Shown here: in pieces, positions 1-50,476 of the stretch
Position numbering within the stretch: position 1 is the stretch's first letter
Layout of the letters: every line of letters starts with the position of its first letter
Assembly: GCA_028280605.1 (NCBI GenBank)
Contig: JANQLL010000103.1
Location: 1-50,476, forward strand
Reading direction: 5' to 3'
Source of the DNA: Candidatus Gastranaerophilales bacterium
GTDB taxonomy: Bacteria > Cyanobacteriota > Vampirovibrionia > Gastranaerophilales > JANQFW01
DNA length: 50,476 nt
Made by a program: the position numbers and the translations under genes
Notes under the pieces: generated by a model
Told to the model about the DNA's origin: nothing
What the model saw: only the letters and a program-made list of their open reading frames with translations
The model's database searches: none

Positions 1-180
1 CCAAAAAGCTTTCTGTCATCAACAAAGTATTGATGAATCAATTTAATTTACTTAAGTAATTTTTGTTATTAATACTTTGTTGAATGGAAATTAGTATCAT
101 AAATAAATGAGATAACTGAAAGATGTCAAAAGATATCTAATATTGCATCTGAAATAATTAAATAAAATTAAAAATAAAGA

Positions 181-222
181 AAAAAAAGGGGTTGTCCATA
201 ATTTTAGGACAATCCCTTTTTA
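181..222 (-). terminator. Intrinsic terminator downstream of 279..497
   Basis: Hairpin aggggttgtcc...ggacaatccct flanked by A and T runs (could act bidirectionally). Confidence 0.75.
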
Positions 223-278
223 TATAACAAAAGTTAAAAAATTAATAAATGAAAGATACTAAGTAATATAGATTTTTT

Positions 279-497
279 CTAGGTATAAAGTTCATGTACG
301 GCATGTGTTACATCTGCCATTGAATTGAATTTTTCTTCCGGGATTTTTTGTAATATTTCTTTTAGACATTCTTTTTGTCCCATTCTAAATTCAATTTCTT
401 TATTTCCATATTCTTTTATAAGTTCATTTTTTGTTTTAGGGAAATGCACGCCTTCTAGCGCGTGAGTAACAGAAGCTATACCAAATGCCATAATCAT
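279..497 (-). CDS. DUF2795-like small protein
   Basis: ALEGVHFPKTKNELI...KFNSMADV pattern; GGAGG RBS directly upstream. Confidence 0.75.
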   Translation of the reverse strand: MIMAFGIASVTHALEGVHFPKTKNELIKEYGNKEIEFRMGQKECLKEILQKIPEEKFNSMADVTHAVHELYT

Positions 498-623
498 TCC
501 TCCAGTACTGTTATTATTTGGTACTGTTTATTTTAAAATTTTAAAAATTCTTTTAAATGCCTCTAAAGGCTTAAAGTTAATTTTTTATTTAAACATTTTA
601 CTTAAGAAATAGATTCCTTAAAT

Positions 624-1025
624 TTATCGTTGAATTGCATGCAGGAAAAATGAATTAATTTTATCAACAAAACTTTCTAGGTTTATAGGCTTGGTTATAA
701 AATTATTACAGCCGGCATTCAGTGCTTTTTTTATGTCGCTTTCCATTGCATGTGCTGATACAACAAAAATAGGTATATTTTTAGTTGTATCGTTAGATTT
801 TAAAAGTTTAATAACTTCAAATCCGTTAATCTCAGGCAATTGAATATCCAATAAAATTAAGTCAATATCATTTTTGCATTTTCTAATCATGTTGAGGGCA
901 GCTTTACCGTCATGTGCTTCAATTATATTATATCCTTCAAATTCAAGAATATCCTTAATAAGCTTCATATTGGTAGGATTATCTTCTGCTATTAATATAG
1001 TTCCATTGTGTTTATTGGTGTCCAT
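624..1025 (-). CDS. Single-domain response regulator (DivK-like receiver)
   Basis: ILIAEDN, LILLDIQLPEING, SAHAM, ITKPI motifs. Confidence 0.92.
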   Translation of the reverse strand: MDTNKHNGTILIAEDNPTNMKLIKDILEFEGYNIIEAHDGKAALNMIRKCKNDIDLILLDIQLPEINGFEVIKLLKSNDTTKNIPIFVVSAHAMESDIKKALNAGCNNFITKPINLESFVDKINSFFLHAIQR

Positions 1026-1106
1026 CTTTTTATTACCCTTGGTAGTGGTTAATCGAGTACTTATACTTACTAGTACACTTAAGTTATATCAAAAGCTTAC
1101 AAAAAC

Positions 1107-2732
1107 TTATCCTTTTATTGGTAAAATAAAATAGAATGTAGCCCCACTTTCAAGTTCACTTTCCACCCAAATTTTGCCATTGTGCATTTCTACCAGTTCT
1201 TTGGTTATTGTTAACCCTAACCCTGTGCTACTATGTTTTCTTGTATAAGAGCTATCTACTTGATGAAATTTATCGAATATTTTTTTATGATGATCAGTAC
1301 TTATTCCGATTCCGCGATCTTCCACGCTAAACAAAATATGATCATCTTCTTCTTTTAAATTGACGTTTATTTCCTCATTATCAGGAGAAAATTTTATTGC
1401 ATTACTTAGCAAATTATACATTACCTGCTGAAAGCGTTGAAAGTCTGCATTTATAGTTGATTGTTCAATATTTACATTTAAATTTACTTTTATATGCTTT
1501 TTATTTGCAAGTGCGGATGTCACGTTCATAACTTCTTTTATTGCATTTAGCACACAAAATTCTTTTTTAAATATTTGCATTTGATTTGCTTCGATTTTAG
1601 AAATATCCAACAAATCATTTATCATTCCTAAAAGATGTATCCCGCTTGCGTGGATATCTCCTACGTATTCGTCTTGTTTATCGTTTAAGCCACCAAAAAT
1701 TTTTAACTTTAGAGCTTCAGAAAATCCGATAATTGCATTTAGCGGTGTTCTTAACTCGTGCGACATATTTGCAAGAAATTCATTTTTAAGCCTGTCCGCT
1801 TCAACCATTTTGCGGTTTTGCTCTTTTATGAGCTCAAGAGCTTTTGTTTTTTCTAAAAAGTTTTCTTTTAAAATTGATAATTGCATTCTAAATAAATCAT
1901 TTAATTCTGAATTTTTTATGCAATTAACTGTTGAAGATGTAAAAACTTCCATTATTCTTATATCTTCATCAGAGAAAAAGTCTGTTTCTTCTTTTATTAA
2001 AATTATTACACCAAAAATATTATTACCTATGGATAATGGAGACATTAAAAAAGAATGCGGATTTTCCATGTTTAAATCCAAATCTTTTAATAAGCTATTA
2101 TCGCCGCTATTAGGAGTATTCTGATAAATTGTTGATTTATTTTGCTTTAATTTTTGAAAAATTTCTGATTTTTGAGTGACTATAATATTATGTTCATTGT
2201 TTAAGCAGTCAAGAATATTTCTTGATGCTTTTAATACCAAGTTTTCACCGTCTATAAACAAGACTATTGCTTTATCATAGTTAATAATATTCTTGATATG
2301 GTTTAATACAAGTTCTAAAATTTCATCAAGCTCTAAATCTAAATTTTGAATTTGAGCTATAGACTTGAGTGCTTTTTGATATTTTATTTGAATTTGTTTA
2401 TCTGAATAACTTTGATTTAGAGGAAAAGAAATAGCCTTTATTTTATTGTTTTCTTTAATAAACAAAGTTTTTGTTATTGTGCAAAGTTTATCTTTGTCTA
2501 ATAAGTTTATTATTTCCGAAGTTTCATTTTGTGTTTCTAGTATTTTAAGTATATTGGCAATTCTAAAATCAAAAATTTCTTGTATACTATAATTTTTTGA
2601 ACTTTTATAATTTAAAAGTTCTTTTGCTACATTGTTTATAGTATTTAAACTACCGTTTAAATCAAATTCAAATATGGCAAGTTCTTGCGTTTGTGTCAAA
2701 AAATCTATTGTATTCAATTCAACTATATCCAA
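1107..2732 (-). CDS. Cytoplasmic GAF sensor histidine kinase (HisKA + HATPase)
   Basis: H-box EFLANMSHELRTPLNAIIGFSE, N-box NLLSNAIKF, G-boxes DRGIG and TGLGL; GAF-like segment; TTG start uncertain. Confidence 0.92.
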   Translation of the reverse strand: MDIVELNTIDFLTQTQELAIFEFDLNGSLNTINNVAKELLNYKSSKNYSIQEIFDFRIANILKILETQNETSEIINLLDKDKLCTITKTLFIKENNKIKAISFPLNQSYSDKQIQIKYQKALKSIAQIQNLDLELDEILELVLNHIKNIINYDKAIVLFIDGENLVLKASRNILDCLNNEHNIIVTQKSEIFQKLKQNKSTIYQNTPNSGDNSLLKDLDLNMENPHSFLMSPLSIGNNIFGVIILIKEETDFFSDEDIRIMEVFTSSTVNCIKNSELNDLFRMQLSILKENFLEKTKALELIKEQNRKMVEADRLKNEFLANMSHELRTPLNAIIGFSEALKLKIFGGLNDKQDEYVGDIHASGIHLLGMINDLLDISKIEANQMQIFKKEFCVLNAIKEVMNVTSALANKKHIKVNLNVNIEQSTINADFQRFQQVMYNLLSNAIKFSPDNEEINVNLKEEDDHILFSVEDRGIGISTDHHKKIFDKFHQVDSSYTRKHSSTGLGLTITKELVEMHNGKIWVESELESGATFYFILPIKG

Positions 2733-2850
2733 GTCTTAATATAAGCCTATTAAAAAATTTTACTAGTTACATACTCAAAATAAAATAATCCAAATTAAGG
2801 AAATCATTATTATTATAGAATATTTAGAGCTAAAAACCAAATATCAAATA

Positions 2851-4035
2851 TCAAAATTTTTCAATTTTAATGCTCGGTCCATATACAAACTTAAACGGGG
2901 TATGACTAAGTTCTATTTTGCTTTGATTTGGCTGAGATTTGGATGTATCATTGTTTCTATATCCTATTCCTGCACGAAAACCTGAAATTGAATATAATGC
3001 CGGCAATATAGGACCTATCCATTTTAAACCGGACAAAAATCCAACAGACGCTACATCATCAATATGTAAGCCAAGATCTAATAATTCAGGTTTTCTTTCT
3101 TTATTGAGATCTTTAAACATATCGTGAATGCAGTGATGATGGTGCTTACGACTACTGCCTTCAGTTTTATTATTGTCTCCAAGTAAGGGATTTATAAAAT
3201 TTTTGCATACAAAGTTTGCTATTGTTCCTCCAAATAAAACACCCACAGTCATTACGCCTGTTAACATGCCGACAAATTTTATTGCTTTTGATTTTATGTT
3301 TAACTTGTTTAAACATAAAAGAGCGAGTCCCGCTCCGGCATTACATAGTGTTATATTAGCCATATATTGATAAAGCCCCTCTTTAATTTTATTTTTTGAG
3401 GTTTTACTTATGTCTTCACCATTTACTTTATCTGCTATTATACCGCCGATTATGCCCCCTGCAATCGGTAGCATCCCAACTTTTGTTAATTTCCACAGTT
3501 CAGAAAACATTTCTTTGGGCGTGTGGATATGACTATCCGGTATAACTTTACTTATAAGCCTTTCACCGGGAGCTAACTCTTCCAAGGATTTGTTTATCTC
3601 TACGACTTGACTTAGATTTATGTACTTTTTATCTTTTACTTTATTTATTAATCCTTTAATTTTTTTATCTTTTACTTGATTTAAAATTTCATCTATAGGC
3701 TTTATGTGTTTATGTCCGCTAGAATGCCCAGATCCATGGTGATGATGATGAGAATGATGACATTCTTCTGATATACCTTTTATGATTTTCCTTCCACCTA
3801 TTTTTAATCCTTTTGTTGCAATAAAAGCAGAAGCCAAAGTAAAGCCGGTTATGATCAAATCTTTTATTGCTCTTTTCTTTTTTTCCTCTTTGGGTGCTTT
3901 ATATGTATCATAAGCTGTATAAGATAATGCAACTATCGATGAAGCTACTGGTACTGCATTATTTAACCCTTTTATTATAGCCGGTTGATCTATATATTTA
4001 CCAAATGTACTTAAGTCGCTTCTCAAATTTACCAT
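2851..4035 (-). CDS. His-rich integral membrane protein, unknown function (possibly metal handling)
   Basis: Several hydrophobic Gly-rich helices; CHHSHHHHHGSGHSSGHKH, HIH and HHHHCIH tracts; GGGGG RBS. Confidence 0.8.
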   Translation of the reverse strand: MVNLRSDLSTFGKYIDQPAIIKGLNNAVPVASSIVALSYTAYDTYKAPKEEKKKRAIKDLIITGFTLASAFIATKGLKIGGRKIIKGISEECHHSHHHHHGSGHSSGHKHIKPIDEILNQVKDKKIKGLINKVKDKKYINLSQVVEINKSLEELAPGERLISKVIPDSHIHTPKEMFSELWKLTKVGMLPIAGGIIGGIIADKVNGEDISKTSKNKIKEGLYQYMANITLCNAGAGLALLCLNKLNIKSKAIKFVGMLTGVMTVGVLFGGTIANFVCKNFINPLLGDNNKTEGSSRKHHHHCIHDMFKDLNKERKPELLDLGLHIDDVASVGFLSGLKWIGPILPALYSISGFRAGIGYRNNDTSKSQPNQSKIELSHTPFKFVYGPSIKIEKF

Positions 4036-4084
4036 TTATAAAGTTCCCCCAATATCCCTTATACAGTTTTTAAAACATTATGAT

Positions 4085-4103
4085 AATGAAAATGATTTTC
4101 ATT
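4085..4103. promoter_or_regulatory. Fur-family (Fur/Zur/PerR-type) operator
   Basis: Perfect 9-1-9 palindrome AATGAAAAT-G-ATTTTCATT within GATAATGAAAATGATTTTCATTTCC, 50 bp upstream of the His-rich gene. Confidence 0.7.
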
Positions 4104-4146
4104 TCCATTATACTGCTGAAAAAAATAATATCAATTTTATTTTTAG

Positions 4147-4825
4147 TTAGTACAGGTTATATTTCCAAACTGACTTACCCACGAGAGTACCTATGTATAA
4201 CTGATTGTCAAACCTTTTTACAGAGCTGAGGCTATAGATATTACCGGTATCATCATAATATTTTTTAATAATTTCACCATTTTAATTTAATACTAATATA
4301 GAAGAAGCCTTAGCAGGTTTAGGTAAGAAAAATTTAGGCAGTTTAGCCATTTGATTTTTTATAAAAGGATATTGATGCACCCAATCCAGGCAAGGTTTTC
4401 TTGGAGCAAATACAGCAACATAAAAATTGCCTTCTTTATCAGAAGATATACCGTCAGGATAACCGTATAATCCATCTATAAAAACTTCTTTGGTACCAGC
4501 CCTGGAGCCTTTTAAATAATATTTTATTACTTTATAACCATAAGTTTCGTTTGAGACTGTTACACCATTTGGATATTTTACTTGCTTATCAATTTCTTTA
4601 ATATAAACATTTTCAAGTAAATTAGAAACTTTTCCGTCTTTGCCAACTTTAAGCAATCCTTTATCATTATTTGCTACTATCAAGTTTCCGTTATTGTCAA
4701 AACACATGCCCAAGTTTTTGCCACCGGTATCTGCAATTGTTTCTATATATTCTTGATTGTTAGTATCTTTGGTGATTTTAATAATTTTGCCATGGTTGCC
4801 GCTATAAATTACTTGTTTATTTTCT
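4147..4825 (-). pseudogene. Strictosidine synthase / SMP-30-like beta-propeller pseudogene
   Basis: Motifs DTGGKNLGMCFD, GSRAGTKEVFIDGLYGYPDGI; homology continues upstream of 4713 with no start codon; apparent internal deletion (NGVTV joined to NET); stop at 4282, with homology continuing as ...NQLYIGTL... to ~4147. Confidence 0.75.
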
Positions 4826-4951
4826 ATTTTTTAAAATCTTAAATATAAAAAGATAAAATAATAAAAAAAGTTATTTTCCCTGTTATTTTGTATAAATTTA
4901 AGCTTTATGCTAATATGAATCGTATATAATAATAAGTTATTAGCAGGAGGA

Positions 4952-5179
4952 ATGATGTTAGCTTTTTTTCAAATAGTACAAATACTATCAGGACTATTTT
5001 TGATTTTATTAATTTTATTACACTCACCAAAAGGTAGTGGGTTTGGTGCTATGGGTGATGCAGCTCAATTATTCTCCAGTCAAAAAGGTGTAGAAGCCGG
5101 CTTAAACAAGCTTACTGCAATAATTGCTATTACATTTGCTGTTGTTTCCTTGTTATTGGGTCATGGAATAATTAGATAA
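4952..5179 (+). CDS. secG: Preprotein translocase subunit SecG
   Basis: Two TM helices around LLHSPKGSGFGAMG...QLFSSQKGVEAGLNKLT, cyanobacterial-type SecG. Confidence 0.93.
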   Translation: MMLAFFQIVQILSGLFLILLILLHSPKGSGFGAMGDAAQLFSSQKGVEAGLNKLTAIIAITFAVVSLLLGHGIIR

Positions 5180-5199
5180 CTTAAACTATTTAAATTAAT

Positions 5200-6378
5200 A
5201 TGCCTTCAATTTTTAAAGAAATACCTGAAAATTCAAAAATATGCATATATGGTACAGGAGAAACCGGCATATTTACCAAGCTTTTACTTGATTTTATGCG
5301 AGATGACATAAAAGTTATTTGCTATTTGGATTCTTTTAAATCCGACAAATTAAATGGTTTGGACATTGTTAAAATTGATGATATTGACAATATAAAAGAT
5401 CAATATGACTTAATATTTATTTGCTCTAATTTTTCGCAAGAAATTGAAAATAGCTTGAAATCAAAAGGCATTTTCAATTTTAAATCTATGAAGTTTATTG
5501 ATTACAGTATTTTACGCGGATATATTAAAGACCAAATTTTAGATGAGTTATATATTAAAAAACCTGTAAAAGACTATATAGAAGAAACGCTGAATTTTAA
5601 ACAAAAAAATACCGTATGCGGCAAGCATCTTTTAATTAATACTATGCAAAAGTCCGGAACTCAGTTTTTATTGGAGATTTTGACAGAGTTAACAGGCTAC
5701 AAGCGTTTATCATATATTGACAGTAAAAATTTTTCTGACTACAGAACCGAAGAATATTATTCTCCAGACATTGTTGATAACTACAATAATGATATAATAG
5801 TAGATTGCTGGCACAGAAACGCTACATATTATAATATGGAACTGATTAAAAAGTTCAATTTTAAAACAGTTGTGCTTGTAAGAAATATTTTTGATATCAT
5901 TCCCAGCTTTAGAGAGTATTTATTACCCAGAAAAGATTATTTTTATTTTTCTTATCTTAAAGATTATGATTTTTATAACCTATCAGCTGACCAACAGCAT
6001 GACATTGTTATTAGAACCCACTTAGGTTGGTTGTTTGAAATTTATGTATCCTGGTATAAAGCCAAGCATATACATGAACTGGATGTAATGTTTGTTACTT
6101 ATGATGATTTGGTTGATAAAACAGAACAAACAATACAAAACATATGTGAATATTATGAATTAGATAAAACTACCGATGAAATTATCAACACAATAAATCA
6201 TGTAAATGATTTAAAAAGCAAGAAAAAAGAATTAAACTTTAATAAGGGGATAAAAGGCAGAGGTCGAACCCTTCTTACGGAAGAACAAAAGCAATATATA
6301 GTGAAATTTGCGAAACCATATGTTAATATAGATTTTAGTTTACTGGGCATTCATTCCGATTCTAAATTATTAAATTAG
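5200..6378 (+). CDS. Sulfotransferase-domain protein with N-terminal Rossmann-like module
   Basis: PAPS loop TMQKSGT, LVRNIFD, VTYDDL, FNKGIKGRG; N-terminal ICIYGTG. Confidence 0.8.
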   Translation: MPSIFKEIPENSKICIYGTGETGIFTKLLLDFMRDDIKVICYLDSFKSDKLNGLDIVKIDDIDNIKDQYDLIFICSNFSQEIENSLKSKGIFNFKSMKFIDYSILRGYIKDQILDELYIKKPVKDYIEETLNFKQKNTVCGKHLLINTMQKSGTQFLLEILTELTGYKRLSYIDSKNFSDYRTEEYYSPDIVDNYNNDIIVDCWHRNATYYNMELIKKFNFKTVVLVRNIFDIIPSFREYLLPRKDYFYFSYLKDYDFYNLSADQQHDIVIRTHLGWLFEIYVSWYKAKHIHELDVMFVTYDDLVDKTEQTIQNICEYYELDKTTDEIINTINHVNDLKSKKKELNFNKGIKGRGRTLLTEEQKQYIVKFAKPYVNIDFSLLGIHSDSKLLN

Positions 6379-6428
6379 TTATTTTTAGCTTTCGGATTAA
6401 GGCAAAAAGAAAAGTGGAGTGAGTAGTA

Positions 6429-7238
6429 ATGAGTGAAAAATTAAATATCAAGCCTGATTTTTTGATAATTGGCACACAAAAAGGCGGGACAACTTCTCTT
6501 TTTAATTACCTATGCAAACATCCGAATGTATTTTCTCAAGAAAACGCAGAGAGAAATAAAGAAGTACACTATTTTGACCTAAATTATGAAAAAGGGTGGG
6601 AATGGTATCAGGATCAACTGGCACCGAAAGACGAATTAGAAAAATATAAAGAAAAAACTAAAGGAAAAATATTAATAGGCGAATCAAGCCCGTATTATAT
6701 TTTTCATCCGCATTGCCCTGAGCGAATATATAAAGATTTACCAGATGTAAAGCTAATTGTCTTATTAAGAAATCCTGCACATAGGGCTTATTCTCAGCAT
6801 AAAATGGAATATGCCAGAGGAACTGATGATTTAGACTTTGAAACAGCTATATATCAGGAGGAAAAAAGACTTAAAAACGAAATTAAGCAGATGATTATGG
6901 ATGAGACATACAACAGTTACGCTCATCAGCATTATAGTTATTTAGAACGAGGCAAGTATATTCATCAACTGAAAGAATGGTGCGACTTTTTTGATCGTAA
7001 CCAGATTTTAACCATAAAAAGCGAAGATATGTTTGAAGATCCTGATAGTGTATTTAAGGAAGTATGTGAATTTTTGGAACTACCGGTAATTTCACTTGAT
7101 GAGTACGTGCCCCACAATAAAGGGCATCAAGCACAAATGCCTGATGATATAAAGCAAGAACTCGTTAAATACTTTAAACCTTATAACGTTTTGTTATATA
7201 CGTTTTTAGGCAGGGATTTTAACTGGGAAGCACAGTAA
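6429..7238 (+). CDS. Sulfotransferase family protein
   Basis: PDFLIIGTQKGGTTSL, KEVHYFD, GESSPYY, LLRNPAHRAYS. Confidence 0.92.
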   Translation: MSEKLNIKPDFLIIGTQKGGTTSLFNYLCKHPNVFSQENAERNKEVHYFDLNYEKGWEWYQDQLAPKDELEKYKEKTKGKILIGESSPYYIFHPHCPERIYKDLPDVKLIVLLRNPAHRAYSQHKMEYARGTDDLDFETAIYQEEKRLKNEIKQMIMDETYNSYAHQHYSYLERGKYIHQLKEWCDFFDRNQILTIKSEDMFEDPDSVFKEVCEFLELPVISLDEYVPHNKGHQAQMPDDIKQELVKYFKPYNVLLYTFLGRDFNWEAQ

Positions 7239-10200
7239 GATTAATATCTAACCCAAAAGCTTTTTCAAAGGCTTTAATTCCATAATCTGTTGAAAAATAT
7301 GTTTTAATATAATTTTCATAACTTCTGGAGATTTGCTCTAATTTCTGGTTATTGTTGTACAAATCAATGATTTCATCCGCAAAGTTCTCAGCTGTATCTT
7401 TTGGATTGATTATAGTGGTTATTTCAGGGCAGCCTTCTATGCCTATACTTGTTGATACAATAGGCGTAAGATTATAAATTGCCTCAATTGTTTTGCCTTT
7501 TACACCTGCACCATACCTTAATGGTATGACAACCATTTTAACATCATTGTATAGCTGATTTAGTTCTTCATCACTTACATAGCCTTTTACTATAATATCG
7601 TCTGAATTAAGCTTTTTTATGTATTCAGTGGCATTAGAGCCTGCTATATATAGTTTAATATCAGGTATATTCTGCTTTACTTTGTCAAAAATATTTTCAA
7701 CGAACCATTGAACACCGTCAACATTAGGCTTGTGCAAAAATCCGCCTATAAATAATAAGCTGTTTCTTTCTTCAAAAGGCTTTATATCTTGTTTGAATTT
7801 GTCATAGCAAAATATTGGAATTGTATAAACAGGTTTATTTTTGGTTAAACCTTTTATTACTTGAGTTTCAGCATCATTTAAAGATACAATAACATCAGAT
7901 TTATTAAACACTTCCAGCTCTAAGCTTTTAAAGTAATCAACTCTTTTTAGAATCTCTTCGTCTTTTTCTATCTGATATCTTAAATATTCTCTTATGTGAT
8001 GCAAATCATGTCCGTGATAGATAATCTTAGCATCTGAATGTTTTTTGATGATATCTATATATTTTATGGTTACATCCGGCCTGTTAATATAAACATGCTC
8101 AAAATGCTTCATGTTTTGCTGCATCCATTTTTCCCAGTAATATTTATAATACTTGCCGCTTAGCACTTCTATACCCATTTGCATAAGCTCAGTGGTATAA
8201 GGCTCTTTTTCTATAAAATCATTACCAATATATTTAACGTTTAAACCCATTTTTACAAACAATTTTAAATGATTATAAGTAGCTCTTGAGCCTGCATCTT
8301 TGTCATAAGAGGGTATTTTATAATCTATTACAAGAATATTTTTCTTTTTATGACCTCTGTCTCTAGCTAAAAAGAAATTTTGACCAGGCGCAAAATGGTC
8401 TTTATTCAAAACTGATTTCCATTTTTCATAAAACTTATCTTTATTTATAGCCTGATAACTTTTAAATCCACTGTTTATATCAGTGCCATGGGATTTTCCC
8501 TCAAAATGTATAACTACAGATTTAGGCTGACAAACTACTCTATAGCCCATGCTTCTTACTGTGAAAGCATAGTCAGTATCTTCGTAATAACAAGGACTAA
8601 ATGATTCATCAAATCCGCCTGTTTTATCCCACAAACTTTTTCTGGTTATAATACTTGCACCGCTTATATAATCTACATCTTTTACATAATTAAATTCAGA
8701 AAAATTTGGATCCTGAAACTTACCATAATTTGCGCCTGTTGCATCATTCCATATTATTCCGCCTGCCTCTTGCAGGGTTCCGTCAGGATATACTAACTTT
8801 GAACCTGATAGCCCGATAGTTTCATCGTTTTCCATTAGATTAACCAATGGCTCCAGCCAATTATCAGCAACAAATGTATCATTATTCAAAAATAACAGAT
8901 ATTTCCCATTTGCTTGTGAGGCTGCATTCTTACAATTACGCAAAAAGCCCAGGTTATTTTTATTTTTTATATGGATAACACCATCTATATAGTTATCCAG
9001 GGTTGTAGTTACGTCATTTGAGTTATCATCTGCTATGATTACCTCGTACGAGATATTTTTTGTGTTTTTTAATATGGAATAAAGGCATGTATATGTATGT
9101 CTAAAATTATTATAAACAGGTATTATTATTGATACCATAGGATTATCATATTTTTGAAAGATTAATTTTTCGTTATTATTACCAAAAGCCTTTTCAAACA
9201 CTGTATTTAATAAATTATTGCTTTCGCCCAGGATATTATTTACCCAGTTCTGGCAATTATCTTTTTCTTTTTTAACATCATCATAAAGCTTTTCAATCAA
9301 ATCCAGTTGTTTTTGAATTAAACCATTTTTTTCTTTTATATATACGCAGTCTTCTGTGAATAAATCATAAATAATATCGAATTTCAGACTTTTTTCCAAC
9401 TTTAATTCATTTAAAAGGGTATATAAGTATTTATTTTCAAGAACAGTAAGTACCATTAAATCAGGATTTAAATCTTGAATATCATCTATAGAGTAAATAG
9501 TATAGCCGTTTAGTTTCTGCCCCCTTTTATTTGTATCTCTATCAATAAATCCGAGAATATTTAAGTCTGATAGGTCAAAATGCTCTGTAATTATACGCGC
9601 TAACATGCCTGCACCGTAGAAACATATTTTTTTATGCTGATTTTCTTCGGTAAACTCTTTTATTTTTTGACATATTACAGGATTATACGGTATGTTTTGT
9701 ATTTCTTTATCTACGTTATCGTTTCTTATAATTCTTTGTTTTGCAAATAAATCAATAAAATTCTTATGAGTAAACCTTGTTTTTTGCTGTATTTCTTGAA
9801 CAAGTGCGCTATCTTTATAGATTTCACAGAGCCTGTTCATTCCAAAAAATCTATGTTCGTCATTTTCTGTTTCTACTGCCATAAGTGCGACAAAAAATGA
9901 TACTAAGTTATCTTTAATAAGCCCTTTAAACCTGTCAGCTTCGCCAAATATATTTAAAAATAGCTCTTCTGAAGATATTTTTTCGTAAAGTTCTAAAGTT
10001 TTAGCAAATTCAACATAATAAACAGGCTTTTTATCTGTTTCCTGAGGAGGTATTAAAACTCCGGCTTTTACTAAAGGTTCATTTATTATGTGTATATTAC
10101 TATTTAAGGTCAAATAAATATTTATAGCTCTTACTATTTGCTCAGAATCAAAGTTATCAAATAAATCTAAATTGGCGAGGGTGGACTTTTTTATTACCGT

Positions 10201-10674
10201 TCCAGAGCGATAGATATTATTGGGATTATAAAATAAAAAATTAAGAATCTCGTGGGGTGTCCTGGTAGAAACGACTTTACGTAAGGCATAACTACACTTT
10301 TCGTTTAATGTTTCTTGCTCAACAAAGTTAAATATGGCATCGTATAATGAATGATCTTGCACAAAGCTTGATTTATTGGCTAAAGCTTCTTTTTTCAGCA
10401 AATCATCAGGATGGAGAAAAGTTATATAATCTGAGTTTGCACTGTTTATTAATTCTTTTAGTTTTTCGCTGTAAGAAAGAGAGCCTTGGGTTTGTATCAG
10501 TTTAATTTTTGAAGAGTTTAGGGCTTTAATATTTTGATAAACTTCTTTTATAAAAACATTAGCAGGTACAAGGATTTCATAATTTTGAAAGGATTGGTTT
10601 AGTGCTGTTTCAATAGCTTCGACAACAAATTTTTCTTTAGAATCCGGTAATAAAATGATGCTTATTGTTTGCAT
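7219..10674 (-). CDS. Multidomain glycosyltransferase (degenerate GT2 + Rossmann-like module + GT2 + GT4-like)
   Basis: VSIIIPVYN, ADDNS, FLNNDT, YYEDTD; C-terminal FIGGFLHKPNVDG, PLRYGAGVKGK. Confidence 0.92.
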   Translation of the reverse strand: MQTISIILLPDSKEKFVVEAIETALNQSFQNYEILVPANVFIKEVYQNIKALNSSKIKLIQTQGSLSYSEKLKELINSANSDYITFLHPDDLLKKEALANKSSFVQDHSLYDAIFNFVEQETLNEKCSYALRKVVSTRTPHEILNFLFYNPNNIYRSGTVIKKSTLANLDLFDNFDSEQIVRAINIYLTLNSNIHIINEPLVKAGVLIPPQETDKKPVYYVEFAKTLELYEKISSEELFLNIFGEADRFKGLIKDNLVSFFVALMAVETENDEHRFFGMNRLCEIYKDSALVQEIQQKTRFTHKNFIDLFAKQRIIRNDNVDKEIQNIPYNPVICQKIKEFTEENQHKKICFYGAGMLARIITEHFDLSDLNILGFIDRDTNKRGQKLNGYTIYSIDDIQDLNPDLMVLTVLENKYLYTLLNELKLEKSLKFDIIYDLFTEDCVYIKEKNGLIQKQLDLIEKLYDDVKKEKDNCQNWVNNILGESNNLLNTVFEKAFGNNNEKLIFQKYDNPMVSIIIPVYNNFRHTYTCLYSILKNTKNISYEVIIADDNSNDVTTTLDNYIDGVIHIKNKNNLGFLRNCKNAASQANGKYLLFLNNDTFVADNWLEPLVNLMENDETIGLSGSKLVYPDGTLQEAGGIIWNDATGANYGKFQDPNFSEFNYVKDVDYISGASIITRKSLWDKTGGFDESFSPCYYEDTDYAFTVRSMGYRVVCQPKSVVIHFEGKSHGTDINSGFKSYQAINKDKFYEKWKSVLNKDHFAPGQNFFLARDRGHKKKNILVIDYKIPSYDKDAGSRATYNHLKLFVKMGLNVKYIGNDFIEKEPYTTELMQMGIEVLSGKYYKYYWEKWMQQNMKHFEHVYINRPDVTIKYIDIIKKHSDAKIIYHGHDLHHIREYLRYQIEKDEEILKRVDYFKSLELEVFNKSDVIVSLNDAETQVIKGLTKNKPVYTIPIFCYDKFKQDIKPFEERNSLLFIGGFLHKPNVDGVQWFVENIFDKVKQNIPDIKLYIAGSNATEYIKKLNSDDIIVKGYVSDEELNQLYNDVKMVVIPLRYGAGVKGKTIEAIYNLTPIVSTSIGIEGCPEITTIINPKDTAENFADEIIDLYNNNQKLEQISRSYENYIKTYFSTDYGIKAFEKAFGLDINLTVLPS

Positions 10675-10897
10675 TAACCTTAACCCTCTCTTCTCTCACA
10701 CATATATACAATTATTATTATATTTCATTAAGAACAAAATAGGTAGTAGGCAATCAAATACTGATGCCAACAAGTAAACTTATTTGATAAAAATTATTAA
10801 CCGAATGAAAAGCGCTAATCATACTCCATCAATATATCTGTAGTGCATCAACAATTAATCTGTATATCTTAAGCCAATCAACGACTAAACCGTAAGT

Positions 10898-11110
10898 AAA
10901 AAAAGGTGCTGACTAGCACCACCAATAAAAAAGGTGGCTATTGCCACCAGCTATGAGGTATATTAAGGTATTAAGGTATATTATGAGGTATTTTTTCGCA
11001 ATTCTTTTTTTAATGAATGAGAGCTTCCTAAACTTACTCGTCCAAACTCCTGTTCCTATTAAGTTTTTTAATCCCGTGCATTTTGCGCACTAAAATATCT
11101 TACTTCCCCT
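10898..11110 (-). ncRNA. Putative sRNA or attenuated leader with tandem terminators
   Basis: Minus strand has a GGA-rich stretch, four UACCUY repeats, then two GC hairpins each followed by a U-tract; 5' end unknown. Confidence 0.45.
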
Positions 11111-11113
11111 GTT

Positions 11114-11159
11114 TATACTGCTCATCAAATAACCTGAAAAGTATTTTAGAGCTAGTGTA
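11114..11159 (-). mobile_element. MITE-like repeat, 46-bp internally deleted copy
   Basis: TATACTGCTCATC...CTGAAAAGTATTTTAGAGCTAGTGTA carries both ends of the family. Confidence 0.7.
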
Positions 11160-11579
11160 TTACCTATTTTCCGCGTTACCATATTTATAGCGGATTTATT
11201 TCCCTATCATTTTTTACTTCAATCTTGTTTATACTGTTTATCAATCAACTTTTTCATATTTTTAATAGCGCTTTAATTTATCAGCGTTATTTTATCGTTT
11301 AAAACTTCGTTCTTAATTAGCTTATATTCTTACCCTTTTCTTTTTTGCTTCATCCTTATCTCCAATATTATAAAAACAATCAGTTTTGAAAAATTGCTTG
11401 ACAGTAAAAAAGAAAAATTCTTTAAAATTCTCATAAGTATAAAAAAGATATATTATTATAAACAATTAGATATGTAATGCAAATAAATTAATGCTCATTT
11501 GTATTAATACCGCAGCTTAACACTTTTTAATATAACTAAAATAAAGCAATAACCTGTAAAGTTATGTAACAAAGAATGA

Positions 11580-11736
11580 AATTAATAGGAAATTAACGCA
11601 ATCCTTTCTTTTTTATTTATCTGGAAATAAAACATATAACCCCCAAAATCTCCTCCCAAGATTAATTCAAGGCTACTTTATTATGAATCATAATTAAAGT
11701 AGCTCTTTTTCTAGGTGCTAGTCAGCACTTTTTTTA
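11580..11736 (+). ncRNA. Putative sRNA with CU-rich seed and double terminator
   Basis: CCCCCAAAATCTCCTCCC, hairpin 11672-11703 + T tract, hairpin GGTGCTAGTCAGCAC + T7; no + strand gene upstream to terminate; 5' end is a guess. Confidence 0.45.
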
Positions 11737-11767
11737 TTTTTATCTTGTTTTAATTATAAAAATTTTA

Positions 11768-12154
11768 TCAGCAAACCAGACACTTTTCATAGTGAACTGA
11801 TTGACTATAAATGCTCTGCCTCGATCCCTCAACTTCCCCTAAGATAAAGTTGATAACCCATTCTATATCTTTATTAGCCTGGGCTGTTTTTAAAAGAGAT
11901 GTAATACACGGCTTTCCTATTCTAATTAAAGCCATTGCAGCTACACCTCGAGAAGTTCCTTTAATTTCCAAAGCCTTTATTAAATATGGAATAGCATCCT
12001 TGCCCATACTGACAATTTGATTTTCCACTTCATTTTTAGCCTTATTATCAGCTTGATTAATTTCCATCAACATATATGGAATAGATTCAGGTGTTAATTC
12101 TGTTTGATTGGTAGCTCTTAGCTTTAGTGGCAATGTGCCGTTCATTTTGTTCAA
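11768..12154 (-). CDS. HEAT/PBS-lyase-repeat-like small protein
   Basis: MGKDAIPYLIKAL...RGVAAMALIRIGKP; GGGAG next to the start region. Confidence 0.75.
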   Translation of the reverse strand: MNKMNGTLPLKLRATNQTELTPESIPYMLMEINQADNKAKNEVENQIVSMGKDAIPYLIKALEIKGTSRGVAAMALIRIGKPCITSLLKTAQANKDIEWVINFILGEVEGSRQSIYSQSVHYEKCLVC

Positions 12155-12277
12155 CTCCCAAACTTGTCTTTTATTCTGCCAAGAAGTTTAAAATTAATAG
12201 TCTTCATTATTGTTTTCTTATTTTCTAGGTTTATTATACTATCAAAATTTCGAAATAAAGATTTCTATATAAAATCT

Positions 12278-12721
12278 TTATATCAATATAAAGATGTGTT
12301 TAAACTCTTGTTTGGCAAGGCTTTTTACATTTAAAAGCGTATAAAAATTGTCTACATTATTTAGTGGAAAATTAAAATTTTTTTCTAAAAATAAAATATT
12401 CTGTGCGCTTTCTTCACTCACTTCTACAAATTTTTCCAGCTGCTCCAGGCCTTTTTCTTTAAATTGCTGCTCTTCTTGTTTATTTTTAGATATTTGAGTC
12501 CACTGTTTGTCAAACAAACCTTGCTGGGCTTGCTTGTCTAACATCTCTCCAGACTTTAGTATTTCTGAATAATCTTTTAATGCTCTGTGCAAATTGCTGC
12601 CGTATTTTATTTTTTTTGTAGGATAAAACGGACGTTTTTCTTCGTACCTATAATAATAACGCCTGGGACAGGTTAAATAAAAAGATAATTTTGTGTAACT
12701 TATTTTAAAAAATTTCACCAT
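12278..12721 (-). pseudogene. Truncated PD-(D/E)XK (RecB/AddB-like) nuclease
   Basis: SYTKLSFYLTCPRRYYYRY...GSNLHRAL...LEKNF; ends before the expected GxIDRID / DYK catalytic motifs. Confidence 0.7.
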
Positions 12722-12970
12722 AATCCTATCCTATTTTAAAGTTACCAATCTCATACTCTTAGAGTATCATAATATAATAGACAAAGGCACCAGTGAAATA
12801 TTATCTACTCTAATTAGTCTAGGTTTATATTAAATTTATTTACAAAAGACTATGGTAATACTTGTTTAAGTTGCTTTATAATATTAATATATTTTTTGAG
12901 GATTTACACTTCTTAAAAAAAAATTTTTAGATCACTCTTTTTAGTGATAATATAAAAGTTGGGGGTTCTT

Positions 12971-13141
12971 ATGAACTTATTGAATGGGAAACTAACAAGC
13001 AAGGCAAACTGCCAGCCACTTAGAGCAAACTGTCAACCACTTAGCAAAAACCAAAAAAATAGCACATTAAAACAAATAACTCAACCATCAAAAGTAACAA
13101 CAGATAGCAAGGTGGGAAATAAATTAAATTATGTCGTTTAA
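12971..13141 (+). CDS. Small hypothetical protein (56 aa) coupled to mazG
   Basis: GGGGG RBS before ATG 12971; ANCQPL x2; overlaps mazG start by 11 nt. Confidence 0.55.
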   Translation: MNLLNGKLTSKANCQPLRANCQPLSKNQKNSTLKQITQPSKVTTDSKVGNKLNYVV

Positions 13142-13901
13142 ACCGGATAACTTACAACGATTAATAAACATTGTAGAAAAACTGCGTTCACCGGGGGGAT
13201 GCCCTTGGGATAGAGAACAAACACATCAAAGCCTAAGGCAAAATCTGATAGAAGAAACTTATGAAGCGGTTGATGCAATTGAATCAGGTAATGAAGAACA
13301 CCTAAAAGAAGAATTAGGAGATGTTTTGCTACAGGTAGTATTGCATTCGCAAATTGCCAGTGAAGATAATGGTTTTACACTGGATGATGTTGCTAAAGAT
13401 ATAGCAGACAAACTAGTAAGACGACATCCTCATGTATTTGCAGATACAAAAGTAAAAGATTCTGCTGAAGTTGTTACAAATTGGGAAGCTATTAAGAAGA
13501 AAGAAAAACCTGAAAGAATTTCGGCTCTTGCAGGAGTTACATCTTCTCAACCGGCGTTGATGTATTCTTTAGACCTTAGCAAAAAAGCTGTTAAGGTAGG
13601 TTTTGAATGGCCTAATGAAGAATCACTGTGGGAATGCTTTTACTCTGAAATTGAAGAATTTAAAGAATCTGTAGAGAAACAAAATATGGATGAAATGGAA
13701 GAAGAATTCGGAGATATTTTGTTTTCTTTGGTAAATGCGGCAAGATGGCACAAAATAAATCCTGAACTTGCACTCAGAAAAGCTTGTAACAAGTTCAAAG
13801 GCAGATTTCAGCTGATGGAAGAAATTGCAGGGCAAAAACTTGACAATTACTCTCAAGGCGAACTGGAAGAATTTTGGAAGCTGGCCAAGAGTAAACTTTA
13901 A
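13131..13901 (+). CDS. mazG: Nucleoside triphosphate pyrophosphohydrolase MazG
   Basis: GGCPWDREQTH, EETYE, EELGDVLLQ, RRHPHVF, second domain EEFGDILF. Confidence 0.96.
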   Translation: MSFKPDNLQRLINIVEKLRSPGGCPWDREQTHQSLRQNLIEETYEAVDAIESGNEEHLKEELGDVLLQVVLHSQIASEDNGFTLDDVAKDIADKLVRRHPHVFADTKVKDSAEVVTNWEAIKKKEKPERISALAGVTSSQPALMYSLDLSKKAVKVGFEWPNEESLWECFYSEIEEFKESVEKQNMDEMEEEFGDILFSLVNAARWHKINPELALRKACNKFKGRFQLMEEIAGQKLDNYSQGELEEFWKLAKSKL

Positions 13902-13966
13902 AGCTGATGAGTAAGATCAAAAACAAGTATTATAAAGAATTGCTGGATATTTAGAGGGAATATAAA

Positions 13967-14794
13967 ATGCTAAAAAATTTAAAGGCTAAGGCTAAATCTA
14001 AAGACAATCGTATTGCTGTTTTAAGACTGGAAGGCATTATTCTGGATTCGCAGTCTCTCCCTATTGCTTCTAAATTTCTTGAGCAGCTGGATGAAGTAAA
14101 AAAGAAAAAATATAAAGCTTTAGTCATAAAATTAAATACACCTGGCGGTACTGTCGGAGCATCTCAAGAAATATTTGACCGCATTAACAGGCTAAAAAAA
14201 GACGGCATAAAAGTTGTTATGTCAATGGGAGATGTTGCAGCCAGTGGTGGCGTTTACGTCGCAATGGCGGGTGATAAAGTTGTATCCAATCCTGGTACTA
14301 TCACCGGATCTATCGGGGTTATTATTAAAACTAATGTGACCAAAGCTCTTTATAAAAAAATAGGTGTGGATCAACAAGTAATAAAGTCAGGGCAGCATAA
14401 AGATATGTTATCCGGCATGAGATACTTATCAATGCAGGAAAAAAAGCTTTTGCAGGATTTGATTGATAATACTTATGAACAATTTGTTGACATTGTTTCA
14501 GAAGCAAGAGAATTAGATGCTTCTGAGGTTAAAAAATTTGCTGATGGAAGAATTTTCTCTGGCAAGCAAGCTAAAGAGTGCGGACTGATTGATGAAGTCG
14601 GGTCATTTGCAGATGCAGTTGATATTGCAGCAGAACTTGCAGGTATTGAAAAGGAACCTATTTTAGTTGATATTTGCCCAAGAAAAAAAAGTTTGCTACA
14701 AAAATTAATTACAGCAAGTGTTAGTGAATTCTTTGAAAATGCAGGTATTAGTTCTATGTATTCGGGCATACCTTTATGGTTAATGAAGAATTAA
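13967..14794 (+). CDS. sppA: Signal peptide peptidase SppA (S49)
   Basis: NTPGGTVGAS, DVAASGGVY, TGSIGV, ADGRIFSGKQA. Confidence 0.94.
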   Translation: MLKNLKAKAKSKDNRIAVLRLEGIILDSQSLPIASKFLEQLDEVKKKKYKALVIKLNTPGGTVGASQEIFDRINRLKKDGIKVVMSMGDVAASGGVYVAMAGDKVVSNPGTITGSIGVIIKTNVTKALYKKIGVDQQVIKSGQHKDMLSGMRYLSMQEKKLLQDLIDNTYEQFVDIVSEARELDASEVKKFADGRIFSGKQAKECGLIDEVGSFADAVDIAAELAGIEKEPILVDICPRKKSLLQKLITASVSEFFENAGISSMYSGIPLWLMKN

Positions 14795-14801
14795 GGCTAA
14801 C

Positions 14802-15509
14802 TTAGCCTCTTGACTTATCTTGTCTCCACCACTCCCAGGAATACGGATTCTTTGCAAGAGAGCCATAGAATTCTTCCGGTACAAATGCTTCAGATATATA
14901 GTCTTCTATTGTAATATACTTCATATAATTTTGAGGTAATCCAGTAGCATTACGCATTAATTCCATTCCTTCAACTGCAGGAGATGCTATACCTAACCAA
15001 GGATCAACTACAACAGCATTTTTACCCCAAGTTTTTGGATCTTGCAAACTTGCGCTTCTTTTTAACCCACAAACTACAAAGTTATGCTCTCCAAATGATT
15101 TAAATTTATCAAAAGTCTTATTAGGGCTTTTTTCCTTTAAGTGTTCAGGAAGTTCAAATGTTAGCACAGCAACTTTTTTAGCACCTTTTCTTCTCAAATA
15201 CTTTGCTGCAATAAAAGCTTGCTCTTCACAATTGCCAACGCCTTTATTTAAACAGAGTTCTTCAATATAATCAATAATATCCTCAAATCTTTTTGTCAAA
15301 GCAGAAATTTTATCTTTTGCCTTTATGTCTTTATATATGTCAACTTCATCCCTTAAATTTTCTATATAGCCATCTGCTTTGGTATACACGTCTTTTTCTA
15401 AAGTGCCGTTTAATACCTGACGTGTTGGAGATACTAATTGATAAGATTTGACCTTTTGTACTGCTTCTCTACTCAATGCAAGGTTAGATTGAAGAGTATT
15501 TATTGCCAT
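14802..15509 (-). CDS. Transglutaminase/papain-fold protein, HopX(AvrPphE)-like
   Basis: GVGNCEEQA ... EHNFVV ... AVVVDPW putative Cys-His-Asp triad. Confidence 0.6.
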   Translation of the reverse strand: MAINTLQSNLALSREAVQKVKSYQLVSPTRQVLNGTLEKDVYTKADGYIENLRDEVDIYKDIKAKDKISALTKRFEDIIDYIEELCLNKGVGNCEEQAFIAAKYLRRKGAKKVAVLTFELPEHLKEKSPNKTFDKFKSFGEHNFVVCGLKRSASLQDPKTWGKNAVVVDPWLGIASPAVEGMELMRNATGLPQNYMKYITIEDYISEAFVPEEFYGSLAKNPYSWEWWRQDKSRG

Positions 15510-15853
15510 TTCTTATTTTTATCCTTTTCAAAATTTTATTATTTTATTAAATCTTTTAAAAATAAAATATAAAAATAGAAGAAATTGCTATATGTCAACA
15601 AAAATATTTCATATAAAGTTTACGTGAGCCCACAAGCTACTGTAAGTTAATATTTTAGCATAACCCTGCACTGGCAAGGCGTTTAAGGTGTAATGACTAT
15701 TACCTAAAAGACGATTGTAAGAAAAAATAGCAAATGATAACAATATAACTACCTGTGACAGGAAAGTAGTGATTAAATTATCACCACCATCCATTTGATA
15801 GTGGGAAATATTGAATTTTTTTACCAAGTGCAGTAGAGAATAAGGGGTGAAAA

Positions 15854-16402
15854 ATGAAACGATTTTATGAGGGAAAAAAAGTAAACTTGCGAGAAGCAGA
15901 AGTAAGCGATGCGGAATTTATCCTAAGTCTTAGAACGGATGACAAATTAAGCCGATTTATAAGTAAAGTAGATAATGACCTTGAAAAACAAAAGCAGTAC
16001 ATACTTAACCATCAACACATAGGCGAAGATTGTTATTTTATTGTTGAAAGTAAAGACGGTGAAAAATATGGTACTGCACGAATTTATGATGTAAGAGGTG
16101 ACAATTTTCAAGGCGGCAGCATGATTAGCAAACACAATACACCATTTTACGTTGTATATTGCGGTTATTTTGCATTTTTTGATTATGCTTTTTTTGAGTT
16201 AAACAAAAAGTGTTGTGAAATTAATGTTGTAAAAGGCAATGATAGCGTTATTAATCTTCATAAAAGAATGGGGGCAACCTTAATAAATGAAGATTTTGAA
16301 AAGGTATATTTTATTTACCCAAAAGAAACATATATTGAATCAAGAAAAAAATATTCAAAATATACACTAGAAAGAGAAATTAGAGAGTTGGCTTGTAATT
16401 AA
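15854..16402 (+). CDS. GNAT N-acetyltransferase (RimJ/RimL-like)
   Basis: VNLREAEVSDAEFILSLR, YGTARIYD, VVKGNDSVINLHKRMGA. Confidence 0.88.
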   Translation: MKRFYEGKKVNLREAEVSDAEFILSLRTDDKLSRFISKVDNDLEKQKQYILNHQHIGEDCYFIVESKDGEKYGTARIYDVRGDNFQGGSMISKHNTPFYVVYCGYFAFFDYAFFELNKKCCEINVVKGNDSVINLHKRMGATLINEDFEKVYFIYPKETYIESRKKYSKYTLEREIRELACN

Positions 16403-16410
16403 TATTTACT

Positions 16411-16577
16411 TATACTCCCACTAAAATACTTTTCAGATTATTAAATCGAGTAAAGTTAATAAAATAAACTATTCTCTGAATTGCGAAGCGGGAGTGTTAA
16501 AAAGTGAAATGGTCAATTTTACTTTTTATAAACTCATTCAAAAGAGTAATCTGAAATTTAATTAGATGAGCAGTATA
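16411..16577 (+). mobile_element. MITE-like repeat, long form (167 bp)
   Basis: ~30-bp imperfect TIRs TATACTCCCACTAAAATACTTTTCAGATTA / TAATCTGAAATTTAATTAGATGAGCAGTATA; internal hairpin. Confidence 0.8.
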
Positions 16578-16600
16578 AAACCTTTGATTAAGAGTATAAC

Positions 16601-16891
16601 TTAAGCAAAGGTCTTAAATGATCTTTCGATATTTTTATCAATGACTTTTTTAATACCATCATATTCAGTTTGTACAATTTTATGTTGTGTTTCCAAGTTT
16701 TTCTGTTGTATTTCCAATTCTCTGTCTAGAACTCTCAGCTGATTAGCCAGTTGCGGATAATTATTAGCCGCTTCTTGAGCTCTAAACGCCAAAGCGGTCC
16801 TTCTTTGACTAATCATTTGAATCGCATATTCCAGGTCTGATTGCCTTGCAACTAGCATCATCAAACGAGCTTGACTGGCAACTAATCCCAT
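16601..16891 (-). CDS. Lineage-specific helical-hairpin protein (MGxxASQARL...DKNIERSFKTF family)
   Basis: AGGGAG RBS; coiled-coil heptads; paralog at 18824. Confidence 0.85.
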   Translation of the reverse strand: MGLVASQARLMMLVARQSDLEYAIQMISQRRTALAFRAQEAANNYPQLANQLRVLDRELEIQQKNLETQHKIVQTEYDGIKKVIDKNIERSFKTFA

Positions 16892-17077
16892 TGTTTAAAC
16901 TCCCTTAGATTAGAAAAGTAATAAACGCTTATAATTTGATTTAGTAAAATAAAACTATAATAAACACTCTCATTATATTATTTAAGAATATATAATGATA
17001 AATATTGGTTTATTAGAAATTTAAAACTCTTTTGTTTATTATGATGATAAACAAAATGCTTTTCTCTCTTTTGAATC

Positions 17078-17226
17078 TATACTAGCTTTTTAGATTATTG
17101 AAATGAATCATATAAATTATACTCTGAAGTAAGGCTCAGAAGTTTAAAAAATAAAATAGCCAATTTGAATTTTTTAAACTCATCGTTACTAAAGGTTGAT
17201 TGAATGTTAATTGAGTAAGTAGTATA
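17078..17226 (+). mobile_element. MITE-like repeat, degenerate long form
   Basis: TATACT...AGTATA ends, internal segment resembling 16490-16540. Confidence 0.55.
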
Positions 17227-17331
17227 GAAATTTAGGTTAAGTTTAACGCTCCTTTTTATTTAAAATAAATGCCTGTAACTTATACGTGTCCACTAATACC
17301 GTTTTTTTATGTTAGGTAGGGTTTATAACTC

Positions 17332-17369
17332 TGTTATATATATAAAAAATATATAAAATAGATAATTGC
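17332..17369 (-). promoter_or_regulatory. Conserved promoter-like motif (copy 1)
   Basis: GCAATT-N14-TTTTTT-ATATAT-ATAACA, followed by GAGTTATAAACCCTACC shared with the 19440 copy. Confidence 0.55.
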
Positions 17370-18226
17370 GTTTTGAGAGTGATTTTATTAACTTATATTA
17401 AGTTGATTTTATATAAAGCCCTATTACTAGATAGTATAAAAAGCATCCATTGCAAAATCCGCTTCTTTTAGCCTTAAAGAGAGCCAAAAAAAATATTCAA
17501 TTATGTGTTGCAGATAATTTAAATAAAAGTAGGCAATGATATTCTCTTTATTGAAAAAGAGGAAAAATAGGCACACTTATCCCATAAGCGGGAAAAATAA
17601 TGCTTGGAAATTAAATTTTGCGTGGCTTGCGCATCCTTTAATCTCTTGTAAAATAATGGTTTTAACAATTGATATAATATTTGATTGTTGATATAAAACA
17701 TATTTAATGCTTGTTTTTTATTTTTATTAGTAGTTTGTGCTGATGTGGCATCAGCTTTATTGTTTTTATTTATTATTATTTTCTTTTTTAATTCTTTTAA
17801 AAATAAAAATATATTATAAAAATACATATCAATATGTGCAAAAGCACAAAGAGAAAGCTTTTTTCCGCTAGTTTGATTTTGTTGCGCCATAATTGGGCAC
17901 AGGAATGCTATAATGTTCCACAAAATGATGAATAAATTTTCGATGTAGCTTGTTAAATTCATTTTTTATAGCCTTTAAGTCTCTTCTGTAAAAAGTTAAA
18001 ATTTTAATATATTTACATTTTATGTATTTATTATATATTTTAACATTTTTTTGAAATATCCGCAGGCTCTCAAAGTATACAAATGCTATTTTTGTAACAT
18101 TAGTTAATAAATTCGCCAATATTAAATTTAAAAGAAAGAAACAACAATTTCTTACTTATCAAATGATACTAATCTTTACGAATCAAAAAACCGTTACATG
18201 CCCTGATTTAATAACCTTATACTAAA

Positions 18227-18332
18227 TATACTTCCACTAAAATACTTTTCAGATTATTAAATCAAGTTAGAGTTAATAAAATAAACTATTCTCTGAAAAG
18301 AGTAATCTGAAATTTAATTTGAGAACAGAATA
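18227..18332 (+). mobile_element. MITE-like repeat, 106-bp form
   Basis: Near-identical to the 16411 copy without the ~60-bp internal segment. Confidence 0.8.
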
Positions 18333-18823
18333 AAAATGACAAAAAAAAATATATAGAGGAAAAACTTTCCTGTATATATAAGTTACTTATAATAATATAC
18401 AACAACATACTACTGAAAAAAATAAATACTGCTTAAATATATGCCGTTAATAATTATTAACGCAAAACTTTTTAATCGATTTTAACTATATTTTAGGGAT
18501 ACAAATAATATCAATAATAGGGCGCTGATCTTCGTACACTTATATCTAATACATCTATTTTTGCATACAATAATCTAATATTAAGCCATCCTATAAGCGC
18601 ATCATTTTTGTTTTTTGTAGACTTATTTGGGCACAGTTATTTTTCTAAAATGCTCTTTAAACGCCTCTGTAATATCTTTTACACATATTGCAGTTTATTA
18701 TTATTTAAATCTGAGCTTTTATAGCCATATATAACAACCAACCAAATAATTGTCTTGGGTAAAACTTTTAGTTACTACTTAACTTATACTACCATTTATT
18801 TTTAAAATAATTTGACTTACGTA

Positions 18824-19120
18824 TTAACCGAATATTGATTTATATGCAAAGTCTACATTTTTATCAACCTGCTTTTTAGTGGCTTCTTCGTGTGTTTGTA
18901 TAATTTTTAGTTGAGTTTCGAAATTCTTTTGTTCCAGTTCCAGCCTTTGATCTTCTATTTTAAGAGCTTGATTAGGACCTTGCGGAGAATTACCTTGTTG
19001 TTGTTGTCCCATTATGTTTGCTAATTGGGTTCTTTTATGAGATATTTGTTGAAGGCGAAACTCCACATTCGCTTTTCTGTTAATTAACCCTAGCTGCATC
19101 GCTTTTTGAAATGCTACCAT
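18824..19120 (-). CDS. Helical-hairpin protein, paralog of 16601..16891 (98 aa; start revised from 19201)
   Basis: GGGAG RBS before ATG 19120; QISHKRTQLA / LELEQKNFETQLKIIQT / DKNV align with the paralog. Confidence 0.8.
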   Translation of the reverse strand: MVAFQKAMQLGLINRKANVEFRLQQISHKRTQLANIMGQQQQGNSPQGPNQALKIEDQRLELEQKNFETQLKIIQTHEEATKKQVDKNVDFAYKSIFG

Positions 19121-19439
19121 TCTAAAATCTCCCATAGGTAAAGTAATACACACTTGTAATATTGTTAATAATAAATTGAACCAATAATACCACCATAACA
19201 ACCTAAGTTCTTTTCATTATTTATTGCTATATATAGTAATAAATAATGTTCAATTTACTATGAATATAAATTAAATTTGATAGGTAAAATTTTAAAATAA
19301 TTCAAAGAATTTAATTCTACTACTTATTATTAAGCTTAGTACTCATATAATATGAATACCTTTTACTTATACAGTTTTACTATAATAACCATTTAAATAT
19401 ACTTTAATAACCATCTCATTTGGGTAAGGTTTAAAACTC

Positions 19440-19477
19440 TGTTATATATAAAAAAACAAACAAGGATAAATATTTGC
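19440..19477 (-). promoter_or_regulatory. Conserved promoter-like motif (copy 2)
   Basis: GCAAAT-N14-GTTTTT-TTATAT-ATAACA-GAGTTTTAAACCTTACCC. Confidence 0.55.
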
Positions 19478-19598
19478 CTTTTCATGTTATAATTATTAAG
19501 TTATATTACAAATAACATCAAATTATCATATAATTTGATAAAATCATAATTAACTTATAAAATATTAGTGGATCTTTAGTGTTTGGAGGAGAGGTTTT

Positions 19599-20321
19599 AT
19601 GAAAAAATTTTTAATAACAACATTAGCTGCTTTATTGTTTGTAAATATAAATAATGGCATAGCTATGGGACAAAATATACAAGATCTGTCTTCCCAAAGT
19701 GTAATTAAAGCTAATATACAATCCCAAAGAATACCGATAGGCACAAAAATTAAATTAAGAATGGAGAATCCTGTAAACTCACAAAATTCGGCATTGGGAG
19801 ATTCTTTTATTTGTACAATTATGGAAGATATTATTGTAAATGATGAACTAATTTTACCGGCAGGCTCAATTATTAGAGGAAAAGTAGAAAATATAAAAAA
19901 GAACGCATTATTTTGTATTGGTGCAGAAATGACTATATCTCTAGAACATATTGTTACACCGGTCGGCAGGCAAGTTCCGTTAAAGGCTCGTCTTACAGGC
20001 ATTAACGGTTTAACTGATGAAGGTGTAATACGTGCTGGAGGCGGATATTTTAATCAATTGGAAAAAAATATGGATCGTAGCTCTGATGTTTTTCATAGAA
20101 TAACGAATGCTGGTCTTGAGTATGGTCAATCTATAGGAAATGGATTTCCTGTTGTTATAACAGCCCCGGCTGCGGCGGTAGGAGGTATTTTTGTTGGTGG
20201 TGGAACCTTTGTGACAAAATCAGTTATGGCTTTATTTAAAAAAGGACCAAACGTAAAAATCCACCCCGGAGATACATTTGAATTAATAACAACAGAAACT
20301 CTGGATATTCCTTCACATTAA
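19599..20321 (+). CDS. Exported protein with TrbI/VirB10-like beta domain
   Basis: Signal peptide; IPIGTKIKLRM, ILPAGSIIRGKV, KGPNVKIHPGD. Confidence 0.7.
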   Translation: MKKFLITTLAALLFVNINNGIAMGQNIQDLSSQSVIKANIQSQRIPIGTKIKLRMENPVNSQNSALGDSFICTIMEDIIVNDELILPAGSIIRGKVENIKKNALFCIGAEMTISLEHIVTPVGRQVPLKARLTGINGLTDEGVIRAGGGYFNQLEKNMDRSSDVFHRITNAGLEYGQSIGNGFPVVITAPAAAVGGIFVGGGTFVTKSVMALFKKGPNVKIHPGDTFELITTETLDIPSH

Positions 20322-20333
20322 TCGAGGTGAAGC

Positions 20334-21575
20334 ATGATAGCTGAAATTATTTGCGTGGGTGATGAATTAGTGCTGGGAGAAGTACTGAATACAAATGCAC
20401 AATTTTTATCAAAGGAACTTCTTTCATTAGGTATAAATTGCAAAAAACATACTATAGTTAAAGATAAAATAAATGATATTAAATATGCAATAAATAACTC
20501 AATCAAAGCTTCTAGTTTTATTATTTTAACAGGGGGACTCGGACCAACTGATGATGATATAACAATGCAAGCAATTGCACAGGCTTTTGATGTTGATTTA
20601 GTTCTTAATAATGATATATTAAGCGAGATAGAAAATTTTTTTAAAGTTCGCAATATTCAAATGCCTGTTTCAAATAAAAAGCAAGCATTTATACCGGATG
20701 GTGCAACTATACTGAATAACCCTGTGGGAACTGCACCAGGTATAATATGGGAAGTTAAAAAAAATACTTTTATTTTAGTATTTCCCGGCGTTCCATACGA
20801 AATGACAGAAATGTGGAATCAAAGTGCTAAGGATTATTTGAAAAACATTTCATCTGAAAATATAATAATAAAAAATCTCAAACATTTTGGCATACCCGAA
20901 GCTAAAATTGGTGAAAAAATTAAAAATATAATGACTAAGGATAACCCACACGTAGCGCCCTACGTTGATAACGGTACAACTCGTATACGTATAAAAGCTC
21001 ATAGCGAATCAATAGAAAAATCGAAAACGTTATTAGAAAATACTGAAAAAGAAATCCTAAAAAGAACAGCCGAATATTTTTACGGCTATGACAATGATAC
21101 TCTTGAATCTGTAGTTGGTCAACTTTTGAAAGATAAAAACTTAACTTTATCAATGGCCGAATCTTGTACAGGAGGACTTATAAGCTCTAAGTTGACTGAT
21201 ATATCAGGCAGTTCGGAATATATAAAGCTTAACCTTATCACATATTCAAATGAAGCAAAAGTAAATATGATAAATGTAAAAGAACAAACTCTAATAAATC
21301 ACGGTGCTGTAAGCGCTGAAACAGCTGAGGAAATGGCAAAGGGGATAAAACAATTATCAGGTTGCGATATTGGTCTTGGAATAACAGGTATAGCCGGACC
21401 AACAGGTGGTACTCCAGAAAAACCTGTTGGACTTGTTTATATAGGAGTTTGTAACCATGAAAGCTTAAACGTCTATAAAGTACAGCTAAACAGCAAATTG
21501 CCCAGATTTAAGATGAAAACGCTAGCTTGTGATTATGCACTTAATTTTTTAAGATTATTTCTTTTAAGTAGTTAG
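20334..21575 (+). CDS. cinA: Competence/damage-inducible protein CinA (MoCF + NMN deamidase domains)
   Basis: AEIICVGDEL, GGLGPTDDDIT, AESCTGG, TGIAGPTGGTPEKPVG. Confidence 0.95.
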   Translation: MIAEIICVGDELVLGEVLNTNAQFLSKELLSLGINCKKHTIVKDKINDIKYAINNSIKASSFIILTGGLGPTDDDITMQAIAQAFDVDLVLNNDILSEIENFFKVRNIQMPVSNKKQAFIPDGATILNNPVGTAPGIIWEVKKNTFILVFPGVPYEMTEMWNQSAKDYLKNISSENIIIKNLKHFGIPEAKIGEKIKNIMTKDNPHVAPYVDNGTTRIRIKAHSESIEKSKTLLENTEKEILKRTAEYFYGYDNDTLESVVGQLLKDKNLTLSMAESCTGGLISSKLTDISGSSEYIKLNLITYSNEAKVNMINVKEQTLINHGAVSAETAEEMAKGIKQLSGCDIGLGITGIAGPTGGTPEKPVGLVYIGVCNHESLNVYKVQLNSKLPRFKMKTLACDYALNFLRLFLLSS

Positions 21576-21652
21576 GTATTTGATTCACCCATTCATAAAA
21601 AAACTATCAGAGTATAGTTTACTTTATTAGCTTTTACATTAATGAAAATACA

Positions 21653-22912
21653 TTAGTCAATGCGTCTTAGATGTGTAACATCAAACGCTTCACATTCTTC
21701 TTTAGTTAATGCTCTACATTCCATAACGGTTTTTCCTAGAATACCGCTTAAGCTATGGAAATCACCTTCAGGATCAACTGTTATACCACTACTTTCAGCT
21801 TTTATATGTACTTTAGAATTTGTATCAGGTGTTGTTATGTACATTTGATTTCTGTAGGAATGAACAGTAGTGCCATCTTGTAGCTTGTGTTGACCATAAT
21901 TAAGAGCTTTACCATTAAGGTACATTTCCCCGGATTTAGTAAATTGTATATTATCATTGCCTGCTTTTACATTTAAGGTTCCAACAACCTGTGGATTTTT
22001 CGGGTCTTTATATGGAACATATTTGCCATCTATTTGTAAATTATCGCCGCTGAAGATGTTATAAGTGTTATTATCTATACCTTTGTGGTCAAATTTTATT
22101 CTTTTACCATTTTTAGCAACAACGTCATAATGGGGATCACCCCATTCGCCTCGTCCCTCTTTAGCTATATTATATTCTTTTGGAGGAGGGGGTGGAGGTG
22201 TCTTTATTGTTTTTATAGCTGTATTTACATTATTGACTAAGCCTTTAAAATCATTAACAGCTGCATTGGCGGCTTTGTTATAAATTTCCTGCTGAATATG
22301 TTGATTCAGCTGCGTATAAGTTTCTCTTACAAGACCATTAAAAATTTCCATCCTCATTTGATTAAACATATTTTGAAAACGATTTGCTAATGTATTAGTT
22401 GAAGGCATTTGCGGTGGTCTTGGAGGAACTTGCTGTGGGCTAGGCACCGGCTGCATAGGTCTTTGTTGTGGCATTGGTCTTGGCATTGATGCAGGAGCAG
22501 GTCTACTTGATCTTAAACCATTTAATATATTTAATAATTGACCTATTTGACCCATTAAAAAATTATTTGATTGACTGTTTAGTATTGGTGAATGTTTTGT
22601 TTGTACTACCGGCTTGTAGTAAGCTTGCGCAGGAATACCTGCAGGTGGTCTATAAAACTGTGGTGGTATCTTTGCAAGTCCTGGAGGTGGTGGATTAGAA
22701 TTTATCTGATTAATTGAGTTCCCATTGCTAACATTGACATTTTGGGAATTAGTTATAATATTAGAATTATACATAGGTGATTTGCCAAGCATATTATTAG
22801 TATTAAAAATACTGTCAGATGCACTAGGTGCAAAGCTGAATTTTTGTATTAATGAGTTTAAGCTTACGTTTAAATTATTTGAAAAAGGATCATTATAATT
22901 ATTAATTGTCAT
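21653..22912 (-). CDS. N/P/Q-rich protein with C-terminal GDPH (VWD-like) beta domain
   Basis: Low-complexity N-half, PPPPPP linker, then GEWGDPHY and terminal GILGKT; AAAGGA RBS. Confidence 0.75.
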   Translation of the reverse strand: MTINNYNDPFSNNLNVSLNSLIQKFSFAPSASDSIFNTNNMLGKSPMYNSNIITNSQNVNVSNGNSINQINSNPPPPGLAKIPPQFYRPPAGIPAQAYYKPVVQTKHSPILNSQSNNFLMGQIGQLLNILNGLRSSRPAPASMPRPMPQQRPMQPVPSPQQVPPRPPQMPSTNTLANRFQNMFNQMRMEIFNGLVRETYTQLNQHIQQEIYNKAANAAVNDFKGLVNNVNTAIKTIKTPPPPPPKEYNIAKEGRGEWGDPHYDVVAKNGKRIKFDHKGIDNNTYNIFSGDNLQIDGKYVPYKDPKNPQVVGTLNVKAGNDNIQFTKSGEMYLNGKALNYGQHKLQDGTTVHSYRNQMYITTPDTNSKVHIKAESSGITVDPEGDFHSLSGILGKTVMECRALTKEECEAFDVTHLRRID

Positions 22913-22975
22913 GAATTTATCCTTTCATCGCCGGTTTATTAAATAAATCACCTATACATTTATTTAATATATATA

Positions 22976-23013
22976 ACTTATCTATATAAAAACGAGTAGT
23001 ATATATTAATTGT
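22976..23013 (-). promoter_or_regulatory. Conserved promoter-like motif (copy 3)
   Basis: ACAATT-N14-GTTTTT-ATATAG-ATAAGT, 64 bp upstream of ATG 22912. Confidence 0.55.
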
Positions 23014-23366
23014 CCTCAGTTATATATCAATCTTGTGCTTCTTAACAAAACTATATAAATGTAAATATTCATATGTGATCAGTATTTTTATGCTTTTTAG
23101 GTGGAGCGTCTGAGATGTTTTTTAGATTATTCAATTTTTTTATATTTTATAAAATAGTATATATTATGGTAATACTATGTGAGATGTAATTGGTGATTGG
23201 AATAAAATATTCTGATAATATGTATAATATATTTTTAAATAATAAAAAGTGCTGTGAATATCATTTTTACTTCATTTAAAGGATTCGTATTTAAAAAATA
23301 TAGCCTATTATTATGGCATACTAACTCAAATGAGTAGTATGAATATATAGGTTATAAATAATATGG

Positions 23367-23627
23367 ATGGCTAAAATGTTAGAAAGCAATGATGGAAAAA
23401 ATGTGCATACAATTCCACAAAAGATAGAGGGGGAAATATCAAGTTCAATTACAAAAAATTGGACTGATCAAGCTATCAGATGTTACAAAAGTAATTTCAA
23501 TTGTACTGAGTGTTCAATAGCTCAAGGAAATTACTCATTTGTTTGTCAAATGCCAAACGTTGTAAAGGTGTTATTAGAACAAGTTGGACCCCCTACTCAA
23601 GACAAAATAGAAAAACTTTTAGCATAA
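23367..23627 (+). CDS. Small four-Cys protein (possible metal binding)
   Basis: WT...CY-x4-CxxC-x10-CQM...GPP. Confidence 0.7.
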   Translation: MAKMLESNDGKNVHTIPQKIEGEISSSITKNWTDQAIRCYKSNFNCTECSIAQGNYSFVCQMPNVVKVLLEQVGPPTQDKIEKLLA

Positions 23628-23809
23628 AAATAGAAAAATTTTAAAGTATTTAAGCCAATGTCCTTAATATATATTGGTCAGATTGTATTTAAATAGAGAG
23701 TTTTTTAGAAAAATATATTACAAAAAATTTAAAATTGAGTGTTCAATGTTTTATTAGCTTTATTTTTTTTTTATTATTAGTTAATAAAAAAAATAAAGGA
23801 ATTGGTAAA

Positions 23810-24196
23810 ATGAAAATAATTAACAATACAAGTATTTATTCTCGCAAAAAAGCACAACGTTTAAATTCTCAAAAAGAAAAAATAAGGTTTACTGGGGCAG
23901 TACAGAGCTACTTACAAAGCTTAGGAAAAGCTGGACAAATTTCTGAAGACGACATTAATGCAGTGTACGGACTAAAAAATATAGCACTTGAGCTTAAAAA
24001 GCAGGGAAGCCCCTTAGGGCAACAGTTTCTTGATAAAATAAACGATTTAGAGAATAAGTTTAAACATGCGGTTGTCGTTAGTCAGCTAAAAGTGGAACTT
24101 TCTAATCTTGAACAACTTTGTGATAAAAATCAGCAAACTAAAGCTTATGTAGCAAGTCTAAAACTGCTTATTAAATTATTAAATGAAAAAAAATAA
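23810..24196 (+). CDS. Hypothetical helical protein (start revised from 23735)
   Basis: AAGGA RBS before ATG 23810; the upstream extension is poly-T/A. Confidence 0.65.
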   Translation: MKIINNTSIYSRKKAQRLNSQKEKIRFTGAVQSYLQSLGKAGQISEDDINAVYGLKNIALELKKQGSPLGQQFLDKINDLENKFKHAVVVSQLKVELSNLEQLCDKNQQTKAYVASLKLLIKLLNEKK

Positions 24197-24221
24197 AATG
24201 AGAATGAGTAAAAGGGGGAGG

Positions 24222-24737
24222 CTACCGACCCTGTTTATGTCTAATATAAGCAGATACAGCCTCACTTAAATTAGTAGGCTCTCTGTTTAATACCTCATCA
24301 TCATCAACACCTGTAGGAATAGCTTGATCTTCAGGCTGAAATCCTTTTCTGGTTACAATTTTATATAAAACACCTAAAATTAATAATAATAAAATTACAC
24401 CACCAAGAACAAATAGCAATATTTTAAATAACATAGATTCGAAAAAGGAACCGCCCTCTTGTTCTTGTTCATAGACCTGAGGGAGCGATTGTTGTTCGTC
24501 CTCATTATCCAGCCTGAAGGTTTTATAATTTTCATCTGATTTAACATCAATGTCATCAATAGTTTTATAAGCTTTTTGAATTGGAACATCCGCAAATGCA
24601 ATCTGAGGCATTGCGATTGTACTAAAAGAAAAAATTGTAATAAGAATAAATAAATACAAAAATAAATTATAAAAAGCTTGATGATTATTAGCTTTTTTCA
24701 ACAAGCTTTTAGTAAATTTATTTTTATAATTAAGCAT
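24222..24737 (-). CDS. Hypothetical membrane protein
   Basis: Signal/TM segment plus second TM helix; downstream of rne. Confidence 0.7.
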   Translation of the reverse strand: MLNYKNKFTKSLLKKANNHQAFYNLFLYLFILITIFSFSTIAMPQIAFADVPIQKAYKTIDDIDVKSDENYKTFRLDNEDEQQSLPQVYEQEQEGGSFFESMLFKILLFVLGGVILLLLILGVLYKIVTRKGFQPEDQAIPTGVDDDEVLNREPTNLSEAVSAYIRHKQGR

Positions 24738-24820
24738 TTAAATACTTCTCCATCTGCCTTACTGCCCAATTATATAATAAGAAAGGAAAAAATAAAAATT
24801 CTTTTTGTATTTGCTCCTTG

Positions 24821-26842
24821 TTATTCTTCACTTTCTTTTGCAGGTTTCTTTTTTACTGGTGTAGTCTTTTTCGCTGTAGTTCTTCTAGGTGTAGTTTTCT
24901 TAACTGTAGTTGTTTTTCGCTTGGTAGTTGAAGTTGACTTTGATGCTGTTGTTCTAGGCTTTTTAGCCGTAGTTCTTTTTTTAGGAGCTTCCTCCTCTGC
25001 TTTTTCTTCGGATTTTTCAGCAGTTTCTTCTATTACCATTGGCTCTTCTGCTTTTTCTTCAGTAGGTTCATCCACTACCGGTTCTTCTACTTTTTTCTCT
25101 TCTGGTTGCTCCTTCTCTGGATGCGCTTCTATTTTTTCAACCTGTTTGACAGGTGATACTTCTACAGCCTTTTTCGGAGGTTCTTGTGGTGTAGCAACAG
25201 GATGATTTTCGGCTTCAGCAAAAGCCATTTGCTCATAAGATTCAATTTCCTGTAATATAGAGAATACATCCATAATATAATCATCAGTCATTTTTTCTCT
25301 TGCCACATGTGGGGGCATAGCTGAGAATCTAACCATATCAGAATATTTTGGAACAAATCCTTTTTGTTTAAAGAATTCTTTTAGTGATTTTTGATCTAGT
25401 TTTTTTAGTTCAATGCCAACTACATCTTCTTCTTTCTTTTTCTGTACAGCTTCTTTAATTATAGATGGTGAGGTTTTTATCTGCCTCGCTGGTTTTTTTT
25501 CCGGTTTGGGTTCCGGTTTAGGCTCTATTGGCTGTGCTTGTTGTTGTGCGGTAGAAGATTTTAGGCGTGCGATTTTTTGAGCATTTTTAATTTTAGATGC
25601 TCTTATTCTATAATCATGTTCTTGAGGTGGTGGTGAGAAATTAAATTCTTCTATTACAGAACCACTACCTAAACATGCCGGACATTTTTTTGTGAATACT
25701 TCTGCAAGACTTTGTCCTTGCCTGTGTCTTGTCAATTCAACCAGACCTAAATCAGATAACTGACCAACTTGAGGCTTAGCCTTATCTTTATCCATTGCCA
25801 TTTCTAATTCTTCAAGAATAGCAAGCTGGTCAACACGATTTTCCATATCGATTAAGTCTATAATGATCATACCGCCAATATTTCTTAGTCTTAATTGACG
25901 TGCGATTTCTTCAATTGACTCTAAATTAGTTTGTCTAATCGTTTCATTTTGCGTTGCAGAACTGGTAAATTTACCGCTATTAACGTCTATGACCGTCAAT
26001 GCTTCAGTTGTTTGGATATATAAATAACCACCACTTGGCAGATTTACTTTTGTTTGCAATGCTGATCTAATTTCTTTGTCAATACCCTTGGATACAAGTA
26101 TTGACTCTGTACCCTTATGAACAGAAACAGTTATTCCGCTTCCTATATTCCAATTTTGCAGTAATTGATTAGTTCTATTTAGTGCAAATTGTGTATCAAC
26201 AATAATATCTTTAATTTCTTCCGTACAAGCTTCTCTTATAACTTTGTATAACAAATCTTGATCTCTATACAAAAGATTAGGAGGAGAAACTGTATCTGCA
26301 GCAGTTACAATATTGTTCCATCTTTCTACCAGCAGTTCTAAATCTTCCTGAATTTCAGATTCTTTTTGCCCTTCGGCTTCTGTTCTGATAATAATACCAA
26401 CACCTTTGGGTTTTAACAAATTTACAATAGACTTTAAACGACCTCTCTCTTTAGCTGATGCAATTTTACGACTTACACTAGCACCTTTTTCATCAGGCAT
26501 AAATACTAAAAATCTTCCGGGTAGGCTAATTGCCGTAGTAACTCTAGGACCTTTATGTCCAGTAGGTTCTTTAATAATTTGAACTAATAACTGTTGCTTC
26601 GGTTTCAATCTCTCGGTCAGTGCGCCTTTACCTGCAATATCAGACGAATGTAAAAATCCCATTTTATCACCGCCTAAATTAACAAAAGCAGCATCAATAC
26701 TAGGCAATATATTTTCGACAGAGGCAAGATACACATCACCCAGTAACATATCACCTCGATTTATAATAAATTCTACGGCTTTTCCGCCCTCTACTACTGC
26801 TGCAATATTGTCACGTTCCGAGATTACTATAGATTTACTCAT
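24821..26842 (-). CDS. rne: Ribonuclease E/G family with long charged C-terminal tail
   Basis: S1 domain IDAAFVN, KEPTGHKGPR, TEALTVIDVNSG, RQLRLRNIGG, CPACLGSG. Confidence 0.95.
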   Translation of the reverse strand: MSKSIVISERDNIAAVVEGGKAVEFIINRGDMLLGDVYLASVENILPSIDAAFVNLGGDKMGFLHSSDIAGKGALTERLKPKQQLLVQIIKEPTGHKGPRVTTAISLPGRFLVFMPDEKGASVSRKIASAKERGRLKSIVNLLKPKGVGIIIRTEAEGQKESEIQEDLELLVERWNNIVTAADTVSPPNLLYRDQDLLYKVIREACTEEIKDIIVDTQFALNRTNQLLQNWNIGSGITVSVHKGTESILVSKGIDKEIRSALQTKVNLPSGGYLYIQTTEALTVIDVNSGKFTSSATQNETIRQTNLESIEEIARQLRLRNIGGMIIIDLIDMENRVDQLAILEELEMAMDKDKAKPQVGQLSDLGLVELTRHRQGQSLAEVFTKKCPACLGSGSVIEEFNFSPPPQEHDYRIRASKIKNAQKIARLKSSTAQQQAQPIEPKPEPKPEKKPARQIKTSPSIIKEAVQKKKEEDVVGIELKKLDQKSLKEFFKQKGFVPKYSDMVRFSAMPPHVAREKMTDDYIMDVFSILQEIESYEQMAFAEAENHPVATPQEPPKKAVEVSPVKQVEKIEAHPEKEQPEEKKVEEPVVDEPTEEKAEEPMVIEETAEKSEEKAEEEAPKKRTTAKKPRTTASKSTSTTKRKTTTVKKTTPRRTTAKKTTPVKKKPAKESEE

Positions 26843-26869
26843 AAAAAATTTTTTCCTCGTAATAAACCT

Positions 26870-29494
26870 TTATTTTAATTCTTTTAAATTCCTATCCATT
26901 AATCTTACTCGTCTTATCCGCCATTTTACACCCGGCATAAGTGCCTCAAGAAACTCATTTGGTTTAACAATAGGAATATTAACATCATCATTTTTATCTG
27001 TTTGTCCAATTCTAAGGACGAATTCCAGTTTATCTTTCTTCAATTCAATATTTTGAACACTTGATTTAATATCAATAATTTTTTTTGTTTTCTTTTTAAA
27101 GTTAGTTTTTTCAATAAGTATACTTTCTGACCTTAAAAAGTTATTAATTTTTTCATTTATAGACTGCGCATCATCTAGCATATTTTCTATAGGTTGAGCT
27201 GTATATTTTGCCCATTTTGCGATTTTATCAACAACTGGTTGAGAGCTGCATATTTTTAGTACTTCAAGTACTTTAGACTCCTCAGGCAAATTTTTATTTA
27301 ATCGTTCTAACAACTCCTCTTCTTGAAGTTCTTCTACCAGTTCAATATCTGCAAATTCCGTTTCACTTTCCAAAAATAAGACTAATGCTAAACTGATAGA
27401 TATTTTAGGTGAAGGGTTAAAACCCTTAGTAAAGTTTAAACTAATACCGCTTTTTTTAAATGCTTTATACAAAAGTTTTTGCCAATCCAGATGAGAGATA
27501 TATCGCAAAAAACCAGTTTTTTGTAATTTCAAACGGTATCGAAAAACTTTTTCATATACCTTTCTGATATTTATTCTATCACAATTCTCAATTTGTGGAA
27601 TACCTTTATTAATAATTTTTTTTCTATTCATATTTTTACATATTCCACAATTGGCACAATTATCTTCACAGCAAGTTATCAAGCTTTCTTCCACTGCTGC
27701 TAAATAATTTTTTTTCAGCCAGCATTTATCAATTCCCGCATTTATAATATCCCACGGGAGTGAATCATCCGGGGTTAACAACCTGCCGGAATAATCGTCC
27801 ATATTAATGCCACTTTCATCAAAGGCATTTTCCCACAAAGCAATGTTAAAATATTCATCCCAAGGGTCAAGATATGCACCTTTTTCATAAACTTTTTCAA
27901 TAACATTACATAAATTCCTGTCACCCTTTGCAAGTACAGCTTCTAATTGGCTATGTGATGGTGCATGAAATTTAAGTCTTGTTCCTTTTATATATTTTAT
28001 TTTTGATTTTAAGTATGATATTTTTTCTGAAATAACTTTTTTAGAATCTTGGGCACACCACTGAAATGGAGTAAATGGCTTGGGGACAAAAATCGAAACC
28101 GTGCAAGTTATATCAAGGTGTCCAGATAGATTTTTTTCTTTTCTGATTGCTTTACTTTTGTCTTTTATATTTTCTAGCAAAAGCAAAATAGCATCTAAAT
28201 CCTCATAAGTTTCAAACGGCAAACCTATCATAAAATACAATTTAACACTCTTCCAGCCTGCTTGGTATACTGTCATTACGGCATCTAAAATTTGCTCTTC
28301 AGTTAGATTTTTATTAATAATATTTCGCATTCTTTGGCTACCAGCTTCTGGCGCAAATGTTAAAGTGCTTTTTCTAACAGATTGAACCATTTCCGCTAGG
28401 CTTAAGCTAAAATTATCTGCCCTCTGGCTTGGCAAAGAAATTGATGTCCCTTCTGGCGCAAATTTATTATTTAAAGCACATACAAGCGGTTCAATCTCAT
28501 TATAATCACTGGATGATAATGATAATAAAGAATACTCATCATAACCCGTATTTCTTAAAAGTTTTTCAGCAAGATCAATTACTTTAGTTGAATCTTGTTC
28601 TCTTATGGGTAAATTAACGTGTCCCGGTTGGCAAAATCTGCACATCCGACCGCAACCGCGTCTAACTTCAATCACTGCCCTGTCATGTACTCCTGGTGTA
28701 TAAGGTACCGGATGATCTTCAGGGCAATCAATTGTTTTTAGATCAGTAACTATTCTTCTTTTAATATTATCACTTACACCATCTTTTTGGGGTATAGGTT
28801 TCGAAAAATTCCCTTGCATTTCATAAAAAGATGGGGCGTAAAGCCCTTCAATTTTAGATAAATTAAATATAATTTCTTTCCGTGGCATATTATGCCCTTT
28901 TAATTCACTATATTTCTCAAGCAATTCCCTGTTAACGTCTTCTCCATCGCCAATAGTAAACAAGTCAATAAATTCTGCCATAGGTTCAGGGTTATAGCAA
29001 CAAGGTCCGCCTGCAATTATTATAGGGTGAGATTCATCCCTTTTATTATTCCTGATAGGAATTCCTCCCAGTTCCAGCATTGCTAAAGCCGTTGGATAAC
29101 TTAATTCATATTGCAAAGAAAATGCAACAAAATCAAATTGATTAAGTGGTTTAAAAGATTCTAATCCGTATAACAAAAGGCTATTTTCTTCTAATTTTTC
29201 TTTAAAATCTTTGTCCGGTGCATAAACTCTATCCGCATAGAAATCATTATCCATTACATTGTTAATAATATTATATAAGACTCTTAGCCCTAAATTTGAG
29301 ATCCCAACTTCGTACAAATCAGGAAAAGCAAAAGCTAATTTTACTTTTGAATCATCCCATTTCTTTTGCGAACACCCTAGTTCGTTACCTATATACCTTG
29401 ATGGTTTTTTTACATCTGATAATATTTTTTCAAGCTTATCTAATCCAAACACTTTCAAATAAGATTGCTCTTCGCGTGAGCTCTCTAAAACCAT
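26870..29494 (-). CDS. B12-binding radical SAM protein fused to DUF2344-like domain (TIGR03960/TIGR03936-like)
   Basis: KPSRYIGNE, FPDLYEVG, RGCGRMCRFC, APEAGSQRMR, ISHLD...GFNPSPK. Confidence 0.92.
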   Translation of the reverse strand: MVLESSREEQSYLKVFGLDKLEKILSDVKKPSRYIGNELGCSQKKWDDSKVKLAFAFPDLYEVGISNLGLRVLYNIINNVMDNDFYADRVYAPDKDFKEKLEENSLLLYGLESFKPLNQFDFVAFSLQYELSYPTALAMLELGGIPIRNNKRDESHPIIIAGGPCCYNPEPMAEFIDLFTIGDGEDVNRELLEKYSELKGHNMPRKEIIFNLSKIEGLYAPSFYEMQGNFSKPIPQKDGVSDNIKRRIVTDLKTIDCPEDHPVPYTPGVHDRAVIEVRRGCGRMCRFCQPGHVNLPIREQDSTKVIDLAEKLLRNTGYDEYSLLSLSSSDYNEIEPLVCALNNKFAPEGTSISLPSQRADNFSLSLAEMVQSVRKSTLTFAPEAGSQRMRNIINKNLTEEQILDAVMTVYQAGWKSVKLYFMIGLPFETYEDLDAILLLLENIKDKSKAIRKEKNLSGHLDITCTVSIFVPKPFTPFQWCAQDSKKVISEKISYLKSKIKYIKGTRLKFHAPSHSQLEAVLAKGDRNLCNVIEKVYEKGAYLDPWDEYFNIALWENAFDESGINMDDYSGRLLTPDDSLPWDIINAGIDKCWLKKNYLAAVEESLITCCEDNCANCGICKNMNRKKIINKGIPQIENCDRINIRKVYEKVFRYRLKLQKTGFLRYISHLDWQKLLYKAFKKSGISLNFTKGFNPSPKISISLALVLFLESETEFADIELVEELQEEELLERLNKNLPEESKVLEVLKICSSQPVVDKIAKWAKYTAQPIENMLDDAQSINEKINNFLRSESILIEKTNFKKKTKKIIDIKSSVQNIELKKDKLEFVLRIGQTDKNDDVNIPIVKPNEFLEALMPGVKWRIRRVRLMDRNLKELK

Positions 29495-29543
29495 TTTTTT
29501 ATATTTTTCTCCAGATATCTATTTTATTTATAAATTGAATAAA

Positions 29544-29569
29544 CTGAAAAGTATTTTAGAGCTAGTATA
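29544..29569 (-). repeat. Single end of MITE-like repeat
   Basis: CTGAAAAGTATTTTAGAGCTAGTATA, near-identical to the end of the 11114 copy. Confidence 0.65.
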
Positions 29570-29667
29570 AAACAAGCCGAAATGTTTTATTCCTCACTCT
29601 TTTTAATATCATTATAAACTAAAAAAAATTTTTTTATATTTTTAAATTTATCTAATGAAAAAATTCA

Positions 29668-30024
29668 TTAAGCCAGCTCATCAGGGTTATATCTGCCAAC
29701 TTCTATAACAGTGCCATCTTTTTCATTATTCGCATACGGCTGTAAAAATGTTAACAGCTTTTTTGCCGGAACCTTATAATTATAAATATTAGGAATCTCA
29801 TCCAGCACTACCATAACTTTGACAATATAGTATAATTTTTCCATTCTTTCTTTTATCTTTTGCTCATCAAAATTATGTCTATTTTCATCTTTGTTTATAC
29901 AAACATAGTAGTACCCGTCTTCATTCCTAATAACTTTCTCTTCGCATGTGCAGCAGTTCTTACATACATGCTTTTTATGTTTAGAGAATATATTAACAAC
30001 TTTTTCATGAATATTTTCAGGCAT
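29668..30024 (-). CDS. Hypothetical protein with N-terminal Cys cluster
   Basis: 118-aa ORF, CKNCCTC, AAGG upstream. Confidence 0.7.
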   Translation of the reverse strand: MPENIHEKVVNIFSKHKKHVCKNCCTCEEKVIRNEDGYYYVCINKDENRHNFDEQKIKERMEKLYYIVKVMVVLDEIPNIYNYKVPAKKLLTFLQPYANNEKDGTVIEVGRYNPDELA

Positions 30025-30155
30025 AAATAAAAAACCTTTTTAACTTATTCAGCTACCTCAATAAATTTTTATTATTTTATTTACTTCTTATTTTATAGTA
30101 TAAACCTGCAAATGTATATATTCTTAAAAAAAATAATTTTAAAATCGTTAAAAAG

Positions 30156-30182
30156 AAAAAAACCACCTTTGCAGGTGGCTAG
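30156..30182 (-). terminator. Intrinsic terminator of 30264..31961
   Basis: Minus strand GCCACCTGCAAAGGTGGTTTTTTT. Confidence 0.75.
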
Positions 30183-30263
30183 TTGCTTCTGGGGGGAAGT
30201 TACTTCTTTTTATAATTTTGGGTTTTTATTTTATATTGCGCCTTTTTTTAAATTTTATTGTTT

Positions 30264-31961
30264 TTATTGGGCAACTTCTTGCCCTGGTCTGTAAGCCGGA
30301 ATTTTCCAAGACTCTTGACCTTGATCTTGAGGGGAATTTACAATTTTTTGAGCAACTGCATTATCTTGTGGTATGCTATCAGCTAGAACCGCTACAGCTT
30401 TTTGAGCTGTGTCTTTTAATGTAGCTAATGCTTGTTGCGCATTAGGATCTTTTGCACTCTTCATAGAGCTATCAGCATTAACTATTTCAGAGTTAAATAA
30501 TTTTGCGTACTTTTGAGCATCTTGAGGTTGGGCAATTGTCATTAATGCATCAATAGCAGTTATTTTTACTCCAGGGTCTACATCTTGCTTAAGTGCTATT
30601 TCAAATATAGTAGATAATGGATCATGATCTTTAGGTGTTGCTAAGTATTTAAGTGCACTTATGCCTGCAGCTCTAATGGTAGGATCTGCATCATTTTTTA
30701 CATTGTTAACGATTGATACAATTTCAGGGAGTTCGTTCAATGAGAGATCTTGAATTCCTTGTTTTTGCGCTTCTTCATTCATTGATTCTCTGAAGTTTTT
30801 CATCAATATTGCTAATGTCCACATACCAATCATTTTATTTACATGATCTTTTTCTCTTACATCTTTTTGTTCAGGAGTTTCATTTGGTTTTGGATTTGTA
30901 TCTTTAGTTACAATATCATGTAAGGATTTAAATACTTTTTCATTCAGCAATGCTTCTGATTCTTTGGATTTAACCTGACCTAACTCTGCAATTTTTTGGA
31001 TACCAACTGTTTTTTCATCAGCATCTTCAGATGTTAACAAATTAACTATTTTATCAACATCCATTGCCTCCTCTGTTTGTAAACTATTTGCCTTTGCTGT
31101 TTCATCTATTTGAGCAGCTTGTTGTGTAGGTGGTTGTACCACTTGTTGTTGAGATGAAATTTCAGTTGGAACTGGTGCCGGAGGTGCTGGAATATTTACA
31201 CTCGGTGTTGCTACTTGAGGTGTTATTTGTCCTGCTTGAGTTCCGTCTATAGTTGCTATTGGAGGTGAGCTAAGTGTTGGTTCAGGCGTAGCAGGTACTA
31301 TTTGAGAACTAGCCTGTCCAACTTGTGACTCCCCCGGGCTAGGGATAGGTGGTGGAGTTAATACAGCTTGCTGGCTTACTGGCTGAGGTTGTGCAGGTAC
31401 TATTTGTGGACCTGATTGTACCAAAGTAGGACCAACAATGTTAGGTATAGTTGGTGTTACTAGACTTCCTTGTTGTTGAGGAGTCATTGTTGAAGCCCCA
31501 TGAGCAAATGGAAAAGTTGTTGCAATATTGCTCATTTTGTCTTGAACAGAGCTCATTTGTTTTTGCAACATTTCAAGGGTTTGCTGTAACTTAGGATCAA
31601 TCTGTTGTTGTGCAGTTGCAGCAGGTAATCCGCTCATTGTTGCTTGTGGCATATTATATTGAGAAGCAGTAGGAGGTTGTCCGTATATTGACCCCTGTAC
31701 TATATTATATGGTTGAGCAATAGGAGGCTGTCCGTACATTAGTCCTTGCTGTATATTATTTTGTGAAGCAATAGGAGGTTGTCCATATATTGAACTCTGT
31801 GGCATTCCATACATAGGAGCATATGGAGATGCACTTAGGTAATTACTATCTGGAGTTTGGTGGTTCACCTTAGGCTCAATAATATCGATGTTCACCGCCG
31901 ATATTTTTGTCGGAGGCGACATAGTTGCCATAGGCATTCCTGTTCTTATTGGTGAATACAT
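30264..31961 (-). CDS. Q/P-rich protein with C-terminal HEAT-like repeats
   Basis: Three 17-aa YGQPP repeats, disordered middle, DADPTIRAAGISAL / DVDPGVKITAIDAL. Confidence 0.85.
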   Translation of the reverse strand: MYSPIRTGMPMATMSPPTKISAVNIDIIEPKVNHQTPDSNYLSASPYAPMYGMPQSSIYGQPPIASQNNIQQGLMYGQPPIAQPYNIVQGSIYGQPPTASQYNMPQATMSGLPAATAQQQIDPKLQQTLEMLQKQMSSVQDKMSNIATTFPFAHGASTMTPQQQGSLVTPTIPNIVGPTLVQSGPQIVPAQPQPVSQQAVLTPPPIPSPGESQVGQASSQIVPATPEPTLSSPPIATIDGTQAGQITPQVATPSVNIPAPPAPVPTEISSQQQVVQPPTQQAAQIDETAKANSLQTEEAMDVDKIVNLLTSEDADEKTVGIQKIAELGQVKSKESEALLNEKVFKSLHDIVTKDTNPKPNETPEQKDVREKDHVNKMIGMWTLAILMKNFRESMNEEAQKQGIQDLSLNELPEIVSIVNNVKNDADPTIRAAGISALKYLATPKDHDPLSTIFEIALKQDVDPGVKITAIDALMTIAQPQDAQKYAKLFNSEIVNADSSMKSAKDPNAQQALATLKDTAQKAVAVLADSIPQDNAVAQKIVNSPQDQGQESWKIPAYRPGQEVAQ

Positions 31962-32079
31962 GCTTGTCCTTCCCCTTAAATTTTCGTCTAATCCAATTCC
32001 TATTTTAACTATTTATAAAAAGTTAAAACACATTTTTTGTTGCTAATTTTTTTTTGAATATTAAGTTTTTTTAAGAAAA

Positions 32080-32541
32080 TTAATCTATATAATTTCTTTT
32101 ACCAATTCCAAAAACTTCTGTACCTATTGTTTTTGCTCCAAATAAGCCTAAGAGTACAGCACTTACTTTAGAAACAATTGGCCCAAATCTTTGTCCGGCT
32201 ATTTTTTCACCACAAATTGCTCCCAATGATAATCCTATAGGTATAAGGTTTTTACCAATAGAACTAATCATTGAAAAGAATATATTCTTAACAGTGAAAA
32301 AGTCAGATAGGGCTCCGCTTTGTAAAACGGAATTTTGATACCAGCCCTTCATTCTGTCTAACATCGGACTTTCTCTATTTGAATAAGTATTGTTTACAAC
32401 TACCTTTGTGCAGTAATTGCCAATATCAATATTAGCTCGGTCTTTACCATTCCTGACACCATTGCTAATGGTGTCATAGCCAATAGCTAATATAGAAGCG
32501 GCACCTACGGCTTTGGCTACATTGCCGTAATTAAAATTCAT
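32080..32541 (-). CDS. Hypothetical membrane protein
   Basis: AGGAGG RBS, hydrophobic helices, between two paralogous Q/P-rich genes. Confidence 0.75.
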   Translation of the reverse strand: MNFNYGNVAKAVGAASILAIGYDTISNGVRNGKDRANIDIGNYCTKVVVNNTYSNRESPMLDRMKGWYQNSVLQSGALSDFFTVKNIFFSMISSIGKNLIPIGLSLGAICGEKIAGQRFGPIVSKVSAVLLGLFGAKTIGTEVFGIGKRNYID

Positions 32542-32553
32542 AAGATCCCCTCC

Positions 32554-34176
32554 TTATCTTGACATTAAGTTTAAATTTTGCCCTGTTTGAGATTGGGGAC
32601 TTTGTAATTGTGGATTTTGCATAGATTGCTCGGGTCTGTAAGACTTTATTGACCAATCCTGTGGTCCTGGCTGTTGAGGCGGAGGCATCTTTTCATAAAA
32701 TGCTTCAGGATTAAAATTCTGCTCTAATGGAGGTCCTTGCATTTGTGGATTTTGTAAACCCTGCGCTGGTGGCATTTGAGGATTAAATCCCGGAGCTAAG
32801 GGTTGAGCTGGAATTGCCTGTTGGTCAAATCCTTGTTCAATTGGTTCTTCCATTACACTTGATTCGCCCATTCGTTTGAGTAAGAGACTATTAGCGGTTT
32901 GTGCATCTTGGTTGAATGCTTTATTGGATTTTTGCATGTCTTTTAGTATCTTGATTGTTAAATCGTCACCATCCGCATAATCTCCGTACAGAATAGATAA
33001 GGCAAGTGTTCTATTTACCATAGATCTATCTCTTAATGCTTTATTTATCAGGTTTGTTAGCGCAGGGTCATCTCTTAGAGTTTTATCTTTTTTCAATTGC
33101 TTTAATATTTCTTTGATTGCAGTTTGCCTAACATCAGCATTAGGATTATTTAAATAATTCTCCAAACTTTTTATATACTCATCGGATAGATGAGTTTTTG
33201 TCATAGGCGGTTGAGGCTTATGTCTTTTTGCAGCATTAGGCGGTCCGCTGTCTTGAGGTGGCTGAATATTTTGAGCCCCCGGTGGAGGTTCTTGCATTTG
33301 ATCTTGAGGCATTTGTGGAGTCATTTCACTTGGTTGCTGCAATGATTGAGTTGCTAATGGCTCTTCTTTTTGTTCTTGCGCAGCAGGTGAACCTTGCCCT
33401 AAACCCTGAGCCGGCAAAGCAGTTTGTTGTTGTTGTTGTTGCATGCGGTTGCAATTACATCCGCCATTACAGCAACAGCAATTAGACATTGGCATAGGCA
33501 TAGGTATGTATTGAGGTATTATCATTGGATACATCATTGGATATAGTGGTGGTTGTTGCACTGCTGGTTGAGGTGCGGTACTTGTTTGTGGTGGTGTAGA
33601 AATAAAATACTGATTATAAGCAGGTCCTTCGGACTGAGGTGCAGAATTTGCAGCTCCAACCTGTTGTTGTGGTATCGCAGTCGATAATGCATATTGACTA
33701 CCGACTGGTATCTGATACATCGATGCAGCTGGTGTAGTTAAAATTTGTGATTGTGACAATGCTGCAGATGGTAGGCTACCAATTGGCATTTGATACTGCG
33801 GTACAGCCGGTGCAGTTAAAATTTGTGATTGCGGTAACGCTGCGGATGGCAGACTACCTATTGGAACCTGATATGCTGGTAATGTTGCAGGCTGCATTGT
33901 ATATTGATTATAGACGGGCTTTTGCGTAACTGTTTGTGGAATATAATATTGATTGTAAACAGGTTGTCCTGCTCCTCCCACCGCAACAGGCATCATTCCT
34001 CCTTGCTGTCCAGCTGTAGGCATTAATTGATATTGCGGATAGTTATAACCTTGTGAATTATATTGATTATTATCTGCACATGGAGGCAGATTTACTGTTG
34101 GATTGTGAATTTTAATTTCTACAGCTCCAACACTTGGCTTATACGCCGCTGTTTTATTTTGCACGCTTTGTTCCAT
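32554..34176 (-). CDS. Q/P-rich protein with HEAT-like domain, paralog of 30264..31961
   Basis: 26-aa tandem repeats (YQxPIGSLPSAAL), CCCCNGGCNC, LNNPNADVRQTAIKE. Confidence 0.85.
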   Translation of the reverse strand: MEQSVQNKTAAYKPSVGAVEIKIHNPTVNLPPCADNNQYNSQGYNYPQYQLMPTAGQQGGMMPVAVGGAGQPVYNQYYIPQTVTQKPVYNQYTMQPATLPAYQVPIGSLPSAALPQSQILTAPAVPQYQMPIGSLPSAALSQSQILTTPAASMYQIPVGSQYALSTAIPQQQVGAANSAPQSEGPAYNQYFISTPPQTSTAPQPAVQQPPLYPMMYPMIIPQYIPMPMPMSNCCCCNGGCNCNRMQQQQQQTALPAQGLGQGSPAAQEQKEEPLATQSLQQPSEMTPQMPQDQMQEPPPGAQNIQPPQDSGPPNAAKRHKPQPPMTKTHLSDEYIKSLENYLNNPNADVRQTAIKEILKQLKKDKTLRDDPALTNLINKALRDRSMVNRTLALSILYGDYADGDDLTIKILKDMQKSNKAFNQDAQTANSLLLKRMGESSVMEEPIEQGFDQQAIPAQPLAPGFNPQMPPAQGLQNPQMQGPPLEQNFNPEAFYEKMPPPQQPGPQDWSIKSYRPEQSMQNPQLQSPQSQTGQNLNLMSR

Positions 34177-34294
34177 TTACTTCCCCAAATTTTTCATTAT
34201 ACATTCCCACTATATAAATAAACAATCAAAGTTCTTATTTTTTGCTCAATTTTTAACAATTAATTAAGTTTTATAAACCTTAGTTACAGCTAAT

Positions 34295-34350
34295 AAAAAA
34301 AAATAAGAAATCATCCTCTTTAGGTAGTACAAAAAATAGAGAGGATGATT
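34295..34350 (-). terminator. Probable terminator downstream of 34414..36945
   Basis: AATCATCCTCT...AGAGGATGATT inverted repeat followed by a T-run on the minus strand. Confidence 0.5.
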
Positions 34351-34413
34351 GTTATGAACTAATCAAAAGCAATATTCATAGTTATTGTTGAACAAAAACT
34401 ATAAAAAATACAC

Positions 34414-36945
34414 TTAAGGCCTGTTTTCTTCAATATATTTTTTATAGGCAACGCATTTTTCTTTGTCCATAATCCCCTTACAATCATTGGGGCTATTTAA
34501 AAGCATATTTTTCAGTTCTTTTTTATCTTTATCTTTATATTCTTTTTTGCCTTTTATTAGGCATTCTTCAGTACTAAAATGTTCACAAAAGTTAAAGAAA
34601 TCTTTAAATAATAAAAAAGCTTCATTATTTTTATCTTTAAAAAGTTCAATGTTATCTATGTAAAAATCAGTTAGTTCTTCACAAGCATAATTATTGTATG
34701 CAGGATATTCATAAGTAGAGAAGACTTCAAGGCTATTTTTGAATGCAAATATAGTATTTTCAACATGTTTTATTTTTTCATTATGGCATTTGGCATAATG
34801 TACTTTAGCTTTGAATAATTTCGCTAAATACTTTTGTATTCTGCCATAATAAATAAAATTATCTGTTTTTGCTGCTATTTCAGAAGCTTTTAATAATTTT
34901 TCTTTTGCGTGCTCAAAATCATCTTTATATTTTTTTGTATCCAATTTAAACAAAAGGAAGTGAACTTTTCCTAAATCAATCAAGTTTCTTAAATATATTA
35001 GTTTATCTATCTCATAATTACTTTTATCTTCTTTTAAACTTTGTTTGTTTGTATCTGATTTATGTGAATAATTACTTTCATTTTCTTGTTTGCTTGTATT
35101 GGGGCTATATGAAGGTTTAGTTAAATGTTGAAACGCAATTCCGTGGGATTTAATAGCAGACTTGTATAATGAAGCTGCTTTTTCAGTATTTTTCTTAGAT
35201 TCTTCAAATTTACCTTTTTCCGCATAGTATATGCCTAAATTATCATAATGGGTTATACAATTTTGCCAGCGCTGTTCTATATTTAACAAAAATCTAGCCC
35301 GTTTAAAAGCTAAATCAATAATAATTGTTGCTTTATCATACTCGTCATTGTCTTTATCTTTTTTAAGCTTTTTAAGGTATCTTACTTCATTAAGAGCAAT
35401 TCCATGATAAACCTCTACCATTTCCTTGCAAAGCTTTTCTAAAAAATTATCTAGGTCTGGCCTACTTTCTAGTTTGTTCTTATCTCCCATAGGAGTTACA
35501 TTGTCAATATATACAAACTTTGCTTTTATATGCTTATATTCATTTTCAAGAGCTTTAGCAATTGGACTTTTGTCATTTTTATTTTTTTCTATCCAATCCC
35601 ACATGTAAAAGCCATCTTTATTATCTTCAGAATAAGAAGAATAATAAATTAATTTTCTTAATACTTCTTTTAATGAATTCAAGTTATTATTTGGTTTTAA
35701 TAACTCATTAATTTTTTTATCTTCCAAATATTTTTCCTCTTGAAGATTCAAGTAATCTTTCAAGACCTTTTTGCCAGAATTATCAGCGTTATCATCAAAG
35801 TTCTCCGATACTACCTCTAAGTACTTGAAATAAAATCCTTTAGGCTTTTTTTCTTCATTATTTAAATTGTTAGATTTATCAACTAATTTGTAAAATTTAT
35901 CACCGAAGTTATCTGATATTACATCTAAAGACTTTAAGTAGAGTTTTTGAGTCTTTTCACAATTTTTTTTAAATAATTTCAAGATCTTTTCTTCATTATT
36001 TTCTTCACTGACTTCAATTCGGCATAAGCGGTTTAACTCATGCTCTACCCTACCGCATAACCTATAGTACTTGACTTTTTCTAAGATGAAGCCATAACAA
36101 TTATTGACTTTAATGCAATTAGAATTTTTAGAATCTTTGGTTAAATCTAAAAGGTCGTTTACCCAGTCGAGATTTCTTTTAGCTTTTGCTAGATAAGTAT
36201 TCTTATTTGTATAACTAGAGAGTTTTACCAAGGTTTCAATCCAGGAATTAAAGAAAAACATGTACCTTAAAGCTATTCTAATAGCGTCTTTTTCATTACT
36301 AGAGTTTAGATTAGCTTTAAGATGTTCTATAAGACCTTCAGGATTAAGCTTTTTGGTTTTATTGCTTAATAAAAGCCTATCAAAGATTTCTTCATAAATT
36401 TCTTCAACCCTTTTAAGATTCCTAAGCTCATTATCAATATTTGAAAGCTGTTGCGTGCTTTTGCCAAAGACTTGAAGATTTCCTATAAAAGCTGAGTCAA
36501 TTGTTGAGGAGATATCTTTTTGTTCTAACTTGTCAAATAAATCCTTAAAAAGATCTTCAGAGATTTTCAAGGATTGATCATAAAATCCATCATCATAAAG
36601 CCTTTCAGCAAATTCAACTGTGTTTTTAAGCTTTTTAGACAGGCTGTCTTTTTCTAATCGGCTTTTTACAATATCAGTGGTAAATAAGGCTAATATTGCT
36701 AAAAATATACCGGTTAACGCCCCTTCTGAAAAATTTTTACTGGTGATCTGATCATTTGTGAGTACAATGATTGATATGAAAATAGTTGAAATCGTAATGA
36801 CTGTTGACAAGATATTTGTTCTTAGTTTGTATTTAAAAAAAAGCCTAAATATAGATACAATTAGTAAGATTAAGAAAAATGATTCAAAGCCATCAAATTT
36901 CGAGAAGAAATCGGGAAGAATATTCATCAGATAAAGTTTTGTCAT
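34414..36945 (-). CDS. Large membrane-anchored helical/TPR-like protein
   Basis: Three N-terminal TM segments; TPR-like YDNLGIYYAEKG, LIDLGKVHF; GGAGG RBS. Confidence 0.75.
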   Translation of the reverse strand: MTKLYLMNILPDFFSKFDGFESFFLILLIVSIFRLFFKYKLRTNILSTVITISTIFISIIVLTNDQITSKNFSEGALTGIFLAILALFTTDIVKSRLEKDSLSKKLKNTVEFAERLYDDGFYDQSLKISEDLFKDLFDKLEQKDISSTIDSAFIGNLQVFGKSTQQLSNIDNELRNLKRVEEIYEEIFDRLLLSNKTKKLNPEGLIEHLKANLNSSNEKDAIRIALRYMFFFNSWIETLVKLSSYTNKNTYLAKAKRNLDWVNDLLDLTKDSKNSNCIKVNNCYGFILEKVKYYRLCGRVEHELNRLCRIEVSEENNEEKILKLFKKNCEKTQKLYLKSLDVISDNFGDKFYKLVDKSNNLNNEEKKPKGFYFKYLEVVSENFDDNADNSGKKVLKDYLNLQEEKYLEDKKINELLKPNNNLNSLKEVLRKLIYYSSYSEDNKDGFYMWDWIEKNKNDKSPIAKALENEYKHIKAKFVYIDNVTPMGDKNKLESRPDLDNFLEKLCKEMVEVYHGIALNEVRYLKKLKKDKDNDEYDKATIIIDLAFKRARFLLNIEQRWQNCITHYDNLGIYYAEKGKFEESKKNTEKAASLYKSAIKSHGIAFQHLTKPSYSPNTSKQENESNYSHKSDTNKQSLKEDKSNYEIDKLIYLRNLIDLGKVHFLLFKLDTKKYKDDFEHAKEKLLKASEIAAKTDNFIYYGRIQKYLAKLFKAKVHYAKCHNEKIKHVENTIFAFKNSLEVFSTYEYPAYNNYACEELTDFYIDNIELFKDKNNEAFLLFKDFFNFCEHFSTEECLIKGKKEYKDKDKKELKNMLLNSPNDCKGIMDKEKCVAYKKYIEENRP

Positions 36946-37172
36946 AAAAGCACCTCCAGGTTAAAAATAACTTTGATAATTGTTAAGTTTATTATTTAAC
37001 CTCAAGTGCTTTCATTGCTGTAAACGGCTATTTTTCTTTTAAATTAATTGCCTCTTACTTACTGTTTTTGTAACAGATTTTTTATCTTTCTACAACTACA
37101 TGAGTAATTTGTTAAAGATTTTTTCAAAATAGGCAGATTAATATATTAAAGAAGTAGAAACTGGAGTTTGTT

Positions 37173-37424
37173 ATGACTGAGAATTTTGTGCCTTATGGAG
37201 GGCTTGCCAACGTTATAAATTCACTAAATTCTGATGAAGAAATAAAGGTTTTTCTAACAAGGTACAAGCAATGGTATATAAAAACGCATAGAATCTCTAA
37301 ACAGGAGGCTGAAAGAAGAGTTGTTTTAGATTTAAATTATTTCTTTTGCAAATTTATACAAAATAAAGAATTAATAAAAAAAATAACCAATATAATGAAT
37401 AAAATATATTCATACCAGATGTAA
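37173..37424 (+). CDS. Hypothetical protein
   Basis: GGAG RBS, 83-aa helical ORF. Confidence 0.65.
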   Translation: MTENFVPYGGLANVINSLNSDEEIKVFLTRYKQWYIKTHRISKQEAERRVVLDLNYFFCKFIQNKELIKKITNIMNKIYSYQM

Positions 37425-37539
37425 CACCAGCAGTAGGTTGTATAAGGTGAGGACTATTGCTGAATAAGTATAAACTTATAAATTCTTGGTTTATAATTTT
37501 TATAGCGTAATGAAAGTTTAAGATATTTTAATATTAATT

Positions 37540-37800
37540 ATGAAAAATTTTAGATTATATATATGGCTGGTATTTTTTACATTATGTGTACAGCCTTTAG
37601 CTCTTTCAGGGGAAAAAACTCCTCGTTCGATCTGCACACCGGGAATATGTAACTCTGCAATGTATGTATTTCCTCCTTTAAAAAGTGAAAAACGCTATAT
37701 TCTATGGCCCGCAAATGCTAATTTTTTAGAAAAAATGCACGTTTATAAGGGCATTGCCAAGGAAATTAAACAAAAAAATCCTCAAAAAAGAAAGGATTGA
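37540..37800 (+). CDS. Hypothetical exported protein
   Basis: Signal-peptide-like N-terminus; overlaps next ORF by 4 nt. Confidence 0.5.
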   Translation: MKNFRLYIWLVFFTLCVQPLALSGEKTPRSICTPGICNSAMYVFPPLKSEKRYILWPANANFLEKMHVYKGIAKEIKQKNPQKRKD

Positions 37801-38210
37801 AAATTAATAATAACCTAAAAAATATAGTATTATTAAGTTTACTTATCTTTTTAGTATTTTATTTAACTGCCTCACATTCTCAAACATGGGAGAAGGTAGG
37901 CAATTACAGTAATGGTAGTACTATTTACATTGATAATGACAGCTTAAGATATAATTCAGAATATATTTACTTCAAGGATAAAATAGTTTTACGTAATTCT
38001 ACAGATATGCTAAGAGCTTACGGCGTAGATTATATCACCTATAACAGAACAGTAAATTGTAATACTCAAATGATATTCCTAAATTCAATGACTTTATTCG
38101 ATAAGCGTAACAGATTATTAAAAAAACATTACTATTCTTACCCCGGCTTTGATTTTGCCTATAATGACGTTGTTTATAATAAGTTATATAAAAAGTTATG
38201 TAAATTTTAA
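37797..38210 (+). CDS. Exported protein, surface-adhesin E-like
   Basis: Signal peptide, WEKVG...IYIDNDSL, VNC, C-terminal KKLC. Confidence 0.6.
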   Translation: MKINNNLKNIVLLSLLIFLVFYLTASHSQTWEKVGNYSNGSTIYIDNDSLRYNSEYIYFKDKIVLRNSTDMLRAYGVDYITYNRTVNCNTQMIFLNSMTLFDKRNRLLKKHYYSYPGFDFAYNDVVYNKLYKKLCKF

Positions 38211-38491
38211 AAACATTGCAAATAATAAAAATAACTAGCTTATATCCTTTTAAAATTCATTAATAGAAGCTTTTTTATATTTTTTACTTTCTTTATTGTA
38301 GGTAAAAAAGTTAACTTAAAATAGTTGTAAAATTTTTGATATTTTTATATGCTACAAATATGTATAATATCAAAATTCAATAAGTTAAAAATACTTTTAT
38401 TTAAAAAAAATATGAAAAATTTTATTTTTTAACTGTTAATAAAATAGCTTATAATTATCTTATTGATACGAGTTTATCAGAGCTGGGGAGT

Positions 38492-40045
38492 ATGAAAGAA
38501 CAATTTAAAGATTCTAAGATTCTTATTGTGGATGATGAGCCCATGATTACCCTTAGTTTGAAGAATTTACTTCAACTGGAAGGGAATTATGATGCAATAG
38601 TTTTTAACTCACCTGTTGAAGCTTTAAATTACGCAAAAGAAAGTCGTATAGATTTAGTGGTTTCAGACTTTTTAATGCCTCAAATGAACGGCATAGAGTT
38701 TTTGGCAGAAGTAAAAAAATATCACCCTGATATAAGTTTAATACTTTTAACAGGCTACGCAGACAAAGAAAATGCAATTAATGCAATTAACAAAGTCGGT
38801 CTGTACAGATATATGGAAAAACCATGGCAAAATGACGAACTTTTAATTTGTATAAAAAATGGTCTGGAAAGAAGTCACTTATACGAAAAGTTGCAGCTTA
38901 AAATAAAAGAACTGGACACTGCAAATCAAAAATTAGAAGATTATAATAAAAATCTGGAAGAATTAGTAAAAGAAAAAACAAATTACCTGCAAGACGCCCT
39001 AAACAATTTGGAGTGTGCAAATAACAAGCTGAACGCTACTTTTAACAGTTGCGCAGATGGCATTATTATAACTTCAAAATCAGGTGTGCTTGTGCAATCA
39101 AACCCCGCTTTTGAACGTCTGAGCGGAATTTGGCTTTATAAGGAGCCAAATATTAATTTAACAGATGTTTTTGAAAGTGAAGATATTAACTTAAGTACAG
39201 GTCAGATTTTATTAACAGATTTAAAAATAAAAAATAAAATAACTCAAAAAGTTACCCCAGTAGAGGTGAGTATTGCTCCTATTTTCATTAATAATAATAA
39301 AATAAACGAATCTTATATATGTGTAATAAGAGATATCACCACACAGCAAGAAGCAAACCGGCTAAGGGATGACTTTATCGCAACATTAACACATGACCTG
39401 AAAACTCCTCTACATGCATCAATTCAGACACTGGATTTTTTCCTTGACGGCACAGTCGGTAGTTTGAATGACAAACAACATTTATTGCTGGAAACAATGA
39501 AAAAGAGTAACAAAGACCTGCTATCTCTTGTAAATAATTTATTGCAAGCTTATAAATATGAATCAGGTCAACTTTATTTGTCAAAAGATGAGTTTGAGTT
39601 AAAGGAGTTTATACATAATTGTATTGATGAAGTTGATGCCCTCATAAAGAAAAAAGAAATAAATTTAGTAATAGATGTAAAAGAAAGCGAAAAAATATAT
39701 GCAGACAAACAAGAACTAAAAAGAGTTGTTATAAATTTACTGGGTAATGCAATATCCTATACATCTGAGGATAAAAACATAAATATTTATACGCAGATGG
39801 ATTGCAATTTTATTAATATATTAATAAAAGACGAAGGTGGGGGTATTCCTTCAGAAGATATACCTAAATTATTTAACCGATTTTCGCAAGGCACATCAAA
39901 AAAGAGGTCAACCGGCACAGGACTTGGTTTATTTTTGTCCAGGCAAATAATTGAAGCTCATGGCGGAAATATTAGTTTGGAAAGCGAATACGGTAAGGGG
40001 AGTGTATTTAAATTTAGTTTACCGAGAAAGGTCGTTAAGGTGTAA
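38492..40045 (+). CDS. Hybrid histidine kinase (REC-coiled coil-PAS-HisKA-HATPase)
   Basis: ILIVDDE, SDFLMP, FIATLTHDLKTPL, NLLGNAI, GTGLGL. Confidence 0.93.
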   Translation: MKEQFKDSKILIVDDEPMITLSLKNLLQLEGNYDAIVFNSPVEALNYAKESRIDLVVSDFLMPQMNGIEFLAEVKKYHPDISLILLTGYADKENAINAINKVGLYRYMEKPWQNDELLICIKNGLERSHLYEKLQLKIKELDTANQKLEDYNKNLEELVKEKTNYLQDALNNLECANNKLNATFNSCADGIIITSKSGVLVQSNPAFERLSGIWLYKEPNINLTDVFESEDINLSTGQILLTDLKIKNKITQKVTPVEVSIAPIFINNNKINESYICVIRDITTQQEANRLRDDFIATLTHDLKTPLHASIQTLDFFLDGTVGSLNDKQHLLLETMKKSNKDLLSLVNNLLQAYKYESGQLYLSKDEFELKEFIHNCIDEVDALIKKKEINLVIDVKESEKIYADKQELKRVVINLLGNAISYTSEDKNINIYTQMDCNFINILIKDEGGGIPSEDIPKLFNRFSQGTSKKRSTGTGLGLFLSRQIIEAHGGNISLESEYGKGSVFKFSLPRKVVKV

Positions 40046-40047
40046 AT

Positions 40048-40731
40048 ATGAGTGAAGAGATTAAAGTTTTATTAGTCGAAGATCATACCATGACAAGAAT
40101 GGGACTACAATTAGTTTTAGAAAAATCCTGCGATATAAAATTAATTGCAGAAGCAGAGGATGGAAAAGCCGCAATAAAGTTAGCCGCAGAATTAACTCCT
40201 AATGTAATAATTATGGATATTGGCTTGCCTGAGATAGACGGTATTGAAGCGACTAAAAAAATAAAAGAATCTGAAATTTCCAGCAAAGTTTTAGTATTTA
40301 CATCCAGAGAAAATGAAACTGATGTTTTTGCTGCGCTAAGCGCAGGTGCAGATGCTTATATAATGAAAGGAGCATCTCCTGAAACATTAATTTCAGCTAT
40401 AAAAGCTGTAAATGATGGTGCAGCCTGGTTAGATCCTGCAATTGCAAAGCTTGTACTGGGCAATATTAGTCAACCTGCTCCACCTCAGCAAGAAGAAGCC
40501 AGTCCTGTAAAAGAAAAAGGCTCAAGAAAAAATTATTACGCAGGCTTGACAGAAAGAGAACTGGAAGTATTAAAATTAATAGTAGAAGGCTTGTCTAACC
40601 CACAGATAGCAGAAAGACTTTATATAACCAGGGCTACTGCAAAAGCTCATGTTCACAGTATTTTACAAAAACTCTGCGTTGATGACAGAACTCAAGCAGC
40701 TGTCACAGCAATGAGAGAAGGGATTGTTTAA
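40048..40731 (+). CDS. NarL/LuxR-family response regulator
   Basis: VLLVEDH, MDIGLP, LTERELEVL...HVHSILQKL...DRTQAA. Confidence 0.95.
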   Translation: MSEEIKVLLVEDHTMTRMGLQLVLEKSCDIKLIAEAEDGKAAIKLAAELTPNVIIMDIGLPEIDGIEATKKIKESEISSKVLVFTSRENETDVFAALSAGADAYIMKGASPETLISAIKAVNDGAAWLDPAIAKLVLGNISQPAPPQQEEASPVKEKGSRKNYYAGLTERELEVLKLIVEGLSNPQIAERLYITRATAKAHVHSILQKLCVDDRTQAAVTAMREGIV

Positions 40732-40753
40732 GGTTTTGTTCAGGTAATTACAA

Positions 40754-41617
40754 ATGCGGCTTAAATTTAAATATTTAATATGCTTGATCCTTATTCTTTT
40801 ATGTTCAAATAATTTTTCTTCATACGGTTTACCTTTTTTTAAAAAGAAACCTGAGCCCCTACCTGCTGAACAAACTGCCAGGGATTTTGCGGATTATTAT
40901 ATGCTATCTTTATATAATGATCCGCCTGGAGCGCAAAATATAGATCTTTCTAATCTTCAGCAATATAAAATAAGGGTAAGTTCTGCTGTCATATCACCTG
41001 ATATGAAAAAGGCTGTTTTTTCCGAAGTTTATTTTTACCCGCAAAGATTACAGGTCGCATCCAGGGCAATGTGGATAAATTTAAAACAAGTACTAAATTT
41101 TAAATCAATAGATTTATTGCACCCCAAAATGCTTAACTCTTATACAAAAACCATAATGACAACAGGTATGGACAGGTTGTATAAAAGAAATAGCTTTCGC
41201 ACATTAACAGTAGTTGACTGGTCTGCCGACGGTAAAAAAATTCTTTTGAAAGAAATTATAGGCAGAAGATTAAAAGGTATAAGCGCAACAAGGCTTTGGG
41301 CTTATAATTTTGAAGATAAAAGCCTGATTAGACTCAACAGTATACGCTCCGCCATTGTATATTATTGGAAAAATAAGTCCAAGGTACAGTTGGACGAGTA
41401 TGTATGGGATATTGCGCCTTTGGGTTGGTCATTATCTGACCCTGATTATATTGTTGTTAATTCATACGGTTATAGCAGGAGAGGCAAAAAAAGCTTCCTG
41501 GGCAGTTGGAAAGTTCATTTTCAAAATACCCGAACGGAATTAATATCTTTGCACAATCAAAAAACGCCCGTAAGTAGAAACGGTTATTTTTTAAACAGAA
41601 TAAAAGGAGGGTTTTAA
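40754..41617 (+). CDS. Hypothetical exported protein (beta-propeller-like)
   Basis: Signal peptide, ISPD and DWSADG motifs. Confidence 0.7.
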   Translation: MRLKFKYLICLILILLCSNNFSSYGLPFFKKKPEPLPAEQTARDFADYYMLSLYNDPPGAQNIDLSNLQQYKIRVSSAVISPDMKKAVFSEVYFYPQRLQVASRAMWINLKQVLNFKSIDLLHPKMLNSYTKTIMTTGMDRLYKRNSFRTLTVVDWSADGKKILLKEIIGRRLKGISATRLWAYNFEDKSLIRLNSIRSAIVYYWKNKSKVQLDEYVWDIAPLGWSLSDPDYIVVNSYGYSRRGKKSFLGSWKVHFQNTRTELISLHNQKTPVSRNGYFLNRIKGGF

Positions 41618-41631
41618 GGAGTTATTACGTT

Positions 41632-41961
41632 TTATTTTAAATAACCACCTTTAGCCATAAGTTTAAAATAAGTGTCCATATCATTAGTTTCAAGAGCCTT
41701 TTTTATCTGAGTAATTAACTTAGTTCGTTCTTTTAATTCTGTTTTAGTTAGTTTAGTCCGCTCCCCTGTACTAAGGTTAATACGCCACTTTCCTTCATAA
41801 GCAAATCCGCTTTTGATTCCTTGACCCTGCGCTAATTGATAGCTCTGGTTTAAGTGTAACTGAGCTCTTTGGTTTCTTGTACCAAAAAGCTCAGTAGCAG
41901 CTTTTCTTAATGCACCTATAGGCACATTTCCACCTCTAAAACCTAGACTTCCTATTTTCAT
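41632..41961 (-). CDS. Hypothetical basic protein
   Basis: 109-aa ORF beginning MKIGSLGFRGG. Confidence 0.6.
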   Translation of the reverse strand: MKIGSLGFRGGNVPIGALRKAATELFGTRNQRAQLHLNQSYQLAQGQGIKSGFAYEGKWRINLSTGERTKLTKTELKERTKLITQIKKALETNDMDTYFKLMAKGGYLK

Positions 41962-42073
41962 CTTAGCCTATTTCTTCTTCTTCTTTTTTAATTTTATTAT
42001 TTATTTAATCTTAGCTTTAAATTATTTATCATTATTTATTTAAAAATATAAACTAAAAACATAAAAAATATTG

Positions 42074-42565
42074 CTATAAAATAAAAGCTTTTTTATTATT
42101 TACTACTTCACTAATATTTTTTTTTATTTTAGGAAGTTTGCTGTCTTTTCTTTTTAGTTTAACCATTTTTTTTAAATATTTCTTTTTCTTAAATCTTTCA
42201 ATTAAACCCCTTCTAGTATTACGATCTCTAAGTAAGGCTAAATAGCAATTAAAACGTTCACCAAGGCTAGTTTTAGTCTCAGACAAATTTAATAGATATA
42301 GAGCAATGCCATTTGCATGAATTTCACCTGACTTAACTTTCTTTTTTAATACTCTCATGGCTAGAGCTTCCAGTACCCTGTAGTGTTTTTCAAGAAATGT
42401 TCTGCCTTCATTCTTAGAGCGATTCATAAATCCTTGAGCAAAATACTCCCGAGCTCTAGCCTTTGATTTCAGATATTTTTCTGTAGTATCTTTATATTTT
42501 TGAGAGGGAGTTCTCTTTATTCTTTTTATTTTAATATGTTTGACTAAATGCGTAAACGCATACAT
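42074..42565 (-). CDS. Hypothetical highly basic protein
   Basis: AAGGA RBS, K/R-rich 163-aa ORF. Confidence 0.6.
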   Translation of the reverse strand: MYAFTHLVKHIKIKRIKRTPSQKYKDTTEKYLKSKARAREYFAQGFMNRSKNEGRTFLEKHYRVLEALAMRVLKKKVKSGEIHANGIALYLLNLSETKTSLGERFNCYLALLRDRNTRRGLIERFKKKKYLKKMVKLKRKDSKLPKIKKNISEVVNNKKAFIL

Positions 42566-42828
42566 TTACATTTATTCCTTTTTTAACCTGCCTAATCATT
42601 TTAAAACAAAAATAAATATAAATGGAGGTCATAGTGAAATAAAAAAAACAGCTTCCGCTGTTTGGCTAAGATTAAGTTTTTTCTATGAATATTGTCGTAC
42701 TTTTATTTTCTCTACTTTTATAAAGTACACTAAAAGTTAATATTTCTAGCTCTTGAGACTAATAAATATTTAGCCTTAAGATTAGTGCTTAAAAATATAG
42801 CATGCGAATATTCTTTAGTTATTAAAAA

Positions 42829-43170
42829 TTATTTTTTTGATTTTAAACTTTTTAAAAGGATAATCAAACCGTCAATTGCGCTAGAATCTTTATTTAAAGC
42901 CTTTTCAAGTAGCTTATATACTTCCTGCTTATCTTCAGGCATGTTTTTTAAGATTTCTTCTGTGGGGGTGTGTTCTTTTTCCTCCAATAACAGATACTCG
43001 GGTGAGTAGCCCAGCTTCATCAGTTTTAATAATACGTCAATACGAGGGTATTCTACTTCACCTGTTTCTATTCTTGCCAGTGTAGTTTTAGGTATACTTG
43101 AATACTCAGCAAAAGCTTGCTGGCTCATTTTTAATTCCTTTCTTATAAACTTTATTTTTTCGCCTAACAT
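42829..43170 (-). CDS. XRE-family HTH regulator, copy 1 (113 aa; start revised from 43239)
   Basis: KIKFIRKELKMSQQAFAE...TLARIETG; same length as copy 2. Confidence 0.9.
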   Translation of the reverse strand: MLGEKIKFIRKELKMSQQAFAEYSSIPKTTLARIETGEVEYPRIDVLLKLMKLGYSPEYLLLEEKEHTPTEEILKNMPEDKQEVYKLLEKALNKDSSAIDGLIILLKSLKSKK

Positions 43171-43211
43171 TATTAAAACTAACCTTATATTATATAAAAA
43201 AATATAATCTG

Positions 43212-43283
43212 ATGTATAAGTGCATTGACTTTGTTGCATTAATACATTAATATATTCTTAAATAAGAAATGTATTAATAAAAT
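43212..43283 (+). promoter_or_regulatory. sigma70-type promoter overlapped by three palindromic operators
   Basis: TTGACT(43225)-N17-TAATAT; ATGTATAAGTGCAT, TTGCATTAATACAT, ATGTATTAATAAAAT. Confidence 0.6.
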
Positions 43284-43325
43284 GAATTTAATTTCCTCCA
43301 GCCAAAATAAGGGAAAATAATAAAA

Positions 43326-43532
43326 ATGCCACATAATAATGAAATCATTGATGATATTTTAGCTAAAATCAGCACAGAAGACTTAATAAGCGAATTAGCA
43401 ACCAGAGATGACGCCAAAGAGCTAATTTATACTTATGATGACTTCGTTATAGTCTCAGGATGTAATGAAAAATGCAAGCTAAGTTATGAAGCCAAAGGTC
43501 CGTTGCGGATTTTAATTTTAGAAATTCCTTAA
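43326..43532 (+). CDS. Small phage-associated protein, BC1881-like, copy 1
   Basis: LAKISTEDLISELATR...GPLRILI matches the STxELVEELxxR...GPAxIL pattern as recalled; AAGGG RBS. Confidence 0.65.
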   Translation: MPHNNEIIDDILAKISTEDLISELATRDDAKELIYTYDDFVIVSGCNEKCKLSYEAKGPLRILILEIP

Positions 43533-43706
43533 TTACATAATGAATACCTCGTAAGTTAGTATACATTGAAACACAAACAATTAATAAGTCAAACAGCAAA
43601 TAAAAGTATACAAGCTCTAACTCAAACAATAAATAAGCTATATCGTATATTATCCTATAAAAGACACCTGCTTCGCACCATCAGGTAGCTTTCTCTATTT
43701 TTTAAA

Positions 43707-44048
43707 TTATTTTTCTGATTTTAAACTTTTTAAAAGGATAATCAAACCGTCAATTGCGCTAGAATCTTTATTTAAAGCCTTTTCAAGTAGCTTATGTACT
43801 TCCTGCTTATTTTCAGGCATGTTTTTTAAGATTTCTTCTGTGGGGGTGTGTTCTTTTTCCTCCAACAATAAGTAATCTGCTGAGTATCCCAGTTTCATCA
43901 GTTTTAATAATACGTCAATACGAGGGTACTCTACTGTTCCTTTCTCAATACTTGCAATTGTACTTTGAGGTACACCAGTATGCTCAGCAAAAGCTTGCTG
44001 GCTCATTTTTAACTCTTTTCTTATAAGTTTTAATTTTTTACTTAACAT
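43707..44048 (-). CDS. XRE-family HTH regulator, copy 2
   Basis: KLKLIRKELKMSQQAFAEHTGVPQSTIASIEKG. Confidence 0.9.
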   Translation of the reverse strand: MLSKKLKLIRKELKMSQQAFAEHTGVPQSTIASIEKGTVEYPRIDVLLKLMKLGYSADYLLLEEKEHTPTEEILKNMPENKQEVHKLLEKALNKDSSAIDGLIILLKSLKSEK

Positions 44049-44102
44049 TGTTAAAACTAGCCTTTTGTTGAATAAAAAATAATATTTTAACCATGTAACT
44101 GC

Positions 44103-44131
44103 TTGACTTTAACCCATTTATCGATTAAGAT
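44103..44131 (+). promoter_or_regulatory. sigma70-type promoter of cassette 2
   Basis: TTGACT-N17-TAAGAT at the position equivalent to cassette 1. Confidence 0.55.
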
Positions 44132-44218
44132 ATTTATATAAGCATTGTTAATGTAACTTAAAATCTATTGATTAGAAGATTTTACCCCCTCCAGCCAAAA
44201 TAAGGGAAAATAATAAAA

Positions 44219-44425
44219 ATGCCACGTAATAATGAAATCATTGACGATATTTTAGCTAAAATCAGCACAGAAGACTTAATAAGCGAATTAGCAAGCAGAG
44301 ATGATGCCAAAGAGCTAATCTATACTTATGATGACTTCGTTATAGTCTCAGGATGCAATGAAAAATGCAAGCTAAGTTATGAAGCCAAAGGTCCGTTGCG
44401 GATTTTAATTTTAGAGATGGATTAA
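44219..44425 (+). CDS. Small phage-associated protein, BC1881-like, copy 2
   Basis: 64/68 aa identical to copy 1. Confidence 0.65.
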   Translation: MPRNNEIIDDILAKISTEDLISELASRDDAKELIYTYDDFVIVSGCNEKCKLSYEAKGPLRILILEMD

Positions 44426-44588
44426 CTACATAGCTAATACCCCGCAAATCATTAATGCAAGATTATTTTAGCATAAATATATGGATACTGTATTTTATAA
44501 TTATTTTTATTAAATACAGGAATGAGAGTAACCGGCTTCGCACCATCAGGTACCTCGACCATAAAATAAAAATAAACTTATTTTTGAT

Positions 44589-44623
44589 AAAGGCACCGGC
44601 TTCGCGCTATCAGGTGCCTTTTT
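44589..44623. terminator. Bidirectional terminator-like hairpin; related copies at 43666 and 44531
   Basis: AAAGGCACC-GGCTTCGCGCTATCA-GGTGCCTTTTT. Confidence 0.7.
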
Positions 44624-44644
44624 ACTTTTGTAAAAAAATCATCC

Positions 44645-46831
44645 CTACAATTTTTTGCCACTCAATCGTATACTATTTGTAACAACAGATACAGAGCTAA
44701 AAGCCATGGTCAAAGCCGCAATCATGGGGTTAAGCAAAACCCCGAATCCCGGATATAATGCCCCAGCAGCCAAAGGAATCGCTATAACATTATAAATAAA
44801 AGCAAAGAACAAGTTTTGCTTTAAAGTCCTCATAGTTTGCCTCGATAAATTAATAGCCTTAAAAGTACTGCTCAAATCACCTTTAATAATAGTAATATCA
44901 GAAGACTCAATAGCAATATCCGTACCGGTTCCCATAGCAATGCCAACATTAGCTTGAGCAAGAGCCGGCGCATCATTTATACCATCCCCAACCATTGCAA
45001 CAATTTTTCCTTCATCCTGAAGCTTTTTAACTACATCAACCTTTTCTTGCGGTATAACTTCAGGTATAAATCGTTCTATCCCTAATTTTTTAGATATTGA
45101 CGATGCAACAGCTTTTTTGTCACCGGTAAGCATTATAACTTCAATACCCATTGATTTTAGTTTTTTAACAGTTTCTTTCGCATCAGGCTTTAACGGATCC
45201 GAAACAGCTATTATTCCTCTTGCTTGTTTGTCAATAGACACACAAATTACAGTATTGCCTTCGGTCTGTAACTCAAGGATCTTTTGCGTAAAACTGCTTA
45301 TATCTATATTATTATATTCCATTAATTTTTCAGAACCAATTAAAACTTCTTTATCGTCAACAAAAACAGACAATCCGTGCCCCGGCAACGCTTTAAAATC
45401 TCGGGTCTGAGCAATATTAATATTTTCCTCTTGCGCTTTTTTTACCACAGCAAAAGCTAATGGGTGCTCTGACAATTTTTCTGCAGAAGCAGCAAAGTAT
45501 AAGAGTTGATTTTTATCTATATCAGAATAAATATCAGTTACAACAGGCTGCCCCATTGTAAGCGTACCTGTTTTGTCAAAAGTTATAGCTTGTATTTTGT
45601 CAGCTGCTTCAAGGCTCTCAGCATTTTTTATCAAAATACCGTTTTTCGCACCAAGACCGGCTCCTACCATTATTGCAGTAGGTGTAGCTAATCCCAGAGC
45701 GCAAGGGCAAGCAATAATAAGAATCGCAACAAAAGTTATAATAGCTAACGAGGGATTAAAATTTAACCAAATAAATAAAGTTAAAAGCGCAATCCCAATA
45801 ACAGTTACAACAAAATACCCGCTGATAATATCAACCAATCGTTGCACCGGCGCTTTAGAAGAGAGCATATTTTTGACCATCCCTATAATTTGGCTTAATG
45901 TTGTGTCTTCACCGATTTTTGTTACCTTAAACTTAAAACTGCCGGTTTTATTAATAGTTCCGCCAATAATATAGTTTTGTACTTTTTTCTCAACAGGCAT
46001 ACTTTCACCGGTTATCATTGATTCATCAATAGTTGAAGCCCCTTCAATAATTTCACCATCGAGAGGTATCTTTTCACCAGGCTTAACCAGAACAACATCT
46101 TCAATTTTTATATCATCAATTAAAACTTCCTTTTCACCCTCGTCTGTAATCACTAAGGCTTTATCCGGTTGTAGCTCCATTAATTCTTTAACAGCTCTGG
46201 ACGCCCTACCTTTTGCCTTTGCTTCCAGCATCCTGCCAAGAAGTATTAAAGAAATAATAACAGTTGCGGTTTCATAATACACTTCTGGTTTTTGCCCGAT
46301 CAATTCAAAAGCCTGAGGGTAAATAGTGCTCACAAGGCTATAAATAAAAGCCACCCCCGTACCAACAGCAATAAGAGTATTCATGTTAGCAGATTTTGTC
46401 TTTAAAGCTTTAAACGCACCAGTATAAAACTGCTTGCCAAATACAAAAATAACCGGCAATGATAACACCAAAAGAACCCAATCTTTATAGGGAAACTCTA
46501 TCATTAACATACTAATAATAAATACCGGTAGGGTAAAAATCAGACTTAAAGTAAAATTTTTTTTCTGTTCCTGATATTCCTTTTCTTCTTTTAATTTTGA
46601 ATCTTCTTTTTTAATAAGATCTTCGGATGTATAACCCGTATCAATAATAACTTTTTTCACCTGAGAAACAGCTATCACTTCAGGATCAAATGTTATAAAT
46701 GCACTTTTTATAGCAAAGTTAATTTTTGCTTCTTTTATTCCTTGTGTTTCATTTAGAGCCTTTTCTATTTTAGCAGCACAACTTGCACAGCTCATGTTGT
46801 ATATTTTAAGTTCTATTTTTTTATCATCCAT
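44645..46831 (-). CDS. copA: Cu(I)-translocating P1B-type ATPase
   Basis: MSCASC HMA domain, TGES, CPCALGLATP, DKTGTLT, SEHPLA, GDGINDAP, YN and MAFSS. Confidence 0.95.
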   Translation of the reverse strand: MDDKKIELKIYNMSCASCAAKIEKALNETQGIKEAKINFAIKSAFITFDPEVIAVSQVKKVIIDTGYTSEDLIKKEDSKLKEEKEYQEQKKNFTLSLIFTLPVFIISMLMIEFPYKDWVLLVLSLPVIFVFGKQFYTGAFKALKTKSANMNTLIAVGTGVAFIYSLVSTIYPQAFELIGQKPEVYYETATVIISLILLGRMLEAKAKGRASRAVKELMELQPDKALVITDEGEKEVLIDDIKIEDVVLVKPGEKIPLDGEIIEGASTIDESMITGESMPVEKKVQNYIIGGTINKTGSFKFKVTKIGEDTTLSQIIGMVKNMLSSKAPVQRLVDIISGYFVVTVIGIALLTLFIWLNFNPSLAIITFVAILIIACPCALGLATPTAIMVGAGLGAKNGILIKNAESLEAADKIQAITFDKTGTLTMGQPVVTDIYSDIDKNQLLYFAASAEKLSEHPLAFAVVKKAQEENINIAQTRDFKALPGHGLSVFVDDKEVLIGSEKLMEYNNIDISSFTQKILELQTEGNTVICVSIDKQARGIIAVSDPLKPDAKETVKKLKSMGIEVIMLTGDKKAVASSISKKLGIERFIPEVIPQEKVDVVKKLQDEGKIVAMVGDGINDAPALAQANVGIAMGTGTDIAIESSDITIIKGDLSSTFKAINLSRQTMRTLKQNLFFAFIYNVIAIPLAAGALYPGFGVLLNPMIAALTMAFSSVSVVTNSIRLSGKKL

Positions 46832-47087
46832 AAAAATCTCCTAAGCAAATAAGGCTTTAAAAGTTATTTTATTCAATATATTATTTATTATAGGTGCAAA
46901 ATTAAAATCGAGAAATAATAAATACTATTTTAGTGGGAGTATGTTTGTTGCAACTTTTAACAACAAAAGTTAATTTAATAAATGTTTCTTCAATAATTTT
47001 AGAAACCATCGATATACATCCAAATATGCAAAAAATTGGTGACAATTACCATCGCTGTAGGAAAAAGGCAAAAATTTTGTTTTGATA

Positions 47088-47125
47088 GCAATTTTTAAAG
47101 TCAAATTGTTTTTAATAAAATAAGT
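47088..47125 (+). promoter_or_regulatory. Conserved promoter-like motif (copy 4)
   Basis: GCAATT-N14-GTTTTT-AATAAA-ATAAGT-AGGTT. Confidence 0.55.
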
Positions 47126-47292
47126 AGGTTATTTATATAAGTAGAGCATACCAGTTGTAGTAAAATTAAAATCTATTTGTATGATATTAAATTTTAACTA
47201 ATGATGCAAAAAATATTTTGTTATTAGTTGAATATTAACCATAAAATATTTAAGCCCTTTTAAGAATTATTCATAATTTATTTTAATCTATT

Positions 47293-47399
47293 TATATTAT
47301 TTAATAAAATACTTTTCAGACTCTTTAATCGAGTTAAAGTTAATAAAACAAATTACTCTCAGAAAAGAGTAATCTGAAATTTAATTGATGAGCAGTATA
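47293..47399 (+). mobile_element. MITE-like repeat, ~107 bp
   Basis: TAAAATACTTTTCAGA...AAGAGTAATCTGAAATTTAATTGATGAGCAGTATA. Confidence 0.8.
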
Positions 47400-47575
47400 T
47401 ATACTAAGGTTAAAAATATAAGTGCTAAAGAGTAGTTTGAGATATCTGTATAAATAATACATGTTATTTATATTTTAGATAATAAAATTTTAATATTTAA
47501 AAATTTCAACTTACATTTATCATAAATTGAATTCGCATTGAGTATTTCTATAATTACGCATTTGGAGGTATATCT

Positions 47576-48178
47576 ATGTCTATAAATGTTCAAGTTAATA
47601 ATTTTAACTTTGGTTCTGGTCAAAGCGGTGGTGGTAATAATTCTGGTGGCACCAGTCGCGGTAATTCTTCTTCAAGCTCAAGCAGTTCCGGCAGCTTTAG
47701 CGCCAGCTGGTCCAGTTCAAGCAGTGGTAGTTCTCGAGGCGGTAGTCGCGGTGGTGTGCGAGGAGGCTGTAGAGGCGGCAGCCGTAGTGGTAGCCGTAGT
47801 GGCAGTCGTAGTAGTTCCGGCAGTTTTAGTGCGAGCTGGGCTAATTCAAAAAGTCAAAGTGGCTCAGGTAACCAAAAAGGCTCAAAAGGTCAAGGCAATA
47901 ATTTTATGCAAATGCTGGGCAACTTTGCAAAATTATTCAGTTGCTTAGGTATGCTGGGTGACATGGGAGGAATGGCGGTCATGGGTGGTCAAAATAGTCA
48001 AGCTGGTCAAGGAAATCAAGGTTGCTTCATGGCAATGGGGGCAGATGGTTCTTTTGCACTTGGTCAAGGTAATCTTGATAGTTTATTTGCTGGAAATACT
48101 AATCAAGGTCAATGCAATTGTAATCAGCAAAATAATAGCAATATGTTAGCAATGCTCCTGCTCGGCAGCTCTAAATAA
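47576..48178 (+). CDS. Gly/Ser/Asn/Gln-rich low-complexity protein
   Basis: TTTGGAGGTATATCT-ATG RBS; SGSFSASW x2, xRG(G/S) repeats. Confidence 0.8.
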   Translation: MSINVQVNNFNFGSGQSGGGNNSGGTSRGNSSSSSSSSGSFSASWSSSSSGSSRGGSRGGVRGGCRGGSRSGSRSGSRSSSGSFSASWANSKSQSGSGNQKGSKGQGNNFMQMLGNFAKLFSCLGMLGDMGGMAVMGGQNSQAGQGNQGCFMAMGADGSFALGQGNLDSLFAGNTNQGQCNCNQQNNSNMLAMLLLGSSK

Positions 48179-48282
48179 TATACTCCATCTAAAATATTTT
48201 TCAGAATTAAAGCGAGTTAAAGTTAATAAAACAAATTACTCTCTGAAAAGAGTAGTCTGAAATTGAATTGATGAGCAGTATA
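48179..48282 (+). mobile_element. MITE-like repeat, 104 bp, abutting a stop codon
   Basis: TATACTCCATCTAAAATATTTTTCAGA...GATGAGCAGTATA. Confidence 0.82.
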
Positions 48283-48344
48283 ATAACAGGCTAAGTTTTG
48301 ATTTAACTTTTTAGATTTTTAACTTTTTTTTTTCATTTTAAAGA

Positions 48345-48530
48345 GCAATTTTTAAAGAAAATTTGTTTTTAATAAGATAAGTAGGTTACATATAAAAAGT
48401 AGAAAATTAAAAGAGTTCCTTGCCCAATAAAAAGAATTAAAAAGTAGCAATTTTTAAAAATGTTTTGTTTTTATTATAATAAGTAGGTTACATGTCTGAA
48501 GTAGTAAAAAATAATTCCTTACCCAGTAAA
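48345..48530 (+). promoter_or_regulatory. Two tandem promoter-like motifs (copies 5 and 6, 102-bp period)
   Basis: GCAATT-N14-GTTTTT-N6-ATAAGTAGGTTACAT at 48345 and 48447, each followed by TTCCTTRCCCA. Confidence 0.6.
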
Positions 48531-48742
48531 AAAGTTTGAAATATGACTTAAGTTCGAAATGAACGCAAGTTTATAAAAACTAGAGAATTTTAGATATATA
48601 TAAGTAGGTATATTAAAGTATTAAAAAGTTTTTTTATCCAGTTAAATAAATATATTAAAGTAATGAGCTAAATTAATTTAAACTTACCTTATTTGAATTT
48701 AATTAGAGTGTTTCTTTTATTATATATTTGGAGGTTTTATCT

Positions 48743-49261
48743 ATGAACAATAATATGTTATTAATGGCTTTACCAATGAACAATTTTAACAATAATTGCA
48801 ACGGTGGTACTTGTTTCAATATGAATGGCGGCGGTTCCAGTCCTCTATTCGCATTTGGTAACGAGAATGGTATGTGTATGTTTATGCCTGGTCAAAATGG
48901 TCAAAATAATGAGTGTCAAAATAATCAAAATCAAAATCCATTACAAAAAATGATTCAAGATATCGTAAACCAAATTTTAGGTAAGAATCAAAACAATAAA
49001 AATAAACAATGCAATAGCAATGGTGGCGGTGGCTGCAATGGTGGCAGCTGTAATAAAGGTAAAGACAAGAATCCAATGCAACAATTAATGGACGCAGCTA
49101 AAAAGCTAATGGGCAAGAAAAATAAAAAACAAAACCCAATGCAACAATTTATGCAAAATATTATTAAACAATTCTTAGGTGGTGGCAATACTTGTCAAAA
49201 CAATAATAATAACAATAATCAAAATAGTTCAATGTTTATGATGATGATTCCTAACTCTTAA
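48743..49261 (+). CDS. Asn/Gln/Met/Gly-rich low-complexity protein (start revised from 48728)
   Basis: TTTGGAGGTTTTATCT-ATG RBS; three NP(L/M)Q(K/Q) amphipathic helices. Confidence 0.8.
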   Translation: MNNNMLLMALPMNNFNNNCNGGTCFNMNGGGSSPLFAFGNENGMCMFMPGQNGQNNECQNNQNQNPLQKMIQDIVNQILGKNQNNKNKQCNSNGGGGCNGGSCNKGKDKNPMQQLMDAAKKLMGKKNKKQNPMQQFMQNIIKQFLGGGNTCQNNNNNNNQNSSMFMMMIPNS

Positions 49262-49348
49262 TTGTAATTAGTATTTAAGTAAGTAGTAGTATCAGTAGAA
49301 TAGGTATAAATGAAAAAGATTTTTAACTCTATCAAAAAGATTATAATC

Positions 49349-49422
49349 GAGGAGTTTCTTTATTTAACAATATATACAAATTTGGCTTGTGCTGTGTGCG
49401 CAATTAAACAAAGAAGCTCCTC
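49349..49422 (+). other. Long RNA stem-loop downstream of 48743..49261
   Basis: GAGGAGTTTCTTTATTTAA...TTAAACAAAGAAGCTCCTC with an inner G-U-rich stem. Confidence 0.55.
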
Positions 49423-49433
49423 AAGCAAATTCT

Positions 49434-49525
49434 TATACTAACTTCTAAAATATTTTTCATATTATTCAATTTATAAGCTCATTCTAACTAAAGAGTAATC
49501 TGAAATTAAATTGATGAGCAGTATA
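49434..49525 (+). mobile_element. MITE-like repeat, 92 bp
   Basis: TATACTAACTTCTAAAATATTTTTCA...AAGAGTAATCTGAAATTAAATTGATGAGCAGTATA. Confidence 0.75.
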
Positions 49526-49822
49526 AGAAAGAAAAGAATAGTCGGCAATAAAACTTAAATATACAATAAAATGAATAAGTTAACAGGCAGTCCAGCTAGA
49601 GTAACAAAATAAGAGAAAATTATAAAACTAAATTAAAGATTCAAATATATTTTTTAGATTCAATAAATTTTTATTAAAGCTAATAAAATTATCTATAACT
49701 CTAAAAAGAGTAGTTTAAATCAATAGTCAGCAATAAAATTTAAAGGGCAATCCAGCTAAAAATTAATTATTAACGAGTAAAAACTAAAATATTTTTCAGA
49801 TTTTTTAACTATAATTTAAAGC

Positions 49823-49928
49823 TATACTAACTCAAAAATACTTTTCAGGTTCCTCAATTATGTAAAAGCTAATAAAATAAACTATTTTCTGAAAAGAGAA
49901 ATCTGAAATTTAATTGAGTACCAGTATA
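49823..49928 (+). mobile_element. MITE-like repeat, 106 bp
   Basis: TATACTAACTCAAAAATACTTTTCAG...ATCTGAAATTTAATTGAGTACCAGTATA. Confidence 0.75.
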
Positions 49929-50169
49929 ATTTTATTAGCTATATGAAAAAATGAGTAGTATAGTGCAAAAAATTAATTTTAAGCGTAGGTGGATGTGCGG
50001 TAAAATATAAAAGCCAAGAGGTAACAGTCGAAAAGGCTTTAACCTAAAAAATCCTCAAAATGCGCAAATAAAATCAAGTCAGGTCAAGGTGTGTTATTAA
50101 GTGTTATTTCTAACTCTTATAATAAGATATATTTATAAGCCAAAGTGATTAAATTTACCCTAATTGAAT

Positions 50170-50388
50170 TTAAATGTTTCTTATCTCGTTCAGGAATTCT
50201 TTCCTAAAGCTTTTACAGCTTTTTTCAGTTCTGTCTCCAATAAAATAAGCAACAATTTGCCTTGTTTTTCGAGACATTGCGAGCCATAACGATCTTTTAT
50301 CAATCTTCTTTTTTACAAAAGACCATTCTTTATCTAATTCAAGGATGTCATCCTTTACTTTGATAAGCGTTTCTTCTATCGTAGGCAA
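50170..50388 (-). pseudogene. IS1-family transposase (InsB) fragment
   Basis: LELDKEWSFV...LWLAMSRKTRQIVAYFIGDR; truncated before the remaining DDE residues. Confidence 0.8.
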
Positions 50389-50476
50389 TTTTTCGCTATA
50401 TCATTCCTCATTTTTTGGAATGATATTTATGACGTTTTATTTTTCACTTTGTTTCAGACCACTACCAAAAATAAAA

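Follow-up and report, generated by a model that had tools for sequence, protein, structure and literature searches.

Flagellin and the hook-associated axial proteins (FliC/Hag, FlgK, FlgL; PF00669/PF00700, PF00460/PF06429) combine pairing, near-invariant terminal helices with a hypervariable middle that accepts large inserts, and occur as many tandem paralogs without a signal peptide. The needle and filament subunits (PrgI/MxiH, EspA) and the tip and translocator proteins (SipD/IpaD, IpaB) of type III secretion systems (T3SS) share a helix-loop-helix of 80–100 aa with a Pro-containing turn, and in the needle and filament subunits the conserved termini form a packing surface. WXG100/ESAT-6 proteins (PF06013) are helical hairpins of ~100 aa encoded by tandem paralog pairs, the ESCRT-III/PspA/Vipp1 proteins are polymer-forming and contain an alpha1-alpha2 hairpin, and HP0958 and CT398 (FlgZ-type), which we take to be flagella- and T3SS-associated proteins, are single-copy, of ~240 aa, with a zinc-ribbon domain. 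The two proteins described here resemble each of these systems in part, and no characterised family in Pfam, NCBIfam or the PDB claims them. Their hosts belong to a lineage in which, according to passages of the first description (PMC4040986), flagellum-less Gastranaerophilales retain a subset of flagellar genes, a subset that part of a preprint (bioRxiv 10.64898/2026.04.24.720558) postulates to serve secretion.

The window, that is the whole stretch of 50,476 nucleotides that was analysed, carries the genes C and D (Table 1), in which a sequence-only reading had seen two co-oriented paralogs of 96 and 98 aa. Both are real genes and paralogs of each other, with 39 identities in 95 aligned positions (41%, E 3e-22 by BLASTP), far beyond chance. 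Their variable loops differ as that reading had described, and direct sequence reading located the GGGAG ribosome-binding site that it had assigned to each gene. The frame of D extends upstream without a stop as far as a TTG at 19201, and the ATG at 19120 is the start codon with GGGAG in front of it. In the sister genomes G301 and G302 the protein begins with MGLAV, the start of D being displaced here by one codon; the gene is intact in all three genomes. By inspection, Trp is absent from both proteins, which therefore contain no WXG motif, as had been noted. Hydrophobicity is unusually high at residues 3–15 and extends over more than one face.

Table 1. Coordinates of the hairpin genes C and D and of the elements around them in the window.
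Feature	Position	Strand	Remarks
Gene C	16601..16891	minus	ORF, 96 aa; canonical minimal hairpin, MGLVASQARL...DKNIERSFKTFA
Ribosome-binding site of C	16900..16904	minus	GGGAG, 8 nt before ATG; kept in G301 and G302
Gene D	18824..19120	minus	ORF, 98 aa; divergent, fast-evolving minimal hairpin, MVAFQKAMQLG...DKNVDFAYKSIFG
Ribosome-binding site of D	19129..19133	minus	GGGAG, 8 nt before ATG; motif CCTATGGGAGAT kept in G301 and G302
MITE copy downstream of C	16411..16585		449 blastn matches in own genome; not family DNA; break point of the array
Second MITE copy, lying between D and the small-gene insertion	18227..18340		335 blastn matches in own genome; not family DNA
Inserted multi-copy small gene between D and C	17435..18113	minus	~680 bp; 147-aa ORF at 17519-17962; not a family member
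Conserved non-coding block, copy 1	17312..17400	minus	~420-510 nt upstream of C
Conserved non-coding block, copy 2	19420..19508	minus	~300-390 nt upstream of D

In G301 and G302 a tandem array of four genes, A-B-C-D, contains C and D in third and fourth place; in the present assembly this array is broken at a MITE. The pair of the earlier reading holds as a pair of paralogs but is half of this array. The MITE unit is ~107 bp long. The end of contig C219 (16723–16860) matches 16411–16546 at 97% in the same orientation, contigs of the runs X1 and X2 break at the MITE and no Logan contig spans 16437–16534, the assembly join being neither backed nor contradicted. The similarity observed 3′ of C and D is the MITE itself and lies outside both genes. 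The small gene inserted between D and C gave 56 blastn matches, 12 of them full-length and all 12 with an open frame of 148–190 aa; it is lacking between D and C in G301 and G302. The G+C content of the region is 25%, and it has received three mobile-repeat insertions. The spacers, which had been read as long AT-rich leaders, are AT-rich but consist in good part of mobile repeats (the MITE copies and the small gene).

A conserved upstream block had also been pointed out. Its two copies are 79% identical over 91 nt and are the only ones genome-wide. The block was found upstream of C and D in each of the three genomes (6/6 regions) and upstream of A or B in none of five regions, and it may be a promoter or operator. 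No conserved RNA fold was obtained for it with RNAalifold (zero pairs in the six-sequence alignment), and neither Rfam at gathering thresholds nor ARAGORN detected RNA genes in the window. A sigma-70 scan gave 27 sites vs. 23.8 ± 5.7 in shuffles and thus carries no information in such AT-rich DNA.

The C gene is frozen and D evolves about ten times faster. The C orthologs of this genome (G000) and G302 show 100% amino acid identity at a dS of 0.71, and the dN/dS of C is 0–0.07. An omega of 0.003 was obtained for A, compared with 0.038 for the neighbouring DnaK and 0.13 for CinA. D shares 43–52% identity with its orthologs in G301 and G302 (dN 0.44–0.53). The conservation of the family is stronger than that of DnaK. 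Packing through multiple interfaces would constrain a two-helix protein at each of its residues, and the extreme purifying selection on A to C is compatible with it.

An unnamed family of helical hairpins, with 3881 representatives (50%-identity clusters) of 105–652 aa at E ≤ 1e-3, includes C and D as its shortest members, which are devoid of inserts; the large unannotated family that had been claimed was thus recovered. Neither Pfam nor NCBIfam matched the family, C and D having no Pfam match even at E ≤ 10, the ESM Atlas returned unnamed Melainabacteria clusters only, and full-text searching of the literature found no paper on it. In the genomes searched, the family is confined to some lineages of the non-photosynthetic cyanobacteria (Vampirovibrionia/Melainabacteria). 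A check of copy number and range, as had been proposed, gave nine paralogs in the own genome, ~14 in G153 and, in each genome, between 7 and 15 or more matches to the profile; 150 of the 301 genomes of the class sample carry the family. C is the best match of its own genome to the family profile (141.8 bits), and D scored 88.3 bits.

The long members align at their two ends only; 1294 members reach 281 aa or more. Among 168 members M1, G2 and S6 are 100% conserved, and Q7, R9, E21, D72, E92 and K109 are conserved at 98–99%. The N-terminal motif MG[LM]xxSQxRL...RKSDLE..Q, starting at residue 1, is full in C and absent in D, where MVAFQKAMQLG takes its place and G2, S6 and R9 are lost; the C-terminal motif ...TQH...TE.D.VKKVIDKNIE.SFKTF[GA], which ends the protein, is full in C and degenerate in D (TQLKIIQTHEEATKKQVDKNVDFAYKSIFG). 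The MGxxxS start might recall an N-myristoylation-like motif, a likeness to which no weight is given here. Nearly all invariant residues (M1 G2 S6 Q7 R9 ... E21 Q25 in the N-helix, D..LE...T..H...TE...K..IDKNI..FK.F in the C-helix) lie at the base of the hairpin, where the termini meet. The tip loop is a permissive site, with inserts of up to 550 residues or more in other paralogs. In the protein P0153, which starts with MGMAASQARF and has no signal peptide, the loop holds PT-rich linkers and a Dockerin_1 domain (E 2.9e-13), a single instance in a scan of 108 long members. Paralogs of the family often stand in tandem pairs, and the ORFs beside other paralogs (291, 95, 78, 171 and 680 aa) gave no Pfam family, apart from one weak YtxH match below the cut-off.

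The helix-loop-helix with conserved termini postulated earlier agrees with the AlphaFold2 model of C, in which an antiparallel two-helix hairpin is predicted with confidence (pLDDT 91.1, helices 3–44 and 46–95). Each protein would thus be a single antiparallel coiled coil of ~45 + 50 residues. The model of a 197-aa paralog from the same genome (pLDDT 91.4) repeats this hairpin and adds a small alpha/beta domain at the tip. Foldseek against the PDB gave no match at E ≤ 0.001 for either model, including the ~90-residue tip domain; the best row for the hairpin was that of PspA (4whe, TMq 0.88, 22% identity, E 0.29), and the best hit of the PDB sequence search had an E of 0.11, which is no match. 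The wide list from VIA-align was flat, with 295 chains of generic hairpins at Z ≥ 8, and for long helices a Z under ~13 is generic. Its top row, CT398 (Z 12.4, rmsd 1.1 over 94 residues), falls in this range, as do the coiled coil of IpaB (Z 11.8), HP0958 (Z 11.1) and the group of Snf7, Shrub, CHMP4B, Vipp1 and Asgard ESCRT-IIIB (Z 10.7–11.7; Snf7 and Shrub 11.4–11.7). A four-copy oligomer prediction for C with alignment A1 scored 0.38, 0.32 and 0.00 against a mark of 0.42 and gave no verdict.

The distribution of the family is tied to that of flagellar export genes. FlhA is present in 150/150 family-bearing genomes of the class sample and FliA in 67/67 f2 genomes of the order sample, counts that follow phylogeny, related genomes not being independent. 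In 84 of the 98 f2 genomes the family and FlhA occur with neither flagellin nor FliS, and the copy number of the family is still high. The link is one-way because FlhA is also carried without hairpins, by the flagellated genome family f5 (flagellin 30/30, FlhA 29/30, hairpin gene 0/30) and by f7 and f8 (21 FlhA-bearing genomes); FlhA2 was accordingly ruled out as a perfect marker of the family. FliS was ruled out as a hairpin chaperone: it vanishes along with flagellin, and the known filament chaperone therefore cannot serve the hairpins in those 84 family-bearing genomes. The two FlhA-bearing clusters inspected in the own genome are flagellar-type (FliE/F/H/I, FlgB/C/F/G, FliP/R, FlhB), and a FliE-FliF-FliH-FlhA2-FliI basal-body cluster is retained by the flagellum-less gut Melainabacteria.

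A sigma-28-type site was found before some relatives of C and D. The paralog C126:17147, in a paralog operon, lies 44 nt behind a perfect sigma-28 site (TAAAG-N16-CCGATAT) of the type that precedes a flagellin gene of the same genome, and two orthologous minimal pairs in f12 have a sigma-28-type site at -95/-96. Overall, such a site precedes three of 20 minimal genes in the arrays of five genomes. No sigma-28-type promoter (TAAA-N-CCGATA) was found in the 549 nt before C or the 480 nt before D, where the best candidate had three mismatches, nor before the A to D genes of the sister genomes. A strict pattern, with 17 sites genome-wide, was preferred to a loose regular expression, which gave 107 hits, mostly noise, and was dropped.

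Besides its architecture, the family shares with flagellin and the axial proteins that a sigma-28 promoter precedes at least one paralog operon and that it occurs only where FlhA does. Unlike them, its minimal members are a single 96-aa hairpin with no D1-like domain, its extreme N-terminus (MGLxASQxRL) is invariant where theirs is variable or disordered, and it needs no FliS and persists where flagellin is gone. Kinship with flagellin (PF00669/PF00700) was rejected, hhalign against five flagellin/FlgL proteins of the own genome giving a probability of 0.3% vs. 0.6% for the reversed control, with no Pfam match. Kinship with axial rod, hook and hook-associated proteins (PF00460, PF06429) was likewise rejected (eight own-genome proteins; 6% over 12 columns for the N-termini, 0.4% for the C-termini), and a supposed likeness of GLxAxQ to the axial motif SGL..Q...NN.AN failed in the same comparison. 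The T3SS needle of the PrgI/MxiH type gave no Pfam match and is not among the structural rows listed, hairpin matches being non-specific, and the family differs from it in copy number and loop inserts. For the insert-bearing model, some of the weak rows are tip proteins; neither they nor the needle proteins have a sequence match, their scores are generic for hairpins, and the type III clusters inspected here are flagellar-type.

The best explanation, with a probability of about 0.4, is that C and D are structural subunits exported independently of Sec by the flagellar export machine. The hairpins would leave the cell without a Sec signal via the flagellar-type type III export machine, the conserved base would dock or pack them into a surface or extracellular assembly, and the assembly would display the variable tip; A to C would serve as its bare stalk or core, and D as a minor or specialised subunit that evolves fast. 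We infer export, its route, assembly and this division of labour, and export finds indirect support in the co-occurrence with FlhA and FliA, the persistence in flagellin-less genomes, the sigma-28 promoter of a paralog and the dockerin protein devoid of a signal peptide. Against it, the N-terminus is predicted to be helical from residue 3, where classical T3SS substrates are disordered; C and D lack a sigma-28-type promoter and profile similarity to axial proteins or flagellins; and the FlhA link is one-way, FliS is lost and the dockerin is a single case. The anatomy and the large unannotated family of the sequence-only reading are retained here, and its polymerising or heterodimeric subunits have gained no direct support.

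A cytoplasmic role is the rival that survives best, although we consider it unlikely. The hairpins would act on the flagellar export gate or regulon as adaptors, chaperones or regulators of the coiled-coil type (like FliJ, FlgN, FliT and HP0958/FlgZ), binding partners via the conserved base. The lack of a signal peptide and the simple fold suit this role, the co-occurrence with FlhA and FliA fits it equally well, CT398 and HP0958 are among the top structural rows, and weak likenesses link the insert-bearing model to V-ATPase subunit D and to the architecture of tip proteins (E 0.07–1). The structural list is flat, however, and the match to CT398 and HP0958 is limited to their coiled coil, with an identity of only 9–16%, and does not stand above unrelated rows. 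The paralog numbers and the hypervariable inserts are unlike single-copy chaperones, a dockerin with PT linkers makes little sense in the cytoplasm, and no Pfam match to these chaperone families was obtained even at E ≤ 10.

The export reading can be carried further, to a flagellar-type type III machine that would make, beside the flagellum and the injectisome, a third product: a hitherto unseen appendage or surface layer with the hairpins as subunits. This proposal must be regarded as speculative and rather improbable. The FliE-FliF-FliH-FlhA2-FliI basal-body cluster would act as the builder. In its product the shaft would consist of bare 96-aa members such as A to C, insert-bearing paralogs would add variable domains to it, the dockerin among them, and divergent members of the D type would start or cap it.

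It is less probable still that the proteins are secreted and do not polymerise, acting as effectors, adhesins, display modules of the cohesin-dockerin type or WXG100-like heterodimers, with the hairpin as an export or anchoring handle only. In favour are the variable domains at the tips, the dockerin and the rapid evolution of D, which fit surface-exposed or interaction proteins, and the frequency of tandem paralog pairs, but the bare 96-aa members carry no cargo and are nonetheless the most conserved. In contrast to WXG100/ESAT-6 proteins, C and D have no Pfam WXG100 match, and the family conserves its termini and not its turn and is hosted by relatives of cyanobacteria.

A polymer of the ESCRT-III/PspA/Vipp1 kind, cytoplasmic or membrane-associated on the inner membrane and anchored by the hydrophobic N-terminal segment, is very doubtful. 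The PspA row, the Snf7 group and residues 3–15 are in its favour, length and geometry being alike. The superposition is no better than with unrelated hairpins (prefoldin, moesin, colicin, SMC), only the alpha1-alpha2 hairpin is present and the further helices that define the superfamily (alpha0, alpha3–alpha5) are absent, no sequence signal was found in Pfam or the PDB, and the tie to FlhA and the sigma-28 promoter of the paralog would be left unexplained. A last possibility, that the two frames are open by chance or are remnants in decay within an AT-rich spacer full of repeats, as the base composition and the insertions might suggest, is refuted by the thousands of homologs and the selection on C, and is also at odds with the intact D in three genomes and the confident fold.

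The family thus numbers thousands of clusters with many copies per genome, yet it is unnamed, and neither Pfam nor NCBIfam has a model of it. No better candidate has so far emerged for the role of the leftover flagellar export genes in flagellum-less gut Melainabacteria, genes whose purpose has been a question since these genomes were first described, as passages of that description convey (PMC4040986). The minimal array, with four proteins of ~96 aa of which three are nearly invariant and one is fast-evolving, offers the simplest experimental handle. If the proteins are cytoplasmic, they would still be a novel and strongly constrained component of the flagellar regulon; should they prove to be exported and to assemble, a widespread gut lineage would possess a structure of a new class, built by a type III machine.

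The co-oriented 96-/98-aa paralog pair described by the sequence-only reading, here genes C and D of the window (genome G000), was confirmed by the open reading frames and by BLASTP (39/95 identities, E 3e-22), and their paralogy is real and well above chance. The ribosome-binding site proposed for each gene is also present, with its placement retained in two sister (same-genus) genomes, G301 and G302. The gene D frame stays open from its ATG to TTG 19201; since GGGAG precedes the ATG at 19120, this codon was taken as the start, which is one codon away from where the sister orthologs begin (MGLAV). As stated earlier, there is no WXG motif, since neither protein contains Trp.

Hairpin genes, repeats and neighbouring open reading frames of genome G000
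Feature	Contig	Position	Strand	Size	Remark
Gene C	window	16601-16891	minus	96 aa	hairpin paralog
GGGAG, gene C	window	16904-16900	minus		8 nt 5′ of ATG
Gene D	window	18824-19120	minus	98 aa	hairpin paralog
GGGAG, gene D	window	19133-19129	minus		8 nt 5′ of ATG
MITE copy	window	16411-16585		~107-bp type	449 genome matches (blastn)
MITE copy	window	18227-18340		~107-bp type	335 genome matches (blastn)
Repeat copy, multi-copy small-gene family	window	17435-18113	minus	~680 bp	between D and C; 56 genome matches (blastn)
ORF inside ~680-bp repeat	window	17519-17962	minus	147 aa	
ORF	window	14802-15509	minus	235 aa	start MAINTLQSNLAL
ORF	window	21653-22912	minus	419 aa	
Paralogs A and B	C219			96 aa each	
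Paralog	C158			197 aa	
Two paralogs	C126			125 and 111 aa	
Two paralogs	C209			119 aa each	

Nine paralogs were found in the assembly by jackhmmer on all six-frame ORFs. G301 and G302 each carry a head-to-tail array of minimal genes in the order A-B-C-D, with DnaK and a 130-aa gene at one end and a 238-aa gene and CinA at the other. A and B of G000 are at the end of contig C219, which terminates within a MITE 97% identical to window 16411-16546, in the same orientation and exactly at the expected end of the B-C spacer. This MITE likely caused the break between C219 and the window, and the G000 array is probably contiguous as A-B-MITE-C-(small gene and MITE)-D. Logan contigs from both DNA runs holding the stretch also stop inside the MITE (15000-16437 and 16534-17482), so that the join of the window to the GNAT gene (15854-16402) is without independent support. 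The ~107-bp MITE is scattered throughout G000, and many contigs terminate in it. For 16590-19620 the listing of public runs contained no RNA run and just two DNA runs, which come from a single study, carry the label coral metagenome (shares 0.84 and 0.73) and may include, as the best holder, the sample behind the window assembly.

The long AT-rich leader ascribed to each gene fared less well, as blastn of 16381-19620 against the entire assembly showed that much of this DNA is mobile (MITEs and the ~680-bp repeat). The ~680-bp repeat, with a 148-190-aa frame starting (K)MNLT..LWNI..FLCP intact in 12/12 full-length copies, is missing from the D-C interval of the sister genomes, and the similarity 3′ of C and D (repeat families D3, D5 and D9) is MITE and hence does not belong to the hairpin genes themselves. 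The upstream block noted as conserved proved genuine: 17312-17400 and 19420-19508 match at 79% over 91 nt, and the block was found in 6/6 regions 5′ of C and D when the orthologs in both sister genomes were included, and in 0/5 regions 5′ of A/B genes. The genome contains no more than two copies of its core, no conserved RNA fold was found in it, and we infer that it is a DNA-level regulatory site.

Two other window ORFs were noted. The 235-aa ORF has no Pfam family and contains a Cys...His...Asp-like pattern (GNCEEQ, EHNFVV, VVDPW) reminiscent of papain-like/transglutaminase-like hydrolases; its sole match was the NCBIfam Ceg14 T4SS effector, far below cut-off (E 0.0044). The 419-aa ORF, whose N-terminal half is of low complexity and rich in Pro/Gln/Asn, matched neither Pfam nor NCBIfam and is a conserved array neighbour in G301 (463 aa).

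Selection was estimated by the Nei-Gojobori method. The A, B and C orthologs gave dN 0-0.11 at dS 0.7-1.4, with C 100% identical in protein between G000 and G302 (dS 0.71) and omega 0.003 for A; neighbours at the same dS gave 0.038 (DnaK), 0.08-0.09 (238-aa gene) and 0.13 (CinA). The D orthologs, intact at 95-98 aa in 3/3 genomes, are 43-52% identical (dN 0.44-0.53), with an omega of ~0.5 that is only rough since dS is saturated. D has lost family residues that are 98-100% invariant (G2, S6, R9 and the C-terminal SFKTF). Selection and residue loss together indicate that C is a frozen canonical member and D a fast-evolving one, re-specialised or relaxed.

The claim of a large unannotated Gastranaerophilales family was borne out. 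A profile search over 1.84 billion representatives returned 3881 proteins at E ≤ 1e-3, of which 2408 still qualified at a cut-off of 1e-10 and 105 at 1e-30; lengths were 105-652 aa among the 150 matches listed. Pfam gave no family at its cut-off (matches listed to E 10), NCBIfam no match and the PDB sequence search no match (best E 0.11), while the ESM Atlas held unnamed Melainabacteria clusters only. Among 168 members, conservation is concentrated at both ends, that is, at the hairpin base, with many invariant residues polar (S6, Q7, R9, R16, E21, Q25, D72, T84, T91, E92, K98, N103 and K109); the conservation percentages are upper bounds, since these members are the best-scoring part of the family. 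AlphaFold2 (25-row alignment) predicted for C an antiparallel hairpin of helices 3-44 and 46-95 (pLDDT 91.1). Structure searches yielded generic hairpins only: Foldseek gave no match at E ≤ 0.001, its best row being a PspA hairpin (E 0.29), and the VIA-align Z scores formed a flat list (CT398 12.4; moesin and IpaB 11.8; Shrub and Snf7 11.4-11.7; prefoldin and HP0958 11.1; PspA and Vipp1 10.8), with Z ≥ 8 for 295 chains. The 197-aa paralog is modelled (pLDDT 91.4) with this hairpin again, its helices being longer (3-49 and 139-196) and its tip bearing a small alpha/beta domain, for which a structure search gave no match. Long members align with the profile in two separate segments, one at each terminus, which places their additional residues in an insert at the turn. 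A word-indexed search found 1294 members of at least 281 aa; among the 120 of these listed, none had a precomputed Pfam domain and the sole name was "hypothetical protein", from Gastranaerophilales MAGs. A Pfam domain was found in 1/108 scanned members of at least 170 aa, the 593-aa P0153, which starts MGMAASQARF, has no signal peptide and carries in its loop insert Dockerin_1 (E 2.9e-13), repeated dockerin-type calcium-binding segments and PT-rich linkers; both dockerins and PT linkers are known from cellulosomes as modules located outside the cell.

A strict sigma-28 pattern occurs 17 times in G000. One such site, TAAAG-N16-CCGATAT, lies 44 nt 5′ of paralog C126:17147, and a flagellin gene on C209 has TAAAG-N15-TCGATAT. 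No site was found 5′ of C (549 nt searched) or D (480 nt), where the best candidate had three mismatches, nor before A-D of the sister genomes; one oddly spaced candidate precedes A of G000. Among minimal genes in arrays of five genomes, 3/20 had candidates, two of them convincing (at -95 and -96, orthologous f12 pairs). From these searches, the sigma-28 link is true for some family paralogs and not for C and D.

The range of the family was determined in 301 class genomes including G000, the same for each query, with cut-offs of E ≤ 1e-5 for the hairpin and E ≤ 1e-8 for Flagellin_N, and PF00771 for FlhA.

Genomes with the hairpin family and flagellar proteins by GTDB family code
Code	Hairpin	FlhA	Flagellin_N	FliS
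All (incl. G000)	150/301	202/301	97/301	95/301
f2	98/98	98/98	14/98	14/98
f3	2/2	2/2	2/2	2/2
f4	0/96	1/96	0/96	0/96
f5	0/30	29/30	30/30	30/30
f6	19/19	19/19	19/19	17/19
f7	0/9	9/9	0/9	0/9
f8	0/12	12/12	0/12	0/12
f9	0/3	0/3	0/3	0/3
f10	25/25	25/25	25/25	25/25
f11	0/1	1/1	1/1	1/1
f12	5/5	5/5	5/5	5/5

These co-occurrence counts track phylogeny and are not independent events. FlhA accompanies the hairpin in 150/150 genomes of the class sample, and the family is absent from some FlhA-bearing lineages, flagellated and non-flagellated alike. In f2, 84 genomes have the hairpin and FlhA without either flagellin or FliS. FliA (TIGR02479, E ≤ 1e-50) was present in 98/101 genomes of an order sample (67/67 in f2), and in a phylum sample of 301 genomes the hairpin was found in 123/123 f2 genomes and G000, and in 0/177 others. 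G000 itself is fully equipped for flagella, with four flagellins, a FlgL-like gene, FliS, FliA and rod and hook genes.

Taken together, the sequence data lead us to favour tentatively, at a probability of about 0.4, that the hairpins would be exported without a Sec signal by a flagellar-type machine and would then assemble through the conserved base, A-C being the bare core subunits and D a minor, specialised one. The flagellin-like design, the constraint on every residue of A-C, the nesting of the family in FlhA-bearing genomes and its retention, along with FlhA and FliA, where flagellin has been lost, the sigma-28 promoter on one paralog operon and a dockerin-bearing member without signal peptide all argue for this reading. 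Against it stand the failure to find any homology to axial proteins or flagellin, the lack of a sigma-28 site at C and D, the loss of FliS in the 84 family-bearing genomes, flagellated f5 without the family, and a dockerin in one case alone.

Among the alternatives, a cytoplasmic protein serving the export gate as adaptor or chaperone is unlikely. A secreted handle that does not polymerise seems improbable. An inner polymer of ESCRT-III/PspA type is quite improbable. An artefact can be dismissed as extremely improbable.

Full-text searches on Melainabacteria/Vampirovibrionia flagellar genes, FliA or secretion turned up no description of the family. According to one report, 6/9 Gastranaerophilales genomes retain a flagellar-gene subset only (PMC4040986); another gives complete flagellar sets in ~25% of genomes, the remainder retaining genes such as flhB, fliI and flgG, for which a secretion role is postulated (bioRxiv 10.64898/2026.04.24.720558). 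Recurrent operons have a hairpin gene first, another last and two or three small genes inside, as in G000:C126:17147-19546 (inner 291, 78 and 95 aa) and, in the flagellin-less complete genome G153, C1:776499-779373 (inner 272 and 90 aa), ~9 kb from the FliE-FlhA cluster; no Pfam family was found for these inner genes. G000 has two FlhA-bearing flagellar clusters, on contigs C63 (1-14000) and C90 (4000-16678), one being FliP-FliR-FlhB-FlhA (FlhA 881 bits) and the other FlgF/G x2-FlgC-SLT-FliE-FliF-320aa-FliH-FlhA2 (691 bits)-FliI. The FlhA2-type cluster is retained in G153 (C1:752000-772000; FlhA 731 bits), and in the class sample the best FlhA scores ~730 bits, with 2 matches, in flagellin-less f2 genera and ~865 bits, with 3 matches, in flagellin-bearing ones. 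An FlhA paralog that outlasts the flagellum merits separate attention.

Follow-up and report, generated by a model that had tools for sequence, protein, structure and literature searches.

Late flagellar promoters read by sigma-28 factors (FliA/SigD/WhiG) share the consensus TAAA-N15-GCCGATAA, ECF promoters are marked by AAC / CGT-type boxes, and promoters of the SigR/SigH type read GGAAT-N18-GTT. Sigma-70 promoters need an A at -11 and a T at -7. FlhB belongs to the flagellar type III export gate, where it acts as the substrate-switch subunit, and in Campylobacter non-flagellar proteins that are co-expressed with the flagellum are exported by the flagellar type III secretion system. The element described here, from a Candidatus Gastranaerophilales genome of 3.33 Mb, has the consensus GCAATTTT-N11-TGTTTTTA, and does not match that of the sigma-28 promoters.

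The window, by which we mean the whole 50,476-nt stretch of DNA analysed, contains six matches to the pattern RCAAWT-N14-KTTTTT-N6-ATAA where 0.04 are expected, a number reached by none of 100 shuffled sequences. All six copies listed in the first-pass annotation are present at the positions and on the strands given there: 17334-17369, 19442-19477 and 22978-23013 on the minus strand, and 47088-47123, 48345-48380 and 48447-48482 on the plus strand. Several positions left free by this pattern (T19, T20, A27, T28, A29 and S37) are also conserved, and a refined 41-nt matrix takes the form GCAATTTTT-N10-TTGTTTTTATAwwwwTRR.

The original pattern has 19 matches genome-wide. The matrix identifies 112 genomic sites scoring at least 20 bits, compared with a single site in each of three Markov-3 shuffles of the genome, and at least 14 bits are reached by 146 sites, compared with 7-12 in the shuffles. 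Spacing is fixed: GCAAT-N14-TGTTTTTAT occurs 70 times, while each other spacing from N10 to N19 occurs 0-2 times. Neither the 10-nt spacer, in which every column is below 0.45 bits, nor the flanking sequence is constrained. Conservation continues for 13 nt beyond the GTT. According to a crude ORF caller, whose ORFs cover 84% of the genome, 107 of the 112 sites are intergenic; the next gene is co-oriented in 85 of these and opposite in 11, and the remaining 11 run off a contig end. The scan against a shuffled background proposed in the first-pass annotation gave a clear excess, and neither background frequency nor random orientation, two of the outcomes named there as contrary to a regulon, was observed. 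In the fixed distance between its two blocks, and in its intergenic positions facing genes, the element resembles a bipartite promoter of the sigma-70 family.

No housekeeping gene is found among 82 genes downstream of motif sites, and the motif precedes no canonical flagellar structural gene (hook, rod, FlgK/L, FliD). The earlier description of a fixed-spacing, promoter-like element pointing at orphan genes for low-complexity or coiled-coil proteins that lack signal peptides is upheld, although its tally of five dispersed orphan genes falls well short of the roughly 100 promoters present genome-wide. Other details of that description are not borne out. A CCTTRCCCA sequence had been noted after several of the copies, but CCTTRCC follows just 5 of the 112 sites (the looser CC[TC]T[AG]CC follows 6), and the four copies in the window fall into two paralogous pairs, which points to local duplication rather than to a feature of the regulon. 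Of the supposed weaker motif versions, the best site before 34176 (34205-34245, minus strand) scores only 7.2 bits, which is noise level, and upstream of 31961 there is no matrix site of 5 bits or more.

In the predicted promoter anatomy, GCAATTTT (positions 1-8) would form the -35 block and, after 11 unconstrained bases, TGTTTTTAT(A) (positions 20-29) would form the -10 block, with transcription starting at the purine in motif position 35. Among 19 promoters of the gut family, ten have the ATG or GTG of a long ORF exactly at position 35, which implies leaderless mRNAs; eight of these ten belong to orthologous M16-like peptidase genes. Position 35 is the third letter of the ATAA, so the predicted start agrees with an earlier guess that placed it at or near this tetranucleotide.

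The matrix scan revealed a strong site in the window that had been overlooked (11357..11397, minus strand, 38.3 bits, predicted start 11363). Downstream, on the same strand and behind a GGAG box, lies a seven-codon mini-ORF encoding MKQKRKG (11330..11353). The genome has five copies of this promoter together with a conserved transcribed stretch; those on contigs C82, C18, C164 and C176 have the leader stretch in common, the leader on C229 differs, and the seven-codon ORF occurs in three of the leader-sharing copies (C82, C18 and C164). The conserved mini-ORF may encode a leader peptide or belong to a small RNA.

Two further minus-strand sites lie upstream of paralogous genes for small helical-hairpin proteins. 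The site at 17329..17369 (26.3 bits) has a predicted start at 17335, 444 nt 5′ of a gene (16601..16891, minus strand) for a 96-amino-acid member of a Melainabacteria-specific multi-copy family. The site at 19437..19477 (29.0 bits, predicted start 19443) precedes a paralog at 18824..19135 on the same strand (family profile hmmsearch E 9.7e-15), for which the listed ORF extends to a TTG at 19201, while the N-terminal sequence that resembles the family starts with the ATG at 19135. On the plus strand, a 32.4-bit site at 47088..47128 is predicted to start transcription at 47122, which leaves 454 nt to the ORF (47576..48178) for a 200-amino-acid orphan protein rich in G, S, N and Q, which has a GGAGG box 7 nt ahead of its ATG and for which no Pfam family was found. 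A dispersed hairpin repeat (47317-47400) sits between this site and the ORF. Two tandem plus-strand units 102 nt apart, at 48345..48385 (30.1 bits, predicted start 48379) and 48447..48487 (39.3 bits, predicted start 48481), cluster together as a duplication. The second start is 262 nt ahead of the ATG at 48743, which opens the plus-strand ORF (48743..49261) of a 172-amino-acid orphan protein rich in N, Q, G and C. A single 188-nt contig from RNA library run X3 maps inside this ORF (48922-49109), which is no proof of transcription.

The remaining copy, at 22973..23013 on the minus strand, exists as the first-pass annotation had reported, but it is a weak motif-like site of 13.6 bits with A at position 1 and C at position 20. 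Its predicted start (22979) is 67 nt ahead of the gene (21653..22912, minus strand) for a 419-amino-acid protein whose N-terminal half is of low complexity and whose C-terminal domain contains WGDPH, and the membership of this gene in the regulon is uncertain. In one published account, GDPH is the Ca2+-dependent self-cleavage site of the MIIA/DUF1521 proteins NopE1/NopE2 and VIC_001052, which are tied to type III secretion and one of which is from a coral pathogen (PMC6506597). The window protein carries the same GDPH motif. However, it has no match to DUF1521 (PF07481) or VWD among Pfam models at E 0.1 or better, where its lone signal is a sub-threshold match to FlgE D1, and its Atlas leads (ITI_HC_C, DUF1521 at 0.84, and VWD clusters) all lie below the lead threshold of 0.9; the weakness of its promoter site is a further difference from these proteins.

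Among the targets of the regulon, the helical-hairpin family is central. Its 25 homologues have conserved N- and C-termini, and AlphaFold2 models the 96-amino-acid protein, which has no Pfam family at curated cut-offs, as two helices (residues 3-44 and 46-95; pLDDT 91). The motif lies upstream of eight of the nine hairpin ORFs in the host genome, and the ninth (C126:17147) has in its place a sigma-28-like box 72 nt upstream. Among low-GC loci of hairpin homologues, 30 of 59 carry a plus-strand motif of at least 18 bits located 30-700 nt upstream, and across the loci of relatives the motif falls 43 times on the plus strand and never on the minus strand. Of 21 high-GC loci, 16 have a sigma-28-like box (0.027 expected per searched interval). 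Motif promoters and sigma-28-type promoters thus have the hairpin family in common. The flagellin genes of the host genome have sigma-28-like boxes and lack the motif.

The motif is not confined to the host genome and is found in six families of Melainabacteria, the non-photosynthetic relatives of cyanobacteria. A strict form of the pattern is present in every genome of families f2 (32/32), f3 (2/2), f6 (17/17), f10 (14/14) and f12 (1/1), and is rare in f4 (3/30), f5 (4/30), f7 (2/9) and f8 (2/12), with a reversed-pattern control giving 0-1 match per genome. Sampled gut relatives have 2-8 strict matches each, compared with about 100 promoters in the host genome; in genus g35 there are 9 (G035) and 13 (G053), and the range for these two together with G069 and G041 is 9-18. 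The motif stands ahead of orthologous genes in different families, where its spacer has diverged.

Two paralogous sigma-70-superfamily proteins of about 215 amino acids, encoded outside the window at C86:15117-15761 and C129:8891-9574, are candidates for the factor that reads these promoters. Both are superfamily members by TIGR02937 (73.6 and 73.0 bits; cut-off 42.9), both are positive for region 4 and lack region 3, and the Pfam region-2 model misses both. Their best subfamily model is FliA/WhiG (TIGR02479), although the scores, 81.8 and 63.1 bits, fall short of its curated threshold (189.6). Neither the tree, which is a polytomy, nor the region-4.2 helices, which barely differ, distinguishes one paralog from the other.

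The C86-type gene directly follows flhB. This immediate adjacency, with flhB upstream, holds in all 12 loci examined and, judged by listed coordinates, in 31/32 genomes of f2, 2/2 of f3, 14/14 of f10, 1/1 of f12 and 11/12 of f8; in f6 genomes the two genes mostly lie apart (adjoining in 2/17). Close orthologues of the candidates (53-75% identity, 2-3 copies) occur in every motif-bearing genome sampled. Families f5, f7, f8 and f11 have a single distant homologue (31-41%) and f4 and f9 have none, and the distribution of FlhB is that of the candidate sigma family. Presence of this family alone does not predict the motif, since f8 genomes possess an flhB-adjacent homologue yet have neither motif nor hairpin family. 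Shared ancestry, moreover, confounds the agreement between the sigma and motif distributions, since the families with the motif may form one clade and the agreement may then reflect a single event. No sigma gene has the motif ahead of it: in the 1.5 kb 5′ of each of eight region-2-positive sigma genes, matrix scores reach 3.8 bits at most.

From sequence evidence, these promoters are most likely read by a so far undescribed sigma factor whose gene adjoins one for flagellar export, and we consider it reasonably probable that the motif serves as promoter for a dedicated alternative sigma, namely the C86-type and/or the C129-type FliA-like protein. An alternative sigma had already been suggested in the first-pass annotation, and is the best reading of the element. 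Its assignment to the ECF class fails, as no sigma gene has the motif upstream and four motif-bearing genomes (G041, G053, G035 and G069) have no match to an ECF-type region 2 (PF04542). The resemblance of GCAA-N16-GTT to some ECF promoters and the two ECF sigmas of the host genome (C42:4656-5288 and C194:7277-7792) speak for an ECF regulon, which is nevertheless very improbable, given also that neither gene appears to be autoregulated through the motif and that an ECF -10 element leaves unexplained the 13 conserved nucleotides past the GTT. ECF sigmas, like C229-type sigmas, are also absent from some motif-bearing f6 genomes. A SigF-like sigma was likewise rejected as reader, since 142 of 151 genomes encode it, some of them in families that lack the motif, while it is missing at E 1e-20 from the motif-rich genomes G035, G041, G053, G059, G069 and G064. 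Less credible still is the reading that both boxes belong to a dispersed repeat or mobile element and have no promoter function. A small number of sites are duplicates whose flanks are similar, such as the tandem pair at 48345/48447, and clustering of the 200 nt downstream yields a group of 16 members, which includes the five mini-ORF units and is probably joined by a dispersed hairpin repeat. Beyond this group there are one trio and five pairs; with 90 clusters for 112 sites, the motif does not represent one repeat family. Similarity does not extend past the boxes, placement is strongly biased toward intergenic, co-oriented positions, and the motif is retained before orthologous genes across families while the spacer diverged.

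RpoD and a canonical FliA exist in all these genomes, so that only promoter anatomy argues against either. That the reader is RpoD, or the RpoD-like group-2 sigma C229:498-1601, with GCAATT serving as an altered -35 or as the site of a co-conserved activator, is unlikely. TATAww at positions 26-31 resembles a -10 hexamer, and the C229 protein, whose region 2.4 has WWIQQ in place of WWIRQ, has orthologues (58-62% identity) in the motif-bearing G041, G069 and G064 and is never the best match of the RpoD-family sigmas examined in the motif-less G006, G019, G020, G068 and G073. Yet this reading puts 19 bp between GCAATT and TATAww, the base that would serve as -7 (position 31) is T in 40 of the 112 sites and A in 70, transcription from position 35 makes -11 a T, the 82 downstream genes include nothing of a housekeeping nature, and a C229-type sigma was not found in genus g35 (G035, G053) despite its strict matches. 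A still smaller chance attaches to canonical FliA (sigma-28, C126:48647-49480) reading both classical promoters and the motif, the latter as a late-flagellar sub-class. FliA is present in all motif-bearing genomes whose sigma factors were enumerated, both promoter types serve the hairpin family, and the block geometry (8 + 11 + 8) is that of sigma-28 promoters; but the -10 blocks of the two have almost no bases in common, host flagellins retain the classical box, FliA also occurs in flagellated genomes that lack the motif, and the two extra FliA-like sigmas are a simpler reader.

If the flhB-adjoining sigma is the reader, its position implies that it would be made together with the flagellar export apparatus, and it would then switch on about 100 promoters in the host genome, whose products are predicted to be small, polar and devoid of signal peptides. 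Such products would be part of a flagellum-coupled programme and could be exported through the flagellar type III gate. The link to the flagellum stands on the position of the sigma gene and on the hairpin family, and through it the secreted apparatus once suggested for these genes is possible; no pointer was found to the coat or developmental programme offered as another example.

Among described systems, sigma-28 promoters also consist of two 8-nt blocks separated by 11 nt, with transcription beginning some 7 nt past the second as predicted here, and the candidate sigma is FliA-like and linked to a flagellar gene. The block sequences, however, are wholly different, the targets are orphans rather than flagellins or hook-associated proteins, and the candidate falls far below the FliA/WhiG cut-off, lacks region 3 and escapes the Pfam region-2 model. 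A two-domain sigma of this size without region 3, a discrete regulon and a highly informative bipartite promoter recall ECF (group 4) regulons, whereas the missing AAC / CGT-type boxes, the lack of an autoregulated sigma/anti-sigma operon and a best subfamily model that is FliA/WhiG and not ECF set this system apart. Although the present regulon is far larger, would have its own sigma and has export as a prediction, the proteins exported by the flagellar type III secretion system of Campylobacter, which are also small, without signal peptides and under a flagellar sigma, provide a working analogy for its proposed function.

All six copies of the pattern RCAAWT-N14-KTTTTT-N6-ATAA that the first-pass annotation described lie at the places and on the strands claimed for them; 0.04 matches would be expected, and none of 100 shuffles reached six. 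The genome holding the window (3.33 Mb in 230 contigs, 31.7% G+C) contains 19 matches to this expression, which are strikingly similar to one another, with T19, T20, A27, T28, A29 and S37 (numbered along a 41-nucleotide matrix) conserved though not demanded by the pattern. The matrix was built from these 19 matches and then iterated, and its consensus is GCAATTTTT-N10-TTGTTTTTATAwwwwTRR. The scan against a shuffled background that had been proposed as a check, run genome-wide, confirms a genuine signal, with 112 sites of at least 20 bits versus a single one in each of three whole-genome Markov-3 shuffles. The distance between the two blocks is rigid, as GCAAT-N14-TGTTTTTAT has 70 matches in the genome and the other spacings from N10 to N19 have 0 to 2 each. 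Moreover, the 112 sites fall into 90 clusters by their 200 nucleotides of downstream sequence, and they are therefore not a single repeat family.

ORFs were called crudely (minimum 60 aa, chosen greedily by length, covering 84% of the genome), and by this measure 107 of the 112 sites are intergenic. The orientation toward genes noted in the window extends to this larger set: the next gene is co-oriented at 85 of the 107 intergenic sites and opposite at 11, while 11 sites run off a contig end. Distances from site to ORF range from 21 to 763 nucleotides.

Within the window, the matrix scores the minus-strand sites at 17329-17369 (26.3 bits), 19437-19477 (29.0 bits) and, weakly, 22973-23013 (13.6 bits), the sites at 47088 (32.4 bits), 48345 (30.1 bits) and 48447 (39.3 bits), and a minus-strand site at 11357-11397 (38.3 bits) that had been overlooked. 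Two subsidiary claims do not hold. The weaker versions said to precede 34176 and 31961 amount to a 7.2-bit match at 34205-34245 in the first case and to nothing of at least 5 bits in the second. Likewise, CCTTRCCCA had been associated with several promoters, but CCTTRCC lies behind 5 of the 112 sites (6 with a looser pattern); in the window its four cases come from two pairs of paralogs, and this element therefore reflects local duplication.

An intergenic unit of ~85 nucleotides with an internal inverted repeat is dispersed at 47317-47400, 48200-48285, ~49823-49930 and 16540-16590 (minus strand), its core being read as ...AATTACTCTC-AGAAA-AGAGTAAT..., and one copy sits between the 47088 promoter and its ORF. 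Summed contig depths for this unit in the DNA run are 970-2800 versus ~30-60 in neighboring sequence, with numerous contigs bridging different copies. The unit resembles a REP-like repeat and is possibly a weak terminator. Outside the regulon finding, the minus strand carries ordinary content at 24821-29494, where a fused radical-SAM/DUF2344 gene is followed by an RNase E/G gene. HEAT-repeat and DUF5724-like ORFs at 30264-34176 (minus strand) have the highest G+C of the window (0.37-0.39 versus ~0.30).

The 82 co-oriented ORFs downstream of the sites have a median length of 193 aa; most are orphans, and there are no housekeeping genes among them. Relative to the other 2,907 ORFs, their products are enriched in G (1.73-fold), Q (1.51-fold), N (1.42-fold) and P (1.30-fold). 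Residues 2-25 are polar, with N/S/T/Q/G making up 37.8% versus a background of 27.4%, and 41% in 12 flagellar axial proteins. A hydrophobic N-terminal stretch is present in 4 of the 82, versus 566 of 2,960 background ORFs. The peptide S-[IV]-F occurs within the first 120 residues of 24% of regulon proteins versus 6% of other ORFs and might serve in targeting, chaperone binding or processing. It sits within disordered sequence, usually 30-70 residues in from the N-terminus, and is also found at a locus of a gut relative (L175). Among the products, paralog groups include one of eight NIGG-repeat proteins, with five of the genes arrayed together on contig C126, one of six hairpin proteins and one of five MCNC-type proteins. 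Targets common to gut species and the studied genome are a 90-aa protein in an operon with a hairpin gene, an M16-like peptidase and a ~650-aa protein.

The site at 11357-11397 is followed by a transcribed unit (11330-11363, minus strand) whose -10/start region recurs at five promoters, on the window contig (C82) and on contigs C18, C164, C176 and C229. A transcribed stretch rich in GGA/AGGA is common to C82, C18, C164 and C176, and the C229 leader differs. The units on C82, C18 and C164 contain a seven-codon ORF, MKQKRKG. This arrangement could reflect a leader peptide or a family of small regulatory RNAs that the same sigma factor would control.

The position of the transcription start is suggested by the gut family of the class (f2), where leaders are short. 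Of 19 promoters fetched from this family, ten place the initiating ATG or GTG of a long reading frame precisely on motif position 35; M16-like peptidase orthologues, whose conserved N-terminus begins there, account for eight, and the other two are different genes. That start codons in three gene families occupy the same position, leaving no space for a ribosome-binding site, argues for leaderless mRNAs. These fixed codons are best explained if transcription begins at position 35, where 85 of the 112 sites have A and 26 have G. The -10 block would then end 6-7 nucleotides before the start, and the earlier prediction of a start at or near ATAA agrees with this placement. In the window, position 35 corresponds to 47122, 48379, 48481, 17335, 19443 and 11363. 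The apparently leaderless genes are at gut-family loci L173, L180, L190, L192, L194, L195, L197, L198, L196 and L181, and GTG-initiated leaderless mRNAs there would be unusual. The studied genome has no leaderless cases; its leaders are longer, spanning 67-454 nucleotides in the window. An RNA-library run (X3) gave a single 188-nucleotide contig (48922-49109) inside the plus-strand ORF 48743-49261, which encodes an N/Q/G/C-rich protein of 172 aa behind the 48447 promoter; this contig lacks start, end and strand, and DNA carry-over is possible. Elsewhere the window had no RNA cover, an absence that carries no weight.

The hairpin protein encoded at 16601-16891 (96 aa, minus strand) shares conserved N- and C-termini with 25 relatives, the middle being variable, and is predicted to fold into two long helices (pLDDT 91). 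It has no Pfam relative, and an Atlas search gave unnamed Melainabacteria clusters only. PDB sequence searches with the hairpin profile and with the GDPH protein (419 aa, 21653-22912, minus strand) gave nothing below E 0.01, and a Foldseek comparison of the hairpin model with the PDB returned generic helical hairpins only (PspA, prefoldin, FadA and others), all with E > 0.1. A four-copy complex prediction for the hairpin protein scored 0.40, the mark being 0.42, and counts neither for nor against such an assembly. Homologues occur in records labeled Candidatus Gastranaerophilales, Melainabacteria and Vampirovibrionales. Runs containing nearly all of the window are, without exception, labeled coral metagenome, and the assembly may derive from them.

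We surveyed 151 genomes of the class with a strict 28-nucleotide pattern, using the reversed pattern as a control (0-1 matches per genome). The motif is present in all sampled genomes of five families (f2, 32/32; f3, 2/2; f6, 17/17; f10, 14/14; f12, 1/1) at 2-49 matches per genome, the studied genome being highest with 70. It is rare in the others (f4, 3/30; f5, 4/30; f7, 2/9; f8, 2/12; f9, 1/2; f11, 0/1). In five f8 genomes no other -35 box is visible before TGTTTTTAT, with counts 1.1-1.9 times the reversed control. The hairpin family marks the same set of families, being found in every f2 genome (32/32, with 11-29 matches each) and in f3 (2/2), f6 (17/17), f10 (14/14) and f12 (1/1), and in none of the sampled f4, f5, f7, f8, f9 and f11 genomes. 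At low-GC hairpin loci, 30 of 59 have a plus-strand matrix match of at least 18 bits 30-700 nucleotides upstream, a proportion that becomes 28 of 39 where the homologue match reaches the N-terminus; the remaining matrix matches number 13 on the plus strand and 0 on the minus strand. The motif is therefore kept before orthologous genes while the spacer drifts.

Some hairpin genes carry a different promoter. Eight of the nine hairpin ORFs in the studied genome have the motif upstream (seven within 450 nucleotides), and the ninth, at C126:17147, has a sigma-28-like box 72 nucleotides upstream. Such a box lies 70-173 nucleotides upstream at 16 of 21 high-GC loci (labeled Vampirovibrionales or similar), where the rest of the loci give an expectation of 0.027 per window, and at 4 of 59 low-GC loci. 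Paralogs within one f6 genome (G082) differ, some having the motif and some the sigma-28-like box. At two Vampirovibrionales-labeled loci, the hairpin gene neighbors are prfC and unrelated genes, and a flagellar cluster was not found.

The Pfam region-2 model identifies eight sigma genes in the studied genome (RpoD, three RpoD-like, one SigF-like, FliA and two ECF), none of which has the motif upstream as autoregulation would predict. The SigF-like factor is in 142 of 151 genomes, including motif-less families, whereas motif-rich G035, G041, G053, G059, G069 and G064 lack it at E 1e-20; this distribution sets it aside as the reader. Four f6 genomes searched have two or three region-2 sigmas each, drawn from RpoD, an RpoD-like group-2 factor of the C229 type (in G053, a different RpoD-like protein of 624 aa) and FliA; the C229 type, absent from motif-bearing G035 and G053, can be set aside likewise. 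The ECF-sigma regulon originally proposed on the basis of promoter geometry is not borne out, since an autoregulated operon is absent and the ECF type occurs in none of these four motif-bearing genomes.

Region-4 models reveal two further sigma genes without a region-2 match, C86:15117-15761 (214 aa) and C129:8891-9574 (227 aa). At 73.6 and 73.0 bits, respectively, the two proteins exceed the sigma-70 superfamily cut-off of 42.9, and their closest subfamily is FliA/WhiG, where scores of 81.8 and 63.1 bits fall below the cut-off of 189.6. In each, a short acidic linker connects region 2 to region 4, region 3 being absent. In all 12 loci examined, flhB (PF01312, 389 bits) is the gene immediately preceding the C86-type sigma gene. 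Adjacency counts across families, read by eye from two coordinate tables, place flhB immediately upstream in 31/32 f2, 2/2 f3, 14/14 f10, 1/1 f12, 11/12 f8 and 2/17 f6 genomes. Close orthologues (53-75% identity, 2-3 copies) are present in every motif-bearing genome sampled, and f5, f7, f8 and f11 have one distant copy (31-41%) and f4 and f9 none; this co-distribution of sigma and motif is, at the family level, confounded by kinship. No FlhB was found in f4 and f9 either, and the other families have it. The studied genome has two FlhB paralogs (C63:7224-8258 and C86:13924-14952), as do most f3, f5, f6, f10 and f12 genomes, and f2, f7 and f8 have one; in the two-copy genomes compared by coordinates, the sigma-adjacent FlhB is the lower-scoring copy.

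Elimination of the other sigmas, phylogenetic distribution, promoter geometry and targets shared with sigma-28 together make it somewhat probable that a FliA-derived, flhB-linked sigma reads the motif. C86-type proteins of the studied genome and f2 share ~70% identity, compared with 41-45% for the SigF-like factor, an unusual conservation that would fit an invariant promoter. The sigma tree resolves three clades (C86 type, C129 type and distant single copies) joined in a polytomy, and the region-4.2 helices of the C86 and C129 types are nearly alike, so that either of the two may be the reader.

The motif and sigma-28 promoter classes share an 8 + 11 + 8 geometry. Flagellin genes of the studied genome have sigma-28-like boxes and lack the motif. 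It is also not found before hook, rod, FlgK/L or FliD genes, which counts against a purely flagellar reading. FlgM (PF04316) has no match in this genome. The 5′ leaders of the flagellin genes (C184:42217, C169:28762 and C214:28626) contain two AAGGA/AGGAG boxes, and one of these overlaps the ribosome-binding site, an arrangement reminiscent of flagellin leaders under CsrA control elsewhere in bacteria.

In the mechanism we propose, a FliA-derived sigma lacking region 3 would be co-expressed with the export-gate subunit FlhB, bind GCAATTTT at -35 and TGTTTTTAT at -10, direct transcription from position 35 and activate a lineage-specific repertoire of small proteins that are disordered or coiled-coil. 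Missing signal peptides, N-termini like those of axial proteins, the flhB linkage and the GDPH protein hint that the products might be exported through, or attached to, the flagellar apparatus, a reading we hold tentatively and give less than even chances. The GDPH motif is described as the self-cleavage site of MIIA/DUF1521 proteins linked to type III secretion (PMC6506597); for the GDPH protein here, the DUF1521 lead in the Atlas scores just 0.84 and a Pfam match is absent. Taken jointly, the observations could describe a dedicated secretion program of ~100 genes in this genome, in which the flhB-linked sigma and its promoter put the flagellar type III gate of these non-photosynthetic relatives of cyanobacteria to a second use, the export of many disordered and rapidly evolving proteins, including a self-assembling hairpin subunit (3-29 copies per genome) and a self-cleaving, effector-like GDPH protein, with S-[IV]-F as export or processing signal. 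We consider this full scheme unlikely as a whole.

Melainabacteria are almost wholly uncultured, and we know of nothing in print on their transcription regulation. Full-text literature searches for Melainabacteria with promoter and sigma factor, for Melainabacteria FliA, and for Gastranaerophilales flagella with sigma returned nothing relevant. The promoter is very specific and its candidate cognate sigma escapes standard domain models. The regulon, of ~100 genes in the studied genome and a handful in human-gut Gastranaerophilales, would turn many ‘hypothetical proteins’ into one testable program tied to the flagellar export apparatus. If confirmed, the sigma-promoter pair would offer an orthogonal expression switch and a handle on display or secretion in guts, and in corals too if the run labels reflect habitat.

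Among known systems, ECF regulons differ in two defining features that fail here, namely an autoregulated operon and an ECF sigma in every motif-bearing genome. The late flagellar tier under sigma-28 comes nearest to the arrangement described here. Since the motif fails the sigma-28 consensus and the candidate sigma fails the FliA/WhiG cut-off, the arrangement appears to act like a flagellar alternative-sigma tier rather than as a member of that family.
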